Part shown: positions 1 to 64,000 of the stretch, one piece after another | Layout: each line of letters starts with the position of its first letter | Numbering within the stretch: the first letter of the stretch is position 1 | Virus record (IMG/VR): IMGVR_UViG_3300011008_000022 | Length of the DNA stretch: 64,000 bases | Direction: 5' to 3' (one strand) | Source of the DNA: a virus | Translations under genes and position numbers: made by a program | The notes under the pieces: generated by a model | What the model was told of the DNA's origin: nothing | Seen by the model: only the letters and a program-made list of their open reading frames with translations | The model's database searches: none

Positions 1-1433
1 TCAACAGCCGCTCTGTATCGGGTAATATCATGCGCATGTATGCCAACAGCGAGAACTTCCCTGAAGAGTCGGTAAAAACGGTGCTGGATAGCCTATGGGC
101 TTCTTTCGGTATTCGTTTTGAATATGACTACGAGAAAAAGCATGTACGTGCTTACTACGTCCGCGAGGTGTTCCGTGATACACAGGATCCTATCGACTTC
201 CCTGGACGGGTAATCTCCATGCACAAGATTGCTGAGAAGATTACGGGTGTACGCATGTGCTACTCGGCTGAAAGCAGCAGCAAGGAACAACAGGGTAATG
301 TGCGCTCCGGCAAAAAGGACTATGATACGTCCTACGATTATATCGACTACCCCCAGAATGCTACCATCACGGATAAGCATTATGAAGAGATATTCCGTAC
401 TCCTCAGCAGAATAATGCCAGTGGTAACACGAATGTCTATGTGGATAGGGCAACGGGTAACAAGTACCGTATCAAGGTGAATAGCGATGCGGAAACGGCT
501 ATGGACTTGAAGCCGGTGCTCTTTGAGGTAGGACAGTATAAGGGCGTGGAACTGGGCGACTGCTCAGAACTTAACGAGGACTTCATAGAGGAGATAAAAT
601 CGGACTTCGTGCCGATGGTCTTCAATGATGTAAACTATCAGAATGAGGTCAATTCTGCTGCTGGCTCCATGAAGTCGGATGGCTATCAGATCATCCTGAA
701 TGCTGACCAGGAACAGCCTATCCTTGCGGCTTTCGTCGATGAGGAAATGGAACATGAGTTCCTGGAGCAACGCATCCGTCAGACATTGGCATCTAATGTG
801 GCTGAGTTCTATTTCGACGAGGTACTGGATGGCATGATAGAGAACTATGACCCGTCATCCTCTGATGATGGTAATAGTCCGCTGCAGACGGTCGATTGGG
901 GACTGGCTATCGCTATCATGCGTGGTGGTGGTACGGATGCAACCATACAGACGTATGATCACAACTACGATGGCTTTGGTAACTCGAAATGGCGCACAGT
1001 GGCTGGTCTCTATGCGCTTACGTCTGACAGCCTCGATATGTGGGGCAATGAATACGACTATAACGGTGTATCTCCTGGCATCGGTGGTGGCGAACGCTTC
1101 TCATTGAAGATTCGCTCATGGGTACAGCCGGAATGGGCCAATGCTCCGCTGGTGGATGCTGACGTGGTGGATAGTCAGGGAAACATCGAGAAGAAAATCA
1201 AATCGCGTGGCCTCTTTGACACCTTCATGTCGGAATATGCGAACTTTATCCTAAAACGTCGTAAATACCGCGTCCGCATAGAGTGCTCTGCTGCTCAGGT
1301 GGCAGACGTGCCAAACCATTGGACGCGTCGATTCCGCATCAACGGCATGGTGGGCTTCATTAACAAATTGTCTTATAACGTCTCTGCAAAAGATGGTCTT
1401 AACGGCCTCGAAGTGGAGTTCTATGTTCTATAA
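1..1433 (+). CDS. hypothetical phage protein (virion-module context); N-terminus probably outside the window
   Basis: ORF track 30..1433 (467 aa). The frame is open from nt 3 to the first ATG, so the gene may start upstream. Hairpin follows at 1442-1462. No motif recognised. Confidence 0.6.
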   Translation, partial: NSRSVSGNIMRMYANSENFPEESVKTVLDSLWASFGIRFEYDYEKKHVRAYYVREVFRDTQDPIDFPGRVISMHKIAEKITGVRMCYSAESSSKEQQGNVRSGKKDYDTSYDYIDYPQNATITDKHYEEIFRTPQQNNASGNTNVYVDRATGNKYRIKVNSDAETAMDLKPVLFEVGQYKGVELGDCSELNEDFIEEIKSDFVPMVFNDVNYQNEVNSAAGSMKSDGYQIILNADQEQPILAAFVDEEMEHEFLEQRIRQTLASNVAEFYFDEVLDGMIENYDPSSSDDGNSPLQTVDWGLAIAIMRGGGTDATIQTYDHNYDGFGNSKWRTVAGLYALTSDSLDMWGNEYDYNGVSPGIGGGERFSLKIRSWVQPEWANAPLVDADVVDSQGNIEKKIKSRGLFDTFMSEYANFILKRRKYRVRIECSAAQVADVPNHWTRRFRINGMVGFINKLSYNVSAKDGLNGLEVEFYVL

Positions 1434-1441
1434 TCACAGTG

Positions 1442-1462
1442 CCCGCTGATTCCGTCAGCGGG
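1442..1462 (+). terminator. hairpin element, family A variant (CCCGCTGA/TCAGCGGG)
   Basis: cacaGTGCCCGCTGAttccgTCAGCGGGTCTC, after the stop at 1433. Confidence 0.6.
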
Positions 1463-1481
1463 TCTCTAAAACGTATAAAAA

Positions 1482-2600
1482 ATGCCTAAAATTGAATTGT
1501 CCCTTCCCCGCTCCTGGAACCAGTGTACGCTACCTGCGCTCCGTGCTATTGCTGCCGTGCTGACTGACTGCTCGGCACGTATCGATCGCTTCCATCCTTT
1601 TGACATGATGGAGGTAAAGGTGGGGGTATTACTACGTTTAACGAATATCGAAGTGCTGGAACCAATCAACCCGCGAGTAGCGGTCGAAGAGCAATACTAT
1701 ACCTGCCGCCTACGTCCCTGGACTATCGATGAAGAATATAGTCGTTGGTTCCGTATGCTGCGATACTATCGCAGCTTCTGTGCTTGGTTCCGTCGCTCTG
1801 TCCTCGGACATGATGACACTTTCTCGCTATACGTGTGGCAAATCAATTACTGGCTCACTCCTCACAAAGATCAGGCAACAGGACGCATGGTGCCTGGTAT
1901 GCTCGACTGGATGAATAGCGATAGTAAGAGCTTCCTTCAGCGCTTCCCGTTCCCGTCTGTCCGTCGTCGCTCTGGTAAGTGCTCTCGTAAGGTGACATTC
2001 AAGGGACCTAACACGTTTATGGATGGCTTCTCATGGCGACGCTACCGATTCGCTCAGGACTATATGCAGATGTATATCGAACAGCAAAACCATTTGCTCG
2101 AACTGCAACAGTCTGGCAAGGTGTCGGCAAAGGACTTGCTGAAAGCAACAAAGGCCATGGATCTGTCTAAGGCGCTTTTCCTGGCTACTGTCTTCAATCG
2201 TAAGATAACATTTGTCAACGAGGAAACAGGACAGACTATCACCGATTATCATTACCAGTTTAATCAGCATTCAGATAACAGTCCTTTCTTCCGTAATTTC
2301 GACGATAAGGATTGGCAACTGGTGTGCCTATGGTGGGCGGGCATGATGCACTATTTGCATCAGACTTATCCCAAGGTGTTCAAGGTACAGAAGGTGAAAG
2401 GTAACAAGAAACCTGTCAACCCGCTCATGTTATATGCGCGTACAACGGCAACACTGGAGAAGTACCTCCACTCTACTGCAACGGACATAGAAAGGGAACC
2501 TTACTCCACCATCCTTCAGCAACTCGAAGACATCACACGTCGTAACGAGGAGATAGAAGCTGCAAACCGCAAAATGAGGGCACAATCCCGCCGTAAGTAG
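1482..2600 (+). CDS. hypothetical protein
   Basis: 372-aa ORF with a basic C-terminus. Two hairpins follow (2609-2665). Confidence 0.7.
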   Translation: MPKIELSLPRSWNQCTLPALRAIAAVLTDCSARIDRFHPFDMMEVKVGVLLRLTNIEVLEPINPRVAVEEQYYTCRLRPWTIDEEYSRWFRMLRYYRSFCAWFRRSVLGHDDTFSLYVWQINYWLTPHKDQATGRMVPGMLDWMNSDSKSFLQRFPFPSVRRRSGKCSRKVTFKGPNTFMDGFSWRRYRFAQDYMQMYIEQQNHLLELQQSGKVSAKDLLKATKAMDLSKALFLATVFNRKITFVNEETGQTITDYHYQFNQHSDNSPFFRNFDDKDWQLVCLWWAGMMHYLHQTYPKVFKVQKVKGNKKPVNPLMLYARTTATLEKYLHSTATDIEREPYSTILQQLEDITRRNEEIEAANRKMRAQSRRK

Positions 2601-2608
2601 CCACCGTG

Positions 2609-2665
2609 CCCAGCGCTTTTTCGCTGGGTTTTCTTCGTCACCGTGCCCAGCCGTTCTCGGCTGGG
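2609..2665 (+). terminator. two family-A hairpins in tandem
   Basis: CACCGTGCCCAGCGctttttCGCTGGGT and CACCGTGCCCAGCCGttctCGGCTGGGT. Confidence 0.65.
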
Positions 2666-2706
2666 TCTTCAAATCACTTTGTCCCGTCCTCGTCACTCGC
2701 ATTCTG

Positions 2707-2714
2707 TATCTTTG
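2707..2714 (+). promoter_or_regulatory. Bacteroidota sigma-A -7 box (TATCTTTG)
   Basis: Matches the TAnnTTTG consensus. 62 nt upstream of ATG 2776. Confidence 0.5.
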
Positions 2715-2736
2715 CAATATAAAAATAGTTCTGTAT

Positions 2737-2755
2737 GTCGCTATGTCTTAGCGAC
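2737..2755 (+). repeat. family-B hairpin (GTTCTGTAT-GTCGCTATGNCATAGCGAC)
   Basis: gttctgtatGTCGCTATGtcTTAGCGAC (imperfect). Confidence 0.55.
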
Positions 2756-2775
2756 TTTAAAAAGGAAATAAGATT

Positions 2776-4611
2776 ATGGCAAAAAAGACTTCTGCTCCCG
2801 TCACCCGCGTAAAGGCCAGCAACTTCATAAAAAAGGCTGCTGACCTGCATCGCCGTAACTACTCGGTACTCCTGCCAGGCGACCGCTCTTACTATAATTT
2901 GGATGGCCCCAGCAGCGATATTTCTTGGGGCGACTTCATCGGCTCACAGCTTCGTGCCGGTGCAACCGAAAATGGTAAGTCTCAGCGTAAGTCTATACCT
3001 ACGCTCTATTTCTCGTCAGGAAACGAAAGCCAACAGGGAGCTGAGAAGATTGGTACGCCTAACTTGGGATGGATAGAATGGGGCTATGGCAACAACCTGC
3101 CTAACATCGTGGCATTGCTCACACACATGCTGCCATATACGGCTGCCGGTCTTAAATTCAACACGGATCTCTGTGCTGGACTCGGACCTCAGCCGATGTA
3201 CGACTGTACGCAGTATGTGGGTGGTAACATCACACAGAAACTCATCCGCTATAAGGATGCAGGACAATGGCTGCGCGGACGTATCATCGACCTGCAGACA
3301 CAGCTGCTGAACCTCGAACAGAAAAACACCACTCCCGATGATTCATCATCGGGCGAAGGCATGGGTGCTGCTGTTGGCTCTGTAACAGGACGTGGCGCGA
3401 AAAAGTCTGAGGTGTACGATGCACTTGTGGATTCTATCAACGAACAGATAAAGGAATTACAAGAGGCACATAAGGTATGGAAGACTACAGATGAGGAGGT
3501 ACAGAAGTTCCTCGATAATAATAATATCGCTCAGACATGGCTTTCGCTGGTGCTCGATCAGGAACTGTTTGGTATCTCGTTCCCAGAACTGTTGCTGAAC
3601 CAGCAAGACCTCGACGAGAATGGAAACCCTGTCAAAACGAAGACTTGGACTCCTCGCGTGACGGGTATCGCCCACCGTTCATGCCATACGACCCGCATGG
3701 AGCGTATGGATGAAATGGGTAAGATTAACTTCGTGTACTGCTCTACAAGATGGCTTGATAAATACTTCATCGAACAGGGTGGAGAGAATAACGCGCCTAT
3801 CAATGCTATACCTGCCCTCCATGTGCCCTCTCCTCTTGCTTCACTGGAGGAGAAGGTACGTGAGGCTCGCCAGAAAAATGTATCTGTCAACAACAGACCG
3901 ACGCACTTTGTTTTGCCGACGGTCTATCCTACCGCTGGTCGCCCATATTACCCGACTCCTGCCTGGTACTCTATCTTTGGTGGTGATATCTACGAATACA
4001 TCACAACGATATTCTCAGACCGCCTCTCTCGTAAGCGTAACAGCAATGTCATCGGACGTGTCATCTATCTGCATAACGATTACATGCAGCAGTTGTTTGT
4101 GGCCAAAAAAGCACAGGCTGATGCTAACAAACAGGCTGAGATACGCGACAAACTCTATACGCAGATCAACCAGTGGCTCGCCAATCGCAACAATGCCGGA
4201 CAGTCATTGCTGGCTTTCACATTCATGGGCACGGATGGTAAGGAGCATAAGAGCTTCGAGATTGTAGAGATCGAAAGCAACAATAAGGATGTGGTGGCAG
4301 CCAACGAGAAAGAGACGGCTGAACTGTCATCAGTGGTATTCATGGCTCTGGGTCTTGATGGTCGTCTGCTGGGTTCTTCGCCGCTGTCTCTCGTAGGTAG
4401 CAACGGTGGTACTGACATCCGCGAACGCTTCCTGCTTCGCTTGATCCTGAAATCACCGCAAATCAACATCATGCTTAAACCGCTGGAAGTGCTCTCTCGC
4501 TTCAACAAGTGGGACCGCCACCTGGTATGGCAGGTGCAAAAGCAGGCAATGACAACACTTGACCGCTCTAAATCGGGCGTGACAACACAATCTGACGACG
4601 AAGGTAAATAG
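2776..4611 (+). CDS. hypothetical large protein (virion-module context; portal-sized but unverified)
   Basis: 611-aa ORF behind the TATCTTTG box at 2707-2714. Carries an in-frame hairpin at 3334-3353 (TPDDSSSGEG). Confidence 0.7.
   Translation: MAKKTSAPVTRVKASNFIKKAADLHRRNYSVLLPGDRSYYNLDGPSSDISWGDFIGSQLRAGATENGKSQRKSIPTLYFSSGNESQQGAEKIGTPNLGWIEWGYGNNLPNIVALLTHMLPYTAAGLKFNTDLCAGLGPQPMYDCTQYVGGNITQKLIRYKDAGQWLRGRIIDLQTQLLNLEQKNTTPDDSSSGEGMGAAVGSVTGRGAKKSEVYDALVDSINEQIKELQEAHKVWKTTDEEVQKFLDNNNIAQTWLSLVLDQELFGISFPELLLNQQDLDENGNPVKTKTWTPRVTGIAHRSCHTTRMERMDEMGKINFVYCSTRWLDKYFIEQGGENNAPINAIPALHVPSPLASLEEKVREARQKNVSVNNRPTHFVLPTVYPTAGRPYYPTPAWYSIFGGDIYEYITTIFSDRLSRKRNSNVIGRVIYLHNDYMQQLFVAKKAQADANKQAEIRDKLYTQINQWLANRNNAGQSLLAFTFMGTDGKEHKSFEIVEIESNNKDVVAANEKETAELSSVVFMALGLDGRLLGSSPLSLVGSNGGTDIRERFLLRLILKSPQINIMLKPLEVLSRFNKWDRHLVWQVQKQAMTTLDRSKSGVTTQSDDEGK
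3334..3353 (+). repeat. family-A-type hairpin in-frame inside CDS 2776..4611
   Basis: actCCCGATGATtcATCATCGGGcgaagg, encoding TPDDSSSGEG. Confidence 0.7.
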
Positions 4612-4619
4612 TTCTGTAT

Positions 4620-4638
4620 GTCGCTATGTCATAGCGAC
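4620..4638 (+). terminator. family-B hairpin
   Basis: gttctgtatGTCGCTATGtCATAGCGAC, after the stop at 4611. Confidence 0.6.
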
Positions 4639-4658
4639 CTCAAAATAAAAGAAAAGAT

Positions 4659-5696
4659 ATGGCACAAGGATTACTCATACAAGGTGCATCACCACTCGTA
4701 GGCAGCCCTATCACTTATCAGGTGACAGCAGCGGTCATCAGTGGCGATTGCGCTTTTCATCGTGTCAAACTGACGGTATCGGCATTCCTCGAAGGTGTCG
4801 ATATCAACTTTGCCGACCTCACGCTGTCCTCTCCGGCTGAGTCGGGAGAAATCCTGAAGTTCGACATCAGCAGCGCACTACGTGCTGTCGCAGATAAGTA
4901 TGAGTACACTGTCAACCCGCCTGCCAACTATCCGCGTATCGGATATAGACTGTCTGCCTGCGATGAGTACATGCAGAACGGAGAGGTACACGATAACGTG
5001 GGCGTGGTGACGATTGACACCATTCAGTATTGCATCATGGGTGCCTACTCGGATATGGAACGTCTGCTATCTGCTGGCAGCAAGTCGGCACAGCACTTTA
5101 CACGCAAGCCGAACACGATGCCGGAGGTGGTGGCCGTAGGAGAGAGCATGGTATGCCCTCAGTCCTATGCTCAACCCGTCAGCAGTGGAAATATTACCGT
5201 AGGACCTACATCATCGGTGGTAAACATCGTCAACGAGGGATTGCAGACGGTCAATGGCCGTCAGGTGTATGCACTGCCTGCAGGACAGAAAGACCGTTAC
5301 GAGTTCCGCTTTGTCAATGGCCTGGGATGCCTCGAAAGCATCAGCGTAAAGGCTTTGCGTACCTCTGAAACGAACGTTACCCAGGAGTCTTTCATTCGCT
5401 CGGTGCAAGAGACGTTCAACTCATTCTCGCGAGGACTCGTGACTAAGAAAAACGATTACGAGACTTGGAAGATGTGTAGTGGACCGCTCGACGAAGCATG
5501 GCATTCGTGGTTCATGCACGAGTTCATCATGGCTAAGTTCGCCTGGATAAAAATCAACGGACATTGGATAGGGTGCCACATCGTTCCTGAAGAAACAGTA
5601 GATGGCATCGATCGTACCAGCGGCAACTTCATGCAGGTGGAGTTCTCAGTACAACTTGACATCAATGGCAGCCCACTCGCTGCTTTGGCCATATAG
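4659..5696 (+). CDS. hypothetical protein
   Basis: 345-aa ORF between hairpins 4620-4638 and 5706-5723. Confidence 0.7.
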   Translation: MAQGLLIQGASPLVGSPITYQVTAAVISGDCAFHRVKLTVSAFLEGVDINFADLTLSSPAESGEILKFDISSALRAVADKYEYTVNPPANYPRIGYRLSACDEYMQNGEVHDNVGVVTIDTIQYCIMGAYSDMERLLSAGSKSAQHFTRKPNTMPEVVAVGESMVCPQSYAQPVSSGNITVGPTSSVVNIVNEGLQTVNGRQVYALPAGQKDRYEFRFVNGLGCLESISVKALRTSETNVTQESFIRSVQETFNSFSRGLVTKKNDYETWKMCSGPLDEAWHSWFMHEFIMAKFAWIKINGHWIGCHIVPEETVDGIDRTSGNFMQVEFSVQLDINGSPLAALAI

Positions 5697-5705
5697 CCAC
5701 CAATC

Positions 5706-5723
5706 CCAGCCGTTCTCGGCTGG
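5706..5723 (+). terminator. family-A hairpin
   Basis: CCAGCCGttctCGGCTGG, after the stop at 5696. Confidence 0.6.
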
Positions 5724-5758
5724 ACCTCGAAAAGAAACAACATAATAATAAAATAAAA

Positions 5759-6268
5759 ATGAATAGTATCGTATCATTCTTCCAGAGCTTCTTCAGCTCA
5801 GTACCGCGACAGATTGCTGTCGGACTGGGAATTGTTTGGGCATGGCTGGAGCCAACACTCCCCTATGCCGCTATGTGTTTGTTTGCTGTTGTCATCGATT
5901 GCCTCACGGCATGGCGATTAAATCGGCGTGTGAAGGCTAAATATCCGAACGCAGGAGCCGATGGCAAACTGAAATCCTCACACATGTCGAAGATGATATC
6001 AGACCTGGCTATCGTTTGGCTCTGCATCCTACTGGCAGACGGTGTGGATGATAATTTGCTCGAACACCTTGGAGGTCTCCACCTCGGCCAGTATGTAGCA
6101 GCTATCTTTGTCCTCTGCACGGCTGTCTCGATACTCGAAAATGAGTCTTCATGCAATGGCGCTGCATGGGCAAGAGCCGTCCAGAAGATTGTCACCTCGA
6201 AAGTCGCTCGCCATATCGACATCGACGAGAAAGAATTGGAGGAGATCATACACGAGAAAAAAGAATAG
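5759..6268 (+). CDS. putative holin-family membrane protein
   Basis: 169 aa with several hydrophobic helices (VGLGIVWAWL, MCLFAVVIDCLTAW, LAIVWLCILLA, AAIFVLCTAVSILENESSCN). Resembles phage holin 4_1-type proteins by eye. Confidence 0.45.
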   Translation: MNSIVSFFQSFFSSVPRQIAVGLGIVWAWLEPTLPYAAMCLFAVVIDCLTAWRLNRRVKAKYPNAGADGKLKSSHMSKMISDLAIVWLCILLADGVDDNLLEHLGGLHLGQYVAAIFVLCTAVSILENESSCNGAAWARAVQKIVTSKVARHIDIDEKELEEIIHEKKE

Positions 6269-6276
6269 TCACCGTG

Positions 6277-6296
6277 CCCAGCCGCTCTCGGCTGGG
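6277..6296 (+). terminator. family-A hairpin
   Basis: caccgtgCCCAGCCGctctCGGCTGGGtctc. Confidence 0.6.
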
Positions 6297-6312
6297 TCTC
6301 AATCTATAAGGT

Positions 6313-6876
6313 ATGAAAGCAAATATCAGCAAAATCCTCGAAAAATGGGCGGAATTGTACGAGCCTATCAGCCATGACCCCAAGAAAGGGTCTAAGGATA
6401 AGGCATACTATGAGATTCGTACCATCAATGACAATTCTGGCTTCATGCGCAATCAGAATGCGGCTAAGTCACCGTGTATGGCATATTCTATCCTGATTGA
6501 TGCTCAGGGCACGAATAACCACGTCGTCAACTATGCTCATGCCATCTACTTCCTCGTCAGGGCTAAATCCTACTCGCTGGCGAAAAATGCACGTCAGGAT
6601 GACGAACTGGGTGCCGACATTCAGATGACGATGGATGATTACGTCCAGGATCTGCTGGCATACCTGCGTGAACTGAAACGGACAGGGATATGTCCTATCA
6701 CGGGTGCTACCTACGACCGTCCTACAATGGATGCACTAAGAGGAATGCAACTGGAGAGCGCTGAATGGGCTTCTGCGCCTGTCAAGTACGCTGAATGGCA
6801 TGTAATGGGATTGAACATCGAACAAAACGCACCGCGACAACTGTGCGTGAATAAAGAACTCTATAAAAACGAATAG
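6313..6876 (+). CDS. hypothetical protein
   Basis: 187-aa ORF that starts 17 nt after hairpin 6277-6296. Confidence 0.65.
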   Translation: MKANISKILEKWAELYEPISHDPKKGSKDKAYYEIRTINDNSGFMRNQNAAKSPCMAYSILIDAQGTNNHVVNYAHAIYFLVRAKSYSLAKNARQDDELGADIQMTMDDYVQDLLAYLRELKRTGICPITGATYDRPTMDALRGMQLESAEWASAPVKYAEWHVMGLNIEQNAPRQLCVNKELYKNE

Positions 6877-6880
6877 CATT

Positions 6881-7558
6881 ATGGAAAAATTTAACTATCA
6901 ACAACCGTGCTGCATCGAGAGCACACTGCCACAGCTGCTGAAGAAATACGACTGGCTGCCATTCCAGACAAGTGGCGATGTGACAGTAGAGAAAATCCTG
7001 AAGGCTGTAAGCTACCTCGCTGGCAACAACCTCGACATCACTATCTGCCTGCCGGCTATCGACGTAACAATCCTGCGCCTATTCGCTTGGTACCATAGAC
7101 GTGGATGGCTGAAAGCGTTTACCGTCTTAACGGCAACAGACCAAAGCGAACTGATCCGTAACGAATTGCCAAAGGAACTGCCACTAACCATCGTGGATAG
7201 TGCCGACATCCCCGAAAACTATGGTATGTTGGTCATCAAAGGTGAACTGAGCAATGTCATCGTCAATGGTCCGATCTTCTCAGTCGTCACACCAGGCATC
7301 TGTTCCTATACGGCATACTATGGCAAAGACCCAGAGCGTATCGCTCAACTGACCGACACCATCAATGCCCGCATCCGCGTCGCTGATGCCAAAAAGAAAA
7401 GGGCTGCAAGGAAAACAACCCCAAAGAAAAAAGGCACCACCACTCCCGCCTCCGAAGCTCCTGCTCCCGCTGATGGTTCCACTGTGCTCGGCGATTCTGT
7501 CGTCGAGGAAAAAGACTCCACCTCTCCCGCTGCTTCTCCAGCGGGCACTGATGAATAA
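6881..7558 (+). CDS. hypothetical protein with K/P/A/T-rich low-complexity tail
   Basis: 225-aa ORF. In-frame hairpin at 7526-7545 (SPAASPAGT). Confidence 0.65.
   Translation: MEKFNYQQPCCIESTLPQLLKKYDWLPFQTSGDVTVEKILKAVSYLAGNNLDITICLPAIDVTILRLFAWYHRRGWLKAFTVLTATDQSELIRNELPKELPLTIVDSADIPENYGMLVIKGELSNVIVNGPIFSVVTPGICSYTAYYGKDPERIAQLTDTINARIRVADAKKKRAARKTTPKKKGTTTPASEAPAPADGSTVLGDSVVEEKDSTSPAASPAGTDE
7526..7545 (+). repeat. hairpin in-frame inside CDS 6881..7558
   Basis: CCCGCTGcttctcCAGCGGG, encoding SPAASPAGT. Confidence 0.6.
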
Positions 7559-7599
7559 CCATACCGCTGCACCGCAACGGTAAATTCGCGTTACTCCTG

Positions 7600-7676
7600 C
7601 ACCCAGCCGCCCGTTATCGGCTGGGTGTTTTCTTTTCCAGCGCTTCCGCCACTGTGCCCAGCCGTTCTCGGCTGGG
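7600..7676 (+). terminator. two family-A hairpins between convergent genes
   Basis: CACCCAGCCGcccgttatCGGCTGGGTG and actgtgCCCAGCCGttctCGGCTGGGt. Confidence 0.65.
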
Positions 7677-7678
7677 TT

Positions 7679-8245
7679 TTATCCTTCTTTCTGCTGAATG
7701 TTGGCCACGGCATCCTTAACCTCCTCCCATGCCACCATTTCCAATTTGCGAGTATCAGGATCATACTCACCAACAAAGGCAATGGCCTCATGCAAGGCAT
7801 CATCGGTGCGGTCGGCAATCACAAAGAACTCGAACGGCTCAATAGGAGGCACCTGAACGGAACCAGGCACAAGACCGGCACGGACAGCACGACGGATGCG
7901 GTCGGCTTCTGCCTTCGGCAATACAACCACCTGAGCCTTGCGCTCACGGATGGCTGCCTGCTCCAACTCACGGGCATGTTCCTCCCACTTCTCATTCTGC
8001 AACTTCCACACCATATAAAGATAGGCGTTATTCAGGAAATTACGCCAGCGCTCCCACCCTTGACCAATAAACACAACTGCCAAAGGCTCGGCAATATACA
8101 AACGACGCTCACGGGCATTCCACATCAGCATGTTCGACTCAAACAGCTGCTCTAAGTAACCAAACACGCGACTGGTTTTCACCATTTCCTTACGCTTCTT
8201 CTTTGCGGCTCTCTTCTTACGCCACTCCTTAAAAAATCCAAACAT
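7679..8245 (-). CDS. hypothetical protein
   Basis: 188-aa ORF, convergent with 6881..7558. Confidence 0.6.
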   Translation of the reverse strand: MFGFFKEWRKKRAAKKKRKEMVKTSRVFGYLEQLFESNMLMWNARERRLYIAEPLAVVFIGQGWERWRNFLNNAYLYMVWKLQNEKWEEHARELEQAAIRERKAQVVVLPKAEADRIRRAVRAGLVPGSVQVPPIEPFEFFVIADRTDDALHEAIAFVGEYDPDTRKLEMVAWEEVKDAVANIQQKEG

Positions 8246-8286
8246 ATTCTAAAAGTATTAAGTGAAAAATGTTTCGTCTATTGTTC

Positions 8287-8395
8287 GGCGATTGCATCGC
8301 CGCTTTTCGTTCTGTGCCCAGCGCTTTTCCGCTGGTCCTGTATGTCGCTATGTCATAGCGACCTTAGCCATCGTGCCCAGCCGTTCTCGGCTGGG
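8287..8395 (+). repeat. stack of four hairpins (C, A, B, A) between two minus-strand genes
   Basis: GGCGATtgcATCGCC (8287-8301), CCAGCGcttttcCGCTGG (8317-8336), GTCGCTATGtCATAGCGAC (8344-8362), CCCAGCCGttctCGGCTGGG (8376-8395). All have plus-strand polarity. Confidence 0.7.
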
Positions 8396-8397
8396 TC

Positions 8398-8712
8398 TTA
8401 TCCATAGATCTTCGTCCCGTCTATATCCACAATCAGGAAGTCCCACACATACCTGATAGCCCCAGAGTCCACAAACTGCACCCTGCGCAAATGCTTACGA
8501 CGGTCAACATCCAACGAAATCACCATGCCGCTCTCCAGTCGCCCGCTCTTCGTCACAAAACGGACGAAAAACGGCACTCTGGCCAACTTCTGTACGCCAG
8601 GAGGGGGATTGTACCCTACAGTCATCAGTCCCGTGCGTTTATCCTGCCACGTCCACTTCTCTGCGAACATGCGCACCTTCTGCCAGTGCTCACTTGGTTG
8701 TCTTTTTGGCAT
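8398..8712 (-). CDS. hypothetical protein
   Basis: ORF track gives 8398..8742. The ATG at 8712 (MPKRQPSEHW) lies 27 nt downstream of a minus-strand TATCTTTG box (8740-8747). Confidence 0.55.
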   Translation of the reverse strand: MPKRQPSEHWQKVRMFAEKWTWQDKRTGLMTVGYNPPPGVQKLARVPFFVRFVTKSGRLESGMVISLDVDRRKHLRRVQFVDSGAIRYVWDFLIVDIDGTKIYG

Positions 8713-8739
8713 AATGCTCCTTTTTTGATGATTACTTCG

Positions 8740-8747
8740 CAAAGATA
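8740..8747 (-). promoter_or_regulatory. -7 box TATCTTTG on the minus strand
   Basis: Reads CAAAGATA on the + strand. 27 nt upstream of ATG 8712. Confidence 0.5.
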
Positions 8748-8773
8748 GTTATTCTCCCCTACTCCACCGTGAC

Positions 8774-8835
8774 AAATTTTTCCCCTATTTTTGAACCAAT
8801 TTTAGTCAGAATGAAAAATTTTCCCCCTATTTCTT
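8774..8835 (+). promoter_or_regulatory. two direct operator-like repeats (AAATTTTTCCCCTATTT / AAAATTTTCCCCCTATTT)
   Basis: Located between divergent genes 8398..8712 and 8894..9220. The 12-mer TTTCCCCTATTT recurs at 59690-59701. Confidence 0.45.
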
Positions 8836-8856
8836 GTAAATATCAAAATATATTCG

Positions 8857-8864
8857 TATCTTTG
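8857..8864 (+). promoter_or_regulatory. -7 box TATCTTTG
   Basis: Part of the shared cassette TATCAAAATATATTCGTATCTTTGCACC. 29 nt upstream of ATG 8894. Confidence 0.6.
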
Positions 8865-8893
8865 CACCAAAAATAACAAAATAAAATAAGATT

Positions 8894-9220
8894 ATGACCT
8901 CAAAATTAGACCTTAATCGTGCTTTTAGTGAGCACGGAGTTACTTCTAAGACCGTTGCAGAGCGCATCGGACTGACACCACAGACCATCAGCGCTTATGT
9001 CAACGGCAACCCCACCGTCAAGAGCCTCTATCAGATAGCAGATGCACTTGAATGTGATGTGCGCGACCTGTTCTATCCCGTCGAGGATGCCACAGAGGAA
9101 ACCACCACTCCCGATGCCTCTCCATCGGGCACAAACGGCCCTCGTGCCTCTGCTCTGATTACATGTCCGCATTGCGGCACAGTCCTCTCAGCATCCCTTT
9201 CGGTCTTCAACAAATCATAA
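8894..9220 (+). CDS. XRE-family helix-turn-helix regulator
   Basis: N-terminal HTH (KTVAERIGLTPQTISAYVNGNPTVKSLYQIADAL). Divergent from 8398..8712, with operator-like repeats between them. In-frame hairpin at 9110-9129. Confidence 0.65.
   Translation: MTSKLDLNRAFSEHGVTSKTVAERIGLTPQTISAYVNGNPTVKSLYQIADALECDVRDLFYPVEDATEETTTPDASPSGTNGPRASALITCPHCGTVLSASLSVFNKS
9110..9129 (+). repeat. hairpin in-frame inside CDS 8894..9220
   Basis: actCCCGATGcctctcCATCGGGc, encoding TPDASPSGT. Confidence 0.7.
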
Positions 9221-9240
9221 ATTCATAAATTCATCAAACA

Positions 9241-9768
9241 ATGAAAAAGCAATTATTTTCTTCCCTCCTGTTTTGTTTGGTGTGTTGCTGTGTTGCAGCA
9301 ACTTTCCCCCAGTCTGCTAACGCTCAGGTGGAGTTCTCGAAGTTCAAACTCAGTAAGGATGAGCCTTTCGGTGCTTTCCCTGGACGTAAGATGCTCAATA
9401 CCAAATTCAAGGTGACTGCCGACCGCGACCTGAAATATATCCTCGTGGACTATTACATCGTCAATGCCGTTGGCGATGTTATCTCCGGCTACACACAGGC
9501 CATCAAGAATGATACCCTGGAGTTCATCAAACCCAAACGCATGGAATGTACTGGTCCATACAACGCAGGCAAGTCCTACTCCCCTTGGGTCAGCGGTGTA
9601 ATCACCTACCCTAACAAAGACATCACCGCCTTCCCGTTCCAAATACAAGTCATGTATATGGGCACCGATGATTGGGTCACAATCCCTATCACCAAAGATA
9701 ACCTCACCACCTATTTTCCCTCCCTCAAATGGATTGAATATAGTCGAAAGAATAAGAAAATCCTATAA
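9241..9768 (+). CDS. secreted protein (signal peptide)
   Basis: N-terminus MKKQLFSSLLFCLVCCCVAATFPQSANAQ. 175 aa. Confidence 0.6.
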   Translation: MKKQLFSSLLFCLVCCCVAATFPQSANAQVEFSKFKLSKDEPFGAFPGRKMLNTKFKVTADRDLKYILVDYYIVNAVGDVISGYTQAIKNDTLEFIKPKRMECTGPYNAGKSYSPWVSGVITYPNKDITAFPFQIQVMYMGTDDWVTIPITKDNLTTYFPSLKWIEYSRKNKKIL

Positions 9769-9776
9769 TTATTACT

Positions 9777-9818
9777 CCCCGCCGATTTCGGTGGGGTTTC
9801 TTTTTGCGATGGCATCGC
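9777..9818 (+). terminator. GC hairpin + T-run, then family-C hairpin
   Basis: CCCCGCCGAttTCGGTGGGGtttcttttt, then GCGATggcATCGC. Confidence 0.65.
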
Positions 9819-9833
9819 TACAACAATAACAAC

Positions 9834-10967
9834 ATGAATTACAAATCATATCTACCATTGAGCATGGCACTCGCCATGCTTTTCTCTTGCGAGAAACCTA
9901 TATTGAATGAAGAGGATGCCAACGACACCCCCAAAACCATCACCTTTCAACTATTCTCCCCTGCACAGACACGTTCCACGAGATCAGCAGCAGCTATCAC
10001 CGACTTCAAGAAAATCTATATCTATGACAGTAAAGGTGGCTATCAAGAGCAGCTGCTGGAGCAGTCTGCAGATGACCCCGATTTCGGCTCACCAACCATC
10101 ACCCTCACGGGTGGCCATCACCAACTGACCTTCGCCGCCATCGATAATGCGGATGCCTACCTCGATGGTAGCGTACTCAGACAGGAAACTATGGGCGACA
10201 CGTTCCTGAAAACCATCGACATCAACACTCAGAATGCACCCGCCAACCAGCGCATCGTGCTCAAACGTGTGGTAGCCGGCATCCTCTATAAGGGAGAGGG
10301 CACCGTGACACTCAGCGGACTGCGCAACGGTCTCTCGCTGTCCTCCGCGAAACCCGCTAAGGCAACAACCACAAAGACACTCTCAACGGGACAACAGCTC
10401 TATACCCTTGTGCCCGATGACGAGACGGTGGTCATGGATGGTAAACGTAACATCCATATCCTCCAGAATGCCTTTACCGTCATCTACGACAACGACGGCA
10501 CACATACCGACCCAGAAGACCCTACCAACGGCGAATATCTCCTGACAGAAAATGATACCGCACAGATCTATGTCGCACGGATGGAACTTACCGACATCAC
10601 ACTGGAGAATACACCCGACCCGCAAGCCGCCTATGCAGCACAGATGTACCCCAATCGTATGCCTACCCGACGCGAAGCATACGGCTTCGTCAAAAAGGAA
10701 CTGCCGGAAGACTTCTGGACGGGTGCCCGATGCCTCGCCTACGACCGACCCGAAGACAAAGGCTTCCTCGGTGCTACTGGTTGGGGCAGTGGCGACTACT
10801 ACACCTTCACATGGGGACCTAACGGCACCTCCAACAAAGCAGGCACCAAAACCGCCTACTCTATCAAACCTATCCGCGTAGTCCCCATAGTCCCAATCTC
10901 CCAGTCCTTCACCCTCGACGGCGACTTCACCTGGTCCACTGACACCACCACCGTCGTCAAATTCTGA
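9834..10967 (+). CDS. lipoprotein, fimbrillin-like N-terminus and DUF1566-like C-terminus (moron)
   Basis: ATG at 9834. Lipobox LFSC. The FQLFSPAQTRSTRS..KIYIYD pattern is typical of Bacteroidota fimbrial-type lipoproteins. The C-terminal MPTRREAYGF..YSIKPIRVV resembles DUF1566. All by eye. Confidence 0.45.
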   Translation: MNYKSYLPLSMALAMLFSCEKPILNEEDANDTPKTITFQLFSPAQTRSTRSAAAITDFKKIYIYDSKGGYQEQLLEQSADDPDFGSPTITLTGGHHQLTFAAIDNADAYLDGSVLRQETMGDTFLKTIDINTQNAPANQRIVLKRVVAGILYKGEGTVTLSGLRNGLSLSSAKPAKATTTKTLSTGQQLYTLVPDDETVVMDGKRNIHILQNAFTVIYDNDGTHTDPEDPTNGEYLLTENDTAQIYVARMELTDITLENTPDPQAAYAAQMYPNRMPTRREAYGFVKKELPEDFWTGARCLAYDRPEDKGFLGATGWGSGDYYTFTWGPNGTSNKAGTKTAYSIKPIRVVPIVPISQSFTLDGDFTWSTDTTTVVKF

Positions 10968-10988
10968 CTCCGAGATCTACGACACTCA

Positions 10989-11103
10989 CTACAACGTAGT
11001 CCCAGCGCTCCAAGTAGCATCTGACCTCTACAACGTAGTATCAGTGCTTCAAAGAGTAATCTGAACTCCTACAACGTAGTAAATAGCGTCGTAACGTAGT
11101 AAA
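10989..11103 (+). repeat. four direct repeats CTACAACGTAGT(A)
   Basis: Copies at 10989, 11028 and 11069 (about 40-bp spacing), plus a partial copy at 11091-11103 (GTAACGTAGTA), about 22 bp after the third. Non-coding. Confidence 0.75.
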
Positions 11104-11177
11104 ATCAAATTTTAATCTAAAATTTTTAGAAACATTTAGTAAACAACATTAAGTTTAACCCAGCGATGCCACCGCAG

Positions 11178-11236
11178 CCCCACCGAACTCATCGGTGGGG
11201 TTTTTGTTTCGTCATTTGCAAGGCGATTGTATCGCC
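11178..11236 (+). terminator. GC hairpin + T-run, then family-C hairpin
   Basis: CCCCACCGAactcaTCGGTGGGGttttt gtttcgtcatttgcaa GGCGATtgtATCGCC. Confidence 0.6.
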
Positions 11237-11248
11237 CTAATCTCCGCC

Positions 11249-11395
11249 CTGCCGCACAAAACATCCGCCATGTCGCACAAAACACCCGCCATGTCGCACA
11301 AAACACCCGCTCAGTCGAACGAAGTACCCGCTCCATCGAACGAAGTACCCGCTCCATCGAACGAAGTACCCGCCATGTCGAACGAAATCACCGAT
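11249..11395 (+). repeat. seven tandem 21-bp repeats (iteron-like)
   Basis: Three copies of the ATGTCGCACAAAACACCCGCC type, then three to four of the CCATCGAACGAAGTACCCGCT type. They are contiguous with no spacers. Confidence 0.85.
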
Positions 11396-11445
11396 CTATA
11401 CCTTTCTACACCGCATTTCTACACCTTTCTATACCTCTCTATACC

Positions 11446-11505
11446 ATTTTCCTCTAACTACATACAACACTTTTCTCTAACTCCATCATTTTTCCTCTAA
11501 CTGTT
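11446..11505 (+). repeat. three TTTYCTCTAACT repeats at ~21-bp spacing
   Basis: Read directly. TTTCTACAC/CTATACC repeats precede them (11396-11445). Confidence 0.7.
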
Positions 11506-11510
11506 CGCCC

Positions 11511-11610
11511 AGGTTGGTACAAACCTTAGTACAACACAGTACAAACCTCTGATTAGGTTAGTACAAACCTTAGTATAACAAAATACTAACCCCGCTCAGG
11601 TTAGTATTTT
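11511..11610 (+). repeat. AGGTTRGTACAAACCTTAGTA repeats, ending in a 10-bp-stem palindrome
   Basis: Copies at 11511-11536 and 11555-11580. The palindrome is AATACTAACC-ccgctca-GGTTAGTATT (11582-11608). Confidence 0.7.
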
Positions 11611-11853
11611 CTATTCATAAATCCATTATTTCATCAATTCATAATTCAATGGGATATACAAAATAATTCTTTTATCTTCTAAAAATGAATTATTTTGCAC
11701 ACCCCAAAGTTAGTGTGCAGTGCGTGTCAAAAATTGCCACCGATTTGAGGGGTGCGGTGGTAGAGTGCTGCCCAAAATCGCTTGTAACTTATTGAAAATC
11801 AGAGTAACCACCTCGAAAAAACAGTCCCATTCTCGCCCTCGACCGCCGCCTCA

Positions 11854-12140
11854 CTGGATGGGCACCCCCTCCCCCTTCCCCCTGAATTGCTGCAAATATG
11901 CCGCCGGCCCTCCTGGATGGGTGCCTGATGCCCTCGAAGAGGTGCCGAGGGTGTCCGGCTGGCTCAGATCATCACCCAGAACGCCGCCCAGGGTGCCTCT
12001 CTGCTGCCCGTCATCGGTGGCCGGTGGTGGTGCTCTGCTGACATCCTGAAGAGGTGCCCGCGCTGCTGGTGGTGCTCTGCCGGTGCTCATGGATGCCAGA
12101 ACCGCCGCCCAGGGTGCCGAGGTGGTGCCGGTGGTGGTGT
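11854..12140 (+). repeat. GC-rich degenerate ~115-bp tandem duplication, non-coding or decayed
   Basis: Paired motifs: GAAGAGGTGCC (11936 and 12048), CAGAAC(C)GCCGCCCAGGGTGCC (11977 and 12097, one with an extra base), CTGGATGGGYRCC (11854 and 11912), GGTGGTGCTCTGC (x2). Confidence 0.6.
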
Positions 12141-12255
12141 GTGCTTTTATATATATAATAAGGTAAAACAAAGTATAATTTGTTTATAAGTGTTAAAAAT
12201 TCGATTAAATACGAATTTATTTTGTTTTTTGTTTGGTGGTATCAAATTTTATTTT

Positions 12256-12263
12256 TACCTTTG
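12256..12263 (+). promoter_or_regulatory. -7 box TACCTTTG
   Basis: Upstream of 12318. Confidence 0.5.
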
Positions 12264-12288
12264 CAGCAGATTTAAAAAGTTATTCACC

Positions 12289-12301
12289 GCGCCACCGGCG
12301 C
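12289..12301 (+). promoter_or_regulatory. 5' leader hairpin, ACC-[stem]-loop-[stem]-ACAAAA family
   Basis: caccGCGCCaccGGCGCacaaaa. About 26 nt after the -7 box and 17 nt before the ATG. Confidence 0.55.
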
Positions 12302-12317
12302 ACAAAATTAAAAAATT

Positions 12318-12668
12318 ATGAAAAATTCCGCTTTTGTTCTCGCTTTGATGCAGATTGCAACCGCTAACCCTGAAGGATTCACCGTTAACGCTCAGACCTT
12401 GCAACCAATTACAAAAGGCTACGCCGTAGCCCTGGCAGATACTCAGAACAGCCACGACACCGCCGGCCTTCTCTCTGTTATAGACTACGCCCAGAACCAC
12501 GCCGACACCGTGAACGCGATCGGCGGATGGCTCGACACTGAAAGTAACAAATTTTATTTTGATGCTACAGTAATTTGTGACGATCTCGAAGCCGCGTTAA
12601 TACTGGGCCGCCGTAATAATCAGATCGCAATTTTTGACCTGGAGAAAATGGAAGAAATCAGGCTTTAA
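12318..12668 (+). CDS. hypothetical protein
   Basis: 116-aa ORF behind the TACCTTTG box (12256-12263) and a leader hairpin (12289-12301). First gene of the GC-rich island. Confidence 0.6.
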   Translation: MKNSAFVLALMQIATANPEGFTVNAQTLQPITKGYAVALADTQNSHDTAGLLSVIDYAQNHADTVNAIGGWLDTESNKFYFDATVICDDLEAALILGRRNNQIAIFDLEKMEEIRL

Positions 12669-12715
12669 AGCCTGGTTTCTCTCCTCATGTTATAACCGTT
12701 TAATATTATTATATT

Positions 12716-12922
12716 ATGACTAATTATGCCCGCATCTATCGCGCCGAACTTCAGGAACTGAAGCCCGCACCCGCTTTTTATCGTTTCGCGCTGCGTCTCG
12801 TCATCGCTGCCGCCCGTATCGCTGACCGCTACCCGCGCACCGTTTCCGCTATCCTCTGGGCCGGCTCTCTCTGGGCTGTCGTTTATATCTTTTTAAATTA
12901 TCGTTTTACTACTTATTTATAA
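12716..12922 (+). CDS. small membrane protein
   Basis: 68 aa with a C-terminal hydrophobic helix (ILWAGSLWAVVYIFLNY). Confidence 0.45.
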   Translation: MTNYARIYRAELQELKPAPAFYRFALRLVIAAARIADRYPRTVSAILWAGSLWAVVYIFLNYRFTTYL

Positions 12923-12926
12923 AACT

Positions 12927-13262
12927 ATGAACACCACAAAGAACACCACCACCGCCGCCCCTGTTGCTGATTCTGAGGGCCGCCGCTGTTATACTTATAT
13001 TATCGCCGTTTCTGGCCGTCTCTGGAGCCTGTGCGCTTCTGAATGGTGGGGAACCCCTGACGAAATGAGAACGAACGCCGCGAGCATGGCAACCGCCGCC
13101 CGCATTTTCCGACACTCTGCCGCCGTTGCTGTCTATGAGCTGCGAAACGATGACTATTTATATTTTGTGCATGGTTGCGAGCTGCCAGGAACCAACGACG
13201 CACCGGCCACCTTCCACCGCTACGCCCCGCCAGTGATCCGCCGCCAGTGTGCCAACAAATAA
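12927..13262 (+). CDS. hypothetical protein
   Basis: 111-aa ORF in the GC-rich island. Confidence 0.5.
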   Translation: MNTTKNTTTAAPVADSEGRRCYTYIIAVSGRLWSLCASEWWGTPDEMRTNAASMATAARIFRHSAAVAVYELRNDDYLYFVHGCELPGTNDAPATFHRYAPPVIRRQCANK

Positions 13263-13314
13263 CCCCTATTTATAGTCCGTTTTATTATTCACAGATTTTT
13301 AAAATTTTCCGATT

Positions 13315-15621
13315 ATGAAATACTTTGTAAATTTCCCCTATACTGCCGAGAGTTTAAAAAATGAGTTCCGCACCCTGTCTTTGAAGTTGCACCCAGACAC
13401 GGGAGGCGATGCCGAGGAGTTCGCCGCCATGATGAACGAATACGAGCAGATCGCCCGCAACCTGTCAGGAACTAAACAACACGCCCAGAGCGAAGCAGAA
13501 CGCCAGGCAGAAGAAGCCCGCCGCCGTGAGGAGGAGGAAGAGCGCCGAGAGTGGGAAGCCTACCAGGAGCGCCAGCGCCAGGAACGGGAAGCAGAGCGCA
13601 AAGCAGAGGAAGAGCGCAAAGCTAAGGCCCGCCCCATCTACGAAAAGCGCTGCAAGAAATGGGCGCACCTCATGGAAGATTTAACCCCATTTATAGAGGC
13701 TGAAAATAATGCCTATAAAAACGAGCGCCAGGCTGCCGAGACTTTCGGCTATCGTTCTGCAGAATATAAGGAGGCAGGCAAAGCCACGAAAGCCGCCAGA
13801 ACTGCCACACATGCAGCCCGCCGCCGTAATCTCTTGAAGATGGCGCAAACAGCTTTCAAGGGTGTTAAATTCTCCCTTCGTTACGATAACGGCTGGGGCG
13901 GTGGTTTTATTATCGCATGGACTGACGGCCCAAGCCTGGAAGAGTTCAAGGCTGCAACCGATTACGATCTGTTTGTTTCAGTCTGGGACACCTTCGACGG
14001 TATGACAGACTGTGCCGACTATGAGCGGGCAGATTTTACAGACTTTGCCGATAAGTACAGCGGCCATCATGGAGAGGTGGAATTTGACCGTACAATTAGC
14101 GACGAGAACAGGCAGAAAATGGCCGACGTTTTAAAGCGTCTTAATCCTGACTTTACAGACCCAGAGGCCCGCGAGCGTTACGACTGCAACAGCTGGGAAG
14201 ATATCGCCGTCTTTATAGACGAGGAAAAAATCAGAGAATTTTTCCGTATCTTTGGCGCTGACTTTGACAGCGTGACCGATGAGCAGAAGAGAGCACAGCG
14301 CACAAGCCGCCACAACTTCCGCGACTATATGGACAGCCGCAAGACCTTAGCCGGTTGGATCAACGCCCTGGCCGACTTCATCACATTTAAAACGGATGAC
14401 GAGAAGAAGGCCGAGAAGCCCGCAGAGTTTGCCCCCCGTTATGGTGCCACCCTTCGCGCACTGTTTAAGCTCGTAGGCGGTCAGTCTGCCGCATTCTGGC
14501 AGCGCGACCCCAAAACCCGCAAGAGTTCCCCGCTGTCATTGTCTGAACTCATCGAGGCCCTGGAACGTGGCGAGGCCGTAGCCTATGGAAAAAAACATGA
14601 GTACACCGACGCAGAAGGTAATATCGAGTCCGTAATTTATTGGGGTGTAAATAATGGCGGATATAAGGTACAAAAAGCCCGTGCCGAGAAGTTCGCCGCC
14701 GCTGGTTATACTCTCAGCAGTTCCGGCCATTCTTCCACCTATGCCGACGTAGAAATTACCGGCATAACTCCAGAGACTGCCGCCGCTCTTCGTGCTGAAC
14801 TCGCAGACATCGAGAGACAGCGCCAGCAGTGGGAGACCAAACAGACCGCACAGAAGCCCCAGAACAGCGCCGAGACTGCCGAGCAGTCCAACACACAGCC
14901 CACCGACTCCGAGGCCGTCAGCGCTCCGCAAACAGTCGTAGCAGATGCCCCCGCCGATGGCTTGCAGCTCATCGACACCGCCGAGGGTGTGGCCGTCGTC
15001 TCTGAGGACTGGAAAACGACGTATTTTAATAAAAAGCACATCAAGGCCCACGGCTGCCACTGGAACAAGGAGGCGAAACGATGGGAAGCCACCGACCCCG
15101 ACGACGTGGCAAAGGTTCGCGCATGGTTTGCTCTTCGCACAGAAGAGCAGACCACCCCAGAGGCCGACACGTTAGAGGATGCCCAGAATATCACAGAAAA
15201 CGCCCAGGACAGCGCCGAGACTGTCGAGCAGTCCAACACACAGCCCACAGACTCCGAGGCCGTCAGCGAGGACGCACAGCAGCCCGCCAGCGTTTCCCCA
15301 CTCTTCGAGGCAGTGGCCGACCTCTTCCGCACCTTTGCCGACATCATCCAGCAGGCCAAACGGTGGGAGGGCGTGACCATTCCAGCCGCCACCCTCGAAC
15401 GATGCGCACAGAACACCGCCGCCCGCCTCTCTGAGGTGTGCGCCTGTCTGGGCAGTCTCACGCCTGACAGCCGCGAACAGTTCGACGCGCTGGGTGTCAT
15501 CTTCTGGACGCTCTCCGACAAGATCAAGACTGGCACCGACCCCGACACCCTCCAGAGTGCCACCGACTACGCCCGCGCCCAGCTCTTCGACCTCATCGAG
15601 CGCACACAAACAGAGAACTAG
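13315..15621 (+). CDS. J-domain (DnaJ-like) protein with charged coiled region and internal repeat
   Basis: N-terminal J-domain with the HPD motif (LSLKLHPDTGGDAEEF). E/R/K-rich stretch. A 64-bp direct repeat (14860-14923 and 15205-15268) flanks a HIKAHGCHWNKEAKRWEA module that looks DUF5710-like by eye. Confidence 0.7.
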   Translation: MKYFVNFPYTAESLKNEFRTLSLKLHPDTGGDAEEFAAMMNEYEQIARNLSGTKQHAQSEAERQAEEARRREEEEERREWEAYQERQRQEREAERKAEEERKAKARPIYEKRCKKWAHLMEDLTPFIEAENNAYKNERQAAETFGYRSAEYKEAGKATKAARTATHAARRRNLLKMAQTAFKGVKFSLRYDNGWGGGFIIAWTDGPSLEEFKAATDYDLFVSVWDTFDGMTDCADYERADFTDFADKYSGHHGEVEFDRTISDENRQKMADVLKRLNPDFTDPEARERYDCNSWEDIAVFIDEEKIREFFRIFGADFDSVTDEQKRAQRTSRHNFRDYMDSRKTLAGWINALADFITFKTDDEKKAEKPAEFAPRYGATLRALFKLVGGQSAAFWQRDPKTRKSSPLSLSELIEALERGEAVAYGKKHEYTDAEGNIESVIYWGVNNGGYKVQKARAEKFAAAGYTLSSSGHSSTYADVEITGITPETAAALRAELADIERQRQQWETKQTAQKPQNSAETAEQSNTQPTDSEAVSAPQTVVADAPADGLQLIDTAEGVAVVSEDWKTTYFNKKHIKAHGCHWNKEAKRWEATDPDDVAKVRAWFALRTEEQTTPEADTLEDAQNITENAQDSAETVEQSNTQPTDSEAVSEDAQQPASVSPLFEAVADLFRTFADIIQQAKRWEGVTIPAATLERCAQNTAARLSEVCACLGSLTPDSREQFDALGVIFWTLSDKIKTGTDPDTLQSATDYARAQLFDLIERTQTEN

Positions 15622-15762
15622 GCGCGAGCAGTCCGCGAGGCTGTCAGCTCTGACGACTCCGACCCACTGGAGAAGGCCGCTTGATATAGCGGCCTCCCCT
15701 TCCCCTCTCTTAATGTTATAGCACATCCCAAAAATCAGAAAATTTTAAAAATCTACAAAATC

Positions 15763-16014
15763 ATGGTTACAATTTCACAGAATGCCATCGCCACCGTTAA
15801 ACAGCTTAACGACCAACTTTTTGAAGCTGAGTGTGAACTGGAAGCCCAGCAGCGGGCAGTCTCTAAGTATCGCTATTATCTGGCAGCAGAAGCCAATCAG
15901 GAAACAGTCATGGATCTACGTGGTGCCATAAAGAACCTGCAGGGCTGTCAGCAGCGCGTCGATCATCTGCGCCAGCGTCTCACCGACACCCTCGAAAATA
16001 TCTGGTCATTATAG
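15763..16014 (+). CDS. hypothetical protein (coiled-coil)
   Basis: 83-aa ORF. Confidence 0.5.
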   Translation: MVTISQNAIATVKQLNDQLFEAECELEAQQRAVSKYRYYLAAEANQETVMDLRGAIKNLQGCQQRVDHLRQRLTDTLENIWSL

Positions 16015-16070
16015 ACCATCTCAAAAATCCCCGTTTTCATCATTTCATCGTTTCATCAATTCATTAAATT

Positions 16071-16319
16071 ATGGTCATCATCAACGGTCACAAGTTCTAC
16101 GAGGTCCCTACCTCTTGCGGCACCTGTCCTTTCCTCCTCACTGGTAACACCTCCACCCCTGGCGTATCTACCGGCTACAGCAAAGGTCTGTGCGTCCAGT
16201 GGAACGAAACCCACCACACCTGGGCCAACATTCCCCGCCGCTGTTCTAAGCTCTTCCGCCGTGCTTTTGACCTCTACAATGACACCGGCGAGAATTTAGT
16301 TATCACTAAAAAAGAGTAA
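16071..16319 (+). CDS. hypothetical protein
   Basis: 82-aa ORF directly behind a G-free TTCAT-repeat leader. Confidence 0.5.
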   Translation: MVIINGHKFYEVPTSCGTCPFLLTGNTSTPGVSTGYSKGLCVQWNETHHTWANIPRRCSKLFRRAFDLYNDTGENLVITKKE

Positions 16320-16364
16320 AAAACCAACAAATTTCGATTTTATTTTAATTTTCCTGCAAAATTA

Positions 16365-16396
16365 TTTGGCAGTATCAAAATATATTCGTATCTTTG
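16365..16396 (+). promoter_or_regulatory. -33 TTTG / -7 TATCTTTG promoter (cassette copy 1)
   Basis: TTTGGCAGTATCAAAATATATTCGTATCTTTG with a 20-nt spacer. Near-identical to the copies at 19705 and 21338. Confidence 0.7.
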
Positions 16397-16419
16397 CACC
16401 GACAAATAAAAGTTTAACC

Positions 16420-16433
16420 GAGCCACGAGGCTC
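16420..16433 (+). promoter_or_regulatory. 5' leader hairpin (same family)
   Basis: aaccGAGCCacgaGGCTCacaaaaaa. Confidence 0.6.
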
Positions 16434-16451
16434 ACAAAAAAGTATTTCATC

Positions 16452-17282
16452 ATGTTACAGACAGCAACAACTCAGGCACCATTTGCCGCAATCAACATTC
16501 AGAACATCGCTAAACAGCGAGAGAACAAACAGGCTACCTTCTCTGCTATCATTCAGAACAACTGGGAAGCATGTAAGAACCGCTTTCGTGTTACGTTCAC
16601 CAATGGCACCACCGAGATCAAGCGCCTCTTTACTAACAGCGGAATGGTCTGCGAGTATGGCAAAGGCCGCCGTACCTATGGCCATTATGCCTATATCGAC
16701 AACTGGCAGAAGGTAGAACCTGTGAAGCCAGCCCCCAAATATAGTTATAGCATGTTCCACCGCAATACCACCAAGGCCGCCGCTCTCCTGGCTGCCTCTG
16801 GCTTGTGGCCCGAAATGCAGAAGCGCATGGCTGTTATGTCCCAGTTCTCCCAGTCTGAATATAACGAGATTATGGATATCTATCAGAAGAGCTGGGACTG
16901 CGACTATCGCGACACAGAGAAGCGTCAGGAACTGGAAAAGTCCTTCAACGACTTCTTCACCTCTCGTGGCACTACTCCCGACTACTACCACTTCAAGCAA
17001 CTCAGCGAGAAGTCACAGATCATCAGCATCCCCTTCGGCAAAGATGGGAGTTATGAGCGCCGCATGGTTGCCAACCATTTAGAGCAGGCCCAGCAGTCCG
17101 CTGCCGACTATGACGATGGCTTTGGCGTTCGTTGGTATGGCAGCTATGATTACAGCGTCTCTGTCAGCAAGAAAGATGGTGTACTTCGTGGCTGGTACTC
17201 TGCCGAGTACAAAGGTTGTGGCAATGGCCATTATTACCTCCTACTCGATGCTACTCATGCCATCTATTGCGAAGACGATTGA
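16452..17282 (+). CDS. hypothetical protein
   Basis: 276-aa ORF behind promoter cassette 16365-16396 and leader hairpin 16420-16433. Confidence 0.7.
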   Translation: MLQTATTQAPFAAINIQNIAKQRENKQATFSAIIQNNWEACKNRFRVTFTNGTTEIKRLFTNSGMVCEYGKGRRTYGHYAYIDNWQKVEPVKPAPKYSYSMFHRNTTKAAALLAASGLWPEMQKRMAVMSQFSQSEYNEIMDIYQKSWDCDYRDTEKRQELEKSFNDFFTSRGTTPDYYHFKQLSEKSQIISIPFGKDGSYERRMVANHLEQAQQSAADYDDGFGVRWYGSYDYSVSVSKKDGVLRGWYSAEYKGCGNGHYYLLLDATHAIYCEDD

Positions 17283-17291
17283 CCCACCGTG

Positions 17292-17311
17292 CCCAGCCTT
17301 TCTCGGCTGGG
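17292..17311 (+). terminator. family-A hairpin
   Basis: caccgtgCCCAGCCtttctcGGCTGGGtcc, after the stop at 17282. Confidence 0.6.
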
Positions 17312-17353
17312 TCCCTCTTTTCATTCATTCATCAATTCATCAAATCATTAACC

Positions 17354-17367
17354 GAGCTTTCAGGCTC
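17354..17367 (+). promoter_or_regulatory. 5' leader hairpin (same family)
   Basis: aaccGAGCtttcagGCTCacgaaaaaaa. Confidence 0.5.
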
Positions 17368-17385
17368 ACGAAAAAAATCAAACTT

Positions 17386-17631
17386 ATGGATATCAAAATC
17401 AAGAAAATTGTTTCCTGGATTTTCCCTTATTTCGGGAACGACCACATCATGCCCTATGGCTCTCTTCTCGTTACTGACGGAAAGACTGAGCGCGTATGCC
17501 ATACCAAGGGCGACCGCTATCACGATAACGATGGCTATCAGTACATCACCTTCAATCGTCGCCGTTATGAAGTTCTCGCCTCTGGCAATCCAGCACGAGG
17601 CATGAAAATCTCTCTGCGCCCTGTTGCTTAA
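17386..17631 (+). CDS. hypothetical protein
   Basis: ATG at 17386 (MDIKIKK), 19 nt after leader hairpin 17354-17367. The upstream part of ORF 17110..17631 crosses a hairpin and is likely spurious. Confidence 0.5.
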   Translation: MDIKIKKIVSWIFPYFGNDHIMPYGSLLVTDGKTERVCHTKGDRYHDNDGYQYITFNRRRYEVLASGNPARGMKISLRPVA

Positions 17632-17666
17632 TTCATCATTTCATCAATTCATCAATTCATCATATT

Positions 17667-17783
17667 ATGGCAAAGAATTATAAAGTCGAGAATGGCAAGC
17701 ATTTGAAAGCCATTAGAAGCCCTTATGATGGCCGTGTAGTCGGCTGGATAGATATAACTGAAAGTTCAACGAAAAACTCATAA
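17667..17783 (+). CDS. small hypothetical protein (38 aa)
   Basis: ATG directly behind a TTCATCAATTCAT leader. Below the ORF-track size cutoff; translated by hand (MAKNYKVENGKHLKAIRSPYDGRVVGWIDITESSTKNS). Confidence 0.3.
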   Translation: MAKNYKVENGKHLKAIRSPYDGRVVGWIDITESSTKNS

Positions 17784-17795
17784 ATTCGTCAAGTT

Positions 17796-18062
17796 ATGAA
17801 AGCAATGGAATCCTATCATTCTGGTACTGTCGGCTTCGATATTCTACACACAGATGTTGTCGAGGTAGAACGTCGTACAATTACGATTAAAACCTATAAT
17901 GGTAATATCACCAGACCAGGCAACAGAGTCATGCGCTGCCGTCACTGTGGAAATGAATGGGTGGAGTCTATCACAAGCCCCCAGGTTCTTTCTCAGGATG
18001 TGCTAAACGAACTCCATGAGTATTTCAGCGATTATACAGAATGTAAACAGAAAAAAGCATAA
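17796..18062 (+). CDS. hypothetical protein (possible zinc ribbon, CRHCGNEW)
   Basis: 88-aa ORF. Confidence 0.5.
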   Translation: MKAMESYHSGTVGFDILHTDVVEVERRTITIKTYNGNITRPGNRVMRCRHCGNEWVESITSPQVLSQDVLNELHEYFSDYTECKQKKA

Positions 18063-18079
18063 GTAAACCCGCCACAACT

Positions 18080-19588
18080 ATGAACATGTTTTCTTATAAC
18101 TCCGATTTCTACCCCACCCCGAAAGAAGTTATTGCCCAGATGATGATGGGCGAAGATATAGTAGGCAAAACCATTCTCGAACCCTCTGCCGGTTCTGGCA
18201 ATATCGTTGACTGGCTCAAAGAGAATGGAGTCAAGGAGGTCATCGCCTGCGAGAATGACCCTACCCTACTCCGCATTCTACGCGGAAAGTGTGACATCCT
18301 GGCTGAAGACTTCCTGACAGTCACCTCCGAACAGGTCAGCCACTGCGACTATATCGTAATGAACCCGCCCTTCTCTCATGGTGCCGAGCACATTCTTCAC
18401 GCCTTCGATATTGCCCCCGCTGGCTGCACCGTCGTGGCCCTCTGTAATAGCAGCAACTTTGACTCTTTCTACCGCAACAAGACCAAACAGCGCCTCGCCG
18501 AGACTATCGACCTCTACGGACAGCGCGAGTCGCTGGGTAATGTCTTCCACACTGCCGACCGTCAGACAGATGTCAACATCGAACTTATCAAGCTATACAA
18601 GGAGGGTGCCGGTGCCAGTGAGTTCGACGGTTATATCTTTGAGCAGTACGACTCAGACACTGCTGGCACTCAGGAAGGACTCATGCAATACAACTTCGTG
18701 CGCGATATTGTGAACCGTTACGTCTCTGCTGTTCGCATGTTCGATGAAGTTATGGCTATGTCAAAGCGCATCAATGAGGTGGCCGACTTCTACGACTTCC
18801 GCACCGTCACCGACCCTAAGACCGGCGAAACTCGCCAGGAGCCACAATACTATGGCGGACTGCCTATCACCTTTGGCGCTCAGACCAAGGGCGAACACCC
18901 CACCGCTATCAGTCACCAGCGCTATAAGCGAGAACTGCAGAAGCACTACTGGCACATCATTTTCCAGAAGCTCAACATGGAGAAGTATGCCACCCGCGAA
19001 CTCCGTGAGCAGATCAACCGCTTCATCGAGTCCCAGAAGTGCGCACCATTCACCATGAAGAATGTCTATCGCGTCATCGATATGGTCATCCAGACTAACG
19101 GACAGCGAATGCTTACCGCCCTGGAAGAAGCCTTCGACCTCATTTGCTCACTATCTGCCGAGAACTCCACCGCTGGCGAGAAATGGAAGACCAACGCTAA
19201 CTATATGGTCAATCGCCGCTTCATCGTTGACTACATCACAGAGGGTTATTTCTATGGCTCCACCCGTCCAACTGTTGACTTCCCTTGTGGTGGCCGTACC
19301 GACCGCATGGAGGATGTCTGCAAGGCACTGTGCTACCTCACTGGACGCAATTACGACGAGATAGGCCGCCTAACTCAGGTAGGCCGTGGCCAACAGTGGG
19401 GACAGTGGTTTGAGTGGGGCTTCTTCCGCTGCCGTGGCTATAAAAAGGGCACCATGCACTTTGAGTTCCTGGACGAAGACGTGTGGGCACGTTTCAATTA
19501 CGAGGTAGCCGTCCAGAAGTCCAAGACAAAAGGCTGGGACCTCCCAAAGGTCACACCTAAAAAGTCGAAAAAAACAAAAGCCGCCTAA
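18080..19588 (+). CDS. N6-adenine DNA methyltransferase with large C-terminal domain (DUF4942-like)
   Basis: Motif I ILEPSAGSGNI and motif IV IVMNPPF. 502 aa. Confidence 0.7.
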   Translation: MNMFSYNSDFYPTPKEVIAQMMMGEDIVGKTILEPSAGSGNIVDWLKENGVKEVIACENDPTLLRILRGKCDILAEDFLTVTSEQVSHCDYIVMNPPFSHGAEHILHAFDIAPAGCTVVALCNSSNFDSFYRNKTKQRLAETIDLYGQRESLGNVFHTADRQTDVNIELIKLYKEGAGASEFDGYIFEQYDSDTAGTQEGLMQYNFVRDIVNRYVSAVRMFDEVMAMSKRINEVADFYDFRTVTDPKTGETRQEPQYYGGLPITFGAQTKGEHPTAISHQRYKRELQKHYWHIIFQKLNMEKYATRELREQINRFIESQKCAPFTMKNVYRVIDMVIQTNGQRMLTALEEAFDLICSLSAENSTAGEKWKTNANYMVNRRFIVDYITEGYFYGSTRPTVDFPCGGRTDRMEDVCKALCYLTGRNYDEIGRLTQVGRGQQWGQWFEWGFFRCRGYKKGTMHFEFLDEDVWARFNYEVAVQKSKTKGWDLPKVTPKKSKKTKAA

Positions 19589-19599
19589 CCCCTACCCGC

Positions 19600-19659
19600 C
19601 CCCACTGGTTCCCCCAGTGGGGTGCTCTGTTTCGTTTATTGTCAGGCGATTTTATCGCC
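19600..19659 (+). terminator. GC hairpin, then family-C hairpin
   Basis: CCCCACTGGttcccCCAGTGGGG ... gtttcgtttattgtca GGCGATtttATCGCC. Confidence 0.6.
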
Positions 19660-19704
19660 AAAACAAAAAAAAATCACTAAAAATCAAAATTTTATCGAAA
19701 AATA

Positions 19705-19736
19705 TTTGGTAATATCAAATTATATTCGTATCTTTG
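19705..19736 (+). promoter_or_regulatory. -33/-7 promoter (cassette copy 2)
   Basis: TTTGGTAATATCAAATTATATTCGTATCTTTG. Confidence 0.7.
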
Positions 19737-19759
19737 CACCGACAAATAAAAGTTTAACC

Positions 19760-19772
19760 GAGGGAATCCCTC
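19760..19772 (+). promoter_or_regulatory. 5' leader hairpin (same family)
   Basis: aaccGAGGGaatCCCTCacaaaaaa. Confidence 0.6.
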
Positions 19773-19792
19773 ACAAAAAACATTTTCAGCGT

Positions 19793-20227
19793 ATGACAAT
19801 CCAAGAATTTAAGAACGAAGCCGCCCGCCGAGGTCACACCTTCGACAATAGCGACAATGCCTCTCGTGCATGGTCTCGCTCATGGGGCCTTACCTGGTGG
19901 CGCAATGTATGGTTCTATCGTGAGTACCGTCTGGGTGCTTTCACCTATCGTACTGGTCGCGTCCGCCATCGCCATCACTCTTACACTAACACCGAGTATC
20001 GTATTAACGACTCTGAGGTTTCACAACGTGAGTTCCTAAAGGCTCTCGACACCTTTCAGGCTCCCGCCCTCTCTGCCGATGAGCAGTCCTACATCCAGCA
20101 GCAAGAGCAGCTTGCGCGTCAGGCTGCAGCCCGTCGTGCTGCATGGCACCGCTCCCACCCTTCACGCTCTCGCCGTCAGACCTCTTCCGATCATGCCGTG
20201 CAACTCACATTCAATTTCGCTGCATGA
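19793..20227 (+). CDS. hypothetical protein
   Basis: ATG at 19793 (MTIQEFK) behind promoter cassette 19705-19736 and leader hairpin 19760-19772. Confidence 0.6.
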   Translation: MTIQEFKNEAARRGHTFDNSDNASRAWSRSWGLTWWRNVWFYREYRLGAFTYRTGRVRHRHHSYTNTEYRINDSEVSQREFLKALDTFQAPALSADEQSYIQQQEQLARQAAARRAAWHRSHPSRSRRQTSSDHAVQLTFNFAA

Positions 20228-20284
20228 TTTCATCAATTCATAAATTCATCTATTCACCGTTTCACTAAAAAACACTAAACAATT

Positions 20285-20851
20285 ATGGATAAATTTAATT
20301 TTGGAGTTATCAGACCATATATGGTCGAAGAACAGCGCATGATAAATCGTTATGCTAACGAGAATGAGGGCACTCTGCCCATGCTGCATTCACCTCATAT
20401 CAAGTTGGGTCACTATGACACTCAGACTATCGCCTCTGTTGCTATGCGTGGTCTTACCCTGAATGGCTGGACGTGTAAGCAAACCTATAAGTGGTGGCAG
20501 GACTATCGCCGCCACCATTCTGCCCTCTATCCTGGCTCATGCTCTTCTGAGGTCTCTTGTGGTCCTAAGATTTTCGAGCGCGTATGGAACACGCTGGCTG
20601 AATGGCTGCCATATCATCTGCCTAAGATTACCAACAGCCGGTGGTACTATATGAACATCACCGACTGGGACGGACGCAGACGCAAGTGGTATTTCGACCG
20701 CCCAGACGATGCCACCGCCGTGCATTATTTCTTGCACCATAAAAAATCAGATCACGATATCAACGAATATCATTCCCTTTATTCTGTCACCTGGGACGGT
20801 CAGAATTTCGTCAACCCGAAACGCCTTTCAGTCTCACACAAAGCTGCATAA
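20285..20851 (+). CDS. hypothetical protein
   Basis: 188-aa ORF. Its leader is near-identical to the leader of 22300. Confidence 0.65.
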   Translation: MDKFNFGVIRPYMVEEQRMINRYANENEGTLPMLHSPHIKLGHYDTQTIASVAMRGLTLNGWTCKQTYKWWQDYRRHHSALYPGSCSSEVSCGPKIFERVWNTLAEWLPYHLPKITNSRWYYMNITDWDGRRRKWYFDRPDDATAVHYFLHHKKSDHDINEYHSLYSVTWDGQNFVNPKRLSVSHKAA

Positions 20852-20887
20852 ATTCATTCATTCATTATTTCATCAATTCATCAATTC

Positions 20888-21232
20888 ATGTCACACTATC
20901 TCTACACATTCACCCTCTCCACAGCCACCGGCGACCATGGCCACCAGTACCCGCTACTCACCGCCAACGAATACCCCTGGATGAACGTCCAGATTATCCC
21001 CACACCCGACTCTCAGCGCTCCCTCATTCTCGAAGCGCTCAACAAGCGGGGTGGGGGAGTGGCCACCGTCTCAGGGCGCACCGACTTCGTGGCTATCCAG
21101 GCCGGTGGCGGTTCCGAAGAGCACCCCACCATCCCTATCACCCGCCAGAACTACCAACATGTCGCCGCCATTCTCCGCGACTGCCTCCAAGCAGCTGCCG
21201 ACCACTGGGCCGCTACTCACCCCGTCGAGTAG
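20888..21232 (+). CDS. hypothetical protein
   Basis: 114-aa ORF. Confidence 0.55.
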   Translation: MSHYLYTFTLSTATGDHGHQYPLLTANEYPWMNVQIIPTPDSQRSLILEALNKRGGGVATVSGRTDFVAIQAGGGSEEHPTIPITRQNYQHVAAILRDCLQAAADHWAATHPVE

Positions 21233-21236
21233 AGCG

Positions 21237-21293
21237 CCCAGCGGTTCCCTTGCTGGTCCTCTGTCCCGTCTCTTTTAGGGCGATTTTATCGCC
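21237..21293 (+). terminator. weak family-A hairpin, then family-C hairpin
   Basis: CCCAGCggttcccttGCTGG ... GGCGATtttATCGCC. Confidence 0.4.
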
Positions 21294-21337
21294 AAAACAA
21301 AAAAATTAGCCAAAAATCAAATTTTTCTCGAAAAATA

Positions 21338-21369
21338 TTTGGCAGTATCAAAATATATTCGTATCTTTG
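21338..21369 (+). promoter_or_regulatory. -33/-7 promoter (cassette copy 3)
   Basis: TTTGGCAGTATCAAAATATATTCGTATCTTTG. Confidence 0.7.
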
Positions 21370-21400
21370 CAGCGTAAAACAATAAATAATATGTTTCACC

Positions 21401-21414
21401 GAGGGTCAGCCCTC
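21401..21414 (+). promoter_or_regulatory. 5' leader hairpin (same family)
   Basis: caccGAGGGtcagCCCTCacaaataaa. Confidence 0.6.
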
Positions 21415-21431
21415 ACAAATAAACAAAGAAT

Positions 21432-21848
21432 ATGAAAGTAACAATCGACAATTTCAACAACCAACTGGAAGTCACCGTTCAGGGCGACACCATGACCGTA
21501 GCGTTAGAACGTGGCCACTTCGTGCTATCTGATGCAGTCAATACTGAGTGCTCTTTTGAGACAGAAGAAGACTACGCCAGACTGTTGCACGATGCAGCTC
21601 TGTCGTTAGTAACGCTGGGTACAGACGTTACCAGTTTCGATGAGTGGGAGAACCTGTTTAGCTCATGGGCCGACGATGAGCCTGGCGACGATGCAGATCC
21701 CGAAGACCTCGAAGCCTATCACAAGTGCCTGGCGAATGACCGTGCCGACTTTGAGCGCGAACAGGATGCCGCCCGCAACTGGCAGTCACTGACTGACCTC
21801 GATGCAAAAGCCATCTGGGACTACCTCGAAAACCGCTGGCAAATCTAA
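21432..21848 (+). CDS. acidic hypothetical protein
   Basis: 138 aa, D/E-rich (DDEPGDDADPEDLEAY). Sits behind promoter cassette 21338-21369 and leader hairpin 21401-21414. Confidence 0.6.
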   Translation: MKVTIDNFNNQLEVTVQGDTMTVALERGHFVLSDAVNTECSFETEEDYARLLHDAALSLVTLGTDVTSFDEWENLFSSWADDEPGDDADPEDLEAYHKCLANDRADFEREQDAARNWQSLTDLDAKAIWDYLENRWQI

Positions 21849-21909
21849 TCATTCATCAATTCATACATTCATAAAATCATCAATTCATTAAATATAGGAG
21901 AAACAAATT

Positions 21910-22242
21910 ATGAATAAAGAGATTACAATGGAGTTCGTTGCCGGCACCGTTGCCGACTTCCTGAACGCAGTCAATGAGGGTGAACAGTTCGCCTACGAGA
22001 ATGCCGTACATACTTTCAAGAATAGCACAGAGCTGAACGATGAGCAGGAAGCTATGTTGAGAAATTCCCTGTACCATTTGGAAATTATGGAAAACAATAT
22101 CCCTGATGTTGAAACTATGAAGCCAATCGTAGCATGTGAGTGTCACATCATCTTCTGGACGCTTGCTGCAGACTGGCATTGCATCAATACTCGCACCCTG
22201 GGAGATAGTGACGAGTATATATCACAGAACCCGAAGAACTAA
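21910..22242 (+). CDS. hypothetical protein
   Basis: 110-aa ORF. Confidence 0.55.
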   Translation: MNKEITMEFVAGTVADFLNAVNEGEQFAYENAVHTFKNSTELNDEQEAMLRNSLYHLEIMENNIPDVETMKPIVACECHIIFWTLAADWHCINTRTLGDSDEYISQNPKN

Positions 22243-22299
22243 CCTCCCGTTATAGCACCCCCAGTTATTCACCGTTTCACTAAAAAACAGAAAACAATT

Positions 22300-23934
22300 A
22301 TGACACATTCAGATTATATCAACGCCGTTGGCCGCGCCAACTACTACTCCCACATGTACTATGTCGCATCCGCTCCCGTTGTGAGCGATGCCGAGTTTGA
22401 TGCCCTCGTCGCTCAGATCGAGCAGTACGAACGCCTCAATCCCTCACACATTCTCCCAGACAGTCCCACCCAGCAGGTAGGCTCCGACCTCAATGGCAAT
22501 GGCCGTATCGTCCACCGCACCCCTATGCTCTCCTGTCAGAAGGCTCAGGACATCCAGAAGGTTGCTTCGTGGATCAACAAGACCAACCAGCGCATGAACG
22601 CCCTCACCGGCGACAACCACACTGGCGGTTACAAGCTCGTAGCCATGTGGAAGTACGACGGCATTTCTTGCTCTCTCGTCTATCAGGATGGCCAACTCAT
22701 CAGCGCTGCCACTCGTGGCGATGGTAGGGTAGGGCAGGACATCACCGCCCACGCCCTCTGCATCCCCTCCATCCCTCAGCAGCTCCGCGAGACGGGTGCC
22801 ACCTACTCCCTCGCCGGTCGTATTGAGGTCCGTGGCGAAATCGTCTGCAGCAAGCGCAACCTCCACCTACTTTCCACTCGTTACACCGATTGCCGCACAG
22901 CAGCTTCCGCTCTCTGCAACCAGTCAGTGCCCGACGCTATCGATCTCGCCATGCTCGACTTCATCCCCTGGGATGCCTATATCGACGACGCTATCAGCAG
23001 TCAGATTCAGTTCTCTTGCACCCCGCTCGGCTACCCCTGGCATAAGTTCGACTTCCTCCATCGCCTTTGCTTCATCCACCGTCCTGACGTATGGACCGCC
23101 CACACTCTCGACGATGTTCAGCAGCTGCTGGCGAAGCGTGAGGCAGAACGTGCCGCTTTCGACTTCCCCGTTGATGGTATCGTCCTCCGCATCATGCACG
23201 ATGACTATTTCCGCGCCCTGGGTGCCACCGCACACCATCCTCATGGCTCTATCGCCTACAAGTTCGCACCCGCTAAGGCCATCACCACATGCCGCCGTAT
23301 AGAGGTGACTGTAGGTAAGACTGGCAAGCGCACCCCCGTCGCTTACTTCGACTTTGTGACCCTCCTCGACCGCGAAGTACATTCCGCCTCCCTCTATTCA
23401 GAGAAGACAGCCAACGACCTCGGCATCTATCCAGGTGCCACCATCGAGGTAGGTCTGTCAAACGACATCACCCCAAAGGTCTTTCGCGTTATAGCCACTG
23501 CCGGCGCTTCTGTTTCCTCCGTAGGCGATGGCTCTGCCGTCGCTCCTTCCCAGCCGCTCTCGGCTGGGGTAGGGGACAATGTTACGGAAAATAACCCCTT
23601 ATCTCCCGCCTCTGACGAAGCTCCCGCCGATTGTCCCGTATGTGGCGACACTATTGCCACCGATGACGAAGAGGAAGAAGTCTGGCTCGCCCCCTCTCTC
23701 TTCTCCGACGAAGCTCCCGCCACCGCTGCCCCTGTCGCCTCTGACAAAGAAGCCGCTCCTACCACAGCGCTCGGTGGTTCTCCCACCGATGAACCCGCCA
23801 CCCCTCACCATAGCACCACCGCCGCAGTTCTCGCCACTGTCGCCTGTGCTGCAGTCCTCTGTTGCTTTGGTGCAGTAGTCCTGGGTGCTGCCGTCTTCTG
23901 TCTGCCCCTCATAGCCGGCACCCTCCGCGTATAG
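22300..23934 (+). CDS. ligA: NAD-dependent-type DNA ligase (adenylation + OB core) with atypical low-complexity and hydrophobic C-terminus
   Basis: KxDG adenylation motif (MWKYDGISCSLVYQDGQL), ATRGDGRVGQDIT, and a CPVCG zinc-finger remnant. In-frame hairpin at 23549-23568. The last ~40 aa are hydrophobic (AAVLATVACAAVLCCFGAVVLGAAVFCLPLIAG). Confidence 0.7.
   Translation: MTHSDYINAVGRANYYSHMYYVASAPVVSDAEFDALVAQIEQYERLNPSHILPDSPTQQVGSDLNGNGRIVHRTPMLSCQKAQDIQKVASWINKTNQRMNALTGDNHTGGYKLVAMWKYDGISCSLVYQDGQLISAATRGDGRVGQDITAHALCIPSIPQQLRETGATYSLAGRIEVRGEIVCSKRNLHLLSTRYTDCRTAASALCNQSVPDAIDLAMLDFIPWDAYIDDAISSQIQFSCTPLGYPWHKFDFLHRLCFIHRPDVWTAHTLDDVQQLLAKREAERAAFDFPVDGIVLRIMHDDYFRALGATAHHPHGSIAYKFAPAKAITTCRRIEVTVGKTGKRTPVAYFDFVTLLDREVHSASLYSEKTANDLGIYPGATIEVGLSNDITPKVFRVIATAGASVSSVGDGSAVAPSQPLSAGVGDNVTENNPLSPASDEAPADCPVCGDTIATDDEEEEVWLAPSLFSDEAPATAAPVASDKEAAPTTALGGSPTDEPATPHHSTTAAVLATVACAAVLCCFGAVVLGAAVFCLPLIAGTLRV
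23549..23568 (+). repeat. family-A hairpin in-frame inside the ligase CDS
   Basis: CCCAGCCGctctCGGCTGGG, encoding PSQPLSAGVG. Confidence 0.75.
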
Positions 23935-23970
23935 CGGATCTCCCGCTGGTCATCCGGCTCGTTCCGCATG

Positions 23971-23987
23971 TGGCTATGTTATAGCCA
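23971..23987 (+). terminator. family-B variant hairpin
   Basis: TGGCTATgttATAGCCA, after the ligase stop. Confidence 0.5.
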
Positions 23988-24032
23988 TCCTCCCAAATCA
24001 CAAATTTCATCAATTCATCAAATCATCATTCA

Positions 24033-24851
24033 ATGGAAAATCAATTCAACACCGTTCAGCCCAACCCCATCTGGGATGGCGAACTTTCACAGTATAGTCA
24101 GCACTTCATGTCGGGTATGCAGTTCCACGCACCCTTCATCGTCACCAAGTATCAGCAGCGTTCCGACCTCGGCGACTGCATCATCAGCACCCGTCCGCCT
24201 TATCTCGTTTGCAAGATCCACGGCTTCAAGACAGCAGCTGCTGCCGGACGCACCGACAATCCCAAGCTGGTGGCCATGGCCGAACGTGAGGAACAGGCTC
24301 GTGTCGAATACCTCCAGCAGCGCCAGCAGGCGTTCCGCAATCGTATTGAAGCCGACCGTCATGGCATCACCATCCGCCAGCTCATTGAACAGCAGGGACG
24401 TGTCTATGACGAAGAACTCGATGAGCCGCGCATCGTCTGCAAGGTGCCTGGTCTTAATGTCTATCTCGAACTCGTAGGCTGCCTCCAGCCGCTTTCTGAT
24501 GAAGACCCCGAATGGCTCGGCGACAATGGCATCCTCGCCACGCTCGACTCCATGATGCAGTGGGCACCAAACATCTACGACCGCGCCGATCGCCGTGCTC
24601 GTGCCTCTCAGTTCTCCGACATTCAGCCCCTCGACTCCTGGATTGACCCCTACAATCCTGACCTCCGCCCCTGGATGCCTCGCAAACGTGGCCTCGGTCA
24701 TACTTTCATCGACCCCAGCCGCCGCCCTGATCTGCTTTACTCCAAGGCACCGCAAGGCGCTGCCGACTATGGCATGATACGCACCATCAAGGAGGCCACC
24801 GCCCACAATGCCGCCCAGGGCATAGCCCCCGAAGACTATGGCCACCGTTAG
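24033..24851 (+). CDS. hypothetical protein
   Basis: 272-aa ORF. Confidence 0.65.
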   Translation: MENQFNTVQPNPIWDGELSQYSQHFMSGMQFHAPFIVTKYQQRSDLGDCIISTRPPYLVCKIHGFKTAAAAGRTDNPKLVAMAEREEQARVEYLQQRQQAFRNRIEADRHGITIRQLIEQQGRVYDEELDEPRIVCKVPGLNVYLELVGCLQPLSDEDPEWLGDNGILATLDSMMQWAPNIYDRADRRARASQFSDIQPLDSWIDPYNPDLRPWMPRKRGLGHTFIDPSRRPDLLYSKAPQGAADYGMIRTIKEATAHNAAQGIAPEDYGHR

Positions 24852-24979
24852 CCCCTATATGTCGTTATAGCGCACCTCAAAAATCACAAAATTTCATCAT
24901 TTCATCAATTCATACATTCATATATTCATAAATTCATAAAATAAACATCATTTTATTTTGTAAAATCAAAATTTATTTT

Positions 24980-24987
24980 TATCTTTG
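24980..24987 (+). promoter_or_regulatory. -7 box TATCTTTG upstream of parA
   Basis: 26 nt upstream of ATG 25014. Confidence 0.55.
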
Positions 24988-25013
24988 CACCAAAATTATC
25001 AAATTATATCATT

Positions 25014-25877
25014 ATGGCACGTATTAAAGAAATCCTGGCATTCGCCAACAATAAGGGTGGGGTAGCCAAAACCACCACCGTCCAGAACGTCGCTGCCGGT
25101 CTTCTCCGGCGCAACAGTCGTCTGCGCATCCTCTGCATCGATCTCGACCCGCAGGGCAATCTTTCTTCCCTCCTCGGCTGGCGCGATAAGATGAAGGAGT
25201 ACCACGCTAAGAACCTCGCCACTCTCACCGTGGCCGATGCCCTCCGCGATGGCGACAACAACCACCTGCCTGTCTATCAGTCTCGCAAGGGTCTCTACTA
25301 TGTCCCCGCCTCTGCCGGACTGTCCGACATCGACCCTGACCTCCATCGTCAGATGCAGTCCAAGCTGGTGCTTTCGTCACTCTTTGGCAATGACATCTTC
25401 GACATGGACCACCTCTACCTCGGTGCAAAGGCACTCGATGGCGAATACATTGAAGACACCTTCGACTATGTGCTCATCGACTGTGCTCCTGCCCTCTCCG
25501 AACTAACCTTCAACGCGCTCGCTGCCGCCTCTGGTGTCATCATCCCCGTGCAGCTCGGCTCGCTTTCAGTCGATGGCATTGGCCGCATGGTCGAAGCCTA
25601 CAAGAATGTCAAGCGCAAACTCAATGCCGACCTCGACATGCGGGGCTTGCTCATTGTCATGGCCGACGAGCGCACCCGACTGGCTCGTGAGACTACCGAC
25701 TACCTCCGCGACCAGTACGACACCACTATCTTTAAGACGCGCATCCGCCAGTGTGTTAAGGTGGGCGAAAGCCAGTTCCAGCATGAGGACATCTTCACCT
25801 ATGCCCCCGAATGCACCGCCTCTCACGACTACCGCGACTTCGTTTCCGAACTCATCAAAACCCAAAATCCTGAATAA
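25014..25877 (+). CDS. parA: ParA/Soj-type partition ATPase
   Basis: Deviant Walker A (NNKGGVAKTTT) and typical ParA length (287 aa). TATCTTTG box at 24980-24987. Confidence 0.8.
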   Translation: MARIKEILAFANNKGGVAKTTTVQNVAAGLLRRNSRLRILCIDLDPQGNLSSLLGWRDKMKEYHAKNLATLTVADALRDGDNNHLPVYQSRKGLYYVPASAGLSDIDPDLHRQMQSKLVLSSLFGNDIFDMDHLYLGAKALDGEYIEDTFDYVLIDCAPALSELTFNALAAASGVIIPVQLGSLSVDGIGRMVEAYKNVKRKLNADLDMRGLLIVMADERTRLARETTDYLRDQYDTTIFKTRIRQCVKVGESQFQHEDIFTYAPECTASHDYRDFVSELIKTQNPE

Positions 25878-25879
25878 TT

Positions 25880-26224
25880 ATGGCTGTCAAATCATTCAAA
25901 AAGACTTCCAAAAAGTCCATCGTTGCCGGTTCCCCCGCTATTGAGGAACACGAGCAGATCATGTCCTCCGTCCGTGCTGAGTCTGCCGAACCTGCTCCAA
26001 GCGGTTCTCCCGCTGCCCCCGCTTCCGCTGCGTCAGCATCAGGCACCACCATCGGTGTCTTCTCCACGCTCAACACCGAACCGCTGAAGAACGTCCAGAC
26101 GCGCGTACCGCTCTCTATCTATGAGAAACTGAACCGCATGAAGTATTTTGCCGGACAGCGCACCTCTATCGGCGACATTGTGGCACAGGCCATTCAGGAG
26201 TATTGCGACCGGCATCCCGTCTGA
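25880..26224 (+). CDS. small partition/centromere-binding protein candidate (ribbon-helix-helix C-terminus, ParG-like)
   Basis: 114 aa, starts 3 nt after parA. Disordered N-terminus. The C-terminal TRVPLSIYEKLNRMKYFAGQRTSIGDIVAQAIQEY fits an RHH fold by eye. Confidence 0.5.
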   Translation: MAVKSFKKTSKKSIVAGSPAIEEHEQIMSSVRAESAEPAPSGSPAAPASAASASGTTIGVFSTLNTEPLKNVQTRVPLSIYEKLNRMKYFAGQRTSIGDIVAQAIQEYCDRHPV

Positions 26225-26240
26225 TTGGGGTGGGGTATAG

Positions 26241-26302
26241 GTTACGCTTTTTTACCCCTAAATTACGTTCCTTATCCCCATAGGGTTACGCTTTTTACCC
26301 CC
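26241..26302 (+). repeat. inverted-orientation iterons GTTACG-N7-ACCCC (2-3 copies)
   Basis: GTTACGCTTTTTTACCCC (26241-26258), a degenerate ATTACGTTCCTTATCCCC (26263-26280), and GTTACGCTTTTTACCCCC (26285-26302). Each is the reverse complement of the GGGGT-N7-CGTAAC iteron. Confidence 0.7.
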
Positions 26303-26306
26303 TAAA

Positions 26307-26375
26307 CATGATATATATCTTTATTTATTATATAGTATTGATAAATTTTCTTTTATATGATTATAAGAATATATA
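26307..26375. other. AT-rich stretch (candidate DNA unwinding element)
   Basis: catgatatatatctttatttattatatagtattgataaattttcttttatatgattataagaatatataatt, lying between the inverted and the direct iterons. Confidence 0.5.
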
Positions 26376-26436
26376 ATTACCTGCGCCCTCCATTGGCTCA
26401 CAACCCCCGTAAATACTGGCTTTCTGCCGTTTCGGT

Positions 26437-26684
26437 GGGGTATTTCTCCGTAGCCTTCGGTGGCATTCTCCGTAACCTTTGGGCTGTTCTTGGTAACGGT
26501 GGGGTGCATTTCCGGCCACTCTCTTCGTTAGGGGTCATTTTCCGTAACTCTCTCCCCGTTGTTCTCTATGTTGCTATACCATCGCAACTCTTCTATAAGG
26601 GGTCATTTTCCGTAACTCTCCCCCGTCCGTGCATGTGGCTATGCCATAGCCACCAGTCATTTAAGGGGTAAATCTTCGTAACTA
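26437..26684 (+). repeat. six direct iterons GGGGT-N7-CGTAAC upstream of rep (candidate oriV)
   Basis: Copies at 26437-26454, 26459-26477, 26501-26519, 26531-26550, 26599-26618 and 26665-26684. The last overlaps the rep ATG. Copies 4 and 5 are identical (GGGGTCATTTTCCGTAACTC). Confidence 0.75.
26635..26653 (+). repeat. family-B variant hairpin inside the iteron field
   Basis: GTGGCTATGcCATAGCCAC. Confidence 0.6.
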
Positions 26685-28153
26685 TGGCAAAGAAAACTGA
26701 TAAGATGCAGCAGCTCATCAAGTCTGACAATAGCATCATCCGCGAACTCCGCGACCAGAAGTGGATCTACAATCCAAAAGTCTATGCTCAGGTGGCAGGC
26801 GACTTCTCCCTCATGCACCAGCGCGTCCTCATGGGTGTACTCGAAAAGTTGCAGGACCGCATCGCCTATTCTGCTTCCGAACATCAAAAGAACCAGCAAC
26901 TCTGGCTGCCGCTTTTCGCACCAGAGGAAATGAATACCTCCGTTGACTTCGAGATCGAGGCTCGTGACCTGGGTGTCACTCCTGGCCACTATCCCGAACT
27001 GGCTCAGGCACTCGGCGACCTCGTAAGCATGAAGATAGGCTATCCGAAGAAAAAGGGCAATAAGACCGTCTATGTCTTCGCCTCGCTCTTCTCTCGCATT
27101 GAAATGCCTACCTCCGATAATGGCTGGCGCACCGGCAAAATCCGTGTCAAGATGGATAAGGAGAATGTCAACGACTTCCTCTCTATGGATCGTGGTTATA
27201 CCGACCATATCGCCCGCATAGCCCAGTTCTCAAAGAAACAGCGCACACCGCGCATCTATATCTATCTCTCCACCTTCAAGTACAAAGGACGTAACGAGGT
27301 GGAGTACCCCGAACTCTGCGAATTTCTCGGCATCGACGATGCTACCTACGTCGCTACTCATAAGGCCGAGAAACCCGATGTCAAACCTACCGACAATCCC
27401 TTCCACAAGTTCTCAAAGGTCAAGAAACTCATCCTCGACCCCTCTAAGGCCGAAATGGATGCTTTCTCTGCTGACCGCAAAATCGACTTCTCTTTCACCT
27501 ACGAACCGCTCTATAAGGATGGACGCAAAAAGGGCAATCCTACCCATATCGAGTTTGTCATTGTCCCTGGTGCCCTCGGCATCGAACGCGAACAGGAACG
27601 CAAGCGCCACAACCAGATACAGGCGCTCATCAATGCCCTCACCCGTCAGTGGTCCGACCTCCATGCCTACGACCTCCTCGAAGTCGCTAAGGATGTTGCT
27701 GATGATTGGCTCGACGACTTCTGCAACTATGCCTATGATGATGTGCGCCGCCAGGTGGAGAAAACACAGCCCGACCATGTAGCCGAATACGTCCTCACCC
27801 TCCTGCAGACGTGGGTCAAGAATAAGACCAACGAGGCTCGCCGTTTGGAGGTAGAGCGCAAACGTCAGTACGACATCTTCGTCCAGCAGCAGGCAGAAAG
27901 CCGGTGGCGTTCGCTGATGCAGGAACTCGGCGCACAGACCCCTCTCCGTGCCCGTCAGATCAACATCGAGCGCTATGACGAAGAAACTCACACCCTCACC
28001 ATCGCCCTCGCCGGCAAGGATATCTACGACCAGATAGAACCTATCACCGACGACCAGGGCAACACCATCACCAAAGGCATCTATCAGGATATCTGGTTTT
28101 CTCTTGTGCGCAAATACTTTCCCCGCTCCATAGTCCAGTACCGCATGTCCTGA
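26684..28153 (+). CDS. replication initiator protein (Rep_3/RepB-like, iteron-binding)
   Basis: 489 aa. Preceded by an AT-rich stretch and six direct GGGGT-N7-CGTAAC iterons. The internal pattern RIAQFSKKQRTPRIYIYLSTFKYKG..VEYPELCEFLGI matches initiator-protein winged-helix repeats by eye. Confidence 0.6.
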   Translation: MAKKTDKMQQLIKSDNSIIRELRDQKWIYNPKVYAQVAGDFSLMHQRVLMGVLEKLQDRIAYSASEHQKNQQLWLPLFAPEEMNTSVDFEIEARDLGVTPGHYPELAQALGDLVSMKIGYPKKKGNKTVYVFASLFSRIEMPTSDNGWRTGKIRVKMDKENVNDFLSMDRGYTDHIARIAQFSKKQRTPRIYIYLSTFKYKGRNEVEYPELCEFLGIDDATYVATHKAEKPDVKPTDNPFHKFSKVKKLILDPSKAEMDAFSADRKIDFSFTYEPLYKDGRKKGNPTHIEFVIVPGALGIEREQERKRHNQIQALINALTRQWSDLHAYDLLEVAKDVADDWLDDFCNYAYDDVRRQVEKTQPDHVAEYVLTLLQTWVKNKTNEARRLEVERKRQYDIFVQQQAESRWRSLMQELGAQTPLRARQINIERYDEETHTLTIALAGKDIYDQIEPITDDQGNTITKGIYQDIWFSLVRKYFPRSIVQYRMS

Positions 28154-28154
28154 A

Positions 28155-28172
28155 GTTACGCTTTTTTACCCC
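28155..28172 (+). repeat. inverted iteron copy just after the rep stop
   Basis: GTTACGCTTTTTTACCCC, identical to 26241-26258. Confidence 0.7.
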
Positions 28173-28180
28173 TAACCGTT

Positions 28181-28200
28181 CCCAGCCTTTCTCGGCTGGG
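28181..28200 (+). terminator. family-A hairpin
   Basis: CCCAGCCtttctcGGCTGGG ctttttt, after the rep stop. Confidence 0.6.
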
Positions 28201-28233
28201 CTTTTTTGTCCCTTTCCTCTCGCTGGTTCTTCA

Positions 28234-28241
28234 TATCTTTG
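28234..28241 (+). promoter_or_regulatory. -7 box TATCTTTG within a 9-bp inverted repeat
   Basis: ATATCTTTG (28233-28241) pairs with CAAAGATAT (28253-28261). Upstream of 28268. Confidence 0.45.
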
Positions 28242-28267
28242 CCATTGTAATCAAAGATATTATAGCC

Positions 28268-28885
28268 ATGCAGAAAAAATCACTTATTCCCCGTTCCGTG
28301 TGCTGCTATCTCGTAGCAGCCTTATGTGCTTTCTCTGTGCTCTCTTGCACCACGTCTCGTACCGCCACCTCCACTGTCACCCATAGTGAGGGCGATAGCC
28401 TCCGTGCGCTCTCAGCTCAGTATGCTGCCGTCTCACAGCAGCTGTCTCGTTACGACTCCCTCTTTGCCCAGATGCAGGCTCGCATCACTGCCCAGCAGTC
28501 CACACAAGAGCAAAGCACTGAGCGTATCCAGGAGTCCGTCACCACCTATCTCGACTCCCTGGGGCGTGAGGTACGTCAGGAAAACCGCACCATCGACCGC
28601 AACCTCTCTCGTCAGACAGAACTACGCTACGAGCAACAGATCTCCTCACTCCAACAGCAGCTGTCACAGGAAACGGCTCGTACCGACTCCCTCTCAGAAG
28701 CCCTCTACATGCTCCAACAGGTCAACTGGCTCGACTCCCTCAATCAGCAATCATATAAAGAACCAGCGCCCTCCCGCATTCAGTCGTGGTGGGATGGCTT
28801 AGTCCTCCATCTGGGCTATATCGCCCTCTTTGGCATCCTCGGTGTCCTCATCTTCCTCGTCGCCCGCTACTTCCTATGCAAATAA
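28268..28885 (+). CDS. lipoprotein with coiled-coil and C-terminal transmembrane helix
   Basis: Lipobox VLSC after a signal peptide, Q-rich coiled coil, and C-terminal TM (LGYIALFGILGVLIFLVARYF). 205 aa. Confidence 0.6.
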   Translation: MQKKSLIPRSVCCYLVAALCAFSVLSCTTSRTATSTVTHSEGDSLRALSAQYAAVSQQLSRYDSLFAQMQARITAQQSTQEQSTERIQESVTTYLDSLGREVRQENRTIDRNLSRQTELRYEQQISSLQQQLSQETARTDSLSEALYMLQQVNWLDSLNQQSYKEPAPSRIQSWWDGLVLHLGYIALFGILGVLIFLVARYFLCK

Positions 28886-28890
28886 CAGAA

Positions 28891-28952
28891 GCCCAGCCGT
28901 TCTCGGCTGGGCCTCTCGTTAGTTTCGTCCATTGTCCGGCGATTCCATCGCC
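28891..28952 (+). terminator. family-A hairpin, then family-C hairpin between convergent genes
   Basis: GCCCAGCCGttctCGGCTGGGC ... gtttcgtccattgtcc GGCGATtccATCGCC. Confidence 0.65.
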
Positions 28953-28955
28953 GTC

Positions 28956-29570
28956 TTATTTCCTTTTCAGCATTTCCGCCAGCCGTGCCTGTTGCTCTTT
29001 CGTCACAACCATTTCCGCTGCCTGCTGCTTCATGTACTCCTGCATCTGCTTCGTCGTGCGTTCCTCCCATGCCTTGTGCAACTTCTTAAAGTGGCAGAAA
29101 GCCTTATTGACCCACTTCGTGCGCTTATAGCCATGCTTCATGCCCAGATAGCTGCTCATGGTAATCTTCACGTCGTTGGCACCCAGTTCCACCTTTGGCT
29201 CCATGTCGCGGATAGTCATCTTCCTATATGCCTTCTTCAACTTCCTTGGCAACCGCTCCTTTTTAAAGAACATTCTCTTAATCCTCTTCTTATCCGCTTT
29301 ACTGAAGTAGTGCTTCACATTAACGCTTATGCTAAAAGGCTCCTTGGGCACCTCCACTTTCGGCGCTACCATTTCCGGCTCAATAAAGACAGAAGGAGTC
29401 ACCTTGACGTTATGCTGCTCTATCACGTTCGACATCGGCACCGGCTGCCCAGGCACAATAGGGTGGTCTATTGACGGCTTAATCAGATACACCTTTGTCG
29501 TATCAAATGCCGGCATTCCCGCTAAATCATACGTCAGCATACCAGGCTTTAAGTTCTTCAAATCATCCAT
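28956..29570 (-). CDS. hypothetical protein
   Basis: 204-aa ORF. Last gene of the minus-strand operon. Confidence 0.6.
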   Translation of the reverse strand: MDDLKNLKPGMLTYDLAGMPAFDTTKVYLIKPSIDHPIVPGQPVPMSNVIEQHNVKVTPSVFIEPEMVAPKVEVPKEPFSISVNVKHYFSKADKKRIKRMFFKKERLPRKLKKAYRKMTIRDMEPKVELGANDVKITMSSYLGMKHGYKRTKWVNKAFCHFKKLHKAWEERTTKQMQEYMKQQAAEMVVTKEQQARLAEMLKRK

Positions 29571-29585
29571 TGCTTTTCCTATGTT

Positions 29586-30212
29586 TTATTCAAGTGATTT
29601 CCATTGCGCTTGCGTCACATCTTTATCCTCTGCAGCGTCAAGTATCTCCTCTATGGATTTCTCGCCAACCACACCCACATAGATGCCAGCGGTAATGGTG
29701 CCGGTATCATCATCCAGATTGTCGTATCTCAGTTCTATCAACTCCGTTTTTTCAAGAGTCTCTAAAAGTTTCTGACGTGCCTCCAGTTCAAGATGGTATT
29801 TCCTACGGCTCGTTTCCATTTCGTTATAGCCTTTTAGAAACGATGCCTTGTATCTATAAGTATGCTCAATGCGCTCCATGCGCACATTATGGGCCACCAT
29901 GAGCACTTTGTCATAGGAAAACGGGTCGTTAATCTGACGCATGTGTTTCAGCAGGTCGTTATTCTTCTCTGTCAGTTTTGCGTTCTGCTCCACCAGGACC
30001 TTGCTACCCTCACGCATCACCTCCATTTGCTCCTTCATCACTTCATTCTGTTTCCTGAATAGGATGTTAGAGGTTATCACCAGCATATACAGCAGATCGA
30101 GCACTCCATGAAAAGTGTCCCCCTTCATAAAGAAGTAAAAGGAGAAAAGTATTAGACCACACATCAGCAGCCCGTTAAATGCCCAAAAGCAAATTGTCTT
30201 CAATGTCTTCAT
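29586..30212 (-). CDS. membrane protein (2 TM) with coiled-coil
   Basis: 208 aa. N-terminal helices ICFWAFNGLLMCGLILFSFYFF and VLDLLYMLVITSNILF. Confidence 0.6.
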   Translation of the reverse strand: MKTLKTICFWAFNGLLMCGLILFSFYFFMKGDTFHGVLDLLYMLVITSNILFRKQNEVMKEQMEVMREGSKVLVEQNAKLTEKNNDLLKHMRQINDPFSYDKVLMVAHNVRMERIEHTYRYKASFLKGYNEMETSRRKYHLELEARQKLLETLEKTELIELRYDNLDDDTGTITAGIYVGVVGEKSIEEILDAAEDKDVTQAQWKSLE

Positions 30213-30216
30213 GTCT

Positions 30217-30714
30217 TTATAGCTTTTTGTTCATACTAACTGTAAATCCCTGCTGTCCTTCAGGGTTCTCATCGTATATCTCAAATCCCAACTTTCTATA
30301 CCAGGGAATGAGGAAAGTCCCTTTGCGGGCACTCAGGTATATCTGTTCCAGCCCCTGCTCTCTCGCCACTCTCTCAACGCGCTTCATTAGCTGGGTACCA
30401 ACACCCTTCTGTCGCTCTTCCTCCAACACCTGTAACGATGTAATGGCACCGGCATCTGTGCGCTCGTTTTCGATAGACAGCATCACCATTCCTCGGCCAC
30501 CATCGACGATGATAGTAAACGATTTACCCCACCACCACAGGTTTTCGTGGATAATCTCTTTACACTGCCTTCTTTCCCATACAGAACCATGATGAAAAAA
30601 CTGCTGTGCCACACGCTTCTCTTCAGGAGAAAAGCGACTACGATATTGCTCTTCCTCTACGATGGCCTCTTGCACAGCCTGTTTCAGTTTCATTAGCTTT
30701 TTGAAATCTACCAT
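30217..30714 (-). CDS. GNAT-family N-acetyltransferase
   Basis: Motif A: LQVLEEERQKGVGTQLMKRVERVAREQG. 165 aa. Confidence 0.7.
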   Translation of the reverse strand: MVDFKKLMKLKQAVQEAIVEEEQYRSRFSPEEKRVAQQFFHHGSVWERRQCKEIIHENLWWWGKSFTIIVDGGRGMVMLSIENERTDAGAITSLQVLEEERQKGVGTQLMKRVERVAREQGLEQIYLSARKGTFLIPWYRKLGFEIYDENPEGQQGFTVSMNKKL

Positions 30715-30717
30715 AAC

Positions 30718-31083
30718 TCAATCTTTTTTTATCAGTTCGTGTGCATCATAACCGCACCAGGTATTGATACCGCTGACAGCCTGCATCAGCTCGTGCCAAT
30801 GAGAATACGCCCCCTCTATCCACAGCATCTTTCCGCTGGTATAGATGTATATCTTTTGAATGTTTTTATAGTGGATGCGAAGTCTGTCAACGATGGATAT
30901 CAATTCCTCTCTCAGCAGATAGAACGGGTCGCCACCAGTGAGGCATACCGTATGAGCTTGTTTCAGGTCCTCTACTGTTATCACAGGCAGTTTGTCTATG
31001 TCATAGAGTCTGTTGCAACATAGCGGGCAGTTGTGGCCGCATTTGTGCGTGATGTAAAGATGATATATCTGTTCCATAATCAT
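30718..31083 (-). CDS. NrdG-like radical-SAM activase (short, 121 aa)
   Basis: CX3CX2C cluster (KCGHNCPLCCN) plus LTGGDPFYLL..IYIYTSG. This aligns by eye with T4 NrdG (GCVHECPGCYN ... LSGGDPL ... VWTGY). No NrdD is present in the window. Confidence 0.55.
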   Translation of the reverse strand: MIMEQIYHLYITHKCGHNCPLCCNRLYDIDKLPVITVEDLKQAHTVCLTGGDPFYLLREELISIVDRLRIHYKNIQKIYIYTSGKMLWIEGAYSHWHELMQAVSGINTWCGYDAHELIKKD

Positions 31084-31097
31084 ATAATTAAAATGAT

Positions 31098-31490
31098 TTA
31101 TTTAACTTCAGTAAATATGGTATGACGTTCCACGAAATATGCCTCACACCTAATCAATTTACCCTTTTTATCCCGCTCGTGGTTACGGTATCTTATATCC
31201 GTGCCGTCGAGGAACAGCTGACAGTTACGCTTCGACGACATAAACAGTCGCCATTCCGCTTCCAGATACACCCACTCTTCACCCTTGGGCTTAGAGTCAG
31301 TCATCAGTCGCTCCATCAACTTCTGCCCCATGTCACGGGCACCCTGGTAGTAGGAGGCATACATGGCCAGTCGTTGCACACTGATTTTTACCTCGTGCTC
31401 AACGGCAAACAGCTTCGCCCGTTCATCCTGCCGACGCTCTAAAATCTGCCTCGCCTGCTCAATGATTTTGTCCTCTTGCTTCGTATTCAT
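31098..31490 (-). CDS. hypothetical protein
   Basis: 130-aa ORF. A G-free TTCAT leader lies upstream in minus-strand orientation (31491-31512). Confidence 0.6.
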   Translation of the reverse strand: MNTKQEDKIIEQARQILERRQDERAKLFAVEHEVKISVQRLAMYASYYQGARDMGQKLMERLMTDSKPKGEEWVYLEAEWRLFMSSKRNCQLFLDGTDIRYRNHERDKKGKLIRCEAYFVERHTIFTEVK

Positions 31491-31512
31491 AAATTTATGA
31501 ATTGATGATTTG

Positions 31513-32349
31513 TTAGAAAAATAAGTCTATCATTTTCTGGCTCATGTAGTAGGGAGGCTTATGCTTGTGCGCCTTGTTATATTCACGAGCCTTTGCTATA
31601 TGCTCCTTAGTATGTTCGCTATCCACAATCCAGAAGTCATCATGCGACTTCCATGCGATAGAGTATTCAATGTTTCCATCTTTATCCAGGACATAGACGG
31701 AAATATCTCTGTAAGTGCGACATTCACGCCCAGTAATATGACCATAGAGCGTAGCATAGTCACCTTCCACGATACACGTTTGCCCAGTCTCTTTGTGACG
31801 TATCAGATAACCAGGCATAAAGCGCACGAAGTTCGCATTATACTCCAGCATCTTATTGATGGCCGGAATAAAGTATTGCTCCCATTGCTCATCGGTATAT
31901 ACATGCTTCTCTATATACAGTCGTGCATCATCCAACATCTGCTCAGAACTCTTGATGTCGTTGCCGTCGTGAGTCATTTCGTAAGTAAGATATTCCACCT
32001 CGTCGCCACCCATGGCCATGCGGTTCTGCATCGCACAGATGTTTCCGTGCCACAACTCCATTGTGCGCTCAAACATTTCCACCGTCTCAGGATTGATTGG
32101 TCTCGCTTTCAACTGTTCAAGTGTTATGGTGTTCTTTTCCTGGGATTTCTCCTTTTTCTTCTCCATCAGTTCCTGTGCTAAACCGATGATATAATTACAC
32201 GTCCCCGTCAGCTCTTCTAAATTCTCAAAATGGAATTTAATACTGTTAGGCTCTCGCATGTTGATGCACTTCAACTCCATAAAGAAGCTGTCACCAGTCG
32301 CTTCACTCACGGTGCAACAAATCTCCGCTCTTTTAAATACCTTTTCCAT
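31513..32349 (-). CDS. hypothetical protein
   Basis: 278-aa ORF, AT-rich codons. Confidence 0.65.
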   Translation of the reverse strand: MEKVFKRAEICCTVSEATGDSFFMELKCINMREPNSIKFHFENLEELTGTCNYIIGLAQELMEKKKEKSQEKNTITLEQLKARPINPETVEMFERTMELWHGNICAMQNRMAMGGDEVEYLTYEMTHDGNDIKSSEQMLDDARLYIEKHVYTDEQWEQYFIPAINKMLEYNANFVRFMPGYLIRHKETGQTCIVEGDYATLYGHITGRECRTYRDISVYVLDKDGNIEYSIAWKSHDDFWIVDSEHTKEHIAKAREYNKAHKHKPPYYMSQKMIDLFF

Positions 32350-32634
32350 CTATTTATATCTAAAACTTTTACTGATTCTAAATTTGTTGTCAGCAGCTTT
32401 TCTTCCGAAAAATATGGCAAACCTGAATTGAATGCAGAGGAATGAAAGTTCTGTGGCAATATACCATCGTCTGCCCCATCCTTTATAATATTTCATGTAA
32501 GGAAATTGCACGATTAAAGAGGGGATGAGGTGCAAGTAGGCTCCATTGATTCCGTAACCAATGGAGAAACCAAATTGTAGCAATATTATTTTGAGTCTGA
32601 TATTTAACTCTTGTCTGTATTCTGGTATCTTCAT
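32350..32634 (-). CDS. small membrane protein
   Basis: 94 aa, hydrophobic. Abuts its neighbours (overlap 32631-32634). Confidence 0.5.
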   Translation of the reverse strand: MKIPEYRQELNIRLKIILLQFGFSIGYGINGAYLHLIPSLIVQFPYMKYYKGWGRRWYIATELSFLCIQFRFAIFFGRKAADNKFRISKSFRYK

Positions 32635-32981
32635 TTCTCTTCAAATAAATTATTCAACTTCCACTCAAAATCTTTATCACTCTTAATCACATGGTCAAAG
32701 GGCGTTTCTATCTTTTCGATGATGGCGATGTATATCAGACATGCCAAAACGTTAAACCCGTAGTCAGCATCTGTATGGTTCCCTGAGTAGTATGCCTGTG
32801 CGCGTATGCGTAACATATACCTCACGAAGTCGCTCTGCTCAGTTACTAATGTAATAGCCGTATGAAGAAAACAGGAGTATTTAGGCTTATACTGATAGTC
32901 CCAAGCCTTGTATATCGCCATTAACTCATCAGGAGTCTTGCGGCTTAATCTGATCAGAGCGAGTATTTCTTCTTTTTTCAT
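32631..32981 (-). CDS. hypothetical protein
   Basis: 116-aa ORF with 4-nt overlaps on both sides. Confidence 0.6.
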   Translation of the reverse strand: MKKEEILALIRLSRKTPDELMAIYKAWDYQYKPKYSCFLHTAITLVTEQSDFVRYMLRIRAQAYYSGNHTDADYGFNVLACLIYIAIIEKIETPFDHVIKSDKDFEWKLNNLFEEK

Positions 32982-33796
32982 CGAGTAGTATATGTCATGT
33001 TATCACTCTTCACACTCACGCTCACCAGTCTCAGCCGATTGTCACCGTCACTCAGGTTCGCATTCAGCCACTCCTGAACACTCTCTTTCAGGAACTCTGC
33101 AGCATCGTTAGCAGGGTAGTGGTCACACCAAGGGTACGTCAGTTCCACCTCTATCTTCATCGTCTTAGGCATCTTCTGGCGGTCCTCTTTCCACAGTTCA
33201 ATGGCTTGCTGCATCAGATCGTCATCGTTCACCTCCTTTTTAGGATTTGCCATTACCAGGCTCTCCCATCTTCTCATATCCTTTGCCCACTCTTTCCGCA
33301 GAGCTTCCGGCACTTCTATCACCCTGTCGTGAATTTGGCCTAAAGTACCTATTGCCGACGGCCCTGCATACGGATTGCCACTGATACCACTGCTCAGATA
33401 GCCAAAACCATGATGGAAGTCCCACATCCTTCCCCAGAACGGGAAAAACGGCTTATCGTTAGGCTTTGCAGGTCGCCACCAGTCCTCTTCCTTAAAGGTG
33501 ATGTCATCGGTAGTCTTTCCCAGCTTCTCAGGATGCTTCTCGAAGTCCTTAAACTTTGTTTTCACGTAGTCTATCTGCTTCTCGATCTCCTCTTTCGATG
33601 GTCCTGTCATGTTGGGCCATATCTTCTTTGTCTGGGCGAAGCTATCCACCGTCAGTTTCTCCACTTTCGGTTTCAGCGTCTCGTATTCCTCCACAGTGAG
33701 ACCCCTGATAGGACCAAAGTCAGACTCCTGGCATAGCAATCTCCATACCAGGCCGTCCACCCACCATAAGTGACAATAAACAAACTCTTCTTTCAT
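32978..33796 (-). CDS. hypothetical protein
   Basis: 272-aa ORF. Confidence 0.65.
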   Translation of the reverse strand: MKEEFVYCHLWWVDGLVWRLLCQESDFGPIRGLTVEEYETLKPKVEKLTVDSFAQTKKIWPNMTGPSKEEIEKQIDYVKTKFKDFEKHPEKLGKTTDDITFKEEDWWRPAKPNDKPFFPFWGRMWDFHHGFGYLSSGISGNPYAGPSAIGTLGQIHDRVIEVPEALRKEWAKDMRRWESLVMANPKKEVNDDDLMQQAIELWKEDRQKMPKTMKIEVELTYPWCDHYPANDAAEFLKESVQEWLNANLSDGDNRLRLVSVSVKSDNMTYTTR

Positions 33797-33822
33797 GTCT
33801 CTTCTATTTTTTTGTTCTGTAT

Positions 33823-33841
33823 GTCGCTATGCCATAGCGAC
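33823..33841 (+). repeat. family-B hairpin in a minus-strand gene block (plus-strand polarity)
   Basis: gttctgtatGTCGCTATGcCATAGCGAC. Confidence 0.65.
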
Positions 33842-33849
33842 TCATTCTT

Positions 33850-34658
33850 TCACTCCTCAAAGTCCAGCGTCATCTGCCTGCCAGCCTCTTTGATGCGTTT
33901 CTCGGCGATGGCGAAATACTTGGGGTCTTTCTCGATGCCTATATATTGCCGCTTCTCAATCACAGCAGCCACACAGGTAGTGCCGCTCCCCATCGTATTG
34001 TCAAGAATTACCCCCCCGAATTGGTATAAGTCCTAATCAGATAGCGAAGCAGATCCACGGGCTTTTGTGTCGGATGGTACACCGTCGTCTCGTGCTCCTT
34101 CTGAATATGGATAATCGACTGAGGGAATTTCTCGTTAGGTCGGGTAGGGGCCACTTTCTTGATCTGCTTATCGTAGTCATACGTCCTGCCCGTCTTGAAC
34201 TGTCCGTAACAGTTGTTAGTCCTCGGATGCTCCAACTTCCCTTGCGAGTGGTTCGGCTCACCAATGCCCATCTGAGGGTTATACACTGGCAGCTGCTTAT
34301 AGAACACACAGATGTCCTCATGGCAGCGCATTGGCATCCTGTTCGCATTCAGGAACCCTGTTCCACGTCCTTTGTCCCATATCAGGTTATATCGCCACAG
34401 TTTCCTGTTACTCTGCATCAGGTCGCTGGTAAACATCCCCTGACCAAACAGAGCAATCACACCTCTCGGCTTGATGATGCGCTCATAGTGCGCCCAAAGA
34501 GGCTCAAAGGGTATCATCCTATCCCATTGCGCATTCGGGTTATCCTTATGTAGCACCTGGTATGGCAAATCACAGATAATCGCATCTATGCTCTTATCTG
34601 CTATCCCTGCCATCAGTTCCAGACAGTCGCCCTGGTATATGTGGTTTGCTTCTAACAT
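33850..34658 (-). pseudogene. beta-class N4/N6 DNA methyltransferase interrupted at a G7 tract (possibly phase-variable)
   Basis: ORF 34008..34658 carries motif IV (IICDLPYQV) and ends ...TYTNSGG* at the C7/G7 run 34011-34017. Hand translation of the next frame gives [53 protein letters not shown] (motif I), with its stop at 33850-33852. One extra G restores the frame. Confidence 0.75.
34011..34017 (+). repeat. C7 homopolymer (G7 in the minus-strand MTase mRNA), flank AATTA
   Basis: gaATTACCCCCCCgaa. It terminates ORF 34008..34658. Confidence 0.9.
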
Positions 34659-34679
34659 ATCTCTATCTTTGTTCTGTCT

Positions 34680-34698
34680 GCAGCTATGTCATAGCGAC
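34680..34698 (+). repeat. degenerate family-B hairpin
   Basis: gttctgtctGCAGCTATGtCATAGCGAC. Confidence 0.5.
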
Positions 34699-34703
34699 TC
34701 CAT

Positions 34704-34880
34704 CTATCCCTTTTTCTGATGTATCTCTTTTTGCATAGCCCTGGCTATTTGCTGGTAGCGCACCTTGTGAATGTCGCTCGTGGTTGAAACCATCTGCAGG
34801 TCCCTCATATATAGCTGTCCTGCCATCGTTGCCAACCTCGCCAGCCGTTTCACCCTCGGCTCATGTATGTTTATACTCAT
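34704..34880 (-). CDS. small hypothetical protein (58 aa)
   Basis: Hand translation: MSINIHEPRVKRLARLATMAGQLYMRDLQMVSTTSDIHKVRYQQIARAMQKEIHQKKG. Lies between hairpins 34680-34698 and 34898-34916. Confidence 0.35.
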   Translation of the reverse strand: MSINIHEPRVKRLARLATMAGQLYMRDLQMVSTTSDIHKVRYQQIARAMQKEIHQKKG

Positions 34881-34897
34881 TCCTTTTCGTTCTGTAT

Positions 34898-34916
34898 GTG
34901 GCTATGTCATAGCCAC
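34898..34916 (+). repeat. family-B variant hairpin
   Basis: gttctgtatGTGGCTATGtCATAGCCAC. Confidence 0.65.
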
Positions 34917-35194
34917 CCGTCAAATTCCAATTCATACTGGAGGAACTTCTCGGCATACCATTTCTTGTAGGCTTTTCCACTGATCCACCAGTCGAAGATG
35001 TTTCCGGCTATTTCCTGCTCTTGCTCATCAGTCAAGCCGTCAGGCGATGAGCAATCTGAAAACCCGCTTTCCAGTGGTTCGGGTCTGGGTGTTGGATGAA
35101 CCCGTAATCGTCGGTCTTTCCCCCAGCGTATCGGCTTCCAGTCTTTTCCAATACCGTACCACAGGGTTTGTTGTGGTAAGCGTTCTTTGCAATA

Positions 35195-35202
35195 CCCCCC
35201 CC
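35195..35202 (+). repeat. C8 homopolymer, flank AATA
   Basis: gcAATACCCCCCCCgaa, inside the PAPS-reductase-like gene. Confidence 0.9.
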
Positions 35203-35912
35203 GAACGGATGGCTATGATAGCCTTTATCCAGTTTCTTCTTACGTGAGGCCATCGCTCGTTTTCAACCGTTTTCTGTCTGGGTGGCGACATCGGACAGCA
35301 GATGCAACCTATGCGGGTAAATCCTTGGTCGTAGAGTTCGCAGTGTGGCACCTGTACCACCTTATTCAGAAATTCCCATACATCCCTTTCAGTCCAGTGG
35401 ATGATAGGCGATATCAACAGTGTTTCTTTACCACTGATGCAGCCTATGGTCTTCTCTTCTTTGGCATTGGTGATATTCACCTCACCCTTCTTTCGTGTGC
35501 TCGGCGATTTGGTCGCCGATAGCTTTTCTTTCCTGAACTTCTCAAAGGCTTTCAGATCACCGCTGAATGAGTAGTTGCTAATCTCCACCTCATTACGTTT
35601 GGCCCTGTTCCGACTCTCCTGGTGTCTGATGCCGATGAGTGTCACTTTGCCCGCACCGGCTTTCTCCTTGAACTCTTCGCAGCACCATCTTACTTTCTTG
35701 GTAGGTAGCAGCTGCTTTCTCAGAGCAACATGGTAGATGCTATCCTTGGGTTTGATGAGTTCCACTTCTGGATATTCCCGTTTCACAAAACGGATCACCT
35801 CTGGCGGGTCCACAGAAGTCAAATTCATGTGTCCCTCGAATTGTACGCCGGCCAACTGTGCAATATGGATGAGCGCCTGACTGTCTTTGCCTCCGCTGAA
35901 AGCAAGGTAATA

Positions 35913-35921
35913 CCCCCCCCC
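35913..35921 (+). repeat. C9 homopolymer, flank AATA
   Basis: gtAATACCCCCCCCCtcg. It separates ORF 35740..36045 from ORF 35040..36014. Confidence 0.9.
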
Positions 35922-36148
35922 TCGTATCGTAGGCCAGTGCCAACTTCTCAGCCTTACGCAGTAGGCTGATGGAGTATTCCATCTTCCTGCGTAGCCGTTT
36001 GCTGGCTCTTCCATACGCTTGTGCCAATGTCATGTTTATCTTCATTATATGTCTCTTATTTCCAATATTCCGAAAAAATAAGCCCCTTTTTCGTGACTTT
36101 TTCTCTTATTCTCTATTTAAATGGCAAATTAAGCAGTTTTTGACCGCC

Positions 36149-36340
36149 TTATTTTGTCAAATATAACTCCCGCTCCTCTTCATCGCAGTGGTCAATAATC
36201 GTTGGCTCCTCGCCCTTTGCTCTTTGCGGACAGAATGCTGTCGTCTGCTGGAAGCGCTCACAGCTCTGCTTCAACAGACAGCGCTCCCCATGACAGAGTA
36301 ACATCAAATGTTTTCCCATAGCTCTTAATGTTTCGTTCAT
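36149..36340 (-). CDS. small Cys-rich hypothetical protein
   Basis: 63-aa ORF. The start abuts hairpin 36346-36360. Confidence 0.4.
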   Translation of the reverse strand: MNETLRAMGKHLMLLCHGERCLLKQSCERFQQTTAFCPQRAKGEEPTIIDHCDEEERELYLTK

Positions 36341-36345
36341 TGTAA

Positions 36346-36360
36346 GGCGATTGCATCGCC
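36346..36360 (+). repeat. family-C hairpin
   Basis: gtttcgttcattgtaa GGCGATtgcATCGCC gtcc. Confidence 0.6.
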
Positions 36361-36364
36361 GTCC

Positions 36365-36963
36365 TCAGTTAAACCATTTAATCACCGTGTCGCCCTGATA
36401 GCCTTTCACCCACACAAACCAGGCATAGGCCGTCGCGCTCCCGCTGATCTTATCAAACTCACCATTCATGGCACATAGCAGTCTCGATGAACTGACCCAT
36501 ACTCGTGCCGGAGGCTGTGTCCTGAACAGGTGCTTTCTCCCTCGCCCTTCCAAAAAGGTAAGTTTGAGAAACATGCACACCTTTTTCCCCTCTGGAATAA
36601 TCTGCAGCGCTTTCTCCACAAACTCTTGTGCATAGGCATAAGGCGGGTTTGTAATGATGTCCCCGTCCCATTGTAGATTGTCGATAGCCAGAAAGTCGGC
36701 CACTTCTCCATAACCTCGATCGATGATATCTCGCGAAGTAACGGAATACCCCCCCTAATAAGCACCTTACTGATGTGACCCTCGCCACAGGCAGGTTCCA
36801 GGATGGGACCGTCAAACTTTTCCAGACGTAGCAGCCACTCCGTCGCCTTTGGCTCAGTGGCATAGTAGTCACCCCAAGCCCGCTCATGGTCGGTATGGTT
36901 ACTGGCACCCAGCGTCTTAAACACCGATGCCCTGCCTCCTACCCAGTCTTTCTTCTCGCTCAT
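36365..36963 (-). pseudogene. gamma-class N6-adenine DNA methyltransferase interrupted at a G7 tract (possibly phase-variable)
   Basis: The N-terminal part (MSEKKDW...ILEPACGEGHISKVLIRGG, motif I) is in the frame of ORF 36466..37050. The C-terminal part (..DGDIITNPPYAYAQEF.., motif IV) is in ORF 36365..36703. They join only if the run 36749-36755 is G8 (giving ...RGGYSVTSRDIIDRGYGEVADFLAID). Confidence 0.75.
36749..36755 (+). repeat. C7 homopolymer, flank AATA
   Basis: ggAATACCCCCCCtaa. It splits the NPPY methyltransferase. Confidence 0.9.
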
Positions 36964-37097
36964 CACATCAAAAGGTTTTTCTCTCTCAATATACTTTTCA
37001 CTCGTGCCGGCTTCACCTTGGCAATGCTGGCAATGTTCTGTATCTGCCATCCCTCTTGATGCAGAGCGATGATCTGTTGTTCAATAGTCTTATTCAT
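36963..37097 (-). CDS. small HTH protein (44 aa)
   Basis: Hand translation: MNKTIEQQIIALHQEGWQIQNIASIAKVKPARVKSILREKNLLM. Its stop overlaps the MTase ATG (ATGTGATGA). Confidence 0.4.
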   Translation of the reverse strand: MNKTIEQQIIALHQEGWQIQNIASIAKVKPARVKSILREKNLLM

Positions 37098-37099
37098 AG

Positions 37100-38197
37100 T
37101 TATAGTGTAATTTTTACTTCTACATTATCGATAGTCAGTACCACGCCGCCTCGCCAGCCACGCCTCTGTATCTCGTCTATCAGCTCCTTATCCGTGAAGT
37201 ATTCAAGAGTAGTTGGCACAGCGGTCTTTCCTGGTTGCACTTGGCCATGACCAAAGCCACCGATAAAGTCATCTATGCCTCTTTCTATATGCTCATTCAG
37301 CTCCTCTTCAGCAGGGGCATGGTTGTTTTCCTCTTGCTCCTCTTCTCCCGCCACCGTGCCCTGCCGTTCTTGGCTGGGTTCTTCCACTACTCCCAGCGTA
37401 TCTCCGCTGGGTCTCTCCACTGTGTCCGCTGTTTCTCCAACGGGTATTTTAGGCACTAAGCCTTTTCTTCCCTGTCGGCTCTCTCGTGGTTCAAAAGAGG
37501 AAAGATCTTTCTCATCACACCAGTAGAAACCACCAGCCAACCGTTTCTTATCGATGGCCCTGCTGATGTTCTTAATGCCCAGCCCATGTTCGGCTGCACC
37601 CATCGACTCCCACACCCTGACAACCTTCAGCGTCGAGGGGTCTATTTGTGCAACCTTGCGCTTGGCTCGGTTCTTACTTCTTCCCAACGTGTCCCGTTCA
37701 CCCTGATAGGGATTTTTCGGCGTCACCCGTGTTTGCTTCCTTTGTTCCATAACTGGCGTATTTTGTTCTGATTTTAACACTTTTCGTTCCAATTTCGGCT
37801 CTTTCCGTTCCAATTTTAACGCTTTCCGTTCTTTCTGCTCCTTTTCCGCAGGCAGAGGCATCGCCTCTGCACCATCCAGGATGGCTCTGTAGTCAAACGT
37901 CGGCATCGGGCATTCCTCTGGCGCTTCATCATGCGCAAAGTTCAGCACATGCACCATCACACTGGCAGCGCGTGTCTTATCCTCCACGAACACAGGGCCA
38001 CGCTTTTTCATCGCCTCTGTCAACACCGATAGCGTCAGCATTTTGCAGGGCGTGTCAAAGTCTAACTTCCTCCACACCTGCATAAAGGCACTGCGCGTCT
38101 TGATATATAGCGTCTGCCTCTGTTTCTGCTTACCCCATTTTTCGTATGCTTCTTTCAGTGTCATCTTTTTGCTTCGTTCTTTGTCAGGCGATTGCAT
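37100..38197 (-). CDS. DNA-binding protein with homing-endonuclease-type (NUMOD/IENR-like) HTH module
   Basis: 365-aa ORF. The true start is probably the ATG at 38164 (MTLKEAYEKW), because 38187-38201 is a hairpin. VAQIDPSTLKVVRVWESMGAAEHGLGIKNISRAIDKKRLAGGFYWC resembles NUMOD-type modules by eye. Two in-frame hairpins at 37359-37411. Confidence 0.45.
   Translation of the reverse strand: MQSPDKERSKKMTLKEAYEKWGKQKQRQTLYIKTRSAFMQVWRKLDFDTPCKMLTLSVLTEAMKKRGPVFVEDKTRAASVMVHVLNFAHDEAPEECPMPTFDYRAILDGAEAMPLPAEKEQKERKALKLERKEPKLERKVLKSEQNTPVMEQRKQTRVTPKNPYQGERDTLGRSKNRAKRKVAQIDPSTLKVVRVWESMGAAEHGLGIKNISRAIDKKRLAGGFYWCDEKDLSSFEPRESRQGRKGLVPKIPVGETADTVERPSGDTLGVVEEPSQERQGTVAGEEEQEENNHAPAEEELNEHIERGIDDFIGGFGHGQVQPGKTAVPTTLEYFTDKELIDEIQRRGWRGGVVLTIDNVEVKITL
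37359..37411 (+). repeat. two family-A hairpins (one decayed) in-frame inside minus-strand CDS 37100..38197
   Basis: caccgtgCCCTGCCGttctTGGCTGGG and CCCAGCGtatctcCGCTGGG. Read in antisense they encode ..RPSGDTLGVVEEPSQERQGTVAG.. Confidence 0.65.
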
Positions 38198-38201
38198 CGC
38201 C
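38187..38201 (+). repeat. family-C hairpin
   Basis: gcttcgttctttgtca GGCGATtgcATCGCC gtcc. Confidence 0.6.
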
Positions 38202-38214
38202 GTCCTTATATGCT

Positions 38215-38652
38215 TTATCTATTTCTTTTATACCCCAGCGCCCGCATCATGGCAGCAGTTTCCTTGATGCCAGGCACCATCGAAAATTCGGTGGTCGATG
38301 CAATCACCTTCACCTTGGCCAATGAATAGCGGGTACAACAATATTCCGTTTTCGTGATATGGGGAACTTCATCCAGACTGGTAGGCAATAAGTCAATCTC
38401 CTTATCGCTCTTATGGTCCCGATAGATGGCCTTCGTCTTGCGAAGCATTCCCTCCGGCACCTCCATCGTTACACAGACATCAGTATCTACATTGCCACTC
38501 AGGTAATGGATGGCCTCTTTCGGATCATCAGTCGTAAAACAAAAACCGCGACTCTCAGAACGAAAGCCTCTATGCTTACTCTCGTTCACCAGCAGCTGAC
38601 CGGCTTGCAGCCGCCGCCACTCTTCTGCGCTCATAAATCTGTGTACTACCAT
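38215..38652 (-). CDS. hypothetical protein
   Basis: 145-aa ORF. Confidence 0.6.
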   Translation of the reverse strand: MVVHRFMSAEEWRRLQAGQLLVNESKHRGFRSESRGFCFTTDDPKEAIHYLSGNVDTDVCVTMEVPEGMLRKTKAIYRDHKSDKEIDLLPTSLDEVPHITKTEYCCTRYSLAKVKVIASTTEFSMVPGIKETAAMMRALGYKRNR

Positions 38653-38669
38653 CTGTCTTCGTTAGTGTG

Positions 38670-38689
38670 CCCAGCCGTTCTCGGCTGGG
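38670..38689 (+). repeat. family-A hairpin between two minus-strand genes
   Basis: gtgtgCCCAGCCGttctCGGCTGGGtctc. Confidence 0.65.
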
Positions 38690-38712
38690 TCTCTACACCT
38701 TATTATTATATA

Positions 38713-39039
38713 TTATATAGAGTCAATGAGTGTCATGCCACCCACAGCTCGCTCCGTCACAAAGATGGCAGGCTCATTCATCATGCCAACCTTCATCACA
38801 AAGCCCTTATCTTCCAGTCTGCTCAGGTATATCGTCAGAGGATCGCCCAACTTCGTGGGATATGCCTTGAAGAATGTGCGCAACTTCGTCTCGTCGAAAA
38901 ACAAAGTCGCTGCCGATTCTCCCTCTACTGGTTGGAAGGCATCTACGAACGCATCTATCTTTTGGGGAATAACGAAATCCTCCAGCGACGCGCCCTCTTC
39001 TTTGGCTTCCTCAAAAACGTCTTTCTTTTTATGACCCAT
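38713..39039 (-). CDS. hypothetical protein
   Basis: 108-aa ORF. First gene behind the minus-strand TACCTTTG box (39068-39075). Confidence 0.6.
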   Translation of the reverse strand: MGHKKKDVFEEAKEEGASLEDFVIPQKIDAFVDAFQPVEGESAATLFFDETKLRTFFKAYPTKLGDPLTIYLSRLEDKGFVMKVGMMNEPAIFVTERAVGGMTLIDSI

Positions 39040-39067
39040 GACCGTAAAAATTATAGTTTATCTTTGG

Positions 39068-39075
39068 CAAAGGTA
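39068..39075 (-). promoter_or_regulatory. -7 box TACCTTTG on the minus strand (leftward accessory operon)
   Basis: Reads CAAAGGTA on the + strand. 28 nt upstream of ATG 39039. Confidence 0.5.
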
Positions 39076-39171
39076 CAAATAATTTTATAATTACAAATTA
39101 AAACTAAGATTTATTTTGTAATTTTTATGAAAATCCCAAATATAAAATCTGTTTTTCTCAAATATTTTATG

Positions 39172-39179
39172 TAACTTTG
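39172..39179 (+). promoter_or_regulatory. -7 box TAACTTTG
   Basis: Upstream of 39249. Divergent from the box at 39068-39075. Confidence 0.45.
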
Positions 39180-39248
39180 CCCCCGAAATCGATAAAATAA
39201 TCTCGTTCCACTCTCTCCTGCGATAAATCGCAGGACCTAAAAACTAAG

Positions 39249-40148
39249 ATGATGTCTAAAATCAAACATTACTACCAGTGCGACATGTATAGCACCATCG
39301 GCAAGCAGCTCCAAAAATATTGGGACAGCATTATCCGTGCCGCATCCCGTGCCGATGACTATGCCCGTAAGTATGGCGCTTCCAGCTACGAAGCCCCAGT
39401 ACAATACTTCGAGGGTGGGGTAGATTACCTCATTTTCGACCACACTCCCGACCTCAAAGTGTGGCGTAAGAAAATTACGGATGCCGAGGGTACCGACCTC
39501 TACGAACCTAACTGCATGTATCGTTCTGATGTGCTCGTCATGCCTGATGACCGCTTCCATCCCTCCGACACATGGGATAAGACATACTCCAAGGAACACC
39601 TCGCCTGGAAGGATGCCAAACAGCTGAAGACCTTTGACCAGTGGGCTGCCATTGCCAAACTGAAACGGACTGATGACCGTGAGGCCGACATGAAGGCGCT
39701 CGATCAACTGATGTCTCGCTATACATTCGTCACCTTCCTCCATTTCTATGGCGACGAAGCCACCACCGTGCCTGATGCTTCTCCATCGGGTAGCCGTTTC
39801 CCGCAGGGACGTGCCGCCGGTCGCACAGCAGCTGCTCGTGCTCGTGCTGCTGCCAGTGGCAAGAATGCTCCCGACTGCCCTCAATGGCTCCGCAAAGCCA
39901 TCCGTGCCGAGAAAGACCGTCAGGCGCTTCCCGTTGTCGAGATCTATCCGCTCATGGCGATGCTTGATATGCGTCCATCCACCACAGGTCGCAGCGTCAC
40001 GCTCAATGTTACGCCGCAGTTCTTCCTTTATGGAGAGACATTTTTCATCGGTACTGAGTACCCATGCCATGCAGAGGGATTGCACCCCACCACAGAGGGC
40101 AATTTCATCTGCAACATGAATGCCGCCAAACGTCAGCGCAACAATTAG
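39249..40148 (+). CDS. hypothetical protein
   Basis: 299-aa ORF behind the TAACTTTG box (39172-39179). In-frame hairpin at 39771-39790 within an A/R-rich linker. Confidence 0.65.
   Translation: MMSKIKHYYQCDMYSTIGKQLQKYWDSIIRAASRADDYARKYGASSYEAPVQYFEGGVDYLIFDHTPDLKVWRKKITDAEGTDLYEPNCMYRSDVLVMPDDRFHPSDTWDKTYSKEHLAWKDAKQLKTFDQWAAIAKLKRTDDREADMKALDQLMSRYTFVTFLHFYGDEATTVPDASPSGSRFPQGRAAGRTAAARARAAASGKNAPDCPQWLRKAIRAEKDRQALPVVEIYPLMAMLDMRPSTTGRSVTLNVTPQFFLYGETFFIGTEYPCHAEGLHPTTEGNFICNMNAAKRQRNN
39771..39790 (+). repeat. hairpin in-frame inside CDS 39249..40148
   Basis: caccgtgCCTGATGcttctcCATCGGGt, encoding TVPDASPSGS. Confidence 0.7.
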
Positions 40149-40288
40149 ACCTCATACGATTAAAAATAGTTATTAAGTAATGATTTGTTTTAGTAGATTA
40201 GTAGTTTGGACCGAAACATAGTCAAGTGTGACTTTGTGACATAAGGTTAAATATCGAATGTAATTCATGGTATTAGATTTTAAGGTTG

Positions 40289-40326
40289 CCGCCTGCCCTG
40301 TCGCGATGACACAGCAGGCGGTTTTT
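40289..40326. terminator. bidirectional hairpin terminator between convergent genes
   Basis: CCGCCTGC-17 nt-GCAGGCGG ttttt. Confidence 0.5.
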
Positions 40327-40327
40327 C

Positions 40328-41113
40328 CTACGTCTCTTCTGGCCCGTCGTCTGCAGCTATTCCTGACATGAACGAACCACGCTGGCTCCGTTGGTAGAAC
40401 TTCGTCAACTCGGCATTCTGCCGCTCAATGATATCCATTAGCCGATTGCGCTCCGCATCAAATCCTGCTTGACAGTCTCGCCTGATGTGGTCCTCGCGCT
40501 CATGGTGCTCACGCTCCAGTTTGATAATCTCCTTTGTGTGCTCCAACCGCAATCGCAGTATAGTTTCACTCTCACACTCCCCACCGACTGCCTCAATGGG
40601 TCTGTCCGTGTGCACAGTGGTTTCCCCACTGGGAATGTTGCCACCACTCCCAGCCGTTTTCGGCTGGGTAATATCCCGTTCCTTTGCCGCCGCTTCCTCC
40701 TCGGCATCGCGCATCTTCAATAACTGTTCTTTGCGTTCCAGTCCAGCCGTCACCGCTGCTGCCTGTGCCCTGCTGCTCACCTGGCGCTCCCTAACCTGTG
40801 TCTCGATGATACTCTTTCCGGCACCATTGCCGATGCCGTAACCGTCCGTTGGCATGGTCTGACTGTCTTCAGTGGGTCTTTCGATAGTCAGCGTACTCTT
40901 ACCGTCACCGTCGAAGAAGAAACCGCTTATCGGTATGTTATAGTAGTTACACAACCTTAGCATAGCCGTGACATGGATGGGGGTCTTCCCGTCAAGCCAA
41001 CGGTTAATGCCAGTATAATCTGAACTCCCTAACGCCTCTAACAGGTCTTTCTTCGATAACTTGTTGGCCTCTTTGAACTCTCGCAGAAAACCATAATTGA
41101 AACTGTAGTCCAT
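40328..41113 (-). CDS. CI-like repressor (N-terminal XRE HTH)
   Basis: HTH: KLSKKDLLEALGSSDYTGINRWLDGKTPIHVTAMLRLCNYYNI. Divergent from 41320. In-frame hairpin at 40649-40668 (ITQPKTAGSGG). Confidence 0.6.
   Translation of the reverse strand: MDYSFNYGFLREFKEANKLSKKDLLEALGSSDYTGINRWLDGKTPIHVTAMLRLCNYYNIPISGFFFDGDGKSTLTIERPTEDSQTMPTDGYGIGNGAGKSIIETQVRERQVSSRAQAAAVTAGLERKEQLLKMRDAEEEAAAKERDITQPKTAGSGGNIPSGETTVHTDRPIEAVGGECESETILRLRLEHTKEIIKLEREHHEREDHIRRDCQAGFDAERNRLMDIIERQNAELTKFYQRSQRGSFMSGIAADDGPEET
40649..40668 (+). repeat. family-A hairpin in-frame inside the minus-strand repressor CDS
   Basis: CCCAGCCGttttCGGCTGGG. Read in antisense it encodes ITQPKTAGSGG. Confidence 0.75.
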
Positions 41114-41278
41114 AACTAATTATTTATATATATTTAACAATAAAGGTTGTATATCGCATAGTTTCCACCTTATATTATCTTTAATTATTAAACGCCAAAA
41201 TCTGACATTAAATTTTATCTAAATGTTAAATTTCCAACAAAAACTAATATAATCTTTGATTTTTCAAATTAAAATTCG

Positions 41279-41286
41279 TATCTTTG
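41279..41286 (+). promoter_or_regulatory. -7 box TATCTTTG (rightward promoter of the repressor switch)
   Basis: 33 nt upstream of ATG 41320. Divergent from the CI-like gene. Confidence 0.55.
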
Positions 41287-41319
41287 CACAAAATTACAAA
41301 AATATTTTTATATATCAAC

Positions 41320-41790
41320 ATGATTATTGAGAAGTTACAACAGCCAGAGGTACACTTCCAGTGTGATGATCTGACTCCAAATCAGAAAAAACTGTTAGCA
41401 GAGGTCATGCTTCGCCACGAAATGAAGTGGGGACTGGCCTACAACCGTTTCTTCCGATTTGGATTCAAAGAATGGGAATTGAAAGGCATCGACCAGATCA
41501 AACGCGACTTCCTCTCTCAACATCAGGAGGAGATTTTTCCGCCTAACCTGGATATGTCGCAGCCTACACCCGACGACATGGTTAGTGGCAAAGGCGTGTT
41601 CTACCGTATGCTCGGCATGACCATCGGCATGAAAAAACTGTTCATGGAACACATGAACACACTCGGTATGGGTTCCAACTCCGTTATCAATAAGTTCTCC
41701 AACGATGATTGGGCGGACTACGAAAAGGTGGGAATACTCACCATCCTAAAGGAGTTTGAACGTGAGGCTGCAGCTCTAAGCGAAACATAA
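41320..41790 (+). CDS. hypothetical protein (first gene of rightward operon)
   Basis: ATG at 41320 (MIIEKLQQ), 34 nt after the TATCTTTG box at 41279-41286. Confidence 0.6.
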   Translation: MIIEKLQQPEVHFQCDDLTPNQKKLLAEVMLRHEMKWGLAYNRFFRFGFKEWELKGIDQIKRDFLSQHQEEIFPPNLDMSQPTPDDMVSGKGVFYRMLGMTIGMKKLFMEHMNTLGMGSNSVINKFSNDDWADYEKVGILTILKEFEREAAALSET

Positions 41791-42179
41791 TGAGACAGCC
41801 ATGTCGAAGAAAACCAGGAAGACCGCTGAAAGACCGTCGCAGACATCTTCTTATAGCGGCTACAACAGACTTTCGAGGACCCGATGAAGACCAACTCTTC
41901 TTCCTCTTTCGCGGTGCCTCGCATCGTCTGCTATCTGATGTGTTCCGTTTTCTCATCGGCAATGGTAATGGTATCGCTCGTCAGGTGGTCATCACCGAAG
42001 AGCACGACACCATCAAACGTAATGGTAAGGGGTATTGGCGCATGGCAGTGAAACTCTGTGAACCAAACTACCACTTCTGCAGCCTGGAAGATATGCGCAT
42101 ACTCATCGATGCAGCGTTCCATCGTCATCATCCCTGCTCAGTCCATTGGCTCACCATTGATAAGTTCCTAAACGTATAG
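41790..42179 (+). CDS. hypothetical protein
   Basis: 129-aa ORF with a TAATG overlap with the previous gene. The N-terminus is uncertain. Confidence 0.4.
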   Translation: MRQPCRRKPGRPLKDRRRHLLIAATTDFRGPDEDQLFFLFRGASHRLLSDVFRFLIGNGNGIARQVVITEEHDTIKRNGKGYWRMAVKLCEPNYHFCSLEDMRILIDAAFHRHHPCSVHWLTIDKFLNV

Positions 42180-42186
42180 CAACCGT

Positions 42187-42206
42187 CCCAGCCGTTCTCG
42201 GCTGGG
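42187..42206 (+). terminator. family-A hairpin
   Basis: CCCAGCCGttctCGGCTGGG, after the stop at 42179. Confidence 0.6.
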
Positions 42207-42222
42207 TACTAAAAGCAAAAAT

Positions 42223-42861
42223 ATGAAACTGATTGATATTACATTCGACCTTGAAAGCCTATCGCTGGCTTCTAATGCTGCCATCGTACAGATAGCTGCT
42301 GTTGTTTTCAATCGTCATGCGTCCTCTGCTGACGAGTTGTTTCCCATCAATATCCCGCCGTTCGAGTGCAAGGTGGATATCCGATCTTGCGTAGCCGACG
42401 GGTTCGATTTCTCACCATCTACCGTGAAGTGGTGGGCTGAAAAGCCGGAAGAGGTAAAGACCGAAGTGCTCTCTGGCGATTGCTATCCGCTGCAGGAGGT
42501 ATTCGCTAACTTCATCGAATGGCTCAACGAGGTAAAAACGGCCACACAGTCTGACATGCTCTGCCTCTGGGCACAAGGCTCTGACTTCGACATCAGCGTT
42601 TTGCGCACCATACTGCGCACCTACAACCTCGAAGAGCGCTTCCCTGTGCCGTACCATAACTATCGCGATGCTCGTACATTCATTGCCGAGATAGGTAGCC
42701 ATTTCGCTGCCAACGAAGAGGCATTGGCCGACCATGCTAAGATCTACGAGGCCCTGCCTAAATATACGGGCGATGGCAACGTCCATAATGCCGTTTACGA
42801 CTGCCTCCGCACCTCCTGGTCTGTATGGCAGTGCTTCTCTCTTCTCCCTGACCCTGCATAA
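42223..42861 (+). CDS. DEDDh 3'-5' exonuclease (DnaQ/Rv2179c-like)
   Basis: Exo motifs FDLES, WAQGSDFDISVL and HNAVYDC. 212 aa. Confidence 0.65.
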   Translation: MKLIDITFDLESLSLASNAAIVQIAAVVFNRHASSADELFPINIPPFECKVDIRSCVADGFDFSPSTVKWWAEKPEEVKTEVLSGDCYPLQEVFANFIEWLNEVKTATQSDMLCLWAQGSDFDISVLRTILRTYNLEERFPVPYHNYRDARTFIAEIGSHFAANEEALADHAKIYEALPKYTGDGNVHNAVYDCLRTSWSVWQCFSLLPDPA

Positions 42862-42869
42862 TATTTGGT

Positions 42870-45800
42870 ATGATCTACGACCCACTCATAGACGAACTTG
42901 CAGCATTACCGCTGAACCTCCTCATACAACCTGCCGACCAGCAGACAGAAGAGGGACAGACGGCATGTTGGTGTCCGTTCTGTAAGGGTAATGCCAGTGC
43001 GTCCGCTGGTTCTGCTGGCGGGAAAAGCACTCCGCATTTCATCATCTACCACCGTCGTCGTGGTGGTCTCTATGGCAAACCTGTCGAATATTGGTTCTGT
43101 ACCAAGACGCGACGGGGTGGCTATGGAGCCATCGAACTGTATGCGGCAATGATGGGGCTGGGCTATTGGTGGCGTAAGGATGCACACGCTCCGCAGACAT
43201 TCATCTGTGTGGGAGAGGATCTGCGACATGCCTGCCTCGGATTGGCCGAGAAGATGGGACATACCCGTGAGGAAATCAAAGAGAAGTGGCCACAGCTGCT
43301 GGCTCGTGACTACCGAGAGACTGCCGTGCGACCACAAGAGGTGCTGACATTCGAGCCTAAGACGGACTTTACACCGCAGGATCTCGCAGCACTCGGATGC
43401 ACCACATGGCTCTCACGCGATGGCATCGAACAGTATGGCTTCGATACGGCCAACAAAGAGGCTGACTGGCATTTCCACCCGTCCATGATTCAAAAGGACT
43501 TTCACGTTTATGCGGTTGGTAAGGTGACGCTGCCTGCTGTCTCTCGCCAGGGCGAACCTCAGTCTGAGGTGCTGGTATCTACGCCTTGGAACCCTATCTT
43601 TGTCGCGCTCGCCGATGATGAGAACGAGGATTGTGGCTCTATCTTCCGTCCGGCCATCGAGGAACAGCCCCCTATGGTATTCTCTACAACCGAGGAGCAT
43701 ACCACTACCAAGGTAAGCCGTTGGCTGGCGGGCGATAAGGTCTTCTTACGCGCTGTCGAACTGCGCACATCCGACACGACGGGTGTACGCAAGGCCATTC
43801 AGGAACTCGACCCAGAGGAACGGGTGACTGAGGTAAAACAGGAATGGCAGGAGTCTTCCGATAAAAACGGCAACCCGAAAATGGAACTGATAGACGTGCC
43901 CATCCGTGATAAGGATATCAAGGCTCGTGCTGTTATCTATTGCACCTCGGCTCAGGATGCCATAGCCACCTACTACCACCTGAAGGCACTGCGACACACA
44001 TACCCCAAGCAGTTCGGCAACCGCTGGTATCATGTGTGCTTCCCTTATGGCGATGTGCCTTTCTCGAATATTCATTATAATAAGATGCACCGCTTTGCGG
44101 ATAACATCTACACCCTTTTCGCCTCTGACACGAAACAGACACTCCGTGCCCGTGACATCAGCTGCCGCTATCGTGACGTGCTACGTGCCCAACTGCCAGA
44201 GACAATGACAGACAGGGCACACCTTTATTTCCCACGTCTCTTCTGTCACCCCTCACAGACGGTACGCGACTTCTTCCTGGCTTACCACATGCTGCCGCGT
44301 GAGGCGTTCCAGAACGATGAGGACATCAACCGCCTCTTCTCATCATGTATCACGTCGGCTCTCAGCAGCGACCCCTTCGAGCGAAAAGAGAAAAGGGATA
44401 AGAATGGCATGGTGAAGGAGGTGTATTATACCATCAATCCAGCTACCCTTTGGGAGTTTATGGCCAGTGCGGGCTATGCTCGCGACGTGCGTCCCGATGA
44501 GCCGGATAAGATAGGACGTTATGTGCATATCGATGGCCCTTTTGCCGACGAACTGGAACCGCAGTCTATGGTGCAGGCCACCATCGAACACCTGAAGGCG
44601 TATGCACGTCAACTCAACGACGCTCGCCCTGGCCTTCCCGATGAATATGAGCTGATGGTGCAGTCTGTGCTTCGTGCAAATAAGGAGATCAACGAGAAGA
44701 CGATAGCCTCGCTCCCCGCTGTCAAGATGAACTATAACGAGGGCTATGGTCGCCACATCGAACATTTCTTCTACGAGAATGGTGCGCTTCGTATCACCGA
44801 CAACGAGATAACTTTGCTTCCCTACGATCAGATAGACTTCAACGTGGAACGTGGCGAGAAACTGCATTGGAACATCACGCCGCTAAAAGAACTGCCGTTC
44901 GAGATTTCCGAAAACCCCGACTATCGTCGTCGTTTGGAGGCTATCAAGGCTAAAGAGGCTGAAAAGGATGACAACGGCAAACCGCTCTATACGCTCTCCC
45001 AACTGGAACAGGATAAAAACGACCTGGCTCTCTGGGCACAGTCTCATCGCTGGCTCGTCGATTGGAAGGGTAAGCATGAGGATGAAATGTGGCCCACGCT
45101 CCGCGTCATTCGTGGCTTTGCGAATGAGGAGTGGGAACAGGAACAGCGCCTGATTCACGATGGCAAACAGTTTTCTTCTGAGGAACAGATGAAACTGGAT
45201 TGTCGTTTTGCTAACCTGATATTCTGTTTGGGACGTATGCTCTGGCGCTACCGTGATAGCAAGTCCAACTGTATCAGTTATCTCATCGAAAACGTGGTGT
45301 CTGCAGCCAACCGTGCTGAAGGTGGCTCAGGTAAATCTACATTCGTGCGTATCTTTGCCGGCTGTGCAGCGCATATCCTGAACATCAACGGACGCGACCT
45401 TATTAGTAATAAGGAGTTCTCGGCTAACCTGGCTGAGTATCAGCACCACAAACACCGCATCGTACACTGGGAGGATGTGGATGCCTCACTCGATTTCGGT
45501 AAGCTCTACAACCTCACCACCGGCGACTTCTCCGTCCGCTATATGTATAAGGACCGTATCACCATTCCTTTGTCTGAGGGTCCTGGTCATGTGGTCACGT
45601 CTAACTATCCGCTTCACGACCTCGACGACTCTACCATGCGTCGTGTCTGTCTGGGTGGTTTCTCTCATCGCTTCTGTGGCCAAAATATAATGAAGAACAA
45701 AGCGGCTCGCTATATTTCGGACATCATGCCCGACTTCAATGCCGTTTCTCCTGAAAAACTCTCCGCCACCTCTCGCAATCAGATTGCTATGATATGCGCC

Positions 45801-46538
45801 CTCGCTGTGCAGTTTGTCATGCGCTACGATGAGAAGGTGGACGCTCAGAAGAAGTACATGGAACAGCGTACCCTCACACAGTCACTCGGAGAGGCGTTCC
45901 TGCGTTTCGCTCGTGTGTTCTTTGCTCAGGAACATGTCTATGGTGTTCCCGTCGATCTCGACTCTATGCTGGAAGAATATAAGTCCGACTTTGCCGAGGC
46001 ATCGAAAAATAAGACTGACTCATTCTCTCCCAAGGCATTCAAACGCCGCATCCTCGATTACTGCGAGACTGCCGGCATTCTGATGAACCCGCCACAACTC
46101 TTCAAGAAAGCGGATGGTAAGGTGCTCAAAAAGGCTGAACAGACCAACTACTTCGCACACCAGGCTTGGTGTACGCGCCGTTACTTCGAGGGCCGTGAAT
46201 GGGAGGAGGATGCAACGATTGCACCTAAGCAGATCCGTGAATTGGTACGCACCGAACATGCGGTATATTTCTATCGCTCCGGCAAAGATACCATACCCGC
46301 TAACAACGATGAACTGATGAAGGCTTACGAGGCATTCCTGGCACAGCCCGATCCAGCACCAATCACTGATGATAATGGTCATATCGTAGCACTCACCGAA
46401 GAGGAACAGCAACGCTGGCGCTCATACCTCGATGGCCGTCAGCGCAAAAGGGCTTCTGGCGCTGCTCCTGCCACGCCAACAGCAGCAACCGCCACACCTG
46501 CCTCTACTGCACCGCCCGAAGATGACCTCCCCTTCTAA
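42870..46538 (+). CDS. primase-helicase (zinc finger + SF3/D5-like P-loop NTPase)
   Basis: 1222 aa. N-terminal CWCPFCKGN zinc motif, Walker A AEGGSGKSTF, and motif C-like VVTSNYP. Acidic C-terminal tip ...PPEDDLPF. Confidence 0.65.
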   Translation: MIYDPLIDELAALPLNLLIQPADQQTEEGQTACWCPFCKGNASASAGSAGGKSTPHFIIYHRRRGGLYGKPVEYWFCTKTRRGGYGAIELYAAMMGLGYWWRKDAHAPQTFICVGEDLRHACLGLAEKMGHTREEIKEKWPQLLARDYRETAVRPQEVLTFEPKTDFTPQDLAALGCTTWLSRDGIEQYGFDTANKEADWHFHPSMIQKDFHVYAVGKVTLPAVSRQGEPQSEVLVSTPWNPIFVALADDENEDCGSIFRPAIEEQPPMVFSTTEEHTTTKVSRWLAGDKVFLRAVELRTSDTTGVRKAIQELDPEERVTEVKQEWQESSDKNGNPKMELIDVPIRDKDIKARAVIYCTSAQDAIATYYHLKALRHTYPKQFGNRWYHVCFPYGDVPFSNIHYNKMHRFADNIYTLFASDTKQTLRARDISCRYRDVLRAQLPETMTDRAHLYFPRLFCHPSQTVRDFFLAYHMLPREAFQNDEDINRLFSSCITSALSSDPFERKEKRDKNGMVKEVYYTINPATLWEFMASAGYARDVRPDEPDKIGRYVHIDGPFADELEPQSMVQATIEHLKAYARQLNDARPGLPDEYELMVQSVLRANKEINEKTIASLPAVKMNYNEGYGRHIEHFFYENGALRITDNEITLLPYDQIDFNVERGEKLHWNITPLKELPFEISENPDYRRRLEAIKAKEAEKDDNGKPLYTLSQLEQDKNDLALWAQSHRWLVDWKGKHEDEMWPTLRVIRGFANEEWEQEQRLIHDGKQFSSEEQMKLDCRFANLIFCLGRMLWRYRDSKSNCISYLIENVVSAANRAEGGSGKSTFVRIFAGCAAHILNINGRDLISNKEFSANLAEYQHHKHRIVHWEDVDASLDFGKLYNLTTGDFSVRYMYKDRITIPLSEGPGHVVTSNYPLHDLDDSTMRRVCLGGFSHRFCGQNIMKNKAARYISDIMPDFNAVSPEKLSATSRNQIAMICALAVQFVMRYDEKVDAQKKYMEQRTLTQSLGEAFLRFARVFFAQEHVYGVPVDLDSMLEEYKSDFAEASKNKTDSFSPKAFKRRILDYCETAGILMNPPQLFKKADGKVLKKAEQTNYFAHQAWCTRRYFEGREWEEDATIAPKQIRELVRTEHAVYFYRSGKDTIPANNDELMKAYEAFLAQPDPAPITDDNGHIVALTEEEQQRWRSYLDGRQRKRASGAAPATPTAATATPASTAPPEDDLPF

Positions 46539-46547
46539 GTCCCTGTG

Positions 46548-46567
46548 TCCAGCCGTTCTCGGCTGGG
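46548..46567 (+). terminator. family-A hairpin
   Basis: gtgTCCAGCCGttctCGGCTGGGtctc. Confidence 0.6.
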
Positions 46568-46621
46568 TCTCACTAAGGAAACAACGTAATAACAATAAAA
46601 AATTAACTTAAAAGTAAAATT

Positions 46622-47221
46622 ATGGCACGTTACAGATTTTCTATCGACATCGGCACCTTTATCGGTGCCAGGTTCTTAAACCTCACACTCACAGAGGGTG
46701 GTAAACCCATTCCTGGCATCTTCATCCCTGCTGGCATCAATGGCATAGAGATACAACAGGACACCCGCGATGAGGGTAAGCGCAACGCCTCCGGCTTCCG
46801 TGCATTCCTGAACTTCCTCCAGCGCTCGTGCAATGGTAAGTACATCGATGCAGTGAAACAGTCACTCATGCGCAAAGGCGAAGAAATCACACTCTACAAC
46901 GTCCCTGCCTATCAGGTGGCCTACACGCTGCCCGAAGAGAAACGTAACAAAATCCGTGCGGCTCTCAAAGCGCGTGTCATCGCTGATCATCCTGAATGGA
47001 AAGACCAGTCCGACACACAGGGAACCGACCTCTCACGCGCTATCTCTATGCTGGTTCCCTATCAGATGGGCGACTCCTACCTGGTGGAAGACCAGAACAC
47101 GCAGCAGCCACGTAACAGCTCCGCACCTGTCGCTCAGGGTGTAGCCGGCTATACTCAGCCTGCCTCTTCTGAATACGACCCGTTTGGCGGTGGCGAAGCC
47201 AACGACGACCTCCCATTCTAA
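46622..47221 (+). CDS. candidate single-stranded DNA-binding protein
   Basis: 199 aa, between the helicase and the clamp. Gly/Gln-rich tail ending in the acidic tip GGGEANDDLPF, like the SSB C-terminal tip DDDIPF. OB fold not verified. Confidence 0.35.
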   Translation: MARYRFSIDIGTFIGARFLNLTLTEGGKPIPGIFIPAGINGIEIQQDTRDEGKRNASGFRAFLNFLQRSCNGKYIDAVKQSLMRKGEEITLYNVPAYQVAYTLPEEKRNKIRAALKARVIADHPEWKDQSDTQGTDLSRAISMLVPYQMGDSYLVEDQNTQQPRNSSAPVAQGVAGYTQPASSEYDPFGGGEANDDLPF

Positions 47222-47229
47222 CCCCTGTG

Positions 47230-47249
47230 CCCAGCCGTTCTCGGCTGGG
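47230..47249 (+). terminator. family-A hairpin
   Basis: ctgtgCCCAGCCGttctCGGCTGGGtcc. Confidence 0.6.
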
Positions 47250-47269
47250 TCCCTAAAAAAGCATTAACA

Positions 47270-48421
47270 ATGAAATTCAACGTATCATCCCGCGAACTGC
47301 TCCGTGTTCTGAAGGCCACCGGCGCAGTCATCCAACGCAAATGCAGCCTTCCCATCCTGACCAGCCACCTCTTTACGCAGGTAGGCGATAAGTTCTTCAT
47401 CACTGGCTCGTCACTGGAGAACGCCCTCACCATGCCGGTGGGCATCCTCATGGATGCTGGCGACACATTCCAGCCGTTCTGCCTGCCTGCTGCCGACATC
47501 ATCCCGCTACTTGGCTCTCTGCCTGAACAGCCAGTGACGTTCGATATCGACATGACCGCACATATCGCTCGTGTCATCTATCAGAGCGGACAGGTGTCTG
47601 TACCTATCGAAGACTCTGCCGAATATCCCAAGGTGGCTGATGTGGCCACACCTAAAACGGCTTTCACCGTTCCTGCCAATATATTCTTCCCTGCTGTCAA
47701 GGCTGCCAACGGCTGTACGGCTGTCGATGACACCCTGCGTCCGCAGATGTCTGCAGTAGCCCTCGACGTGAAAGATGAACAGGTTATCTTTGTGGGTACC
47801 GACGGCCATAGCCTCTATAAGTATGAGTATTTCCATGGTGCGCCGTTCCTGTCAGGCGAAAAGACGGTCATCCTCATTCCTAACACCATCGTAGGATCAC
47901 TCCAGACACCATTCCTCGGTGTAGAAGCTATTGAAGTGCTGTACGACGGTAAGCATGTATGCCTCCGTGCTGGTGATATCTCTTTCACCATTCGTGACAT
48001 CGAAAAGAAATATCCCAACTACAACAGCGTCATTCCAAAGAGTAACCCTTATCATGTGATACTGCCGGTGGCATCACTCCTCGGTGCCCTCAAACGTGTG
48101 CAGCTGATGGCCTCCGATGCCTCTAATATGGTCAAGCTCTCTAAGGATGGTATGTTTGTCAACCTCTCCGCTGCCGACATCGATTTCTCGAAGTCTGCCT
48201 CTGAGAACCTGACACTCGCCGAGGTGGATAAGCCGCTGACGCTGCCAGACGCTTTCGCCATCGGCTTCAAGGCGGTTACGCTCCTGAAACTGCTGGATAA
48301 CATCAGTACCGACAATGTGCGTATCGAACTCTCTGACCCTGCTCATGCTATGCTGATTAAAGAGGATGCGGAAAACTCCGTCCTCACCGAATTGTGTATG
48401 CCAATGAAACTCGAAGAATAA
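47270..48421 (+). CDS. dnaN: DNA polymerase III beta sliding clamp
   Basis: 383 aa. The N-terminus [45 protein letters not shown] matches the DnaN pattern. Confidence 0.75.
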
Positions 48422-48855
48422 TGAAAATAGATATCATCAACAACTCCCACCACCCACTCCCTGAATATGCCACAGCTCAGTCTGCAGGCATGGATCTTCG
48501 TGCTAACCTCACAGAGCCTATCGTTCTGCAACCCATGGAGCGTGTATTAGTCCCCACCGGCCTGCATATCGCACTCCCCGCAGGCTACGAGGCTCAGGTG
48601 CGCCCACGCTCAGGACTCGCCCTGAAACATGGTATCACCGTGCTCAATGCACCAGGCACCATCGATGCCGACTACCGTGGCGAAATTGGTGTGTTGCTCA
48701 TCAATCTTAGCAACATCCCCTTCGAGATCACCGATGGCGAACGCATCGCCCAACTGGTGATTGCTTCTTACGAACAGGCAGAGTGGAACCCAGTGACAGT
48801 CCTCGACGATACCGAACGTGGCGATGGCGGTTACGGACATACCGGCACAAAGTAA
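48421..48855 (+). CDS. dut: dUTP diphosphatase
   Basis: [35 protein letters not shown] and GERIAQL motifs. TAATG overlap with dnaN. Confidence 0.85.
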
Positions 48856-49271
48856 TGGATAATATGTATAACTGTGATTTTATCGCAAAGTCACTTGTTG
48901 CTGATGAGGGCTGTGCCACCAACTGTCCTGGTGTTACTCACCGTATAGAGGTGGCCTGCTTCTTCCGGCATGGCCGCACATCCTATTTCATTGCGAAAGA
49001 TGGCCGTGTCCTATCAGCTCCTACAGCCACCGTGCTCGATGGTTCTCCATCGAGTCCTGGCGCTCTCTGTAAGGAGATAGCATCTTTCAACGGCAAGGGC
49101 TATCGCCGTGTCCGTCTCGCTGGTAAGAACTTTAAGGTGCATCGCCTCGTGGCAGAAGCCTTTGTCCCTAACCCAGACAACCTTCCCCACGTCATCCATA
49201 TCGATGGCAACCGCACCAATAATCATTTCTCTAACCTCAAATGGTCCGCCACCCAGTCTAACCGCGAATGA
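48855..49271 (+). CDS. HNH homing endonuclease (free-standing)
   Basis: VHRLVAEAFVPNPDNLPHVIHIDGNRTNNHFSNLKW (HNH_3-type). In-frame hairpin at 49035-49054. Confidence 0.7.
   Translation: MDNMYNCDFIAKSLVADEGCATNCPGVTHRIEVACFFRHGRTSYFIAKDGRVLSAPTATVLDGSPSSPGALCKEIASFNGKGYRRVRLAGKNFKVHRLVAEAFVPNPDNLPHVIHIDGNRTNNHFSNLKWSATQSNRE
49035..49054 (+). repeat. hairpin in-frame inside the HNH CDS
   Basis: caccgtgCTCGATGGttctCCATCGAGtcctgg, encoding TVLDGSPSSPG. Confidence 0.75.
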
Positions 49272-49459
49272 AGCATCAGAAGAAAAAGAACCACGACCCA
49301 CGACGGCTGGAGCGCATCGATCCCTACGATATCAAGCGCCCACTCCCGTCACCATCCAGAACTTCCACAAAGTCCTACATCCGTGGTGACATCCGTCCCC
49401 GCCGTCGCCCTATCATTACAGCGCTGATAATCGTAATTCTTGTTTTAATTCCTATATGA
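49268..49459 (+). CDS. small basic protein with C-terminal TM helix
   Basis: 63-aa ORF with ATGA overlaps with both neighbours. Confidence 0.3.
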   Translation: MKHQKKKNHDPRRLERIDPYDIKRPLPSPSRTSTKSYIRGDIRPRRRPIITALIIVILVLIPI

Positions 49460-51072
49460 AAGAGAATATTAAACTACTATATATAGATTTATTTTGTGGT
49501 GCTGGAGGCACCTCTACTGGAGTGGAATATGCACGAGTGCATGGAGAAAAATGTGCTCGTGTTATTGCCTGTGTAAACCACGATGCTAACGCTATTCTAT
49601 CACATCAGGCAAATCATCCTGATACGCTCCACTTTACTGAGGATATTCGTACTTTGGAACTGTCGCCATTGGTAGCACACCTGGAAAAGATGAAATTGCA
49701 ATATCCTGATGCTCATGTGGTATTGTGGGCCAGTTTGGAATGCACGAATTTTAGCAGGGCAAAAGGTGGCCAGCCTCGTGACGCTGATTCACGAACATTA
49801 GCTGAACATTTGTTCCGATATATTGAAGCCTTACGTCCTCATTATATTCAAATTGAGAATGTAGAAGAATTTATGTGCTGGGGCGAACTCGATGAGCATG
49901 GAAAGCCTGTCAGCAAACATAAAGGCACATCATATCTCCGATGGGTACGTAATGTATGTCACTATGGTTATGATTTTGATTGGCGCATCCTGAATGCTGC
50001 AGATTTTGGCGCATATACTTCAAGAAAGCGTTTCTTTGGTCAGTTTGCTCTTCATGGCCTGCCTATTGTTTTCCCAATTTCAACTCACACAAAAGTGGTA
50101 GATGATAGTGGCATGTTCCATGACTATGAACAATGGAAACCTGTTAAGGAAGTTTTAGATTTGAATGACGAGGGGACCAGTATCTTTGGAAAGAAAAAGC
50201 CTTTATGTGAGCGTACTCTTGAACGTATCTATGCTGGTTTGGTCAAATTCGTTGCTGGTGGTAAAAAACAGCACGAGGCATGGATATTGAAGTACAACTC
50301 CATGAACAAAAACCACTATCATGTAGCGCCATCTATTGATGAGCCGTGTCCTACCGTGACAGTCCAAAACCGTCTTGGACTGGTTAAGTGTAATTTTTTG
50401 TCAAAACAGTTTGGTGGCAGTCCTGAAGGTAAGAATATTCCTATTGATGGTCCTGCCGGTGCTATTACTACCAGGGATCATCATGCTTTCATTACTGCCT
50501 ATTACGGTAATGGTTTTAATCATTCAATAGAAGAACCTGCTCCGACTATTACAACCTCAGATAGGTTTGGTATTGTTAAAAGTGTCTTTATGGCGAACGA
50601 ATATAGTGGTGGCGGCCAGATTTCTGATTTGGAAGCCCCCTGTCCTGCTGTGCTTACTACACCTAAACAGAAAATCGTTTCAGCGCAATATTTGATGAAC
50701 CCCCAATACCAGAGTGAGGGAGGAAGTATAGATAGCCCCTGTTTTACTCTGATTGCCAGAATGGATAAGATGCCCCCTTATCTTATTAGTACCGAGAAAG
50801 GACTGGGGATTGCTATTTATGAAGATGACAGCCCTATGACTAAAAAGGTTAAAGAGTTTATGGCTATGTATGGCATCGTTGATATAAAGATGCGTATGCT
50901 TAAAATTACTGAATTGAAAAAGATTATGGGTTTCCCAGAAGATTACGTGCTTATAGGAACTCAGGCAGAGCAAAAGAAATTTATCGGTAATGCTGTAGAG
51001 GTGAATATGAGCCGAGTGCTTTGTGAGGCATTATGTGCTCGTCTGGCAAAAGAAAATCGTATAGCAGTATAA
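49456..51072 (+). CDS. DNA (cytosine-5)-methyltransferase
   Basis: Motif I LFCGAGGTS, motif IV-like LECTNFS, ENVEEF and GNAVEV. AT-rich compared with its neighbours. Confidence 0.75.
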   Translation: MKENIKLLYIDLFCGAGGTSTGVEYARVHGEKCARVIACVNHDANAILSHQANHPDTLHFTEDIRTLELSPLVAHLEKMKLQYPDAHVVLWASLECTNFSRAKGGQPRDADSRTLAEHLFRYIEALRPHYIQIENVEEFMCWGELDEHGKPVSKHKGTSYLRWVRNVCHYGYDFDWRILNAADFGAYTSRKRFFGQFALHGLPIVFPISTHTKVVDDSGMFHDYEQWKPVKEVLDLNDEGTSIFGKKKPLCERTLERIYAGLVKFVAGGKKQHEAWILKYNSMNKNHYHVAPSIDEPCPTVTVQNRLGLVKCNFLSKQFGGSPEGKNIPIDGPAGAITTRDHHAFITAYYGNGFNHSIEEPAPTITTSDRFGIVKSVFMANEYSGGGQISDLEAPCPAVLTTPKQKIVSAQYLMNPQYQSEGGSIDSPCFTLIARMDKMPPYLISTEKGLGIAIYEDDSPMTKKVKEFMAMYGIVDIKMRMLKITELKKIMGFPEDYVLIGTQAEQKKFIGNAVEVNMSRVLCEALCARLAKENRIAV

Positions 51073-51095
51073 TATCATTCTTCCCCGTTCCGTCT

Positions 51096-51180
51096 GTCGC
51101 TATGCCATAGCGACATTCTCCACTACTCCCAGCCGTTCTCGGCTGGGTTTTTCTTTTCCTCCCAGCGCTTCTCCGCTGGG
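51096..51180 (+). terminator. stack of three hairpins (B, A, A)
   Basis: GTCGCTATGcCATAGCGAC (51096-51114), CCCAGCCGttctCGGCTGGG (51128-51147), CCCAGCGcttctcCGCTGGG (51161-51180). Confidence 0.65.
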
Positions 51181-51213
51181 TCTTTTTGTCCCGTCCTCGC
51201 TGCCGCTTCTTCG

Positions 51214-51221
51214 TATCTTTG
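51214..51221 (+). promoter_or_regulatory. -7 box TATCTTTG
   Basis: 15 nt upstream of ATG 51237, after three stacked hairpins. Confidence 0.5.
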
Positions 51222-51236
51222 TGCAAAATAAGAACA

Positions 51237-51761
51237 ATGGCAGCACAACTCGAAAAACCAATGCGTCGCCCGAATGTGGTCCTGCGCCGCTTCGCGATGG
51301 ATGCCGTGCAAGCACTTCAGGCGAACATGCAGACACAGCATGTGTTCCCGACGGAGATCTACCCAGGCTTCCGTCAGGTCAACGAGTATCGTCACAGACA
51401 TGGCTCCTGGTATGCCACTGGTAAAGGTGCCCGCTCTTTTACTTCCCGCATCGATGCCACTCCTGGGCATGAAGCTATCAGCCTCGGTTTCCGCGACTAC
51501 CTGCGTTTCGTCGATATGGGTACTGTCGGTGGCCGACCGCTCGACGTGGTGCGCCGTGACCGTAAGGCCCGCCATAACCGCCGCTATGTCCGCCAGTGGA
51601 TTGCCGTCATGGGCGAAAGCGCCCGACCATCGATAATGATGGAGGCTCGACATGTAGCCTCTCGTATGCAGCGCTATTACGAAGACTTCTACGGACGCGA
51701 ACTGTCAGTAGAGGTGTTCCGTGATATCGAAGACCTGCCACCACTCGTGTTCCAATTCTAA
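51237..51761 (+). CDS. hypothetical protein
   Basis: ATG at 51237, 15 nt after the TATCTTTG box (51214-51221). 174 aa. Confidence 0.6.
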   Translation: MAAQLEKPMRRPNVVLRRFAMDAVQALQANMQTQHVFPTEIYPGFRQVNEYRHRHGSWYATGKGARSFTSRIDATPGHEAISLGFRDYLRFVDMGTVGGRPLDVVRRDRKARHNRRYVRQWIAVMGESARPSIMMEARHVASRMQRYYEDFYGRELSVEVFRDIEDLPPLVFQF

Positions 51762-51773
51762 TATCTACCAATT

Positions 51774-54700
51774 ATGGCCGATAAACAGATATACATCAAA
51801 ATCAGTGCGGATTCAGCACAACCAGTAGCAGCCGTAAAAGCCATGCGCAACGAACTGTCGCGCTTGCAGAAGGCGTATGATGCCATCAACACGTCCACAG
51901 CTACTGGCGCTCAACGTGCCCAGAAACTGCAAAAGGAAATGGCCGACCTCCGTGCGCTCATCAAACAGCAGGAGGCTGACATGAATAAAGTGTCGAAGGT
52001 GATTACCAATCTGTCGAATGCGTCTTTGTCTCAGCTCAACCAGGCGCTTCGTCAGGTGAAAAAGGAAATCTCGCGCACCAGTGAGTCCAGCCCGAAACTG
52101 GAAGAGTTACGCCAGAAATACAAGGCTATTACCGACCAGATTAAGGTGATGAATGGCGAAATGATTAACATCAAAAAGCACATGGGCGAACTCTCCACGC
52201 AGACGGATTCCTGGCTGCAACGTGCCATCAATCAGCAGAAACAGCTGGTGGAGTCCACGCAGAAGACGAGTAGCGCTTATCAGGGACAGGTCAACATCCT
52301 ACACCAACTCCAAAACGAACAGGCGCGTCGTGCTGTCTCTACCATCAGCGATGGGGGGGCTTCTGCCGATGCACTCCGCACCGCTCGTGCTAACCTGGTG
52401 TCTTATCGCGACCAACTGGGTAAGGGTGGCATCCTGCCGGCATCGGGCAATGTGGCTACTGAGATCGAGCGCATCAATGCCGAACTGAAAAAGTGTGATG
52501 ACCAACTGGACGCTATCGCTGGCAAGGAGAAACAGATTGAATTGACCACCGACCAACTCCAGCAAAAGGCTGATAATATCATCCTCGACCCCAAGAAATT
52601 CTCGCCAAAGGAGATAAAGGCTGCCATCGATGAGATTCAGAAGAAGTTGAACAACCTCGGCACGAATGATACTGCTCGTAAGAAACTCAACGAACAGATG
52701 AAGCAGCTGAAAAACATTCTCGATGGTGTCGATCACGAACTGGTGAATATCGGGGACCTCTTGAAGCCTGGCAACCTCCGCAAAGCACCACTCGAAACGC
52801 TCCAAAAGGCTGCAAAGCAGTTGGAGAATGAAATGGCAAAGCTCAACCGCGACCAACAGCAGTATATCGATAAGCAAAAACAACTCGCCGCTATCCGTGG
52901 CGAGATAGAACGTACCACCGGCGCTATTAACCGTCAGGGGTCTGCATGGAAAACGACGTTTCGCAATATCTCTATGTACTTCGGTGTCTTCCAACTGTTT
53001 TCTATCGCTCAACAGAAACTGCAGGGGATGTTGCAAAGCAACCTGGCTTATTCTGACCAACTCGCCGACATCCGCAAGGTGACGGGTCTCGCCACCAAGG
53101 AGGTCAACGAACTATCTGACAGCCTGGCAACGCTCAACACGCGCTCTACGGTACAGGATTTGGCCGACCTCGCTTATCAAGGCGGTAAGATGGGATTCGG
53201 AAAGTACGGTGTAGAAGGCATGAGCGCATTCGTCCGCGCTGCCGACCAGGTAAAGGTGGCGCTGTCTGATGACCTCGGCGATGACAGCCTCTTGCAGATC
53301 TCCAAGCTCGTCGATACCATGGGACTGATACCTAAACTGGGTGTCGAACGTTCCATGCTTGCTGTCGGCTCATCCATCAACCAGCTTTCGGCCACTTCTA
53401 CGGCATCAGGAACGCATATCGTGGACTTCGCGAAGCGCCTCACAGGTCTCTCGCGTATCACGGGTATCACAACGCCGGAACTACTGGCACTCGGCTCGGC
53501 TGCCGATGCACTTGGGCAGGCTCCTGAAGTCGCGGCCACGGCTTTCGGTAAACTCTTCACGTCGCTGCAAACCAACCACAACCTGATTGAACAGCAGCTG
53601 AACATGGAAAAGGGCACCATCAACAACCTCTTCTCACAGGGTAAGGCGATGGAGGCTATTCTTCAAATCATGGAGAAGATGCGCGAAAAGGGTAATATGA
53701 ATGCCCTCGGCAACATCTGGAAAGACCTCGGTTCTGAGGGACAGCGCCTGATAGGTGTCATGGCTACCATGTCTAAGAATGTCGATACCGTTCGTGCTCA
53801 TGTCGAAGAGTCTAACGTCGCCTTTGAGGAAGCTACGTCTCTTACCAATGAGTACGCTCTGAAACAGGACACAGCCAATGCCATTCTCGAAAAGGGTAAC
53901 AACCTCTGGGCAAAGGCTTTCACCAACCCTGAAGGGGTGGATATGGTCAAGCAGATGGCTCAGGCATGGTACGACCTCTCGAAGTCGATGACTTCCAACG
54001 AGGCTTCCATGTGGATAATGAAAAATCTCCTCGGACTGATTGCTGCTGAATTGAAGATACTCCTCGCACTCCTGCCGGCAATCCTCACAGGTTTGCTCTT
54101 CAAGGGTGCCTCTGTCGCTATCATCGGCCTCGCATCGTCTATCGGACTCATGGGTAAGAATGCGGTACTCGCCACCCTGCAGACAAAGGGATTGGTGGCT
54201 GCATGGCACGCCCTGAATACGGCTCAGAAGATGAACGTCATCGGCCTCTGTATCTCTCTTCTCACGGGTCTCGCTATCGCCATCGCTTCTGTCATCAAGA
54301 AAGGCAACGAGGCTACTACATGGATGCAGGGCTTCAATAGCACCATGTCCGACTTCAACCGTGAGTTTGCTATTGCTGACGACCGCCTGAAGCGCTTTAA
54401 GAAGGCTATCGATGATGCTGCTACTGGCTCACGTCAACGTGCAGCTGCCATCCGTAATTTCAACAAGGAATATGGGCAGTATCTCTCGAAGATGCTCACC
54501 GAGAAATCTACGGCTGATGATATCGCCAAAGCCTATAAGGAGGTGGTGAAGCAACTCCGTGCGAAGATTGCCCTTCAGATGAAGGAAAAGGATATCACCT
54601 CACAGGTGGCTCCTCGTGTCGGATGGTCTGCCGACCGCCTCACAGAATACGACAACGTGGCAGGTGGCTCTGCCTACAATGGCACATGGCTGAAAGCCTA

Positions 54701-57563
54701 TGTCGATGACATGAGGGCTGCCGGAAAGTCTGTCGAAGATATCAATAAAGACCTGGCAAAGAAACTGGGTGTCGAAGGCAAGGTGGCTCGTGATGCTTAT
54801 AACCGCCGTTCTGATAAGACTTTGCGTACTACTTTCTTCGATCAAGAGAGTTATCGGGCACAGGCGCAATATGATATGGATGGTGGTTTTGCTGCCGCCA
54901 GAAATACGACCCGCGCCCTCACCCAAGCCGAACAGATGTTGTATGCCGCTACTCGTTATGCTACGCAGGCGTACTCCGCATCCAACGCCATGAACCGCGT
55001 CAATAAGAAGTGGAAGCCGTTTGAGGAGGACCTATCGACGGTCACTGATGAGACTCCTGGCACCCTCGACAACGATGCACCCGATAAGGAAGCCGAGAAG
55101 CGCCGCAAGGCTGAGGAAGCGGCTCGACGCAAGGCGCTCCGTGCGGAAATGAAGGAGGAACAGGCTAAGGCTCAGGCTATCGTCGATAATGTCAAGAACT
55201 ACTACGAGCGTCAGATTGCTGCCATTACGGAAATGGCTACAAAGACGGGCATGGATTCTGAACTCCAGAAGAAACTCGTCGATGGTATGACCGTCCGCAT
55301 GAATAATGCACTGGCTAATGTCCGTCAGGCTATCGCTGGCACTGAGAACGATTGGGCTGACTTCCGCCAGTCGATGATAAATGACCTCTACGAACCGCTG
55401 TCTGAGGATGGTACTAACCAGTCCACACAGTTGCTCGATAACATCATCCATAATGATATCGACAAACTGAAGGAAATGATTACGGTTCTCTCGAAAGAAC
55501 TGGGACAGAATGGCTCTGTGCTTCTCGATCAGATATGGCGTAAGGCTACTGAGAATGAACTGAAAAACGCTAACCAACAGAACAAGGCATACCAGGAGCG
55601 TCAGAGGGTGCTTCTGGAAAAGAACTATACGGGCAAGGTAAACCTCGACTACGAGAACCAGATGGAACAGTTTGGTGTCGCCGAACTGACCTCTGAACAG
55701 ATTGCTCAGATGATGGGGTGGTCGCAGAAGGGTAACAACGAGGCTATCCAACAGTTTCTCGATGACCGTACCGAACAGTGGCAAAAGGCGTTTGCATCGG
55801 CCCGTAAGAATGTCGTTGACCTGCTCTCTGTCGATGCCAACAGTGAGGATGCACCTGATAAGGTGCTCACTATCCTCTTCGGTAAGGATTACAAGTCTTA
55901 TCTCGCCGGCACGGGCCTCTCGTCACTGCTCGATATGTCTGCCGACCAGTTCAAGGTGTTCTACCAGAAACTCATCGAATACTCTGATGCCTATACTGAT
56001 GCTCAGAAGAAAGCCTACGACGAGGCAAAACGTCGGGCGGATTTCATCTTTAATAACAATCCTACCATTCAGAGTATCGACCAGTCAACACAACAGCTGT
56101 CAACCATCAACAGCGACCAGCAACGCTTCGAGTCTGATAAGAACATCGGACAGCAGATGGGTATGTCCTGGAACATCGATTCTGACCCCGAAATTCTGCG
56201 CTATCGCCTGCTGGCTGAACGTGCCCGTCTCTACTATGAGGATATGGCGCGTCTGCGTGAACAGGATAAGATCTCTGAACAGCAGCTGACGGATGCAAAG
56301 CGTCAGATGATGGAGGCTCAGTCTAACATGGCCGACCAGGTGGCTCGTAAGTTCCATGAGCGGGTGTCTCTGCTCCAGAACTTCTCCGAACCGCTGAACA
56401 CCTTTGCCGAAGGGGTAGGGGAGTCGCTGGGTAACATGATCTACGACACCGAACAGTCGGATGTCAAGATGAAAGACTTGCTGAAAGACATGCTGAAGTC
56501 GTATGTGAAGATGTCGCTGCAACTTATTGCCCAGGACCTCACACGCCGTGTCACTAAGCAACTCTACTACCGTCAGGAGGAAATGGATGAGACAATGCAC
56601 CAGCAGACCATGCTGCAAATACAGCAGCTCTACCAGTCGCTGATGTTGACAGCTCAGACTACTGGCGATGCAGCGCGTCTTACACAACACGCCACATCGA
56701 ATGCTACCGAACTGTCAGCAGAGGCGGGTGCTACCACTGGTAAGGTGGGCCTCGGTATTGCCGGTGGTGCAGCTAAGATCATCGGCACCCTGGGCTTCTG
56801 GGGTATTCCGCTGATTGGTGTGATTACGGCACTCTTGATGGGACTGCTCTCTTGGGCTATCGGATTGGCTTTCGGTGGCGATGACAGCGGTGCCAGTGCA
56901 TCGGATGCTACGCCTAACGTCAAACTCGCCACAGGTATGTTGACGTATGACAGCGGTAACGTGCAGAGTGTGGGCAACGGTTCTCCCGTTGCTTCTCCCT
57001 CCGGCTATGCGCCCTCCGCCTCTCCTGGTGGTAGTGGTGCGCCCGCTGGTGCTGCCGGCGGGGATAGAACGCCTGTCCTCGGTTCTGATGGCTATGTCTA
57101 TCAGGCTCGCCAGGTGCCACAACTGCAGACGGGTCTCGTCACGTCGCCTATCGCCACCATGGTCAACGGACAACCGTCACTGGTTGGCGAACGTGGCCCT
57201 GAAATGGTGATTGGACGCGAGACAACAGCAGCAATGCAGATGGCACGTCCCGACCTCCTCGCGGCTATCGTGAAGTTTGATAAGAACTACTCCAATGGCC
57301 ATGCCTATCGCACCTATGACGAAGGCAACCTCTCCGACTTCGCCACCGTGCCCGATGGATCTCCATCGGGTGAAGGCACTCTCACCAAAGAGGATATCGA
57401 CGGACTCCGTTCTACGCTCTCCGAGTTTACAGCGGTCATGCTGGCTATCAAGCGCAACGGCCTCCATGTCAACAAGTACGGACGTGGTGGCATCGCTCAG
57501 GAGTCGCAGGATGGCGCTAATTTCATGCGTCGTAACTCCGGCGACCGTCTCTGGAAAGGTTAG
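51774..57563 (+). CDS. tape-measure-like protein (1929 aa)
   Basis: Long coiled coils, TP901-type core-like segment (DLADLAYQGGKMGFG..., TPELLALGSAADALGQAPEVAATAFGKLF), and hydrophobic blocks mid-protein and near the C-terminus. In-frame hairpin at 57351-57370. Confidence 0.7.
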   Translation: MADKQIYIKISADSAQPVAAVKAMRNELSRLQKAYDAINTSTATGAQRAQKLQKEMADLRALIKQQEADMNKVSKVITNLSNASLSQLNQALRQVKKEISRTSESSPKLEELRQKYKAITDQIKVMNGEMINIKKHMGELSTQTDSWLQRAINQQKQLVESTQKTSSAYQGQVNILHQLQNEQARRAVSTISDGGASADALRTARANLVSYRDQLGKGGILPASGNVATEIERINAELKKCDDQLDAIAGKEKQIELTTDQLQQKADNIILDPKKFSPKEIKAAIDEIQKKLNNLGTNDTARKKLNEQMKQLKNILDGVDHELVNIGDLLKPGNLRKAPLETLQKAAKQLENEMAKLNRDQQQYIDKQKQLAAIRGEIERTTGAINRQGSAWKTTFRNISMYFGVFQLFSIAQQKLQGMLQSNLAYSDQLADIRKVTGLATKEVNELSDSLATLNTRSTVQDLADLAYQGGKMGFGKYGVEGMSAFVRAADQVKVALSDDLGDDSLLQISKLVDTMGLIPKLGVERSMLAVGSSINQLSATSTASGTHIVDFAKRLTGLSRITGITTPELLALGSAADALGQAPEVAATAFGKLFTSLQTNHNLIEQQLNMEKGTINNLFSQGKAMEAILQIMEKMREKGNMNALGNIWKDLGSEGQRLIGVMATMSKNVDTVRAHVEESNVAFEEATSLTNEYALKQDTANAILEKGNNLWAKAFTNPEGVDMVKQMAQAWYDLSKSMTSNEASMWIMKNLLGLIAAELKILLALLPAILTGLLFKGASVAIIGLASSIGLMGKNAVLATLQTKGLVAAWHALNTAQKMNVIGLCISLLTGLAIAIASVIKKGNEATTWMQGFNSTMSDFNREFAIADDRLKRFKKAIDDAATGSRQRAAAIRNFNKEYGQYLSKMLTEKSTADDIAKAYKEVVKQLRAKIALQMKEKDITSQVAPRVGWSADRLTEYDNVAGGSAYNGTWLKAYVDDMRAAGKSVEDINKDLAKKLGVEGKVARDAYNRRSDKTLRTTFFDQESYRAQAQYDMDGGFAAARNTTRALTQAEQMLYAATRYATQAYSASNAMNRVNKKWKPFEEDLSTVTDETPGTLDNDAPDKEAEKRRKAEEAARRKALRAEMKEEQAKAQAIVDNVKNYYERQIAAITEMATKTGMDSELQKKLVDGMTVRMNNALANVRQAIAGTENDWADFRQSMINDLYEPLSEDGTNQSTQLLDNIIHNDIDKLKEMITVLSKELGQNGSVLLDQIWRKATENELKNANQQNKAYQERQRVLLEKNYTGKVNLDYENQMEQFGVAELTSEQIAQMMGWSQKGNNEAIQQFLDDRTEQWQKAFASARKNVVDLLSVDANSEDAPDKVLTILFGKDYKSYLAGTGLSSLLDMSADQFKVFYQKLIEYSDAYTDAQKKAYDEAKRRADFIFNNNPTIQSIDQSTQQLSTINSDQQRFESDKNIGQQMGMSWNIDSDPEILRYRLLAERARLYYEDMARLREQDKISEQQLTDAKRQMMEAQSNMADQVARKFHERVSLLQNFSEPLNTFAEGVGESLGNMIYDTEQSDVKMKDLLKDMLKSYVKMSLQLIAQDLTRRVTKQLYYRQEEMDETMHQQTMLQIQQLYQSLMLTAQTTGDAARLTQHATSNATELSAEAGATTGKVGLGIAGGAAKIIGTLGFWGIPLIGVITALLMGLLSWAIGLAFGGDDSGASASDATPNVKLATGMLTYDSGNVQSVGNGSPVASPSGYAPSASPGGSGAPAGAAGGDRTPVLGSDGYVYQARQVPQLQTGLVTSPIATMVNGQPSLVGERGPEMVIGRETTAAMQMARPDLLAAIVKFDKNYSNGHAYRTYDEGNLSDFATVPDGSPSGEGTLTKEDIDGLRSTLSEFTAVMLAIKRNGLHVNKYGRGGIAQESQDGANFMRRNSGDRLWKG
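57351..57370 (+). repeat. hairpin in-frame inside the tape-measure CDS
   Basis: caccgtgCCCGATGGAtcTCCATCGGGtgaagg, encoding TVPDGSPSGEG. A decayed copy may lie at 56985-57004 (SPVASPSG). Confidence 0.75.
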
Positions 57564-57571
57564 TCACCGTG

Positions 57572-57591
57572 CCCAGCAGTTTTCGGCTGGG
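57572..57591 (+). terminator. family-A hairpin
   Basis: caccgtgCCCAGCAGttttCGGCTGGGttc. Confidence 0.55.
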
Positions 57592-57636
57592 TTCTCATAA
57601 ATTCATAAATTCATTAAATTATCAATTCATCAAATT

Positions 57637-57900
57637 ATGGAAGAAAAACTTTTCGCTCGTATCGTGGCGCTCCTCACCGCCCACTTCGACAACATGCCTG
57701 CAGCCGAGGACATCCACCTCGACGACAATCTGCATGAAGACCTCAATCTCGATTCTATCGACATTGTGGACTTCATTATGATGTGTGAAACGAACTTCAA
57801 CATTAAACTCGACATGACAGATGCGAAGAACACGCACACCCTGCGCGACCTCATCCGTTCTATCATCGAAGTAAAGCCCAGCCTATGCGACGCACAGTAA
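57637..57900 (+). CDS. acyl carrier protein
   Basis: 87 aa with the phosphopantetheine-attachment motif EDLNLDSIDIVDFIMMCE. Confidence 0.75.
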   Translation: MEEKLFARIVALLTAHFDNMPAAEDIHLDDNLHEDLNLDSIDIVDFIMMCETNFNIKLDMTDAKNTHTLRDLIRSIIEVKPSLCDAQ

Positions 57901-59117
57901 TCACGGGCATGGGCATCTGGTCCTGCATCGGTCAGTCCGTTCAGGAGGTGGCTCAGTCTCTCCGTCTTGGAAAGAGTGGCATCGGCATCGATCCTGAGCG
58001 TACCGCCTACGGCTACCAATCACCCCTTACCGGCATCGTGCCGCGTCCCGACATCAAGGCTCAGGGATTGCGACGCTCTCAGCGCATCACACTCTCCGAA
58101 CCTGGTGAATATGGCTACATGGCCATGAAAGAGGCGCTGACGATGGCTCCTGTCAGCGACCTCTATCGCTGTGGCCTTATCGTCAGCAATGACAGCACTG
58201 CTGGCGCTCTCGCTGAGACAGAGGCTATCATGGCGGAATACCATGACAGCCGACGACTGGGTGCCGGCATGGTGTTCCGCACCCTCAATAGCTCGGTATC
58301 TATGTCGCTGGCTTCCATCTTTGGCATCGGTGGCCTCACACTCTCCGTCTCTGCTGCCTGTGCCGGTGGTGGCCACGCTATCGGTCTCGCTCATTCGCTC
58401 ATTCAGTCCGGCCAACTGGACTGCTGCATTGTGGTAGGCGCTCAGGAGGTAGGACTACATGCCTATACATCCTTTGATGCACTCGGTCTCTTCAGCAAGC
58501 GTACCGACAACCCAGCAGCTGCCTCACGTCCGTTTGACACAGAGCGTGACGGCCTCGTGCCCTCTGGTGGCGCTGCCTGCGTTATCCTCGAAACAGCCGG
58601 ACATGCCGCTATGGGAAACAGAAAACCCTTGGCCATGGTCGATGGCTATGGCTTCTCCACCAGTCCCGATCTCGTTTCTCCCTCTTCCGATGCTATTTAC
58701 CAGTCCATGACCGCCGCCCTATCTGCCGCCACTGTGCCCAGCGGTTCTCCGCTGGGTCCTGGTATCTCCGCTATCATGGCTCACGCTACCTCCACGCCCG
58801 ATGGCGACCGTGCCGAGGCAGAAGCTATCCACCGCTTCTGTCTTGATAATGGTCTATCTCATCCTTTCGTCATCAGCACCAAGGCGCTCACAGGTCACGA
58901 GTGCTGGATGTCGGGTGTCTCTCAGATCGTCTATGCACTCATACAGATGCAAGGTGGTTTCATAGCACCAAACATCAACCTCCGCACCATCGACCCAGCA
59001 GCAGCTACGCTACGCATTCCAACAGCGCCAACCGTCACCACGCTAACCACCGTTCTCTGCAACGCCTTCGGTTTCGGTGGCACCAACAGTAGCCTGGTAA
59101 TCTCTCGCGCTGGCTAA
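57885..59117 (+). CDS. beta-ketoacyl-ACP synthase (FabF/FabB-type, Cys-His-His)
   Basis: RRTVITGMGIWS, active-site SAACAGGGHAI, AHATSTPDGD, TKALTGHECWMSG and NAFGFGGTNSSLVI. The start overlaps the ACP stop by 16 nt. In-frame hairpin at 58737-58756. Confidence 0.8.
   Translation: MRRTVITGMGIWSCIGQSVQEVAQSLRLGKSGIGIDPERTAYGYQSPLTGIVPRPDIKAQGLRRSQRITLSEPGEYGYMAMKEALTMAPVSDLYRCGLIVSNDSTAGALAETEAIMAEYHDSRRLGAGMVFRTLNSSVSMSLASIFGIGGLTLSVSAACAGGGHAIGLAHSLIQSGQLDCCIVVGAQEVGLHAYTSFDALGLFSKRTDNPAAASRPFDTERDGLVPSGGAACVILETAGHAAMGNRKPLAMVDGYGFSTSPDLVSPSSDAIYQSMTAALSAATVPSGSPLGPGISAIMAHATSTPDGDRAEAEAIHRFCLDNGLSHPFVISTKALTGHECWMSGVSQIVYALIQMQGGFIAPNINLRTIDPAAATLRIPTAPTVTTLTTVLCNAFGFGGTNSSLVISRAG
58737..58756 (+). 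repeat. family-A hairpin in-frame inside the ketoacyl-synthase CDS
   Basis: cactgtgCCCAGCGGttctCCGCTGGGtcctgg, encoding TVPSGSPLGPG, just before the AHATST histidine motif. Confidence 0.8.
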
Positions 59118-59124
59118 TCACCGT

Positions 59125-59146
59125 GCCCAGCGCCTCTCCGCTGGGC
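59125..59146 (+). terminator. family-A hairpin
   Basis: caccgtGCCCAGCGcctctcCGCTGGGC. Confidence 0.6.
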
Positions 59147-59265
59147 TTCGCTAACTATTCTTGTACTACCGCTCTGTCGGTAATGTCTTCATTCGGTGGC
59201 TGTGCTGTGAAGCACGGCCACCGCCTTTCTATCATCCTCTCCATCGCTCGTCACTAATCAAAAAG

Positions 59266-59285
59266 CCCAGCCGTTATCGGCTGGG
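59266..59285 (+). repeat. family-A hairpin in a non-coding region
   Basis: CCCAGCCGttatCGGCTGGG. Confidence 0.6.
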
Positions 59286-59562
59286 TCTCTATCTGTCTTC
59301 GTCTATTGTGTGGGACTGTATCGCCACCTCCGCGCTCATCGGTAATATCCAGCGCCGCAAGGCGCTGTGTCAGCGTCAGTGTCATTGGCTGGGGCACCTA
59401 CGGTGGTATCATTCACAGCGGCAACGCCGCTGTCCTCTATATAGCGCAAATAGGCGCATATTACCCCAATTTAATACATGGTGCAAAGGTAATCATTTTC
59501 CGCGACATCACCAAACTTTTTCGCCACTATTTTCTAATTATTTTCCCGCTCCCGTTCTGCAT

Positions 59563-59619
59563 GTCGCTATGTCATAGCGACCAGGACTCCTCTTCCACTC
59601 CCAGCCGTTCTTGGCTGGG
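59563..59619 (+). repeat. family-B, then family-A hairpin in a non-coding region
   Basis: GTCGCTATGtCATAGCGAC and CCCAGCCGttctTGGCTGGG. Confidence 0.6.
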
Positions 59620-60292
59620 CATATCTATCTACCCCGCGCCCCTCAGTGATGGCAAAAGTAATTTCGAGGATGGCATCTTTCTCCCTCTCTTTCCCCTATT
59701 TACCGCGCCTCTCCCTCATTTTTACCCTCCAAAAAGTAAAAATGACGTTATTTTGGCATACCTCATCCTAATTTTGCGAAAAATTCTTTTGAAGAAATGA
59801 TAAAATCCCGTACCCTAAAAGTGATTGAGCAATAAAGCGAAAGCTCCGCTTTCTCCTTTGAGTATCAACGAGTTGTGGGGGAACGGGGTAAGCAGTTAAG
59901 CGGTGCGTTTTGCTACTTTTCAGTGTAATTTCTGAATTTCTATTTTTCTCCTGTATGCGCTAAAGTTTGTAGAGAAATGGGTAAAAATAACTTTTTACTA
60001 TGATAATGTAATGAGTATCAACGACTTACACGAAAACAAAAACGTCTTTTTGATAACTTTTTCCAACTCTCCACAACTTTTACCCAGAATTTTCACCTTG
60101 CATGTTCCGATGGATGGGGCTGCAAAAAGTTATTTTGAAAGTTCAAGGAAGAAAATCTCCCCATTCAGGGAAAAATCTCCCTCGAAAGTGTTAAAACTTA
60201 TATCAAATTAGAAAATAATTGGTATTTTATTTTGTAAATTCAAAGTTTATCTTTAATTTTACGGCAAAATAACAAATATAATCTCAGTTTAT

Positions 60293-60679
60293 ATGAAAAC
60301 CTATCTTATTCTACTCAACTGGGTATTCATCGCCGCTATCATAGGCATCTGCCAGTGGCAACACCCGCTCATCGCTGGTTGGGCTTTCTTGGTCGGCTTC
60401 CTCATGGGGGCATTCTTAACAGTTGGTCTTGTTACCGTCCAGTTCGCTAAGGACCCGTCCAACGAGAAGGAATGGCGCTGGCGACATAGCTACTTCGGTA
60501 AAAACTATCGCATCGAGTTCTGCGTACAGTTGTTGTTGACGGCTACCGCATTCGGACTCTCACTCATGTTCTTCAGATCATTCTGGCTCATTGGTACAGG
60601 CTTATTCGGAGCCTGGTTCCTCAATATCACGGTCGAATGGTTCTGGGCTGCTACCCATCGCTATTATAATAATAAATAA
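60293..60679 (+). CDS. membrane protein (4 TM)
   Basis: 128-aa hydrophobic ORF. Confidence 0.55.
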   Translation: MKTYLILLNWVFIAAIIGICQWQHPLIAGWAFLVGFLMGAFLTVGLVTVQFAKDPSNEKEWRWRHSYFGKNYRIEFCVQLLLTATAFGLSLMFFRSFWLIGTGLFGAWFLNITVEWFWAATHRYYNNK

Positions 60680-60682
60680 GGT

Positions 60683-61675
60683 ATGACTGATCCGTTCGAC
60701 GTTCTCTGTTCTGTTTATACCGATGCCCACGACAACTACGGGCGCTTTGTTGACATGGAAACTGGCGAAATCATCCAGCAGATGACAATTCGCGAGTTCT
60801 GTCTGACGGAGCGCTGGAAACCCGTAGTAGAACAGCTGCGGGCTATGGTGGCTCAGTATGGAGAGAAAGAGGCAAAGGCACGGGATGATTACCGCCAGAC
60901 GAAAACGCTCCTCCCAGGAGCAACGCTGTCCGGCCTCTTTGAACTTCGCGAGGTGTGGAATGAGAAATACCAACGCTATGAGAATGTGTCGCGCCGTCAG
61001 GCTCACCTGTTACAGCACACCGGCTTCCTCTGTATAGATATTGATCATCAGGATAACCAGTCACTCGCTGATATGAAGGTCATCCTGCGCACTCTCCGCC
61101 ATCGACCAGAGGTGGCACTACTGATGAAGTCATGCTCAGGAACGGGTTACTTCGCACTCATACCGCTGGCATACCCTCAGTACCACCGTCAACAGTTTGC
61201 AGCGCTCATCCGTGAGTATGGTGCCCTGGGCATCACACTCGATCGTAAGTGTGCCGATGTAACACGCATCCGTTTCGCATCCTACGACGATAAGCCATAC
61301 ATCAACGCCAACGCCATTCCCTATTCAGGGGTGGACCTTGGCGAACAGATGTTGGCTCCCAAGGCAGCCGTATATACCCAGCGCATCGAGACCGATGACG
61401 AACTGATTACAAAGGTGGAGCGCCTGGTGCAGAAACTGGAACTCACGCACACCGATATCACCAACGACTACGATGTGTGGATTCGTATCGGCATGTCTTT
61501 GGCTACGCTCCCAGAACCATGGGGTAGCAAGTTCTTTCATCGTGTATCTGCCATCAGTCAGAAGTACAACGCTACCGACTGTCAGCGCAAATTCGATTAC
61601 AATAACAATCCCACAACCATCACCATCAACTATTTCTTTGCCAGGTGTAAGGAAGTGGGCATAACTCTCAGATAA
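60683..61675 (+). CDS. primase-like protein (BT4734/VirE N-terminal-like + PriCT-2-like)
   Basis: GFLCIDIDHQDN ... MKSCSGTGYFALIPL, and YDVWIRIGMSLATL..FFHRVSAISQKY. Resemblance by eye only. Confidence 0.45.
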   Translation: MTDPFDVLCSVYTDAHDNYGRFVDMETGEIIQQMTIREFCLTERWKPVVEQLRAMVAQYGEKEAKARDDYRQTKTLLPGATLSGLFELREVWNEKYQRYENVSRRQAHLLQHTGFLCIDIDHQDNQSLADMKVILRTLRHRPEVALLMKSCSGTGYFALIPLAYPQYHRQQFAALIREYGALGITLDRKCADVTRIRFASYDDKPYINANAIPYSGVDLGEQMLAPKAAVYTQRIETDDELITKVERLVQKLELTHTDITNDYDVWIRIGMSLATLPEPWGSKFFHRVSAISQKYNATDCQRKFDYNNNPTTITINYFFARCKEVGITLR

Positions 61676-61682
61676 ATATAAT

Positions 61683-62615
61683 ATGTATCTCATCAAACCA
61701 TCAGTCGAACTTTGGCCGGCTCCTGAAGACTGGCACGAACAGGTAGCACGGGCTGCCCGTCTCTGCTATGCCTCTGAAGGCGGCAAGAAAACCGCAGAAG
61801 AGTTCTGTGAAATGCTGAAGAAACGTAACCACCTGTCGATGTTCAGACATGGATCACGTTACTTCATTATCCCTGATGTCGTTCCTTCAGAACTGACTAA
61901 CGCTACACCCAGCAAGGGTGGTAAGAAAGCGTCCTCTCAACCACCGCTTTGGCTCTTTACGGTCCTCACAAACACACCCTATGTAGGCATCCGTTACCAT
62001 AAGGATAAAAAGGCAAAGACACGCTGCTATTATATTAGCACCAATATCCAGTATCTCATGGATAGTCCCAGCATCGAAGAAATGCTGCGTCCCTACGAGG
62101 TGACACTCCAGCAGTTCATCGGTCACGCTACGTCTGATAATTTCCCAGCAGCTATGAACCTGGTGCGTTATACGGTTTGTGTTACTACGCAGATATCTAC
62201 CAGCCGCGAACTAAACCGCACGTCGCCCAACAACATCGCAGAACAATCTACCCGCTACGTCAACTTTGGCAAAAAGGGTGGCATCACCATCTGTCTGCCT
62301 CATTGGTTCCAGTGCGCACACTGGTCTAAGCGACTGTTGGCCCGTGTCATGTGGAAGTGTAGCGAATGGGCCTATAAACTCGCCCTTTTACTCGGTCTTC
62401 CTGCTCAGGATGCACGAGGATTCCTGGTACTCGACGCTGGAACACGCGTCGCCTACACCTACAACGTCTTCGAGTGGCGCAACATCATGCGCCTCCGTCT
62501 TACTGGAGAGACAGGCAAACCGCATCCTAACGCCCACATCGCTGCTCAACTCATCCACGATGCCATCCTTCCGGCTATGCGCATCTATGCAGGTGAAGCA
62601 GCTACGCTCGTATAG
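61683..62615 (+). CDS. ThyX-family (flavin-dependent thymidylate synthase-like) protein with a non-canonical signature
   Basis: ARLCYAS, NHLSMFRHGS, ..SRELNRTSPNNIAEQSTRYV (canonical R..RHR..S....S.RY, with RHR replaced by RTS), and AQDARGFL...FEWRNIMRLR. Confidence 0.55.
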   Translation: MYLIKPSVELWPAPEDWHEQVARAARLCYASEGGKKTAEEFCEMLKKRNHLSMFRHGSRYFIIPDVVPSELTNATPSKGGKKASSQPPLWLFTVLTNTPYVGIRYHKDKKAKTRCYYISTNIQYLMDSPSIEEMLRPYEVTLQQFIGHATSDNFPAAMNLVRYTVCVTTQISTSRELNRTSPNNIAEQSTRYVNFGKKGGITICLPHWFQCAHWSKRLLARVMWKCSEWAYKLALLLGLPAQDARGFLVLDAGTRVAYTYNVFEWRNIMRLRLTGETGKPHPNAHIAAQLIHDAILPAMRIYAGEAATLV

Positions 62616-62619
62616 CATT

Positions 62620-62639
62620 CTCAGCCGCTCTCGGCTGGG
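62620..62639 (+). terminator. family-A hairpin (slightly degenerate)
   Basis: CTCAGCCGctctCGGCTGGG, after the stop at 62615. Confidence 0.55.
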
Positions 62640-62673
62640 TTACAATAGTATCAATTTCTTAATATCTACAACA

Positions 62674-63126
62674 ATGGAACAAAAATTCGTAAATTACCCC
62701 CCCCTGGAAGACCTGAAACAGCTCTCCGAGGAAGAAGTACGAGCATGGTTTGGTAAAGTTAATACCTACCGTGATGAAGCTATCATGCAGATCCGTACCA
62801 AGTGCGACAATGACGTGTTCAACGTCCGTACCGAACAGCAGGTAGAACGCAACCGCATCATCTGCCTTATCGACCTCAAACGGTCACAACTGCCCTCTGG
62901 TGGCACACCCGATGAGCGCGAAAAAGCATTAGCACTGCGTCAGGAAATGCACAACCTCGATCATCAGATGCAACTCAATGACATCAATACGCAGAAGAAA
63001 ATCTATGACCTCAAACACGAGAAGAAAGTGGCCATCAACGCACTGCAACGTCAGTGGGAAACAGCAACAGGTGTCCTTAAACAAGCACTGATTTTCGTCT
63101 GCGAAAAAGCAAAGGAAACAACGTAA
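62674..63126 (+). CDS. hypothetical coiled-coil protein with a C8 tract in codons 8-11
   Basis: ATG at 62674 (MEQKFVNYPPLEDL). The tract 62697-62704 is in-frame as sequenced. Confidence 0.55.
   Translation: MEQKFVNYPPLEDLKQLSEEEVRAWFGKVNTYRDEAIMQIRTKCDNDVFNVRTEQQVERNRIICLIDLKRSQLPSGGTPDEREKALALRQEMHNLDHQMQLNDINTQKKIYDLKHEKKVAINALQRQWETATGVLKQALIFVCEKAKETT
62697..62704 (+). repeat. C8 homopolymer, flank AATTA, in codons 8-11 of a plus-strand gene
   Basis: aAATTACCCCCCCCtgg. In-frame as sequenced. Confidence 0.9.
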
Positions 63127-63153
63127 CAAAATAACTGTTATGATAAATAGACT

Positions 63154-63984
63154 ATGAGCAAGACAAAGAACCTCGCCATCTACCGCCCTAACGGTGCTGC
63201 TGCAGAATACAGCACATGGGCTTGCAACCTCTACAACGGCTGCTCTCATTCCTGTACCTACTGCTACTGCAAACGCGGTGTGTTCGGTCATATTCTCGGT
63301 AAGGATGTGCCAGAGATTAAGGCCCTACTCGGTGGTGATCCTAAGAAAGCGTATCATCTTTTCTGCCAAGAACTTGATAAATATCGTGACCAGATTACCG
63401 CCGATGGCGGGCTGTTCTTTTCTTTCTCAACGGACCCGATGCTGCGTGAGGAAATCACGCTCACCCTGAACTGCATAGAATATGCCTTCAGCCAACAGGT
63501 TCCCGTCATCATCCTCACCAAAGCTACATGGTGGGTACGCGAAGACTGGGTGATTGGCGCTCTCTATGCACACCGTGACCTTCTCACCATCGGCTTCACA
63601 CTCACCGGCCACGACGAACTCGAACCTGGCGCTCCTGCTAACGTATCGCGTCAGACGGCACTTATCTACCTCTCAAAGATGCAGTTCCGCACCTTTGCCA
63701 GCATGGAGCCGGTCATCGACTTCGTTTCCTCACTGGCAATCATCCGCACCATAGCCTCCGACTGTCAGGAGTTCCGCATCGGCCTGCTCTCTCCCTACAG
63801 CAAGAAACGCTATGACTCCGCCCAGTGTGAGCGCTTCATCCGTGAAGTGCAGCGCCTCTCCAAAGAGCACAACTTCCGCATCCTCTGGAAAGAGTCTATC
63901 CGCCGTTTCTGCCGTGATTGGTCTATTTGCCCAGATTTATGTAACCCAGTGCTCGGTGATTCCGTTGCCGAGACAAAAGATTAA
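63154..63984 (+). CDS. radical SAM protein (SplB/COG1533-like)
   Basis: NLYNGCSHSCTYCYC (CX3CX2C). 276 aa. Confidence 0.65.
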   Translation: MSKTKNLAIYRPNGAAAEYSTWACNLYNGCSHSCTYCYCKRGVFGHILGKDVPEIKALLGGDPKKAYHLFCQELDKYRDQITADGGLFFSFSTDPMLREEITLTLNCIEYAFSQQVPVIILTKATWWVREDWVIGALYAHRDLLTIGFTLTGHDELEPGAPANVSRQTALIYLSKMQFRTFASMEPVIDFVSSLAIIRTIASDCQEFRIGLLSPYSKKRYDSAQCERFIREVQRLSKEHNFRILWKESIRRFCRDWSICPDLCNPVLGDSVAETKD

Positions 63985-63992
63985 CCACCGTG

Positions 63993-64000
63993 CCCAGCCG
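63993..64000 (+). terminator. 5' arm of a family-A hairpin, cut by the window edge
   Basis: ccaccgtgCCCAGCCG at the end of the window. Confidence 0.5.

Follow-up and report, generated by a model that had tools for sequence, protein, structure and literature searches.

The window, a 64,000-nt stretch of phage DNA, carries hairpins of three families, A, B and C, among genes of both strands (Table 1). The phage has a genome of ~102 kb and probably a rumen Prevotella host. Using a strand-neutral hairpin scan followed by manual curation, we found 54 hairpins, 36 in family A, 10 in B and 8 in C, which matches exactly the approximate counts of an earlier sequence-only reading. Motif searches recovered 21 copies of the family A core (0.01 expected), 9 of family B (0 expected) and 11 of family C (0.19 expected); since these searches list a palindromic core once only, polarity was determined separately. 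The unit is an intergenic punctuation module of ~27-70 nt in which the hairpin is preceded by 8-15 nt of conserved 5' flank, and selection keeps the base pairing of the hairpin rather than its sequence. About 80% of copies lie within + operons, and a B-A module of ~70 nt recurs at 8.34, 51.1 and 59.56 kb. The gaps in family A described earlier hold roughly: 9.8-17.2 kb contains one variant A, at 11178, and 29-37 kb, said to carry B instead, has no A between 28892 and 37359 and holds both B and C.

Table 1. Hairpin elements of the window, with orthologous changes in relatives.
Element	Position	Strand	5' flank	Context	In relatives
A CCCGCTGA-ttccg-TCAGCGGG	1442..1462	+	atcacagtg	8 nt past stop of + gene 30-1433	
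A CCCAGCG-cttttt-CGCTGGG	2609..2628	+	gccaccgtg	T tract; first of tandem pair, operon end	
A consensus CCCAGCCG-ttct-CGGCTGGG	2646..2665	+	gtcaccgtg	then promoter TATCTTTG at 2707	
B	2737..2755	+	GTTCTGTAT	5' leader, 20 nt upstream of ATG 2776	
A variant CCCGATGA-ttca-TCATCGGG	3334..3353	+	caccact	in frame, ORF 2776-4611, reads NTTPDDSSSG	
B	4620..4638	+	GTTCTGTAT	8 nt past stop, 20 nt upstream of ATG 4659	A element in L002
A	5705..5724	+		follows + gene 4659-5696	extra tandem A unit in L014; no element in L011
A, loop ctct	6277..6296	+	gtcaccgtg	8 nt past stop	B-like element in L011
A variant CCCGCTG-cttctc-CAGCGGG	7526..7545	+		in frame, 3' end of ORF 6881-7558	CCCGATG/CATCGGG in L025 (compensatory)
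A-like + T tract	7602..7625	+		+ terminator, convergent junction	
A	7657..7676	+	gccactgtg	T tract; convergent, 2 nt from stop of minus gene 7679-8245	
C palindrome GGCGATtgcATCGCC	8287..8301	+	TTTCGTCTATTGTTC	between minus genes	
A-type CCCAGCG-cttttc-CGCTGG	8317..8336	+		between minus genes	
B	8344..8362	+	GTCCTGTAT	between minus genes; in recurring B-A module	
A	8376..8395	+	gccatcgtg	between minus genes, 2 nt from stop of minus gene 8398-8670	
A variant CCCGATG-cctctc-CATCGGG	9110..9129	+		in frame, HTH gene 8894-9220	
A variant CCCCGCCG-attt-CGGTGGGG	9777..9796	+		conserved G·T pair; T tract; + terminator	
A variant CCCCACCGA-actca-TCGGTGGGG	11178..11200	+	gccaccgcag	T tract; adjoins iteron-rich region	
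C palindrome	11222..11236	+	TTTCGTCATTTGCAA		
A	17292..17311	+	cccaccgtg	9 nt past stop of 16452-17282	
A-like CCCCACTGG-ttccc-CCAGTGGGG	19600..19622	+		opens duplicated 200-nt cassette	
C palindrome	19645..19659	+	GTTTCGTTTATTGTCA	upstream of promoter; cassette 19585-19800	
C palindrome	21279..21293	+		second cassette copy; upstream of promoter 21362	
A	23549..23568	+		NAD-ligase ORF, in ~27 aa insertion between OB fold and Zn finger	
B variant GTGGCTAT-gcc-ATAGCCAC	26635..26653	+		30 nt upstream of ATG, Rep-like gene	GTTGCTAT/ATAGCAAC in L006 (compensatory)
A + CTTTTTTG	28181..28200	+		terminator ahead of promoter 28234	
B-like GCTGCTA-tctcg-TAGCAGC	28302..28320	+	GTTCCGTGT		
A, flank-less	28892..28911	+		convergent junction; terminator-like on both strands	loop AGAA in 45988
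C palindrome	28938..28952	+		3 nt from stop of minus gene 28956-29570	hybrid of L009/L003 C pair
B	33823..33841	+	GTTCTGTAT	~26 nt upstream of minus-gene ATG (start 33796)	
B	34680..34698	+	GTTCTGTCT	22 nt upstream of ATG, minus MTase gene 34008-34658	no element in L035
B variant GTGGCTAT-gtc-ATAGCCAC	34898..34916	+	GTTCTGTAT	minus context	
C-like palindrome GGCGATttgGTCGCC	35503..35517	+		in minus PAPS-reductase ORF; weakest member	
C palindrome	36346..36360	+	TTTCGTTCATTGTAA	minus context	
A CCCTGCC-gttctt-GGCTGGG	37359..37378	+	gccaccgtg	in minus ORF 37100-38197; tandem with 37392	
A CCCAGCG-tatctc-CGCTGGG	37392..37411	+	ccactact	minus context	
C palindrome	38187..38201	+	TTCGTTCTTTGTCA	between minus genes	
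A	38670..38689	+		between minus genes	+ polar B and C elements instead in L013
A, loop tttt	40649..40668	+	gccaccact	in minus HTH-repressor ORF 40328-41113	
A	42187..42206	+		7 nt past stop; without T tract; operon-internal	
A, T·G at base	46548..46567	+		follows 1222-aa gene	
A	47230..47249	+	cccctgtg	8 nt past stop, 20 nt upstream of beta-clamp gene	
A variant CTCGATGG-ttct-CCATCGAG	49035..49054	+	gccaccgtg	in frame, HNH gene	CCCGCTGG/CCAGCGGG in L018 (triple compensatory)
B	51096..51114	+	GTTCCGTCT	opens B-A-A cluster, operon end	
A + TTTTTCTTTT	51128..51147	+		B-A-A cluster	
A CCCAGCG-cttctc-CGCTGGG + TCTTTTTG	51161..51180	+		ahead of promoter 51214	
A variant CCCGATGG-atct-CCATCGGG	57351..57370	+	gccaccgtg	in frame near 3' end, 1929-aa ORF	
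A	57572..57591	+	gtcaccgtg	8 nt past stop of 1929-aa ORF	
A variant CCCAGCGG-ttct-CCGCTGGG	58737..58756	+	gccactgtg	in frame, ketoacyl-synthase ORF	
A CCCAGCG-cctctc-CGCTGGG	59126..59145	+	atcaccgtg	follows stop 59117	no element in L010
A, flank-less, loop ttat	59266..59285	+		then CTTTTTG on minus strand, hence terminator-like for minus unit from promoter 59484	loop AGAA in 45988
B	59563..59581	+	GTTCTGCAT	in 1 kb non-coding stretch	
A with G·T pair, CCCAGCC-gttctt-GGCTGGG	59600..59619	+	ttccact		
A CTCAGCCG-ctct-CGGCTGGG, T·G pair	62620..62639	+		follows stop of ThyX gene	

The stems are selected as hairpins, since compensatory changes separate orthologues at 7526, 49035, 2737, 26635 and 34898 and G·T mismatches outnumber A·C. 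In one curated set, both partners have changed in 6 of the 8 stem pairs and pairing holds in 95.8% of cells, figures that are only supportive because the set was chosen for pairing. The folding strand is the + strand, as its stem mismatches comprise 30 G·T vs 7 A·C and an A subfamily, CCCCGCCG/CGGTGGGG, in which one G·T pair is conserved, recurs in 10 distinct contexts. Hairpins with a T tract were flagged on the + strand at 2608, 7599, 7656, 9777, 11176, 17291, 19600 and 28181, and about nine A copies are predicted canonical + strand intrinsic terminators at operon ends. Terminator-type A copies directly precede Bacteroidetes-type promoters (TTTG...TAnnTTTG), with A clusters immediately before those at 2707, 28234 and 51214, and families B and C are located in leaders or upstream of promoters. 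The element is host-type; this combination of flank and hairpin also comes after stop codons in MAG contigs of Prevotella and Bacteroidaceae.

We found that the asymmetric parts, the 5' flank and the pyrimidine loop, lie on the + strand in all 54 hairpins, as had been claimed from the sequence alone, minus-strand gene blocks included. The pyrimidine-rich loop is on + in 36/36 A, 9/10 B and 8/8 C, and a leave-one-out weight matrix scores the 5' flank higher on + than on − in 33/36 A, 10/10 B and 8/8 C; the three A copies lacking this excess have no flank on either side. Scoring loop and flank, no reversed copy was found among the 54. About 14 hairpins lie in true minus-gene context, in real minus-strand operons (8287, 8317, 8344, 8376, 33823, 34680, 34898, 35503, 36346, 37359, 37392, 38187, 38670 and 40649), and all are + polar, which bears out the claim that the elements ignore gene direction there. 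Copies 7602, 7657, 28892 and 28938 lie where genes converge and so do not test polarity. The minus-strand genes are real, since they have Pfam matches (N6_N4_Mtase, PAPS_reduct, HTH, GNAT) and are preceded by Bacteroidetes promoters on the minus strand (8740 and 39068). Flank information content in minus context at least equals that in plus context. The peptide signatures offered earlier as an independent check are distributed as described, with QPRTAG confined to minus frames (12 occurrences) and AQP(F/L)SAG, searched as QP[FL]SAG, to plus frames (17 occurrences); both are mere translations of the element. As a control, 41 of the 44 matches to the 8-nt leader repeat TTCATCAA lie on +; of the three on the minus strand, two fall inside a minus block at 31489-31509, so that a gene-oriented repeat appears to flip there, at this one locus.

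The polarity extends beyond the elements and beyond the window. Several hexamers, CGGCAG and GCGGCG among them, occur on a single strand only across the genome, and third-codon positions on the + strand have more C than G in genes of either orientation, which supports a DNA-level polarity of the genome itself, independent of gene direction. Extending the analysis to related phages, a check proposed by the sequence-only reading, revealed that relatives 80-98% identical keep the same polarity over ~97 kb of the 102 kb genome. Each related contig shows a single polarity (33/33, 25/25 and others), ~33 kb outside the window included. The sole exceptions are two loop flips on contig 45988, which affect the homologues of 28892 and 59266, both of them flank-less, putative bidirectional terminators. 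The elements themselves turn over: at fixed sites, A and B replace each other in both directions, tandem units are gained and elements are lost, and some copies stand in frame within ORFs.

Some of this turnover involves whole cassettes. In relatives L009 and L003, an extra minus-strand ORF of ~1 kb lies between two + polar C copies, and the window has at this site one C whose left flank is that of C1 and whose loop and right flank are those of C2, a hybrid that points to recombination between direct repeats. One clean example of a cassette bracketed by same-family elements was found; a further insertion, of 679 nt in L023, has 27-nt direct repeats of a different intergenic repeat on either side, and at several other indel junctions examined the window has no element. 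Modules move as units, as seen in the recurring B-A module and in a 200-nt terminator-C-promoter-leader cassette with two copies, at 19585-19800 and 21233-21440 (85% identical). Of 66 homology-block ends, 21 lie no more than 15 nt from an element (3.4 expected), as do 12 of the 32 intergenic ends (6.1 expected), although part of this enrichment may merely be fast turnover of the elements themselves.

We tentatively propose, giving the idea slightly less than an even chance, that the elements are RNA punctuation hairpins doubling as direct-repeat recombination linkers, whose polarity is set by the backbone rather than by the ORF. Modules in + operons would act in sense RNA, as shown in part: A with a T tract as an intrinsic terminator closing an operon, in many cases joined directly to the Bacteroidetes-type promoter that follows, and A without a T tract as an internal hairpin that may stabilise or process 3' ends. 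The same repeats would serve as short-homology joints at which cassettes are inserted, deleted or exchanged by relatives infecting the same cell. Two recombining copies would align in parallel, so that an inserted cassette would be bracketed by two backbone-oriented copies whatever its ORF direction, and element position would thus track gene boundaries while polarity tracks the DNA molecule. Since the whole genome is strand-polarised, as the one-orientation hexamers indicate, polarity-breaking inversions are probably also counter-selected. This proposal accounts for the upkeep of polarity, not for the origin of the first + element beside a minus gene, and it leaves the strong flank conservation in minus context unexplained unless recombination or a strand-specific function needs the flank. 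Pairing kept even inside ORFs (7526, 49035) is poorly predicted by either an RNA-terminator or a linker role.

The sequence-only reading had preferred a DNA-level role to simple terminators, and this stands in part: in the minus blocks the elements ignore gene direction, and the genome is strand-polarised, but the majority of copies resemble ordinary elements of the RNA level, given the A terminators at operon ends, the + strand folding and the Prevotella MAG occurrences. Among DNA-level roles, the elements may be a strand-specific priming signal for an AEP primase, which the phage itself encodes. Single-stranded DNA hairpins of the REP or HUH/RAYT/IS200 type, also suggested earlier, are not supported, as no such protein, nor an integrase, was found in a scan of ~70 proteins from the window and 10 from outside it. 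The earlier suggestion nearest to our result was polar spreading by gene conversion; what we found is that cassettes are gained or lost through recombination of directly repeated elements. The proposed recombination between direct repeats has a precedent in the PeSL cassettes of T4-type phages, whose documented mechanism (PMC2839356) likewise uses short-homology repeats to gain, lose and exchange genes.

A strand-neutral hairpin scan, followed by curation, recovered 36 copies of family A, 10 of family B and 8 of family C, with core motifs far above chance, and so bears out the sequence-only reading that three hairpin families are repeated in the window. That reading had also given them all a single DNA polarity. 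We found 54 of 54 copies in direct orientation; the observation is real and highly non-random. Since the motif search lists a palindromic core only once, polarity was called from the loop and the flank. The A loops are all pyrimidine-rich on the + strand, typically YTCTC when the closing bases are included, and the A, B and C flanks have the consensus sequences gCCACYGTG, GTTCTGTAT and TTTCGTYNATTGTNA, respectively. Leave-one-out flank matrices preferred the + strand for 33 of the 36 A copies and for every copy of B (10/10) and C (8/8), and the three A exceptions are copies without any flank. At the gathering threshold, Rfam returned zero family matches across the whole window.

Polarity was further said to ignore gene direction, which holds in the transcription units where it can be judged best. 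The minus-strand units at 7.7-8.7 kb and 29-39 kb and the gene at 40328-41113 are real, as shown by our gene calls, Pfam matches on the minus ORFs and promoters on the minus strand (8740 and 39068). These minus operons contain about 14 elements, drawn from some 9-10 independent sites, all of them + polar and with full flanks. The same analysis on relatives gave one orientation in 33 of 33 copies in one related contig (26549) and in 25 of 25 in another (38674_117). Loci of related contigs with uniform polarity tile most of the 38 kb beyond the window, and across about 97 of 102 kb the polarity never switches. Reversal was confined to the loops of two copies in a third related contig (45988), the homologues of the copies starting at 28892 and 59266, which are flank-less hairpins at convergent junctions and look like terminators for the minus strand too. 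Thus, the idea that polarity is set at the level of the DNA was right.

The position of the elements tracks gene boundaries, while their polarity tracks the DNA. In + context, the flank starts immediately after the stop codon and the hairpin follows 7-11 nt after the stop; B copies lie about 20 nt upstream of start codons in either gene orientation, and C copies lie upstream of promoters or start codons. Roughly 9 of the 36 A copies, found at operon ends, combine a T tract with a + strand terminator flag, and the copy at 28892 has a hairpin and T tract on the minus strand as well. The T tract is absent from A copies internal to operons, and the remaining A copies and all B and C copies are without the hairpin-T-tract terminator form. 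Three A clusters lead directly into the next promoter. Six copies are located within + strand ORFs, where they are read in one frame (P-D/A/S-x-S-P/S-S/A/L-G). The gene for the NAD-dependent DNA ligase (22300-23934) contains an in-frame A hairpin at 23549-23568, in a frame unlike that of the other six, and compared with solved LigA structures this hairpin falls within an insertion of about 27 residues in the gap between the OB fold and the Zn finger.

Comparison of orthologues indicates that stem pairing is under selection. Compensatory changes convert CCCGCTG/CAGCGGG to CCCGATG/CATCGGG in the copy at 7526 and CTCGATGG/CCATCGAG to CCCGCTGG/CCAGCGGG in the copy at 49035, and the B stem occurs among orthologues as GTCGCTAT, GCTGCGAT, GTGGCTAT and GTTGCTAT, each with a matching 3' arm. 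In a curated set, both sides had changed in 6 of 8 stem pairs, which is supportive only, as the set was chosen for pairing. Copies with a single mismatch carry 30 G·T pairs compared to 7 A·C pairs on the + strand, and a subfamily with a fixed G·T, CCCCGCCG/CGGTGGGG, was found in ten contexts. This excess of G·T on the + strand therefore shows that it is the + strand that folds, which fits RNA in + operons. In minus context, wobble pairs are split about 2 to 2 among the informative variants, too few to decide the folding strand there.

The three repeat families are not the only feature of this genome that ignores gene direction. At third codon positions, + genes have C at 0.368 and G at 0.227, while minus genes read on their sense strand have G at 0.366 and C at 0.21, which again is C-rich on the + strand. 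The third-codon GC skew is thus independent of gene direction and never changes sign, and the cumulative GC skew declines steadily over all 64 kb without ever turning, which points to unidirectional replication or some other pressure along the whole strand. Short motifs are also confined to one strand. Counts on the + strand and for the reverse complement were 0 and 83 for CGGCAG, 0 and 49 for GCGGCG, 1 and 56 for CGGTGA, and 1 and 51 for GGTGAG, and the same held for GAATC (2 and 48), GCGGAG (2 and 45), GCGCAG (1 and 27) and GAGTGA (1 and 25), while single-base neighbours of the skewed hexamers showed no skew. The hexamer rule is valid in minus genes and in every relative (including L021, L030 and L037), even where the GC skew is near zero. 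From this pattern, it looks as if the phage avoids inverted sites of several restriction systems that depend on site orientation (Type III-like). Phage T7 has its EcoP15I sites in one orientation (PMC3874151), and the motifs here are alike in this respect, though on a larger scale and with several motifs. With its GC3 skew, its hexamers and its three repeat families, the genome is an unusually clean natural case of a strand-polarised dsDNA phage, and this polarisation yields testable predictions on orientation-dependent host restriction in Prevotella and on replication mode. Unlike A, B and C, the 8-nt leader repeat TTCATCAA (44 matches compared to 2.5 expected, in intergenic arrays of 2-5 copies) appears to follow gene direction, as seen at one minus-block locus.

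Elements turn over between the window and related loci. The copy at 4620 is a B in the window and an A in L002, that at 6277 is an A in the window and a B-like element in L011, and that at 38670 is an A in the window and a B plus a C in L013, all of them + polar. L014 carries an extra tandem A unit at 5706, where L011 has none, and the B at 34680 is missing from L035. Duplication also involves larger units. A cassette of about 200 nt at 19585-19800, made up of a hairpin, a C palindrome, an A-rich run, a TTTG...TATCTTTG promoter, a leader with a small hairpin and an ATG, recurs at 21233-21440 with 85% identity, and three copies of a B-A module of about 70 nt are present. Since the cassette occupies 19585-19800, the ORF called at 19622-20227 from a GTG start is probably too long. 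At window position 28.95 kb, an additional ORF of about 1 kb on the minus strand lies between two + polar C copies in the related contigs L009 and L003, where the window has a single hybrid C with the left flank of copy 1 and the loop and right flank of copy 2. Judged from this junction, the hybrid is the footprint of direct-repeat recombination, and it is our one clean case; a further insertion, in L023, lies between 27-nt direct repeats that belong to another intergenic repeat. Ends of homology blocks fell at elements in 21 of 66 cases compared to 3.4 expected and, when only intergenic ends were counted, in 12 of 32 compared to 6.1.

Of the readings considered, the best supported is one that we hold tentatively, as it falls just short of probable: A, B and C may be RNA punctuation hairpins of the PeSL/REP-like kind, which in this strand-polarised genome would also act as joints for recombination between direct repeats. 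Recombining copies would align in parallel, so a cassette would always come to lie between two backbone-oriented copies, whatever the direction of its ORF, and inversions would be costly in a genome polarised by one-orientation hexamers. Because recombination would align the copies in parallel, + polar elements around minus genes could be accounted for without a strand-specific enzyme. If true, terminator-type hairpins would serve both as RNA punctuation and as direction-preserving joints for gene-cassette swaps, which would explain how genes of either orientation are slotted into a backbone of fixed DNA polarity.

Related elements also occur outside this phage group. An exact 20-mer is found 11 times in the window, whereas the MAG contigs of Prevotella or Bacteroidaceae that contain it do so in a single copy each; the amplification is therefore specific to the phage, and a host REP family is ruled out as the identity of the elements. 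In MAG contigs of these taxa, the flank GCCACCGTG, GCCACAGTT or GCCCCTGTG is followed by GC-rich hairpins with other stems, located directly after stop codons. A scan of viral contigs with the loose pattern CCCAGCGN6CGCTGGG gave mostly chance matches, and only L067 (IMGVR_UViG_3300010275_000035) was useful. At 1952-8872 it carries eight hairpins, CCCAGCG-c(a/t)tctc-CGCTGGG with the flank GC(A/C)CCCGT(T/G), in one polarity among + genes. No DNA similarity to the window was detected in L067, so elements of this type are not restricted to the one phage group.

The simplest alternative is that these are ordinary terminators whose shared polarity reflects mostly + strand genes. About 83% of the coding sequence is indeed on the + strand and about nine A copies are canonical + terminators, but this explanation fails since the minus-context copies (about 14 elements at 9-10 sites in real minus operons) stay + polar; replacement elements at minus sites in diverged relatives do so too, most copies are missing a T tract, and neither B nor C resembles a terminator. 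We consider it hardly credible. A transposition history, in which REP/RAYT-like or IS200/IS605-like miniature elements were spread by an HUH transposase into one template strand, so that orientation follows replication, would suit the conserved 5' tag with a GC-rich hairpin, the many intergenic copies, the presence/absence polymorphism and tandem clusters, the in-frame ORF copies (including the insertion in the conserved ligase) and the copies in host contigs and the unrelated phage contig L067. However, Y1_Tnp, HUH and Phage_integrase matches were absent when about 70 proteins of the window and 10 large ones from the rest of the genome were scanned against Pfam and PHROGs, which covered all but about 5 kb of the genome and the small ORFs, and RAYT is likewise missing among these proteins. 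Further, the 20-mer is found once per MAG contig against 11 in the window, the duplicated units are composite modules of 70-200 nt and so larger than one hairpin, a consistent target sequence is absent in minus context, and so is BIME-like alternation. Of the sequence-only reading, polarity at the DNA level stands, while the particular mechanisms that it put forward, REP/RAYT and IS200 elements among them, are left unsupported; we regard this history as highly improbable. Polarity might instead arise through selection, if flank and loop motifs were tolerated in one orientation only and just those insertions survived. Type III restriction enzymes require two inverted copies of their site for cutting. 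The genome-wide one-strand hexamers with unskewed single-base neighbours speak for such selection, as do the A flank TCACCG and the A loop-stem junction CTCCGC, the reverse complements of CGGTGA and GCGGAG, and the T7/EcoP15I precedent (PMC3874151). Yet many A copies (flank CCACTACT, loop TTCT) are without such a motif, hexamers of the B flank GTTCTGTAT are unskewed outside the elements and B is still 10/10 polar, and flips of the plain TTCT loop are tolerated at two sites. One-orientation hexamers are thus ruled out as the sole cause of polarity for B and many A copies, and we find this explanation very unlikely.

Strand-specific ssDNA replication signals are the remaining alternative, and here too we consider the proposal unlikely. 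The flank and hairpin would be read on the one strand left single-stranded in unidirectional or rolling-circle replication, for example in priming or primosome loading for the phage AEP primase. Uniform polarity over about 97 of 102 kb agrees with this, as does a third-codon GC skew of constant sign that is unrelated to gene direction. The phage also encodes an AEP primase, a DUF5906 protein, a beta clamp, an exonuclease and a ligase, and the elements combine a short conserved single-stranded flank, often ending in GTG, with a hairpin of variable stem, an architecture that resembles known primase recognition sites such as G4 oric, RSF1010 ssiA and the pRN1 GTG motif. Such signals would explain why pairing is retained inside ORFs and why flanks are conserved in minus context. 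On the other hand, the elements are clustered, with up to 4 in 110 nt, and long genes are left without any for 4-6 kb; such spacing is unsuited to priming and rules out evenly spaced Okazaki priming sites. The fixed 8-nt spacing from stop codons, the terminator T tracts on some copies and the same element at gene ends in host contigs also count against it, and three flank families would need one or several recognisers. In addition, the usual rule that the G-rich strand is the lagging-strand template would make the minus strand that template, yet the wobble evidence has the + strand folding. The stronger form, in which the modules are primarily one-strand ssDNA loading or priming signals for the AEP primase and replisome in rolling-circle replication and the RNA terminator role is secondary, strikes us as quite unlikely; on this view there would be about 90 ssi-like signals per genome as part of a strand code that includes the one-orientation hexamers. 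Should the elements turn out to be read by the phage primase as ssDNA signals, they would represent a dispersed replication signal of a new kind.

The source of the window is a tailed phage of about 102 kb, possibly a phage-plasmid. Genes were called by our own codon-based method. Proteins for replication and maintenance include a ParA ATPase, a weak Rep3_C-like initiator, the NAD ligase, a beta clamp and an AEP primase (BT4734-like_N and PriCT_2), and a 1222-aa protein has a domain of the uncharacterised family DUF5906, which we suspect, on our own reading rather than from a domain scan, to be a helicase-type ATPase. A DnaQ-like exonuclease, dUTPase, ThyX, an HNH endonuclease, several DNA methyltransferases, a PAPS-reductase-like gene and a holin are also encoded. 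Megablast of 8 kb gave zero matches to GenBank phages and protein-level matches were distant only, to Bacteroidota phages, while IMG/VR holds many relatives of 80-98% identity, including contigs of 101.9 and 103.7 kb. The host is probably Prevotella, given promoters of Bacteroidetes type (TTTG...TAnnTTTG) and the presence of the flank-hairpin in MAG contigs of Prevotella and Bacteroidaceae.

Several other regions drew our attention. At 57637-59117, an acyl carrier protein (PP-binding) adjoins a beta-ketoacyl synthase, both unusual auxiliary genes for a phage. The 1929-aa ORF at 51774-57563 carries the PHROGs label tape measure with partial and weak coverage, and this label is doubtful because its neighbours are replication and nucleotide-metabolism genes and the structural genes lie outside the window. 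The minus-strand island at 29586-36014, whose gene content varies among relatives, encodes a GNAT acetyltransferase, a small radical-SAM-like protein, an N6/N4 methyltransferase and a PAPS-reductase-like (PP-loop) protein, and may be a DNA-modification or anti-restriction island. Non-coding sequence at 10967-11640 is dense in tandem direct repeats of several kinds (ctacaacgtagt; ccgccatgtcgcacaaaacac; cccgctccatcgaacgaagtac; tttctacacc; ttttcctctaact; ggttagtacaaacctta), which are iteron-like and may mark an origin or partition site. On the minus strand, a Bacteroidetes promoter (TACCTTTG at 59484, -33 TTTG) faces a stretch of about 200 nt (window 59290-59500) with two small hairpins and zero called ORFs. 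The stretch runs up to the 59266 hairpin, after which the minus strand reads CTTTTTG, and the unit may be a small RNA or a short gene. Outside the window, relatives encode a reverse transcriptase (L030 2356-3702), next to which two 126-nt direct repeats (L019 11662-11787 and 12147-12272), 485 nt apart and 85% identical, resemble the template/variable repeat pair of a diversity-generating retroelement (DGR). An A element sits between the two repeats in L019. A DGR outside the window cannot explain 54 dispersed copies, and A, B and C were thus rejected as DGR target hairpins.

Coordinates of composite elements, leader-repeat arrays, selected genes and flank-hairpins in MAG contigs (window positions unless a contig is named)
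Feature	Position	Strand	Basis or remark
A hairpin + TTTG...TATCTTTG promoter composite	2609-2714		
A hairpin + TTTG...TATCTTTG promoter composite	28181-28241		
A hairpin + TTTG...TATCTTTG promoter composite	51128-51221		
TTCATCAA arrays	9206-9234, 11614-11642, 16036-16064, 17320-17348, 17632-17660, 20229-20257		
TTCATCAA arrays	20845-20889, 21852-21888, 24006-24026, 24893-24937, 57594-57638		
TTCATCAA array within minus block	31489-31509	minus	
HNH endonuclease gene	48855-49271		Domain scan; no link to hairpin sites
AEP primase, BT4734-like_N + PriCT_2	60683-61675		Pfam/PHROGs scans
Flank-hairpin in MAG contigs	L052 851 and 2053; L051 5727 and 5797; L057 887; L044 6775		

Among known systems, the closest to our reading of the hairpins as RNA punctuation and recombination joints are the PeSL cassettes of T4-type phages, described in the cited passages as an intergenic terminator stem-loop plus promoter (Arbiol et al. 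2010, PMC2839356; PMC4122927), in which an ORF with a PeSL on each side is lost or gained and mini-circles arise (PMC2839356). As far as those passages go, both systems have repeated intergenic modules with a GC-rich terminator stem-loop and a promoter that flank variable ORFs, and in both, indels among close relatives are explained by recombination between flanking copies. The window has composites of stem-loop terminator and promoter, and an ORF indel by recombination of flanking copies in one clean case (L009/L003 compared to the window). Unlike PeSLs as described there, our elements form three families with conserved 5' flanks and covarying stems, are spread genome-wide rather than only in hyperplastic regions, and include copies in frame inside ORFs. 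A search of the literature for unidirectional intergenic hairpins in phages or for Bacteroides terminator motifs found nothing specific.

Other systems share single features with the elements. Proteobacterial REP/BIME elements with RAYT are likewise short GC-rich imperfect palindromes with a conserved 5' tag and many post-stop copies, and both occur in clusters and act at the RNA level in 3' end protection and termination; here, RAYT was not found among the proteins scanned, the tag is CCACYGTG or GTTCTGTAT and not GTAG, all copies are direct whereas BIMEs alternate in orientation, and amplification is in a phage and not in a host chromosome. About nine A copies resemble rho-independent terminators, with a GC-rich hairpin and T tract at an operon end on the transcribed strand, but a T tract is missing from most elements, B and C precede start codons, some copies are in ORFs, and orientation does not follow the transcription unit, as minus-operon copies are antisense. 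Integron attC sites are also folded, single-polarity recombination sites that bracket cassettes with ORFs either way, though R/L boxes and extrahelical bases are absent here, the flanks do not match GTTRRRY, an integron integrase or tyrosine recombinase was not found among the proteins scanned, and the junction looks like short-homology recombination. Rickettsia palindromic elements (RPE) are palindromic repeats in frame in genes, as is the copy in the interdomain linker of the NAD ligase; our elements are about 30 nt rather than 100-150 nt, mostly intergenic and of single DNA polarity. With ssi signals (G4 oric, RSF1010 ssiA/ssiB) they have in common a hairpin and conserved single-stranded flank on one strand only, a feature that is non-specific by itself, and a phage primase is present, but they differ in their tens of copies clustered at gene boundaries, some of them terminators, and would be candidate priming sites. 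As for strand-specific nicks of the T5 type, an HNH endonuclease gene is encoded (48855-49271) but is not linked to the hairpin sites. Altogether, we lean, with slightly more doubt than confidence, towards PeSL/REP-like hairpins that keep the polarity of the backbone inside minus operons, a behaviour not described for PeSLs in the passages of PMC2839356 and PMC4122927.

Follow-up and report, generated by a model that had tools for sequence, protein, structure and literature searches.

Tagged hairpins at gene ends and, in frame, inside genes of a probable Prevotella phage

The 64-kb stretch of viral DNA analysed here (the window) carries a family of short tagged hairpins that lie mostly behind stop codons and also, in frame, inside verified genes. 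We consider it a little likelier to be right than wrong that they form a lineage-specific family of the REP/RPE type, with gene ends as its main habitat and the in-gene copies as tolerated passengers.

The F1 unit consists of an 8-nt tag (CCACCGTG), an 8-bp stem and a TTCT loop. A weight-matrix scan of the window gave 34 copies, and a covariance model added four at E<0.02 and about five weaker matches, most of whose loops measure 5–7 nt, for a total of 38–43. At least three sub-families (F1, F2 and F3) have a common architecture of an 8-nt tag, often with C(C/T)GT beside the hairpin, an 8-bp G+C-rich stem and a pyrimidine-rich loop of 3–5 nt. Perfect hairpins of 7 bp or longer number 77 in the window; shuffled sequence gives 18 ± 3.4, and chance is excluded as the cause of this excess. 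Copy spacing is irregular, with gaps of 4–6 kb in long genes. A scan of both strands, as suggested in the initial annotation, placed every tagged F1 copy of the window on the + strand, 15 of all copies being in genes; it found no independent F1 copy on the minus strand, where the best matches (~10–16 bits) are palindrome shadows of the + copies (~40 bits). The 238 copies of the window and 39 related loci include three orientation exceptions only, at two tagless sites. The + orientation is kept by tagged copies inside or between minus-strand genes (37351-37447, 38662, 40605-40671, and F2 at 33815 and 34890), and GC skew is negative nearly throughout the window, the block of minus-strand genes included. 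The carrier, which has not been cultivated, is a phage of ~100 kb that infects Bacteroidota of the gut or rumen, Prevotella being the probable host; it encodes a primase, a helicase and a sliding clamp.

Table 1. Hairpin-family features of the window (coordinates of the whole stretch; CM, covariance model).
Position	Strand	Feature	Context and relatives
1434..1465	+	F1 adjoining stop	gene 30-1433; CM
1749..1775	+	F2 GTTCCGTAT-GCTGCGAT-act-ATCGCAGC, in frame	gene 1482-2600
2601..2668	+	two tandem F1 after stop, first with T tract	gene 1482-2600; promoter box at 2705
3326..3356	+	F1 in frame 0, TPDDSSSG	gene 2776-4611, coding signal present
4612..4638	+	F2 TTCTGTAT-GTCGCTAT-gtc-ATAGCGAC adjoining stop	gene 2776-4611; F1-like architecture
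5697..5727	+	F1 adjoining stop	gene 4659-5696; site empty in L011, doubled in L014
6269..6299	+	F1 adjoining stop	gene 5759-6268; weight-matrix scan
7479..7510	+	F1 variant CTCGGCGA-TTCTG-TCGTCGAG, in frame	gene 6881-7558; CM
7518..7548	+	F1 in frame, SPAASPAG	gene 6881-7558, stop 32 nt further on; compensatory C-G to A-T in L025
7594..7679	+	two intergenic F1 with T tracts, terminator-like	
8286..8398	+	intergenic array F3 (8286), F1 (8309), F2 (8336), F1 (8368)	
9102..9132	+	F1 in frame, TPDASPSG	gene 8894-9220, after HTH domain
9769..9799	+	F1 variant adjoining stop, T tract	gene 9241-9768
11169..11203	+	F1-like hairpin with T tract	CM
17284..17314	+	F1 adjoining stop	gene 16452-17282
19593..19624	+	F1-like hairpin after stop	gene 18080-19588; CM
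23541..23571	+	F1 in frame 1, SQPLSAG	NAD ligase gene 22300-23934, after OB fold
23762..23793	+	F1 variant CTCGGTGG-TTCTC-CCACCGAT, in frame	ligase tail (22300-23934); CM
28173..28245	+	putative terminator-promoter cassette: F1, CTTTTTTGTCCC, promoter box CATATCTTTG	
28884..28953	.	tagless F1 stem (28892-28911) and F3 hairpin (28937-28953)	convergent junction, with a T-rich minus-strand tail; flipped loop in L003
33815..33841	+	F2, intergenic	minus-strand gene block
34890..34916	+	F2, intergenic	minus-strand gene block
37351..37447	+	three tandem F1, 33-nt period	antisense in verified minus-strand gene 37100-38197
38662..38692	+	F1 between two minus-strand genes	F2/F3-type hairpins instead in L013
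39763..39793	+	F1 in frame, TVPDASPSG	+ gene 39249-40148
40605-40636, 40641-40671	+	two F1 units, weak and consensus, respectively	antisense in minus-strand HTH repressor-like gene 40328-41113
42179..42209	+	F1 adjoining stop	gene 41790-42179
46540..46570	+	F1 adjoining stop	gene 42870-46538
47222..47252	+	F1 adjoining stop	gene 46622-47221
49027..49057	+	F1 in frame, TVLDGSPSS	HNH endonuclease gene 48783-49271; in L018 two compensatory pairs and an extra 33-nt unit, different frame
51087..51225	+	terminator-promoter cassette, judged by sequence: F2 (51096), tandem F1 (51128, 51161; 33-nt spacing), TCTTTTTGTCCC, promoter box CGTATCTTTG	
57343..57373	+	F1 in frame, TVPDGSPSG	tape measure gene 51774-57563, near C-terminus; compensatory T-A to C-G in L010
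57564..57594	+	F1 adjoining stop	tape measure gene
58729..58759	+	F1 in frame, TVPSGSPLG	FabB-like ketoacyl synthase (KAS) 57885-59117
59118..59148	+	F1 adjoining stop	KAS gene; absent in L010
59258..59288	.	tagless F1 stem; CTTTTTGATTAG on minus strand, predicted minus-strand terminator	loop flipped in L010
59555..59622	+	intergenic pair F2 (59563), F1 (59600)	
62612..62642	+	F1 variant after stop	thyX-like gene 61683-62615

The majority of copies occupy intergenic sites, beginning ~9 nt downstream of a stop codon: a family hairpin begins 5–11 nt past the stop of 15 of the 49 + strand genes, in nine cases at exactly 9 nt. The hairpin had initially been described as punctuating intergenic regions, which is confirmed, the gene end and not the gene body being the main habitat. 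The copies at 8317/8376, 26635 and 59600 are counted as intergenic because the surrounding ORFs show no coding signal against relatives. A blind terminator scan returned F1 copies as its top terminator-like sites. Among 27 intergenic copies, eight carry five or more T in their 8-nt tail; the in-gene copies, which have no U tract, average 2.0 T there (P = 0.0007). At 2609-2705, 28181-28241 and 51128-51221 a hairpin is followed by a T tract and then by the −7 box of Bacteroidota (CGTATCTTTG), and because of such a T tract and following promoter about a third of the intergenic copies look like terminators. Most of the intergenic copies (~70%) have no U tract and hence are not canonical terminators.

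Fifteen F1 copies lie inside ten verified genes (positions 3334, 7487, 7526, 9110, 23549, 23770, 37359, 37392, 37425, 39771, 40613, 40649, 49035, 57351 and 58737), two of these genes being on the minus strand and holding five copies in antisense, and an eleventh gene holds an in-frame F2 copy at 1757. That the host ORFs are real genes, as the initial annotation supposed, is borne out by an excess of substitutions at third codon positions in comparison with relatives. All 11 hairpins that it listed are present and its peptides are correct; these copies occupy 10 genes rather than at least 11, since 37359 and 37392 share one. A minus-strand ORF overlapping 39771 was rejected as a host gene, being non-coding. 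The proposed placement in linkers and loops also holds: copies follow an HTH domain and the ligase OB fold, precede the HNH domain and lie at the tape-measure C-terminus. Sense frames 0, 1 and 2 and the antisense are all used, sense frame 0 being the commonest, and the peptide (A/T)T(V/T)P(D/S)xSPxG recurs at over 20 sites in the lineage. In-gene copies persist with compensatory changes across relatives ~10% diverged, a retention which could mean that they are functional rather than passengers.

The variation supports the initial view that nucleic-acid structure, rather than peptide, is what is conserved. Pairing in the stems reaches 94%, and changes on both sides of a pair number 36, where shuffles give 9.2 and none of 500 attains the observed value. 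In synonymous shuffles, the observed pairing exceeds that expected from the peptide at P = 0.0006–0.05 per copy (0.28 for 39771), with a product of ~1e-14. Amino-acid changes are paired through the stem bases, as in PAASPAG of the window and PDASPSG of L025, and the ortholog groups contain 13 compensated pair changes. Among single stem changes on the + strand, G·T outnumbers A·C (15 versus 6), and the commonest variant in 120 KAS clusters, P285S, is a CCC to TCC change that gives a U·G wobble. Variable sites across orthologs amount to 11% in the loop, which is at least as conserved as the stem with 14%, and to 23% in the tag; in L061 the tag core and pyrimidine loop persist and the stems differ. 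Both patterns hint at sequence-specific recognition by some factor. The further claim that the structure is selected is not proven, because template-switch mutation, which produces compensatory changes and loop flips in a single step (PMC8794818), may be an alternative source of the compensation, and because a relative has a decayed in-gene copy.

Regarding the KAS copy, FabB structures show a gap of 8–9 residues against the phage protein exactly at ATVPSGSPL, directly before the catalytic His, and homologues at 36–60% identity have a shorter loop at this site. By these alignments it is, as first claimed, a true insertion of 8–9 aa relative to both. In other genomes F2 and F3 units (33 and 60 nt) lie in frame beside it, P0087 and P0072 have lost the KAS stop codon so that the post-stop F1 (59118..59148) is read as coding, and the decayed in-frame copy of L061 is at a different KAS site. 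Related loci show empty and filled sites (the presence/absence differences looked for include the copy at 9110, missing in L011 and L027, and the site at 5697), tandem 33-nt gains, replacement by other hairpin families and, at 28892 and 59266, loop flips from TTCT to AGAA with identical flanks. In 34.5 kb from the syntenic relatives L062-L064, where helicase identity is 73% (L064) and primase identity 57–60% (L063 and L064), there is neither a copy nor an excess of hairpins; the family is, on this comparison, a lineage-specific gain that the syntenic, more distant relatives do not share. The segment fetched for L064, which spans the dnaN-methylase interval, has no HNH gene. MAGs of Prevotella and Bacteroidaceae contain rare exact copies behind stop codons. 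A search of ~50 window ORFs and 34 non-window ORFs yielded no transposase, whether Y1, HUH or of another type, and comparison with relatives revealed no target-site duplication or fixed target at the in-gene sites.

In the reading that we prefer, the usual site would be the 3' end of a gene on the strand carrying most genes, with the tag adjoining the stop and the stem ~9 nt downstream. Judging by ribosome footprints, a ribosome that is terminating reaches about this far downstream, and the stem spacing may be matched to its edge. The hairpin is predicted to form in the transcript, with a stability of −16 to −20 kcal/mol; copies with U tracts would terminate transcription intrinsically before the promoter that follows, and the remaining ones, at 3' ends between cistrons, would probably serve to attenuate transcription or to stabilise mRNA. 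Multiplication would proceed by copy-and-paste, adding new units beside existing ones, probably during replication, by template switching at hairpins or by ectopic conversion there; no dedicated copying enzyme was found. Units would enter genes by insertion into a loop (KAS), by tandem 33-nt expansion in linkers, or by stop-codon loss and translation through the post-stop unit, and only those free of stops and a multiple of three in length would survive. The favoured frame would read T-V-P-x-x-S-P-x-G, once paired stem changes had put Asp, Gly, Pro and Ser in place of the Arg codons that the consensus (P-S-R-S-R-L-G) contains. Such survivors would be still-folding, tolerated passengers, not peptide motifs. 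The + orientation among minus-strand genes argues against a purely gene-end RNA role, which does not predict such copies, and the preferred reading leaves the strict strand polarity of the tagged copies unexplained.

Lineage-specific expansion, presence/absence, tandem gains and hot-spot insertions would also suit purely selfish REP/MITE-like miniature elements, moved strand-specifically by an enzyme acting on single-stranded DNA hairpins; candidate movers are, on the host side, a RAYT or a Y1 transposase of the IS200 type and, on the phage side, its HNH endonuclease or its reverse transcriptase. The tag and hairpin are REP architecture, the single-strand orientation is like that reported for IS200/IS605-type elements that target the lagging-strand template, and the missing HNH gene in the L064 segment, from one hairpin-free relative, and the rare post-stop copies in MAGs fit as well. 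No copy would then be functional, gene-end placement and frame merely mirroring tolerated insertion sites, but several copies are built into terminator-promoter cassettes, and neither a transposase nor target-site duplications or a fixed target were found in the scans above. The transposase absence is not decisive because CGTC-type REPs also have no known transposase; even so, both the mobile origin and the want of any function seem to us unlikely, if serious, contenders.

Strand-specific DNA signals, read on the single-stranded + strand and selected everywhere while proteins accommodate the in-gene copies, are a distinctly unlikely explanation, although one that deals directly with the polarity: tagged copies keep one genome strand whatever the gene direction, and GC skew is negative through the minus-gene block too. 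Candidates are lagging-strand priming in unidirectional or rolling-circle replication, and nicking, recombination or packaging sites. The C(C/T)GT of the tag recalls the phage G4 origin, where primase start sites lie beside hairpins, the phage has a primase, helicase and clamp of its own, loop and tag core are conserved where stems vary, and G·T is tolerated above A·C on the + strand. However, syntenic relatives with homologous replication genes are hairpin-free, so there is no core replication or packaging requirement, and the irregular spacing, the clustering at stop codons followed by T tracts and promoters, and the decayed copy in L061 all count against such signals.

We give little credence to the proposal that the in-gene hairpins are functional as RNA and kept by selection, through ribosome pausing at domain boundaries, internal 3' ends or phage-protein binding. 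Their position in linkers and loops, their retention with compensatory changes in all sampled close relatives and the pairing preserved by synonymous codons agree with it, but the copy at 9110 is absent from two relatives and that of L061 has decayed, outgroup proteins work without inserts, template switching can keep stems without selection, and U tracts are missing. Finally, a flexible T-V-P-D-G-S-P-S-G linker peptide spread by exon-like duplication, with the hairpin as a codon by-product, can hardly be the repeated unit, despite the dominance of frame 0, the recurring peptide and its likeness to flexible linkers, since most copies are intergenic with a consensus that would read otherwise, residues change in base-paired couples, unrelated hairpin families enter the same KAS loop, and the codon-shuffle product and the use of frames 1, 2 and antisense refute it for practical purposes.

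Several known systems resemble the family as we prefer to read it. Template-switch hairpins show one-step compensation and loop inversion at perfect stems, a signature matched by the flips at 28892 and 59266, but template switching describes how mutations arise; it is not a family of elements and leaves dispersal to new loci unexplained (Monttinen and Loytynoja 2022, PMC8794818). The PeSLs of T4-type phages are likewise repeated cassettes of terminator-like stem-loop and promoter between genes, proposed to mediate modular shuffling; in the available text of those reports they are intergenic only, in-frame intragenic copies not being noted, and their order and sequence are unrelated to the cassettes described here and their promoter type is different (PMC2839356, PMC4122927). 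Intrinsic terminators share with F1 a G+C-rich stem of 8–9 bp, a short loop and a position directly after genes, and with the T-tract subset a place ahead of promoters, whereas ~70% of intergenic and all in-gene F1 copies are without T tracts and F1, unlike ordinary terminators, has a near-identical sequence and a conserved tag. A limited search of the searchable literature found no phage precedent for in-frame hairpin repeats. Rickettsia palindromic elements (RPEs) are palindromic repeats in frame in protein-coding genes that remain functional; classic RPE-1 is ~100–150 bp long, whereas the F1 unit has 31–33 nt, and RPEs are carried by an intracellular bacterium rather than by a phage. We know of no description of strict single-strand polarity or stop-codon abutment in RPEs. 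The initial analogy with these elements is nevertheless apt: RPE-4 and RPE-6 are CGTC-type REPs, and tagged REPs, these two included, occur in frame inside bacterial ORFs (PMC3733652). REPs (GTAG- or CGTC-tagged) differ from F1 in being carried by bacterial chromosomes rather than a phage, in tag (F1 core C-C/T-G-T-G), in stem start (A/T instead of CCC/GGG) and tail (CCA instead of TCT), and in forming head-to-head dimers, where F1 units stand alone or follow one another head to tail, with a single orientation. Like F1, they are 20–40 nt long with an unpaired tag, an 8- to 9-bp stem and a 4- to 5-nt loop, lie mainly downstream of ORFs, where they can adjoin or supply stop codons, may form several families per genome, have a lineage-specific abundance and, in some copies, lie in frame inside ORFs, ligase and polymerase genes included (Di Nocera et al. 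2013, PMC3733652).

The main repeat family of this genome, F1, consists of an 8-nt tag, an 8-bp stem (9 bp with a G·U pair) and a 4-nt loop, enlarged to 5–7 nt in variants, with the consensus (C)CACC(G/A)(T/C)(G/T)-CCCAGCCG-TTCT-CGGCTGGG-TCT; the part of the tag adjoining the stem reads CCGTG, CTGTG or CCACT. A weight-matrix scan of both strands of the window yielded 34 copies, all of them + (+ scores 13–49, best minus score 7.7). A covariance model, built from these copies and run without filters, added four more at E<0.02 (1434, 7479, 7594 and 23762) and some five of lower score (11169, 19593, 21229, 23922 and 40605), most of these additions having loops of 5–7 nt; its only minus-strand hits in the window were palindrome shadows of the + copies, at about 10–16 bits. 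Perfect hairpins of at least 7 bp number 77 in the window, against 18 ± 3.4 in shuffles, and the predicted RNA stability of the hairpins is −16 to −20 kcal/mol. Stem pairing in F1 is 94%, and 36 double-sided stem changes were observed where 9.2 were expected, a value reached in 0 of 500 shuffles. No Rfam family reached the gathering threshold in the window, region 59150–59700 included. The described hairpin is present at all eleven coordinates named in the initial annotation (11/11), whose overall reading is essentially right and whose finding is real.

Most copies are intergenic. Fifteen F1 copies lie within 10 genes, five of the 15 being read in antisense in the two minus-strand genes 37100–38197 and 40328–41113, and an eleventh gene has in frame, at 1757, a copy of F2, a further family of similar architecture. 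The eleven copies first proposed to be genic do lie in genes; the accompanying figure of at least 11 genes does not stand, as they fall within the same 10. Host ORFs were checked by their substitutions relative to related genomes, an excess at third codon positions being taken as coding, and those that passed are listed in the table; at 39249–40148 the + gene is coding and the overlapping minus ORF is not. Among the host genes Pfam and PHROGs recognise the tape measure, an NAD ligase, a FabB-like ketoacyl synthase (KAS), an HNH nuclease (48783–49271) and two HTH proteins. By the same substitution measure no coding signal was found at the ORFs around 8317/8376, 26635 and 59600. Long ORFs at 8262–8456, 38413–39090 and 59306–59800, from which coding signal is absent, cross intergenic arrays of hairpins, which they can do since no unit has a stop codon in any frame; ORF callers will read through such arrays, and three false ORFs arise in this way in the window.

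Positions of host genes, hairpins and promoter elements
Feature	Positions	Strand	Remarks
Host ORFs coding by third-position excess	1482-2600, 2776-4611, 6881-7558, 8894-9220, 22300-23934, 39249-40148, 48783-49271, 51774-57563	+	
Host ORFs coding by third-position excess	37100-38197, 40328-41113	minus	
F2 and other hairpins	1757, 2737, 4620, 8344, 23971, 26635, 28302, 33823, 34898, 51096, 59563; 8286, 28937, 35501; 37852, 59415	+	
Promoter boxes CGTATCTTTG	2705, 8855, 12256, 16387, 21360, 24980, 28232, 39059, 41277, 51212	+	at least 10
Terminator-promoter cassette hairpin-(C/T)TTTTTGTCCC-N17-19-TTCTTC(A/G)TATCTTTG	28181-28245, 51161-51225		also in related loci L031 and L037
Single exact 20-nt hairpins in Prevotella/Bacteroidaceae MAGs	L043:3747, L044:1818, L051:5724-5824, L057:878		after stops of chromosomal-looking genes

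The claim that nucleic-acid structure, not peptide, is maintained is borne out by codon resampling, by the use of multiple frames and by paired residue changes. When synonymous codons were resampled according to the codon usage of the window with the peptide held fixed, the observed pairing was reached with P = 0.0006–0.05 per copy (0.28 for the copy at 39771), and the product of the per-copy values is about 1e-14. Most copies are read in sense frame 0, the ligase copy in frame 1 (SQPLSAG) and, in related locus L018, an additional unit of the HNH gene in frame 2; antisense frames are used as well. The consensus stem is kept in the frame-1 and antisense copies; in frame-0 copies paired stem changes (CCCGATGG/CCATCGGG, CCCAGCGG/CCGCTGGG) turn the consensus peptide P-S-R-S-R-L-G into P-D-G-S-P-S-G or P-S-G-S-P-L-G. 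Residues encoded by the two arms of a stem change as base-paired couples between relatives (PAASPAG vs PDASPSG at 7526; LDGSPSS vs PAGSPAG at 49035). Over the ortholog groups there are 13 compensated pair changes, and single stem changes on the + strand produce G·T 15 times and A·C six times; the commonest variant in 120 KAS clusters, P285S, is a CCC to TCC change that leaves a U·G wobble. In orthologs 11% of loop sites, 14% of stem sites and 23% of tag sites are variable, figures that detection bias may affect. The loop is at least as conserved as the stem, and there is an apparent sequence constraint on tag and loop.

The KAS gene (57885–59117) has its copy within a conserved domain. Solved FabB sequences align with the phage KAS from end to end, except for a gap of 8–9 residues exactly at ATVPSGSPL, immediately before the catalytic His in AHATST, and KAS homologues at 36–60% identity in a library of 1.8 billion proteins have a short loop there, in agreement with the insertion first noted before AHATST. 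The insert, kept in 120 of 120 close KAS clusters, would lie in a surface loop, as placed by alignment to FabB only; an AlphaFold2 model from a shallow alignment had a pLDDT of 33. In some genomes a further 33 nt beside the insert form an F2 hairpin, TCTGTAT-GTGGCGAT-ggt-ATCGCCAC, which adds the peptide SVCGDGIATPS; in others the addition is 60 nt long and contains a third type of hairpin. In two KAS variants, P0087 and P0072, the stop codon is lost and the post-stop F1 unit is translated (...SPCPAPLRWAS...), a live example of a non-coding copy turned coding. In the KAS of the related locus L061 an F1 copy, decayed and in frame, occupies another site (GCCGCCGTG-CCCGATGG-TTTC-CCATTTTG, peptide AAVPDGFPF), which indicates that in-gene copies arise independently and can decay. 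An acyl carrier protein gene (PP-binding, 87 aa) overlaps the start of the KAS gene, the two spanning 57637–59117; the pair directly follows the tape measure gene and is conserved in relatives (L061–L064) down to 47% identity.

Outside genes, the copies are arranged with respect to gene ends. A family hairpin begins 5–11 nt past the stop codon in 15 of 49 + genes, and at exactly 9 nt in nine, so that the 8-nt tag abuts the stop codon; the F2 copy at 4612 has the same layout (TAG-TTCTGTAT-GTCGCTAT-gtc-ATAGCGAC). Judging from general ribosome footprints, the 9-nt spacing would presumably hold the stem just outside a terminating ribosome. The 8-nt tail contains on average 4.0 T in intergenic copies and 2.0 in genic ones (P = 0.0007). 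At least five T are found in 8 of 27 intergenic copies, three of these sites preceding promoter boxes, and a hairpin with an immediate U tract is absent from the remaining intergenic copies and from every in-gene copy. The T-tract copies rank top in a blind terminator scan. Genes are repeatedly preceded by a Bacteroidota-type −7 box, CGTATCTTTG (TAnnTTTG), and the order hairpin, T tract, promoter is found at 2609–2705, 28181–28241 and 51128–51221. The T tracts, the terminator-scan ranking and the hairpin–promoter order thus identify a subset of the intergenic copies as predicted terminators, and we infer that the rest are inter-cistronic 3′ hairpins. A candidate minus-strand ncRNA of about 210 nt was also seen at 59255–59491, with a −7 box TACCTTTGCACCA at 59491–59479 and an end formed by a tagless F1 stem (59285–59266) and CUUUUUGAUUAG; its predicted fold has −80.6 kcal/mol (z = −3.98) and 0 Rfam matches.

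All tagged copies are in + orientation, with tandems head-to-tail, and this orientation is kept at five independent sites in the minus-gene block (37351–37447, 38662, 40605–40671, and F2 at 33815 and 34890). Among 238 copies from 39 related loci and the window there are three polarity exceptions, all at two tagless sites, orthologous to window 28892 and 59266. At both, the T tract belongs to the minus strand, and the loop is flipped from TTCT to AGAA between otherwise identical stems and flanks (28892–28911 compared with L003, 59266–59285 compared with L010). Such loop-only flips are the signature of template switching or of a cruciform flip, and a flipped loop with identical flanks is known as a template-switch signature (PMC8794818). 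Since perfect stems fold on both strands, genes of either direction can be served by one hairpin; the polarity then lies in tag and loop, and points to a strand-specific origin or a strand-specific reader. In L061, whose KAS is 59–61% identical, the tag core (CCGTG/CAGTG) and pyrimidine loops are kept and the stems are different. GC skew, negative almost throughout the window and weak (0 to −0.07) in the other loci, does not settle the replication argument. One reading, which we consider improbable, is that tag, hairpin and loop form a strand- and sequence-specific signal of the + strand, as single-stranded DNA in replication or as RNA, read by a phage or host factor and kept even within coding regions, or equivalently a transposase-less, strand-specific mobile hairpin system in a virus. 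If this were true, an 11-codon cassette set by base pairing would be imposed on phage proteins such as a tape measure, a ligase, an HNH nuclease and a fatty-acid synthase.

Gains, losses and tandem changes between related genomes, the kind of polymorphism that the initial annotation had envisaged, are seen at several sites. The F1 copy at 9110 is absent from L011 and L027, that at 59126 from L010, the site of 5705 is empty in L011 and holds two units in L014, and other hairpins take the place of 38670 in L013. Tandem number also differs among relatives, with a spacing of exactly 33 nt in coding DNA and 31–37 nt outside. Simple stop loss, which does occur in P0087, fails as a general origin of the genic copies: it yields frame 2 (PPCPAVLGW), and the dominant frame is 0. 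Gene fusion at a punctuation hairpin fails for the KAS, where the copy is inside a conserved domain, and a fixed TAA/TAG insertion target fails in that TAR was not found before in-gene copies. A link to diversity-generating retroelements (DGRs) is dismissed: F1 comes no closer to the variable region than 110 nt, and one DGR could not have 40 or more unrelated genes as its targets. The in-gene copies are best filed as tolerated passengers. Pfam and PHROGs searches revealed no transposase (Y1/HUH or other) in the scanned window ORFs and in 34 ORFs elsewhere in related genomes. The DGR itself lies outside the window, in L016 (VR 1604–1729, TR 2089–2214, RT 2581–3927) and L019; its 126-nt TR/VR pair has 19 of 21 mismatches at template adenines, and the variable region is the C-terminus of a 417-aa protein beside a 448-aa reverse transcriptase.

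F2 (GTTCYGTAT-GTCGCTAT-gtc-ATAGCGAC), F3 (tattgtt-CGGCGAT-tgc-ATCGCCG) and GCAGCGGC-type families share the tag-plus-stem architecture and + orientation of F1, with which they form composite arrays at 8286–8398 and 59555–59622. An intergenic 12-bp perfect inverted repeat at 11580–11610 (AAAATACTAACC-ccgctca-GGTTAGTATTTT) is unrelated to these families.

The carrier is an uncultivated phage, with tape measure and holin genes, a head protease in relatives, and replication genes for ParA, DnaN, an AEP primase (60683–61675) and a D5-like helicase. Its lineage is abundant in metagenomes (contigs of 100–107 kb, with roughly 100 complete genomes, and more than 120 KAS clusters). It has no close deposited relative and no cultured one for comparison: a 24-kb megablast query matched none of 50,697 phage records, and tblastn of the 1222-aa helicase reached only about 20% identity, in a Polaribacter phage. 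No tRNAs were found in the window. The promoter motif, a BT4734-like primase domain and rare exact copies in Prevotella/Bacteroidaceae MAGs suggest that the host is probably a member of the Bacteroidota, likely Prevotella. An abundant host repeat family is not the source, the exact 20-mer being found in only about six Prevotella/Bacteroidaceae MAGs of 185,579 species genomes, once per genome and with no further copies save two weaker ones among the three tandem variants of the L051 MAG; in the L057 MAG it has the phage-type tag TAG-CCACCGTTC. The syntenic relatives L062–L064 (34.5 kb) contain 0 F1 copies and no excess of hairpins; the L064 helicase is 73% identical to that of the carrier, and the L063 and L064 primases 57–60%. 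The family is therefore a lineage-specific gain and not a core need of the phage group. A minus-strand block at 28956–38652, in which AT skew flips and GC skew does not, encodes a GNAT acetyltransferase, a radical-SAM-like protein, an N6/N4 DNA methylase and a PAPS-reductase-family protein, and may be a DNA-modification or accessory module.

In-gene repeats of the REP/RPE kind are described for bacterial chromosomes. The searchable literature yielded no account of palindromic repeats lying in frame within phage genes; the present case is possibly a first for phages. Hundreds of near-identical genomes make a natural experiment, in which the gain and loss of copies, the growth of tandems, the flipping of loops and the conversion of non-coding hairpins into protein might be read. 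Regulatory DNA is seen here to give rise to short protein segments in three ways, by insertion into a loop, expansion of a linker or loss of a stop codon, and the strict one-strand polarity, with no transposase found, poses a clear question on how such repeats spread.

Among known systems, the nearest phage analogue of the intergenic cassettes is PeSL of T4-type phages, a repeated promoter and stem-loop composite that flanks variable genes. Bacterial REPs have a tag, an 8–9-bp stem and a 4–5-nt loop, lie after ORFs in contact with stop codons, sometimes occur in frame within genes, and include types without a known transposase (PMC3733652). The phage family shares their size (20–40 nt overall) and their placement, mostly downstream of ORFs with stop contact and a minority in frame. 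What defines REPs, however, is a tetranucleotide left unpaired at one end of the stem, GTAG or CGTC or the variants TGTC and CCTC (PMC3733652). F1 has no such tetranucleotide, and CGTC occurs once only, in the F2 copy at 51096. In CGTC-type REPs the stem opens with two A/T pairs and the tail is CCA; the phage stems are CCC...GGG with a TCT tail. REPs frequently form head-to-head or tail-to-tail dimers, in contrast to the single head-to-tail orientation here, and REPs mobilised by a RAYT or IS200–IS605 Y1 (HUH) transposase have its gene in the same genome, often flanked by repeats; none was found in the ORFs scanned here. Lacking the defining tag, stem-start, tail and dimer features, the phage family is the same kind of element as REPs and not a member. 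RPE-4 and RPE-6 of the Rickettsia palindromic elements (RPEs) are themselves members of the tagged REPs (PMC3733652). The proposed RPE analogy fits the KAS copy, an in-frame palindromic insertion of 8–9 aa relative to FabB and outgroup homologues. We would class the family with the REP/RPE-like hairpin repeats, as a new variant carried by a phage.
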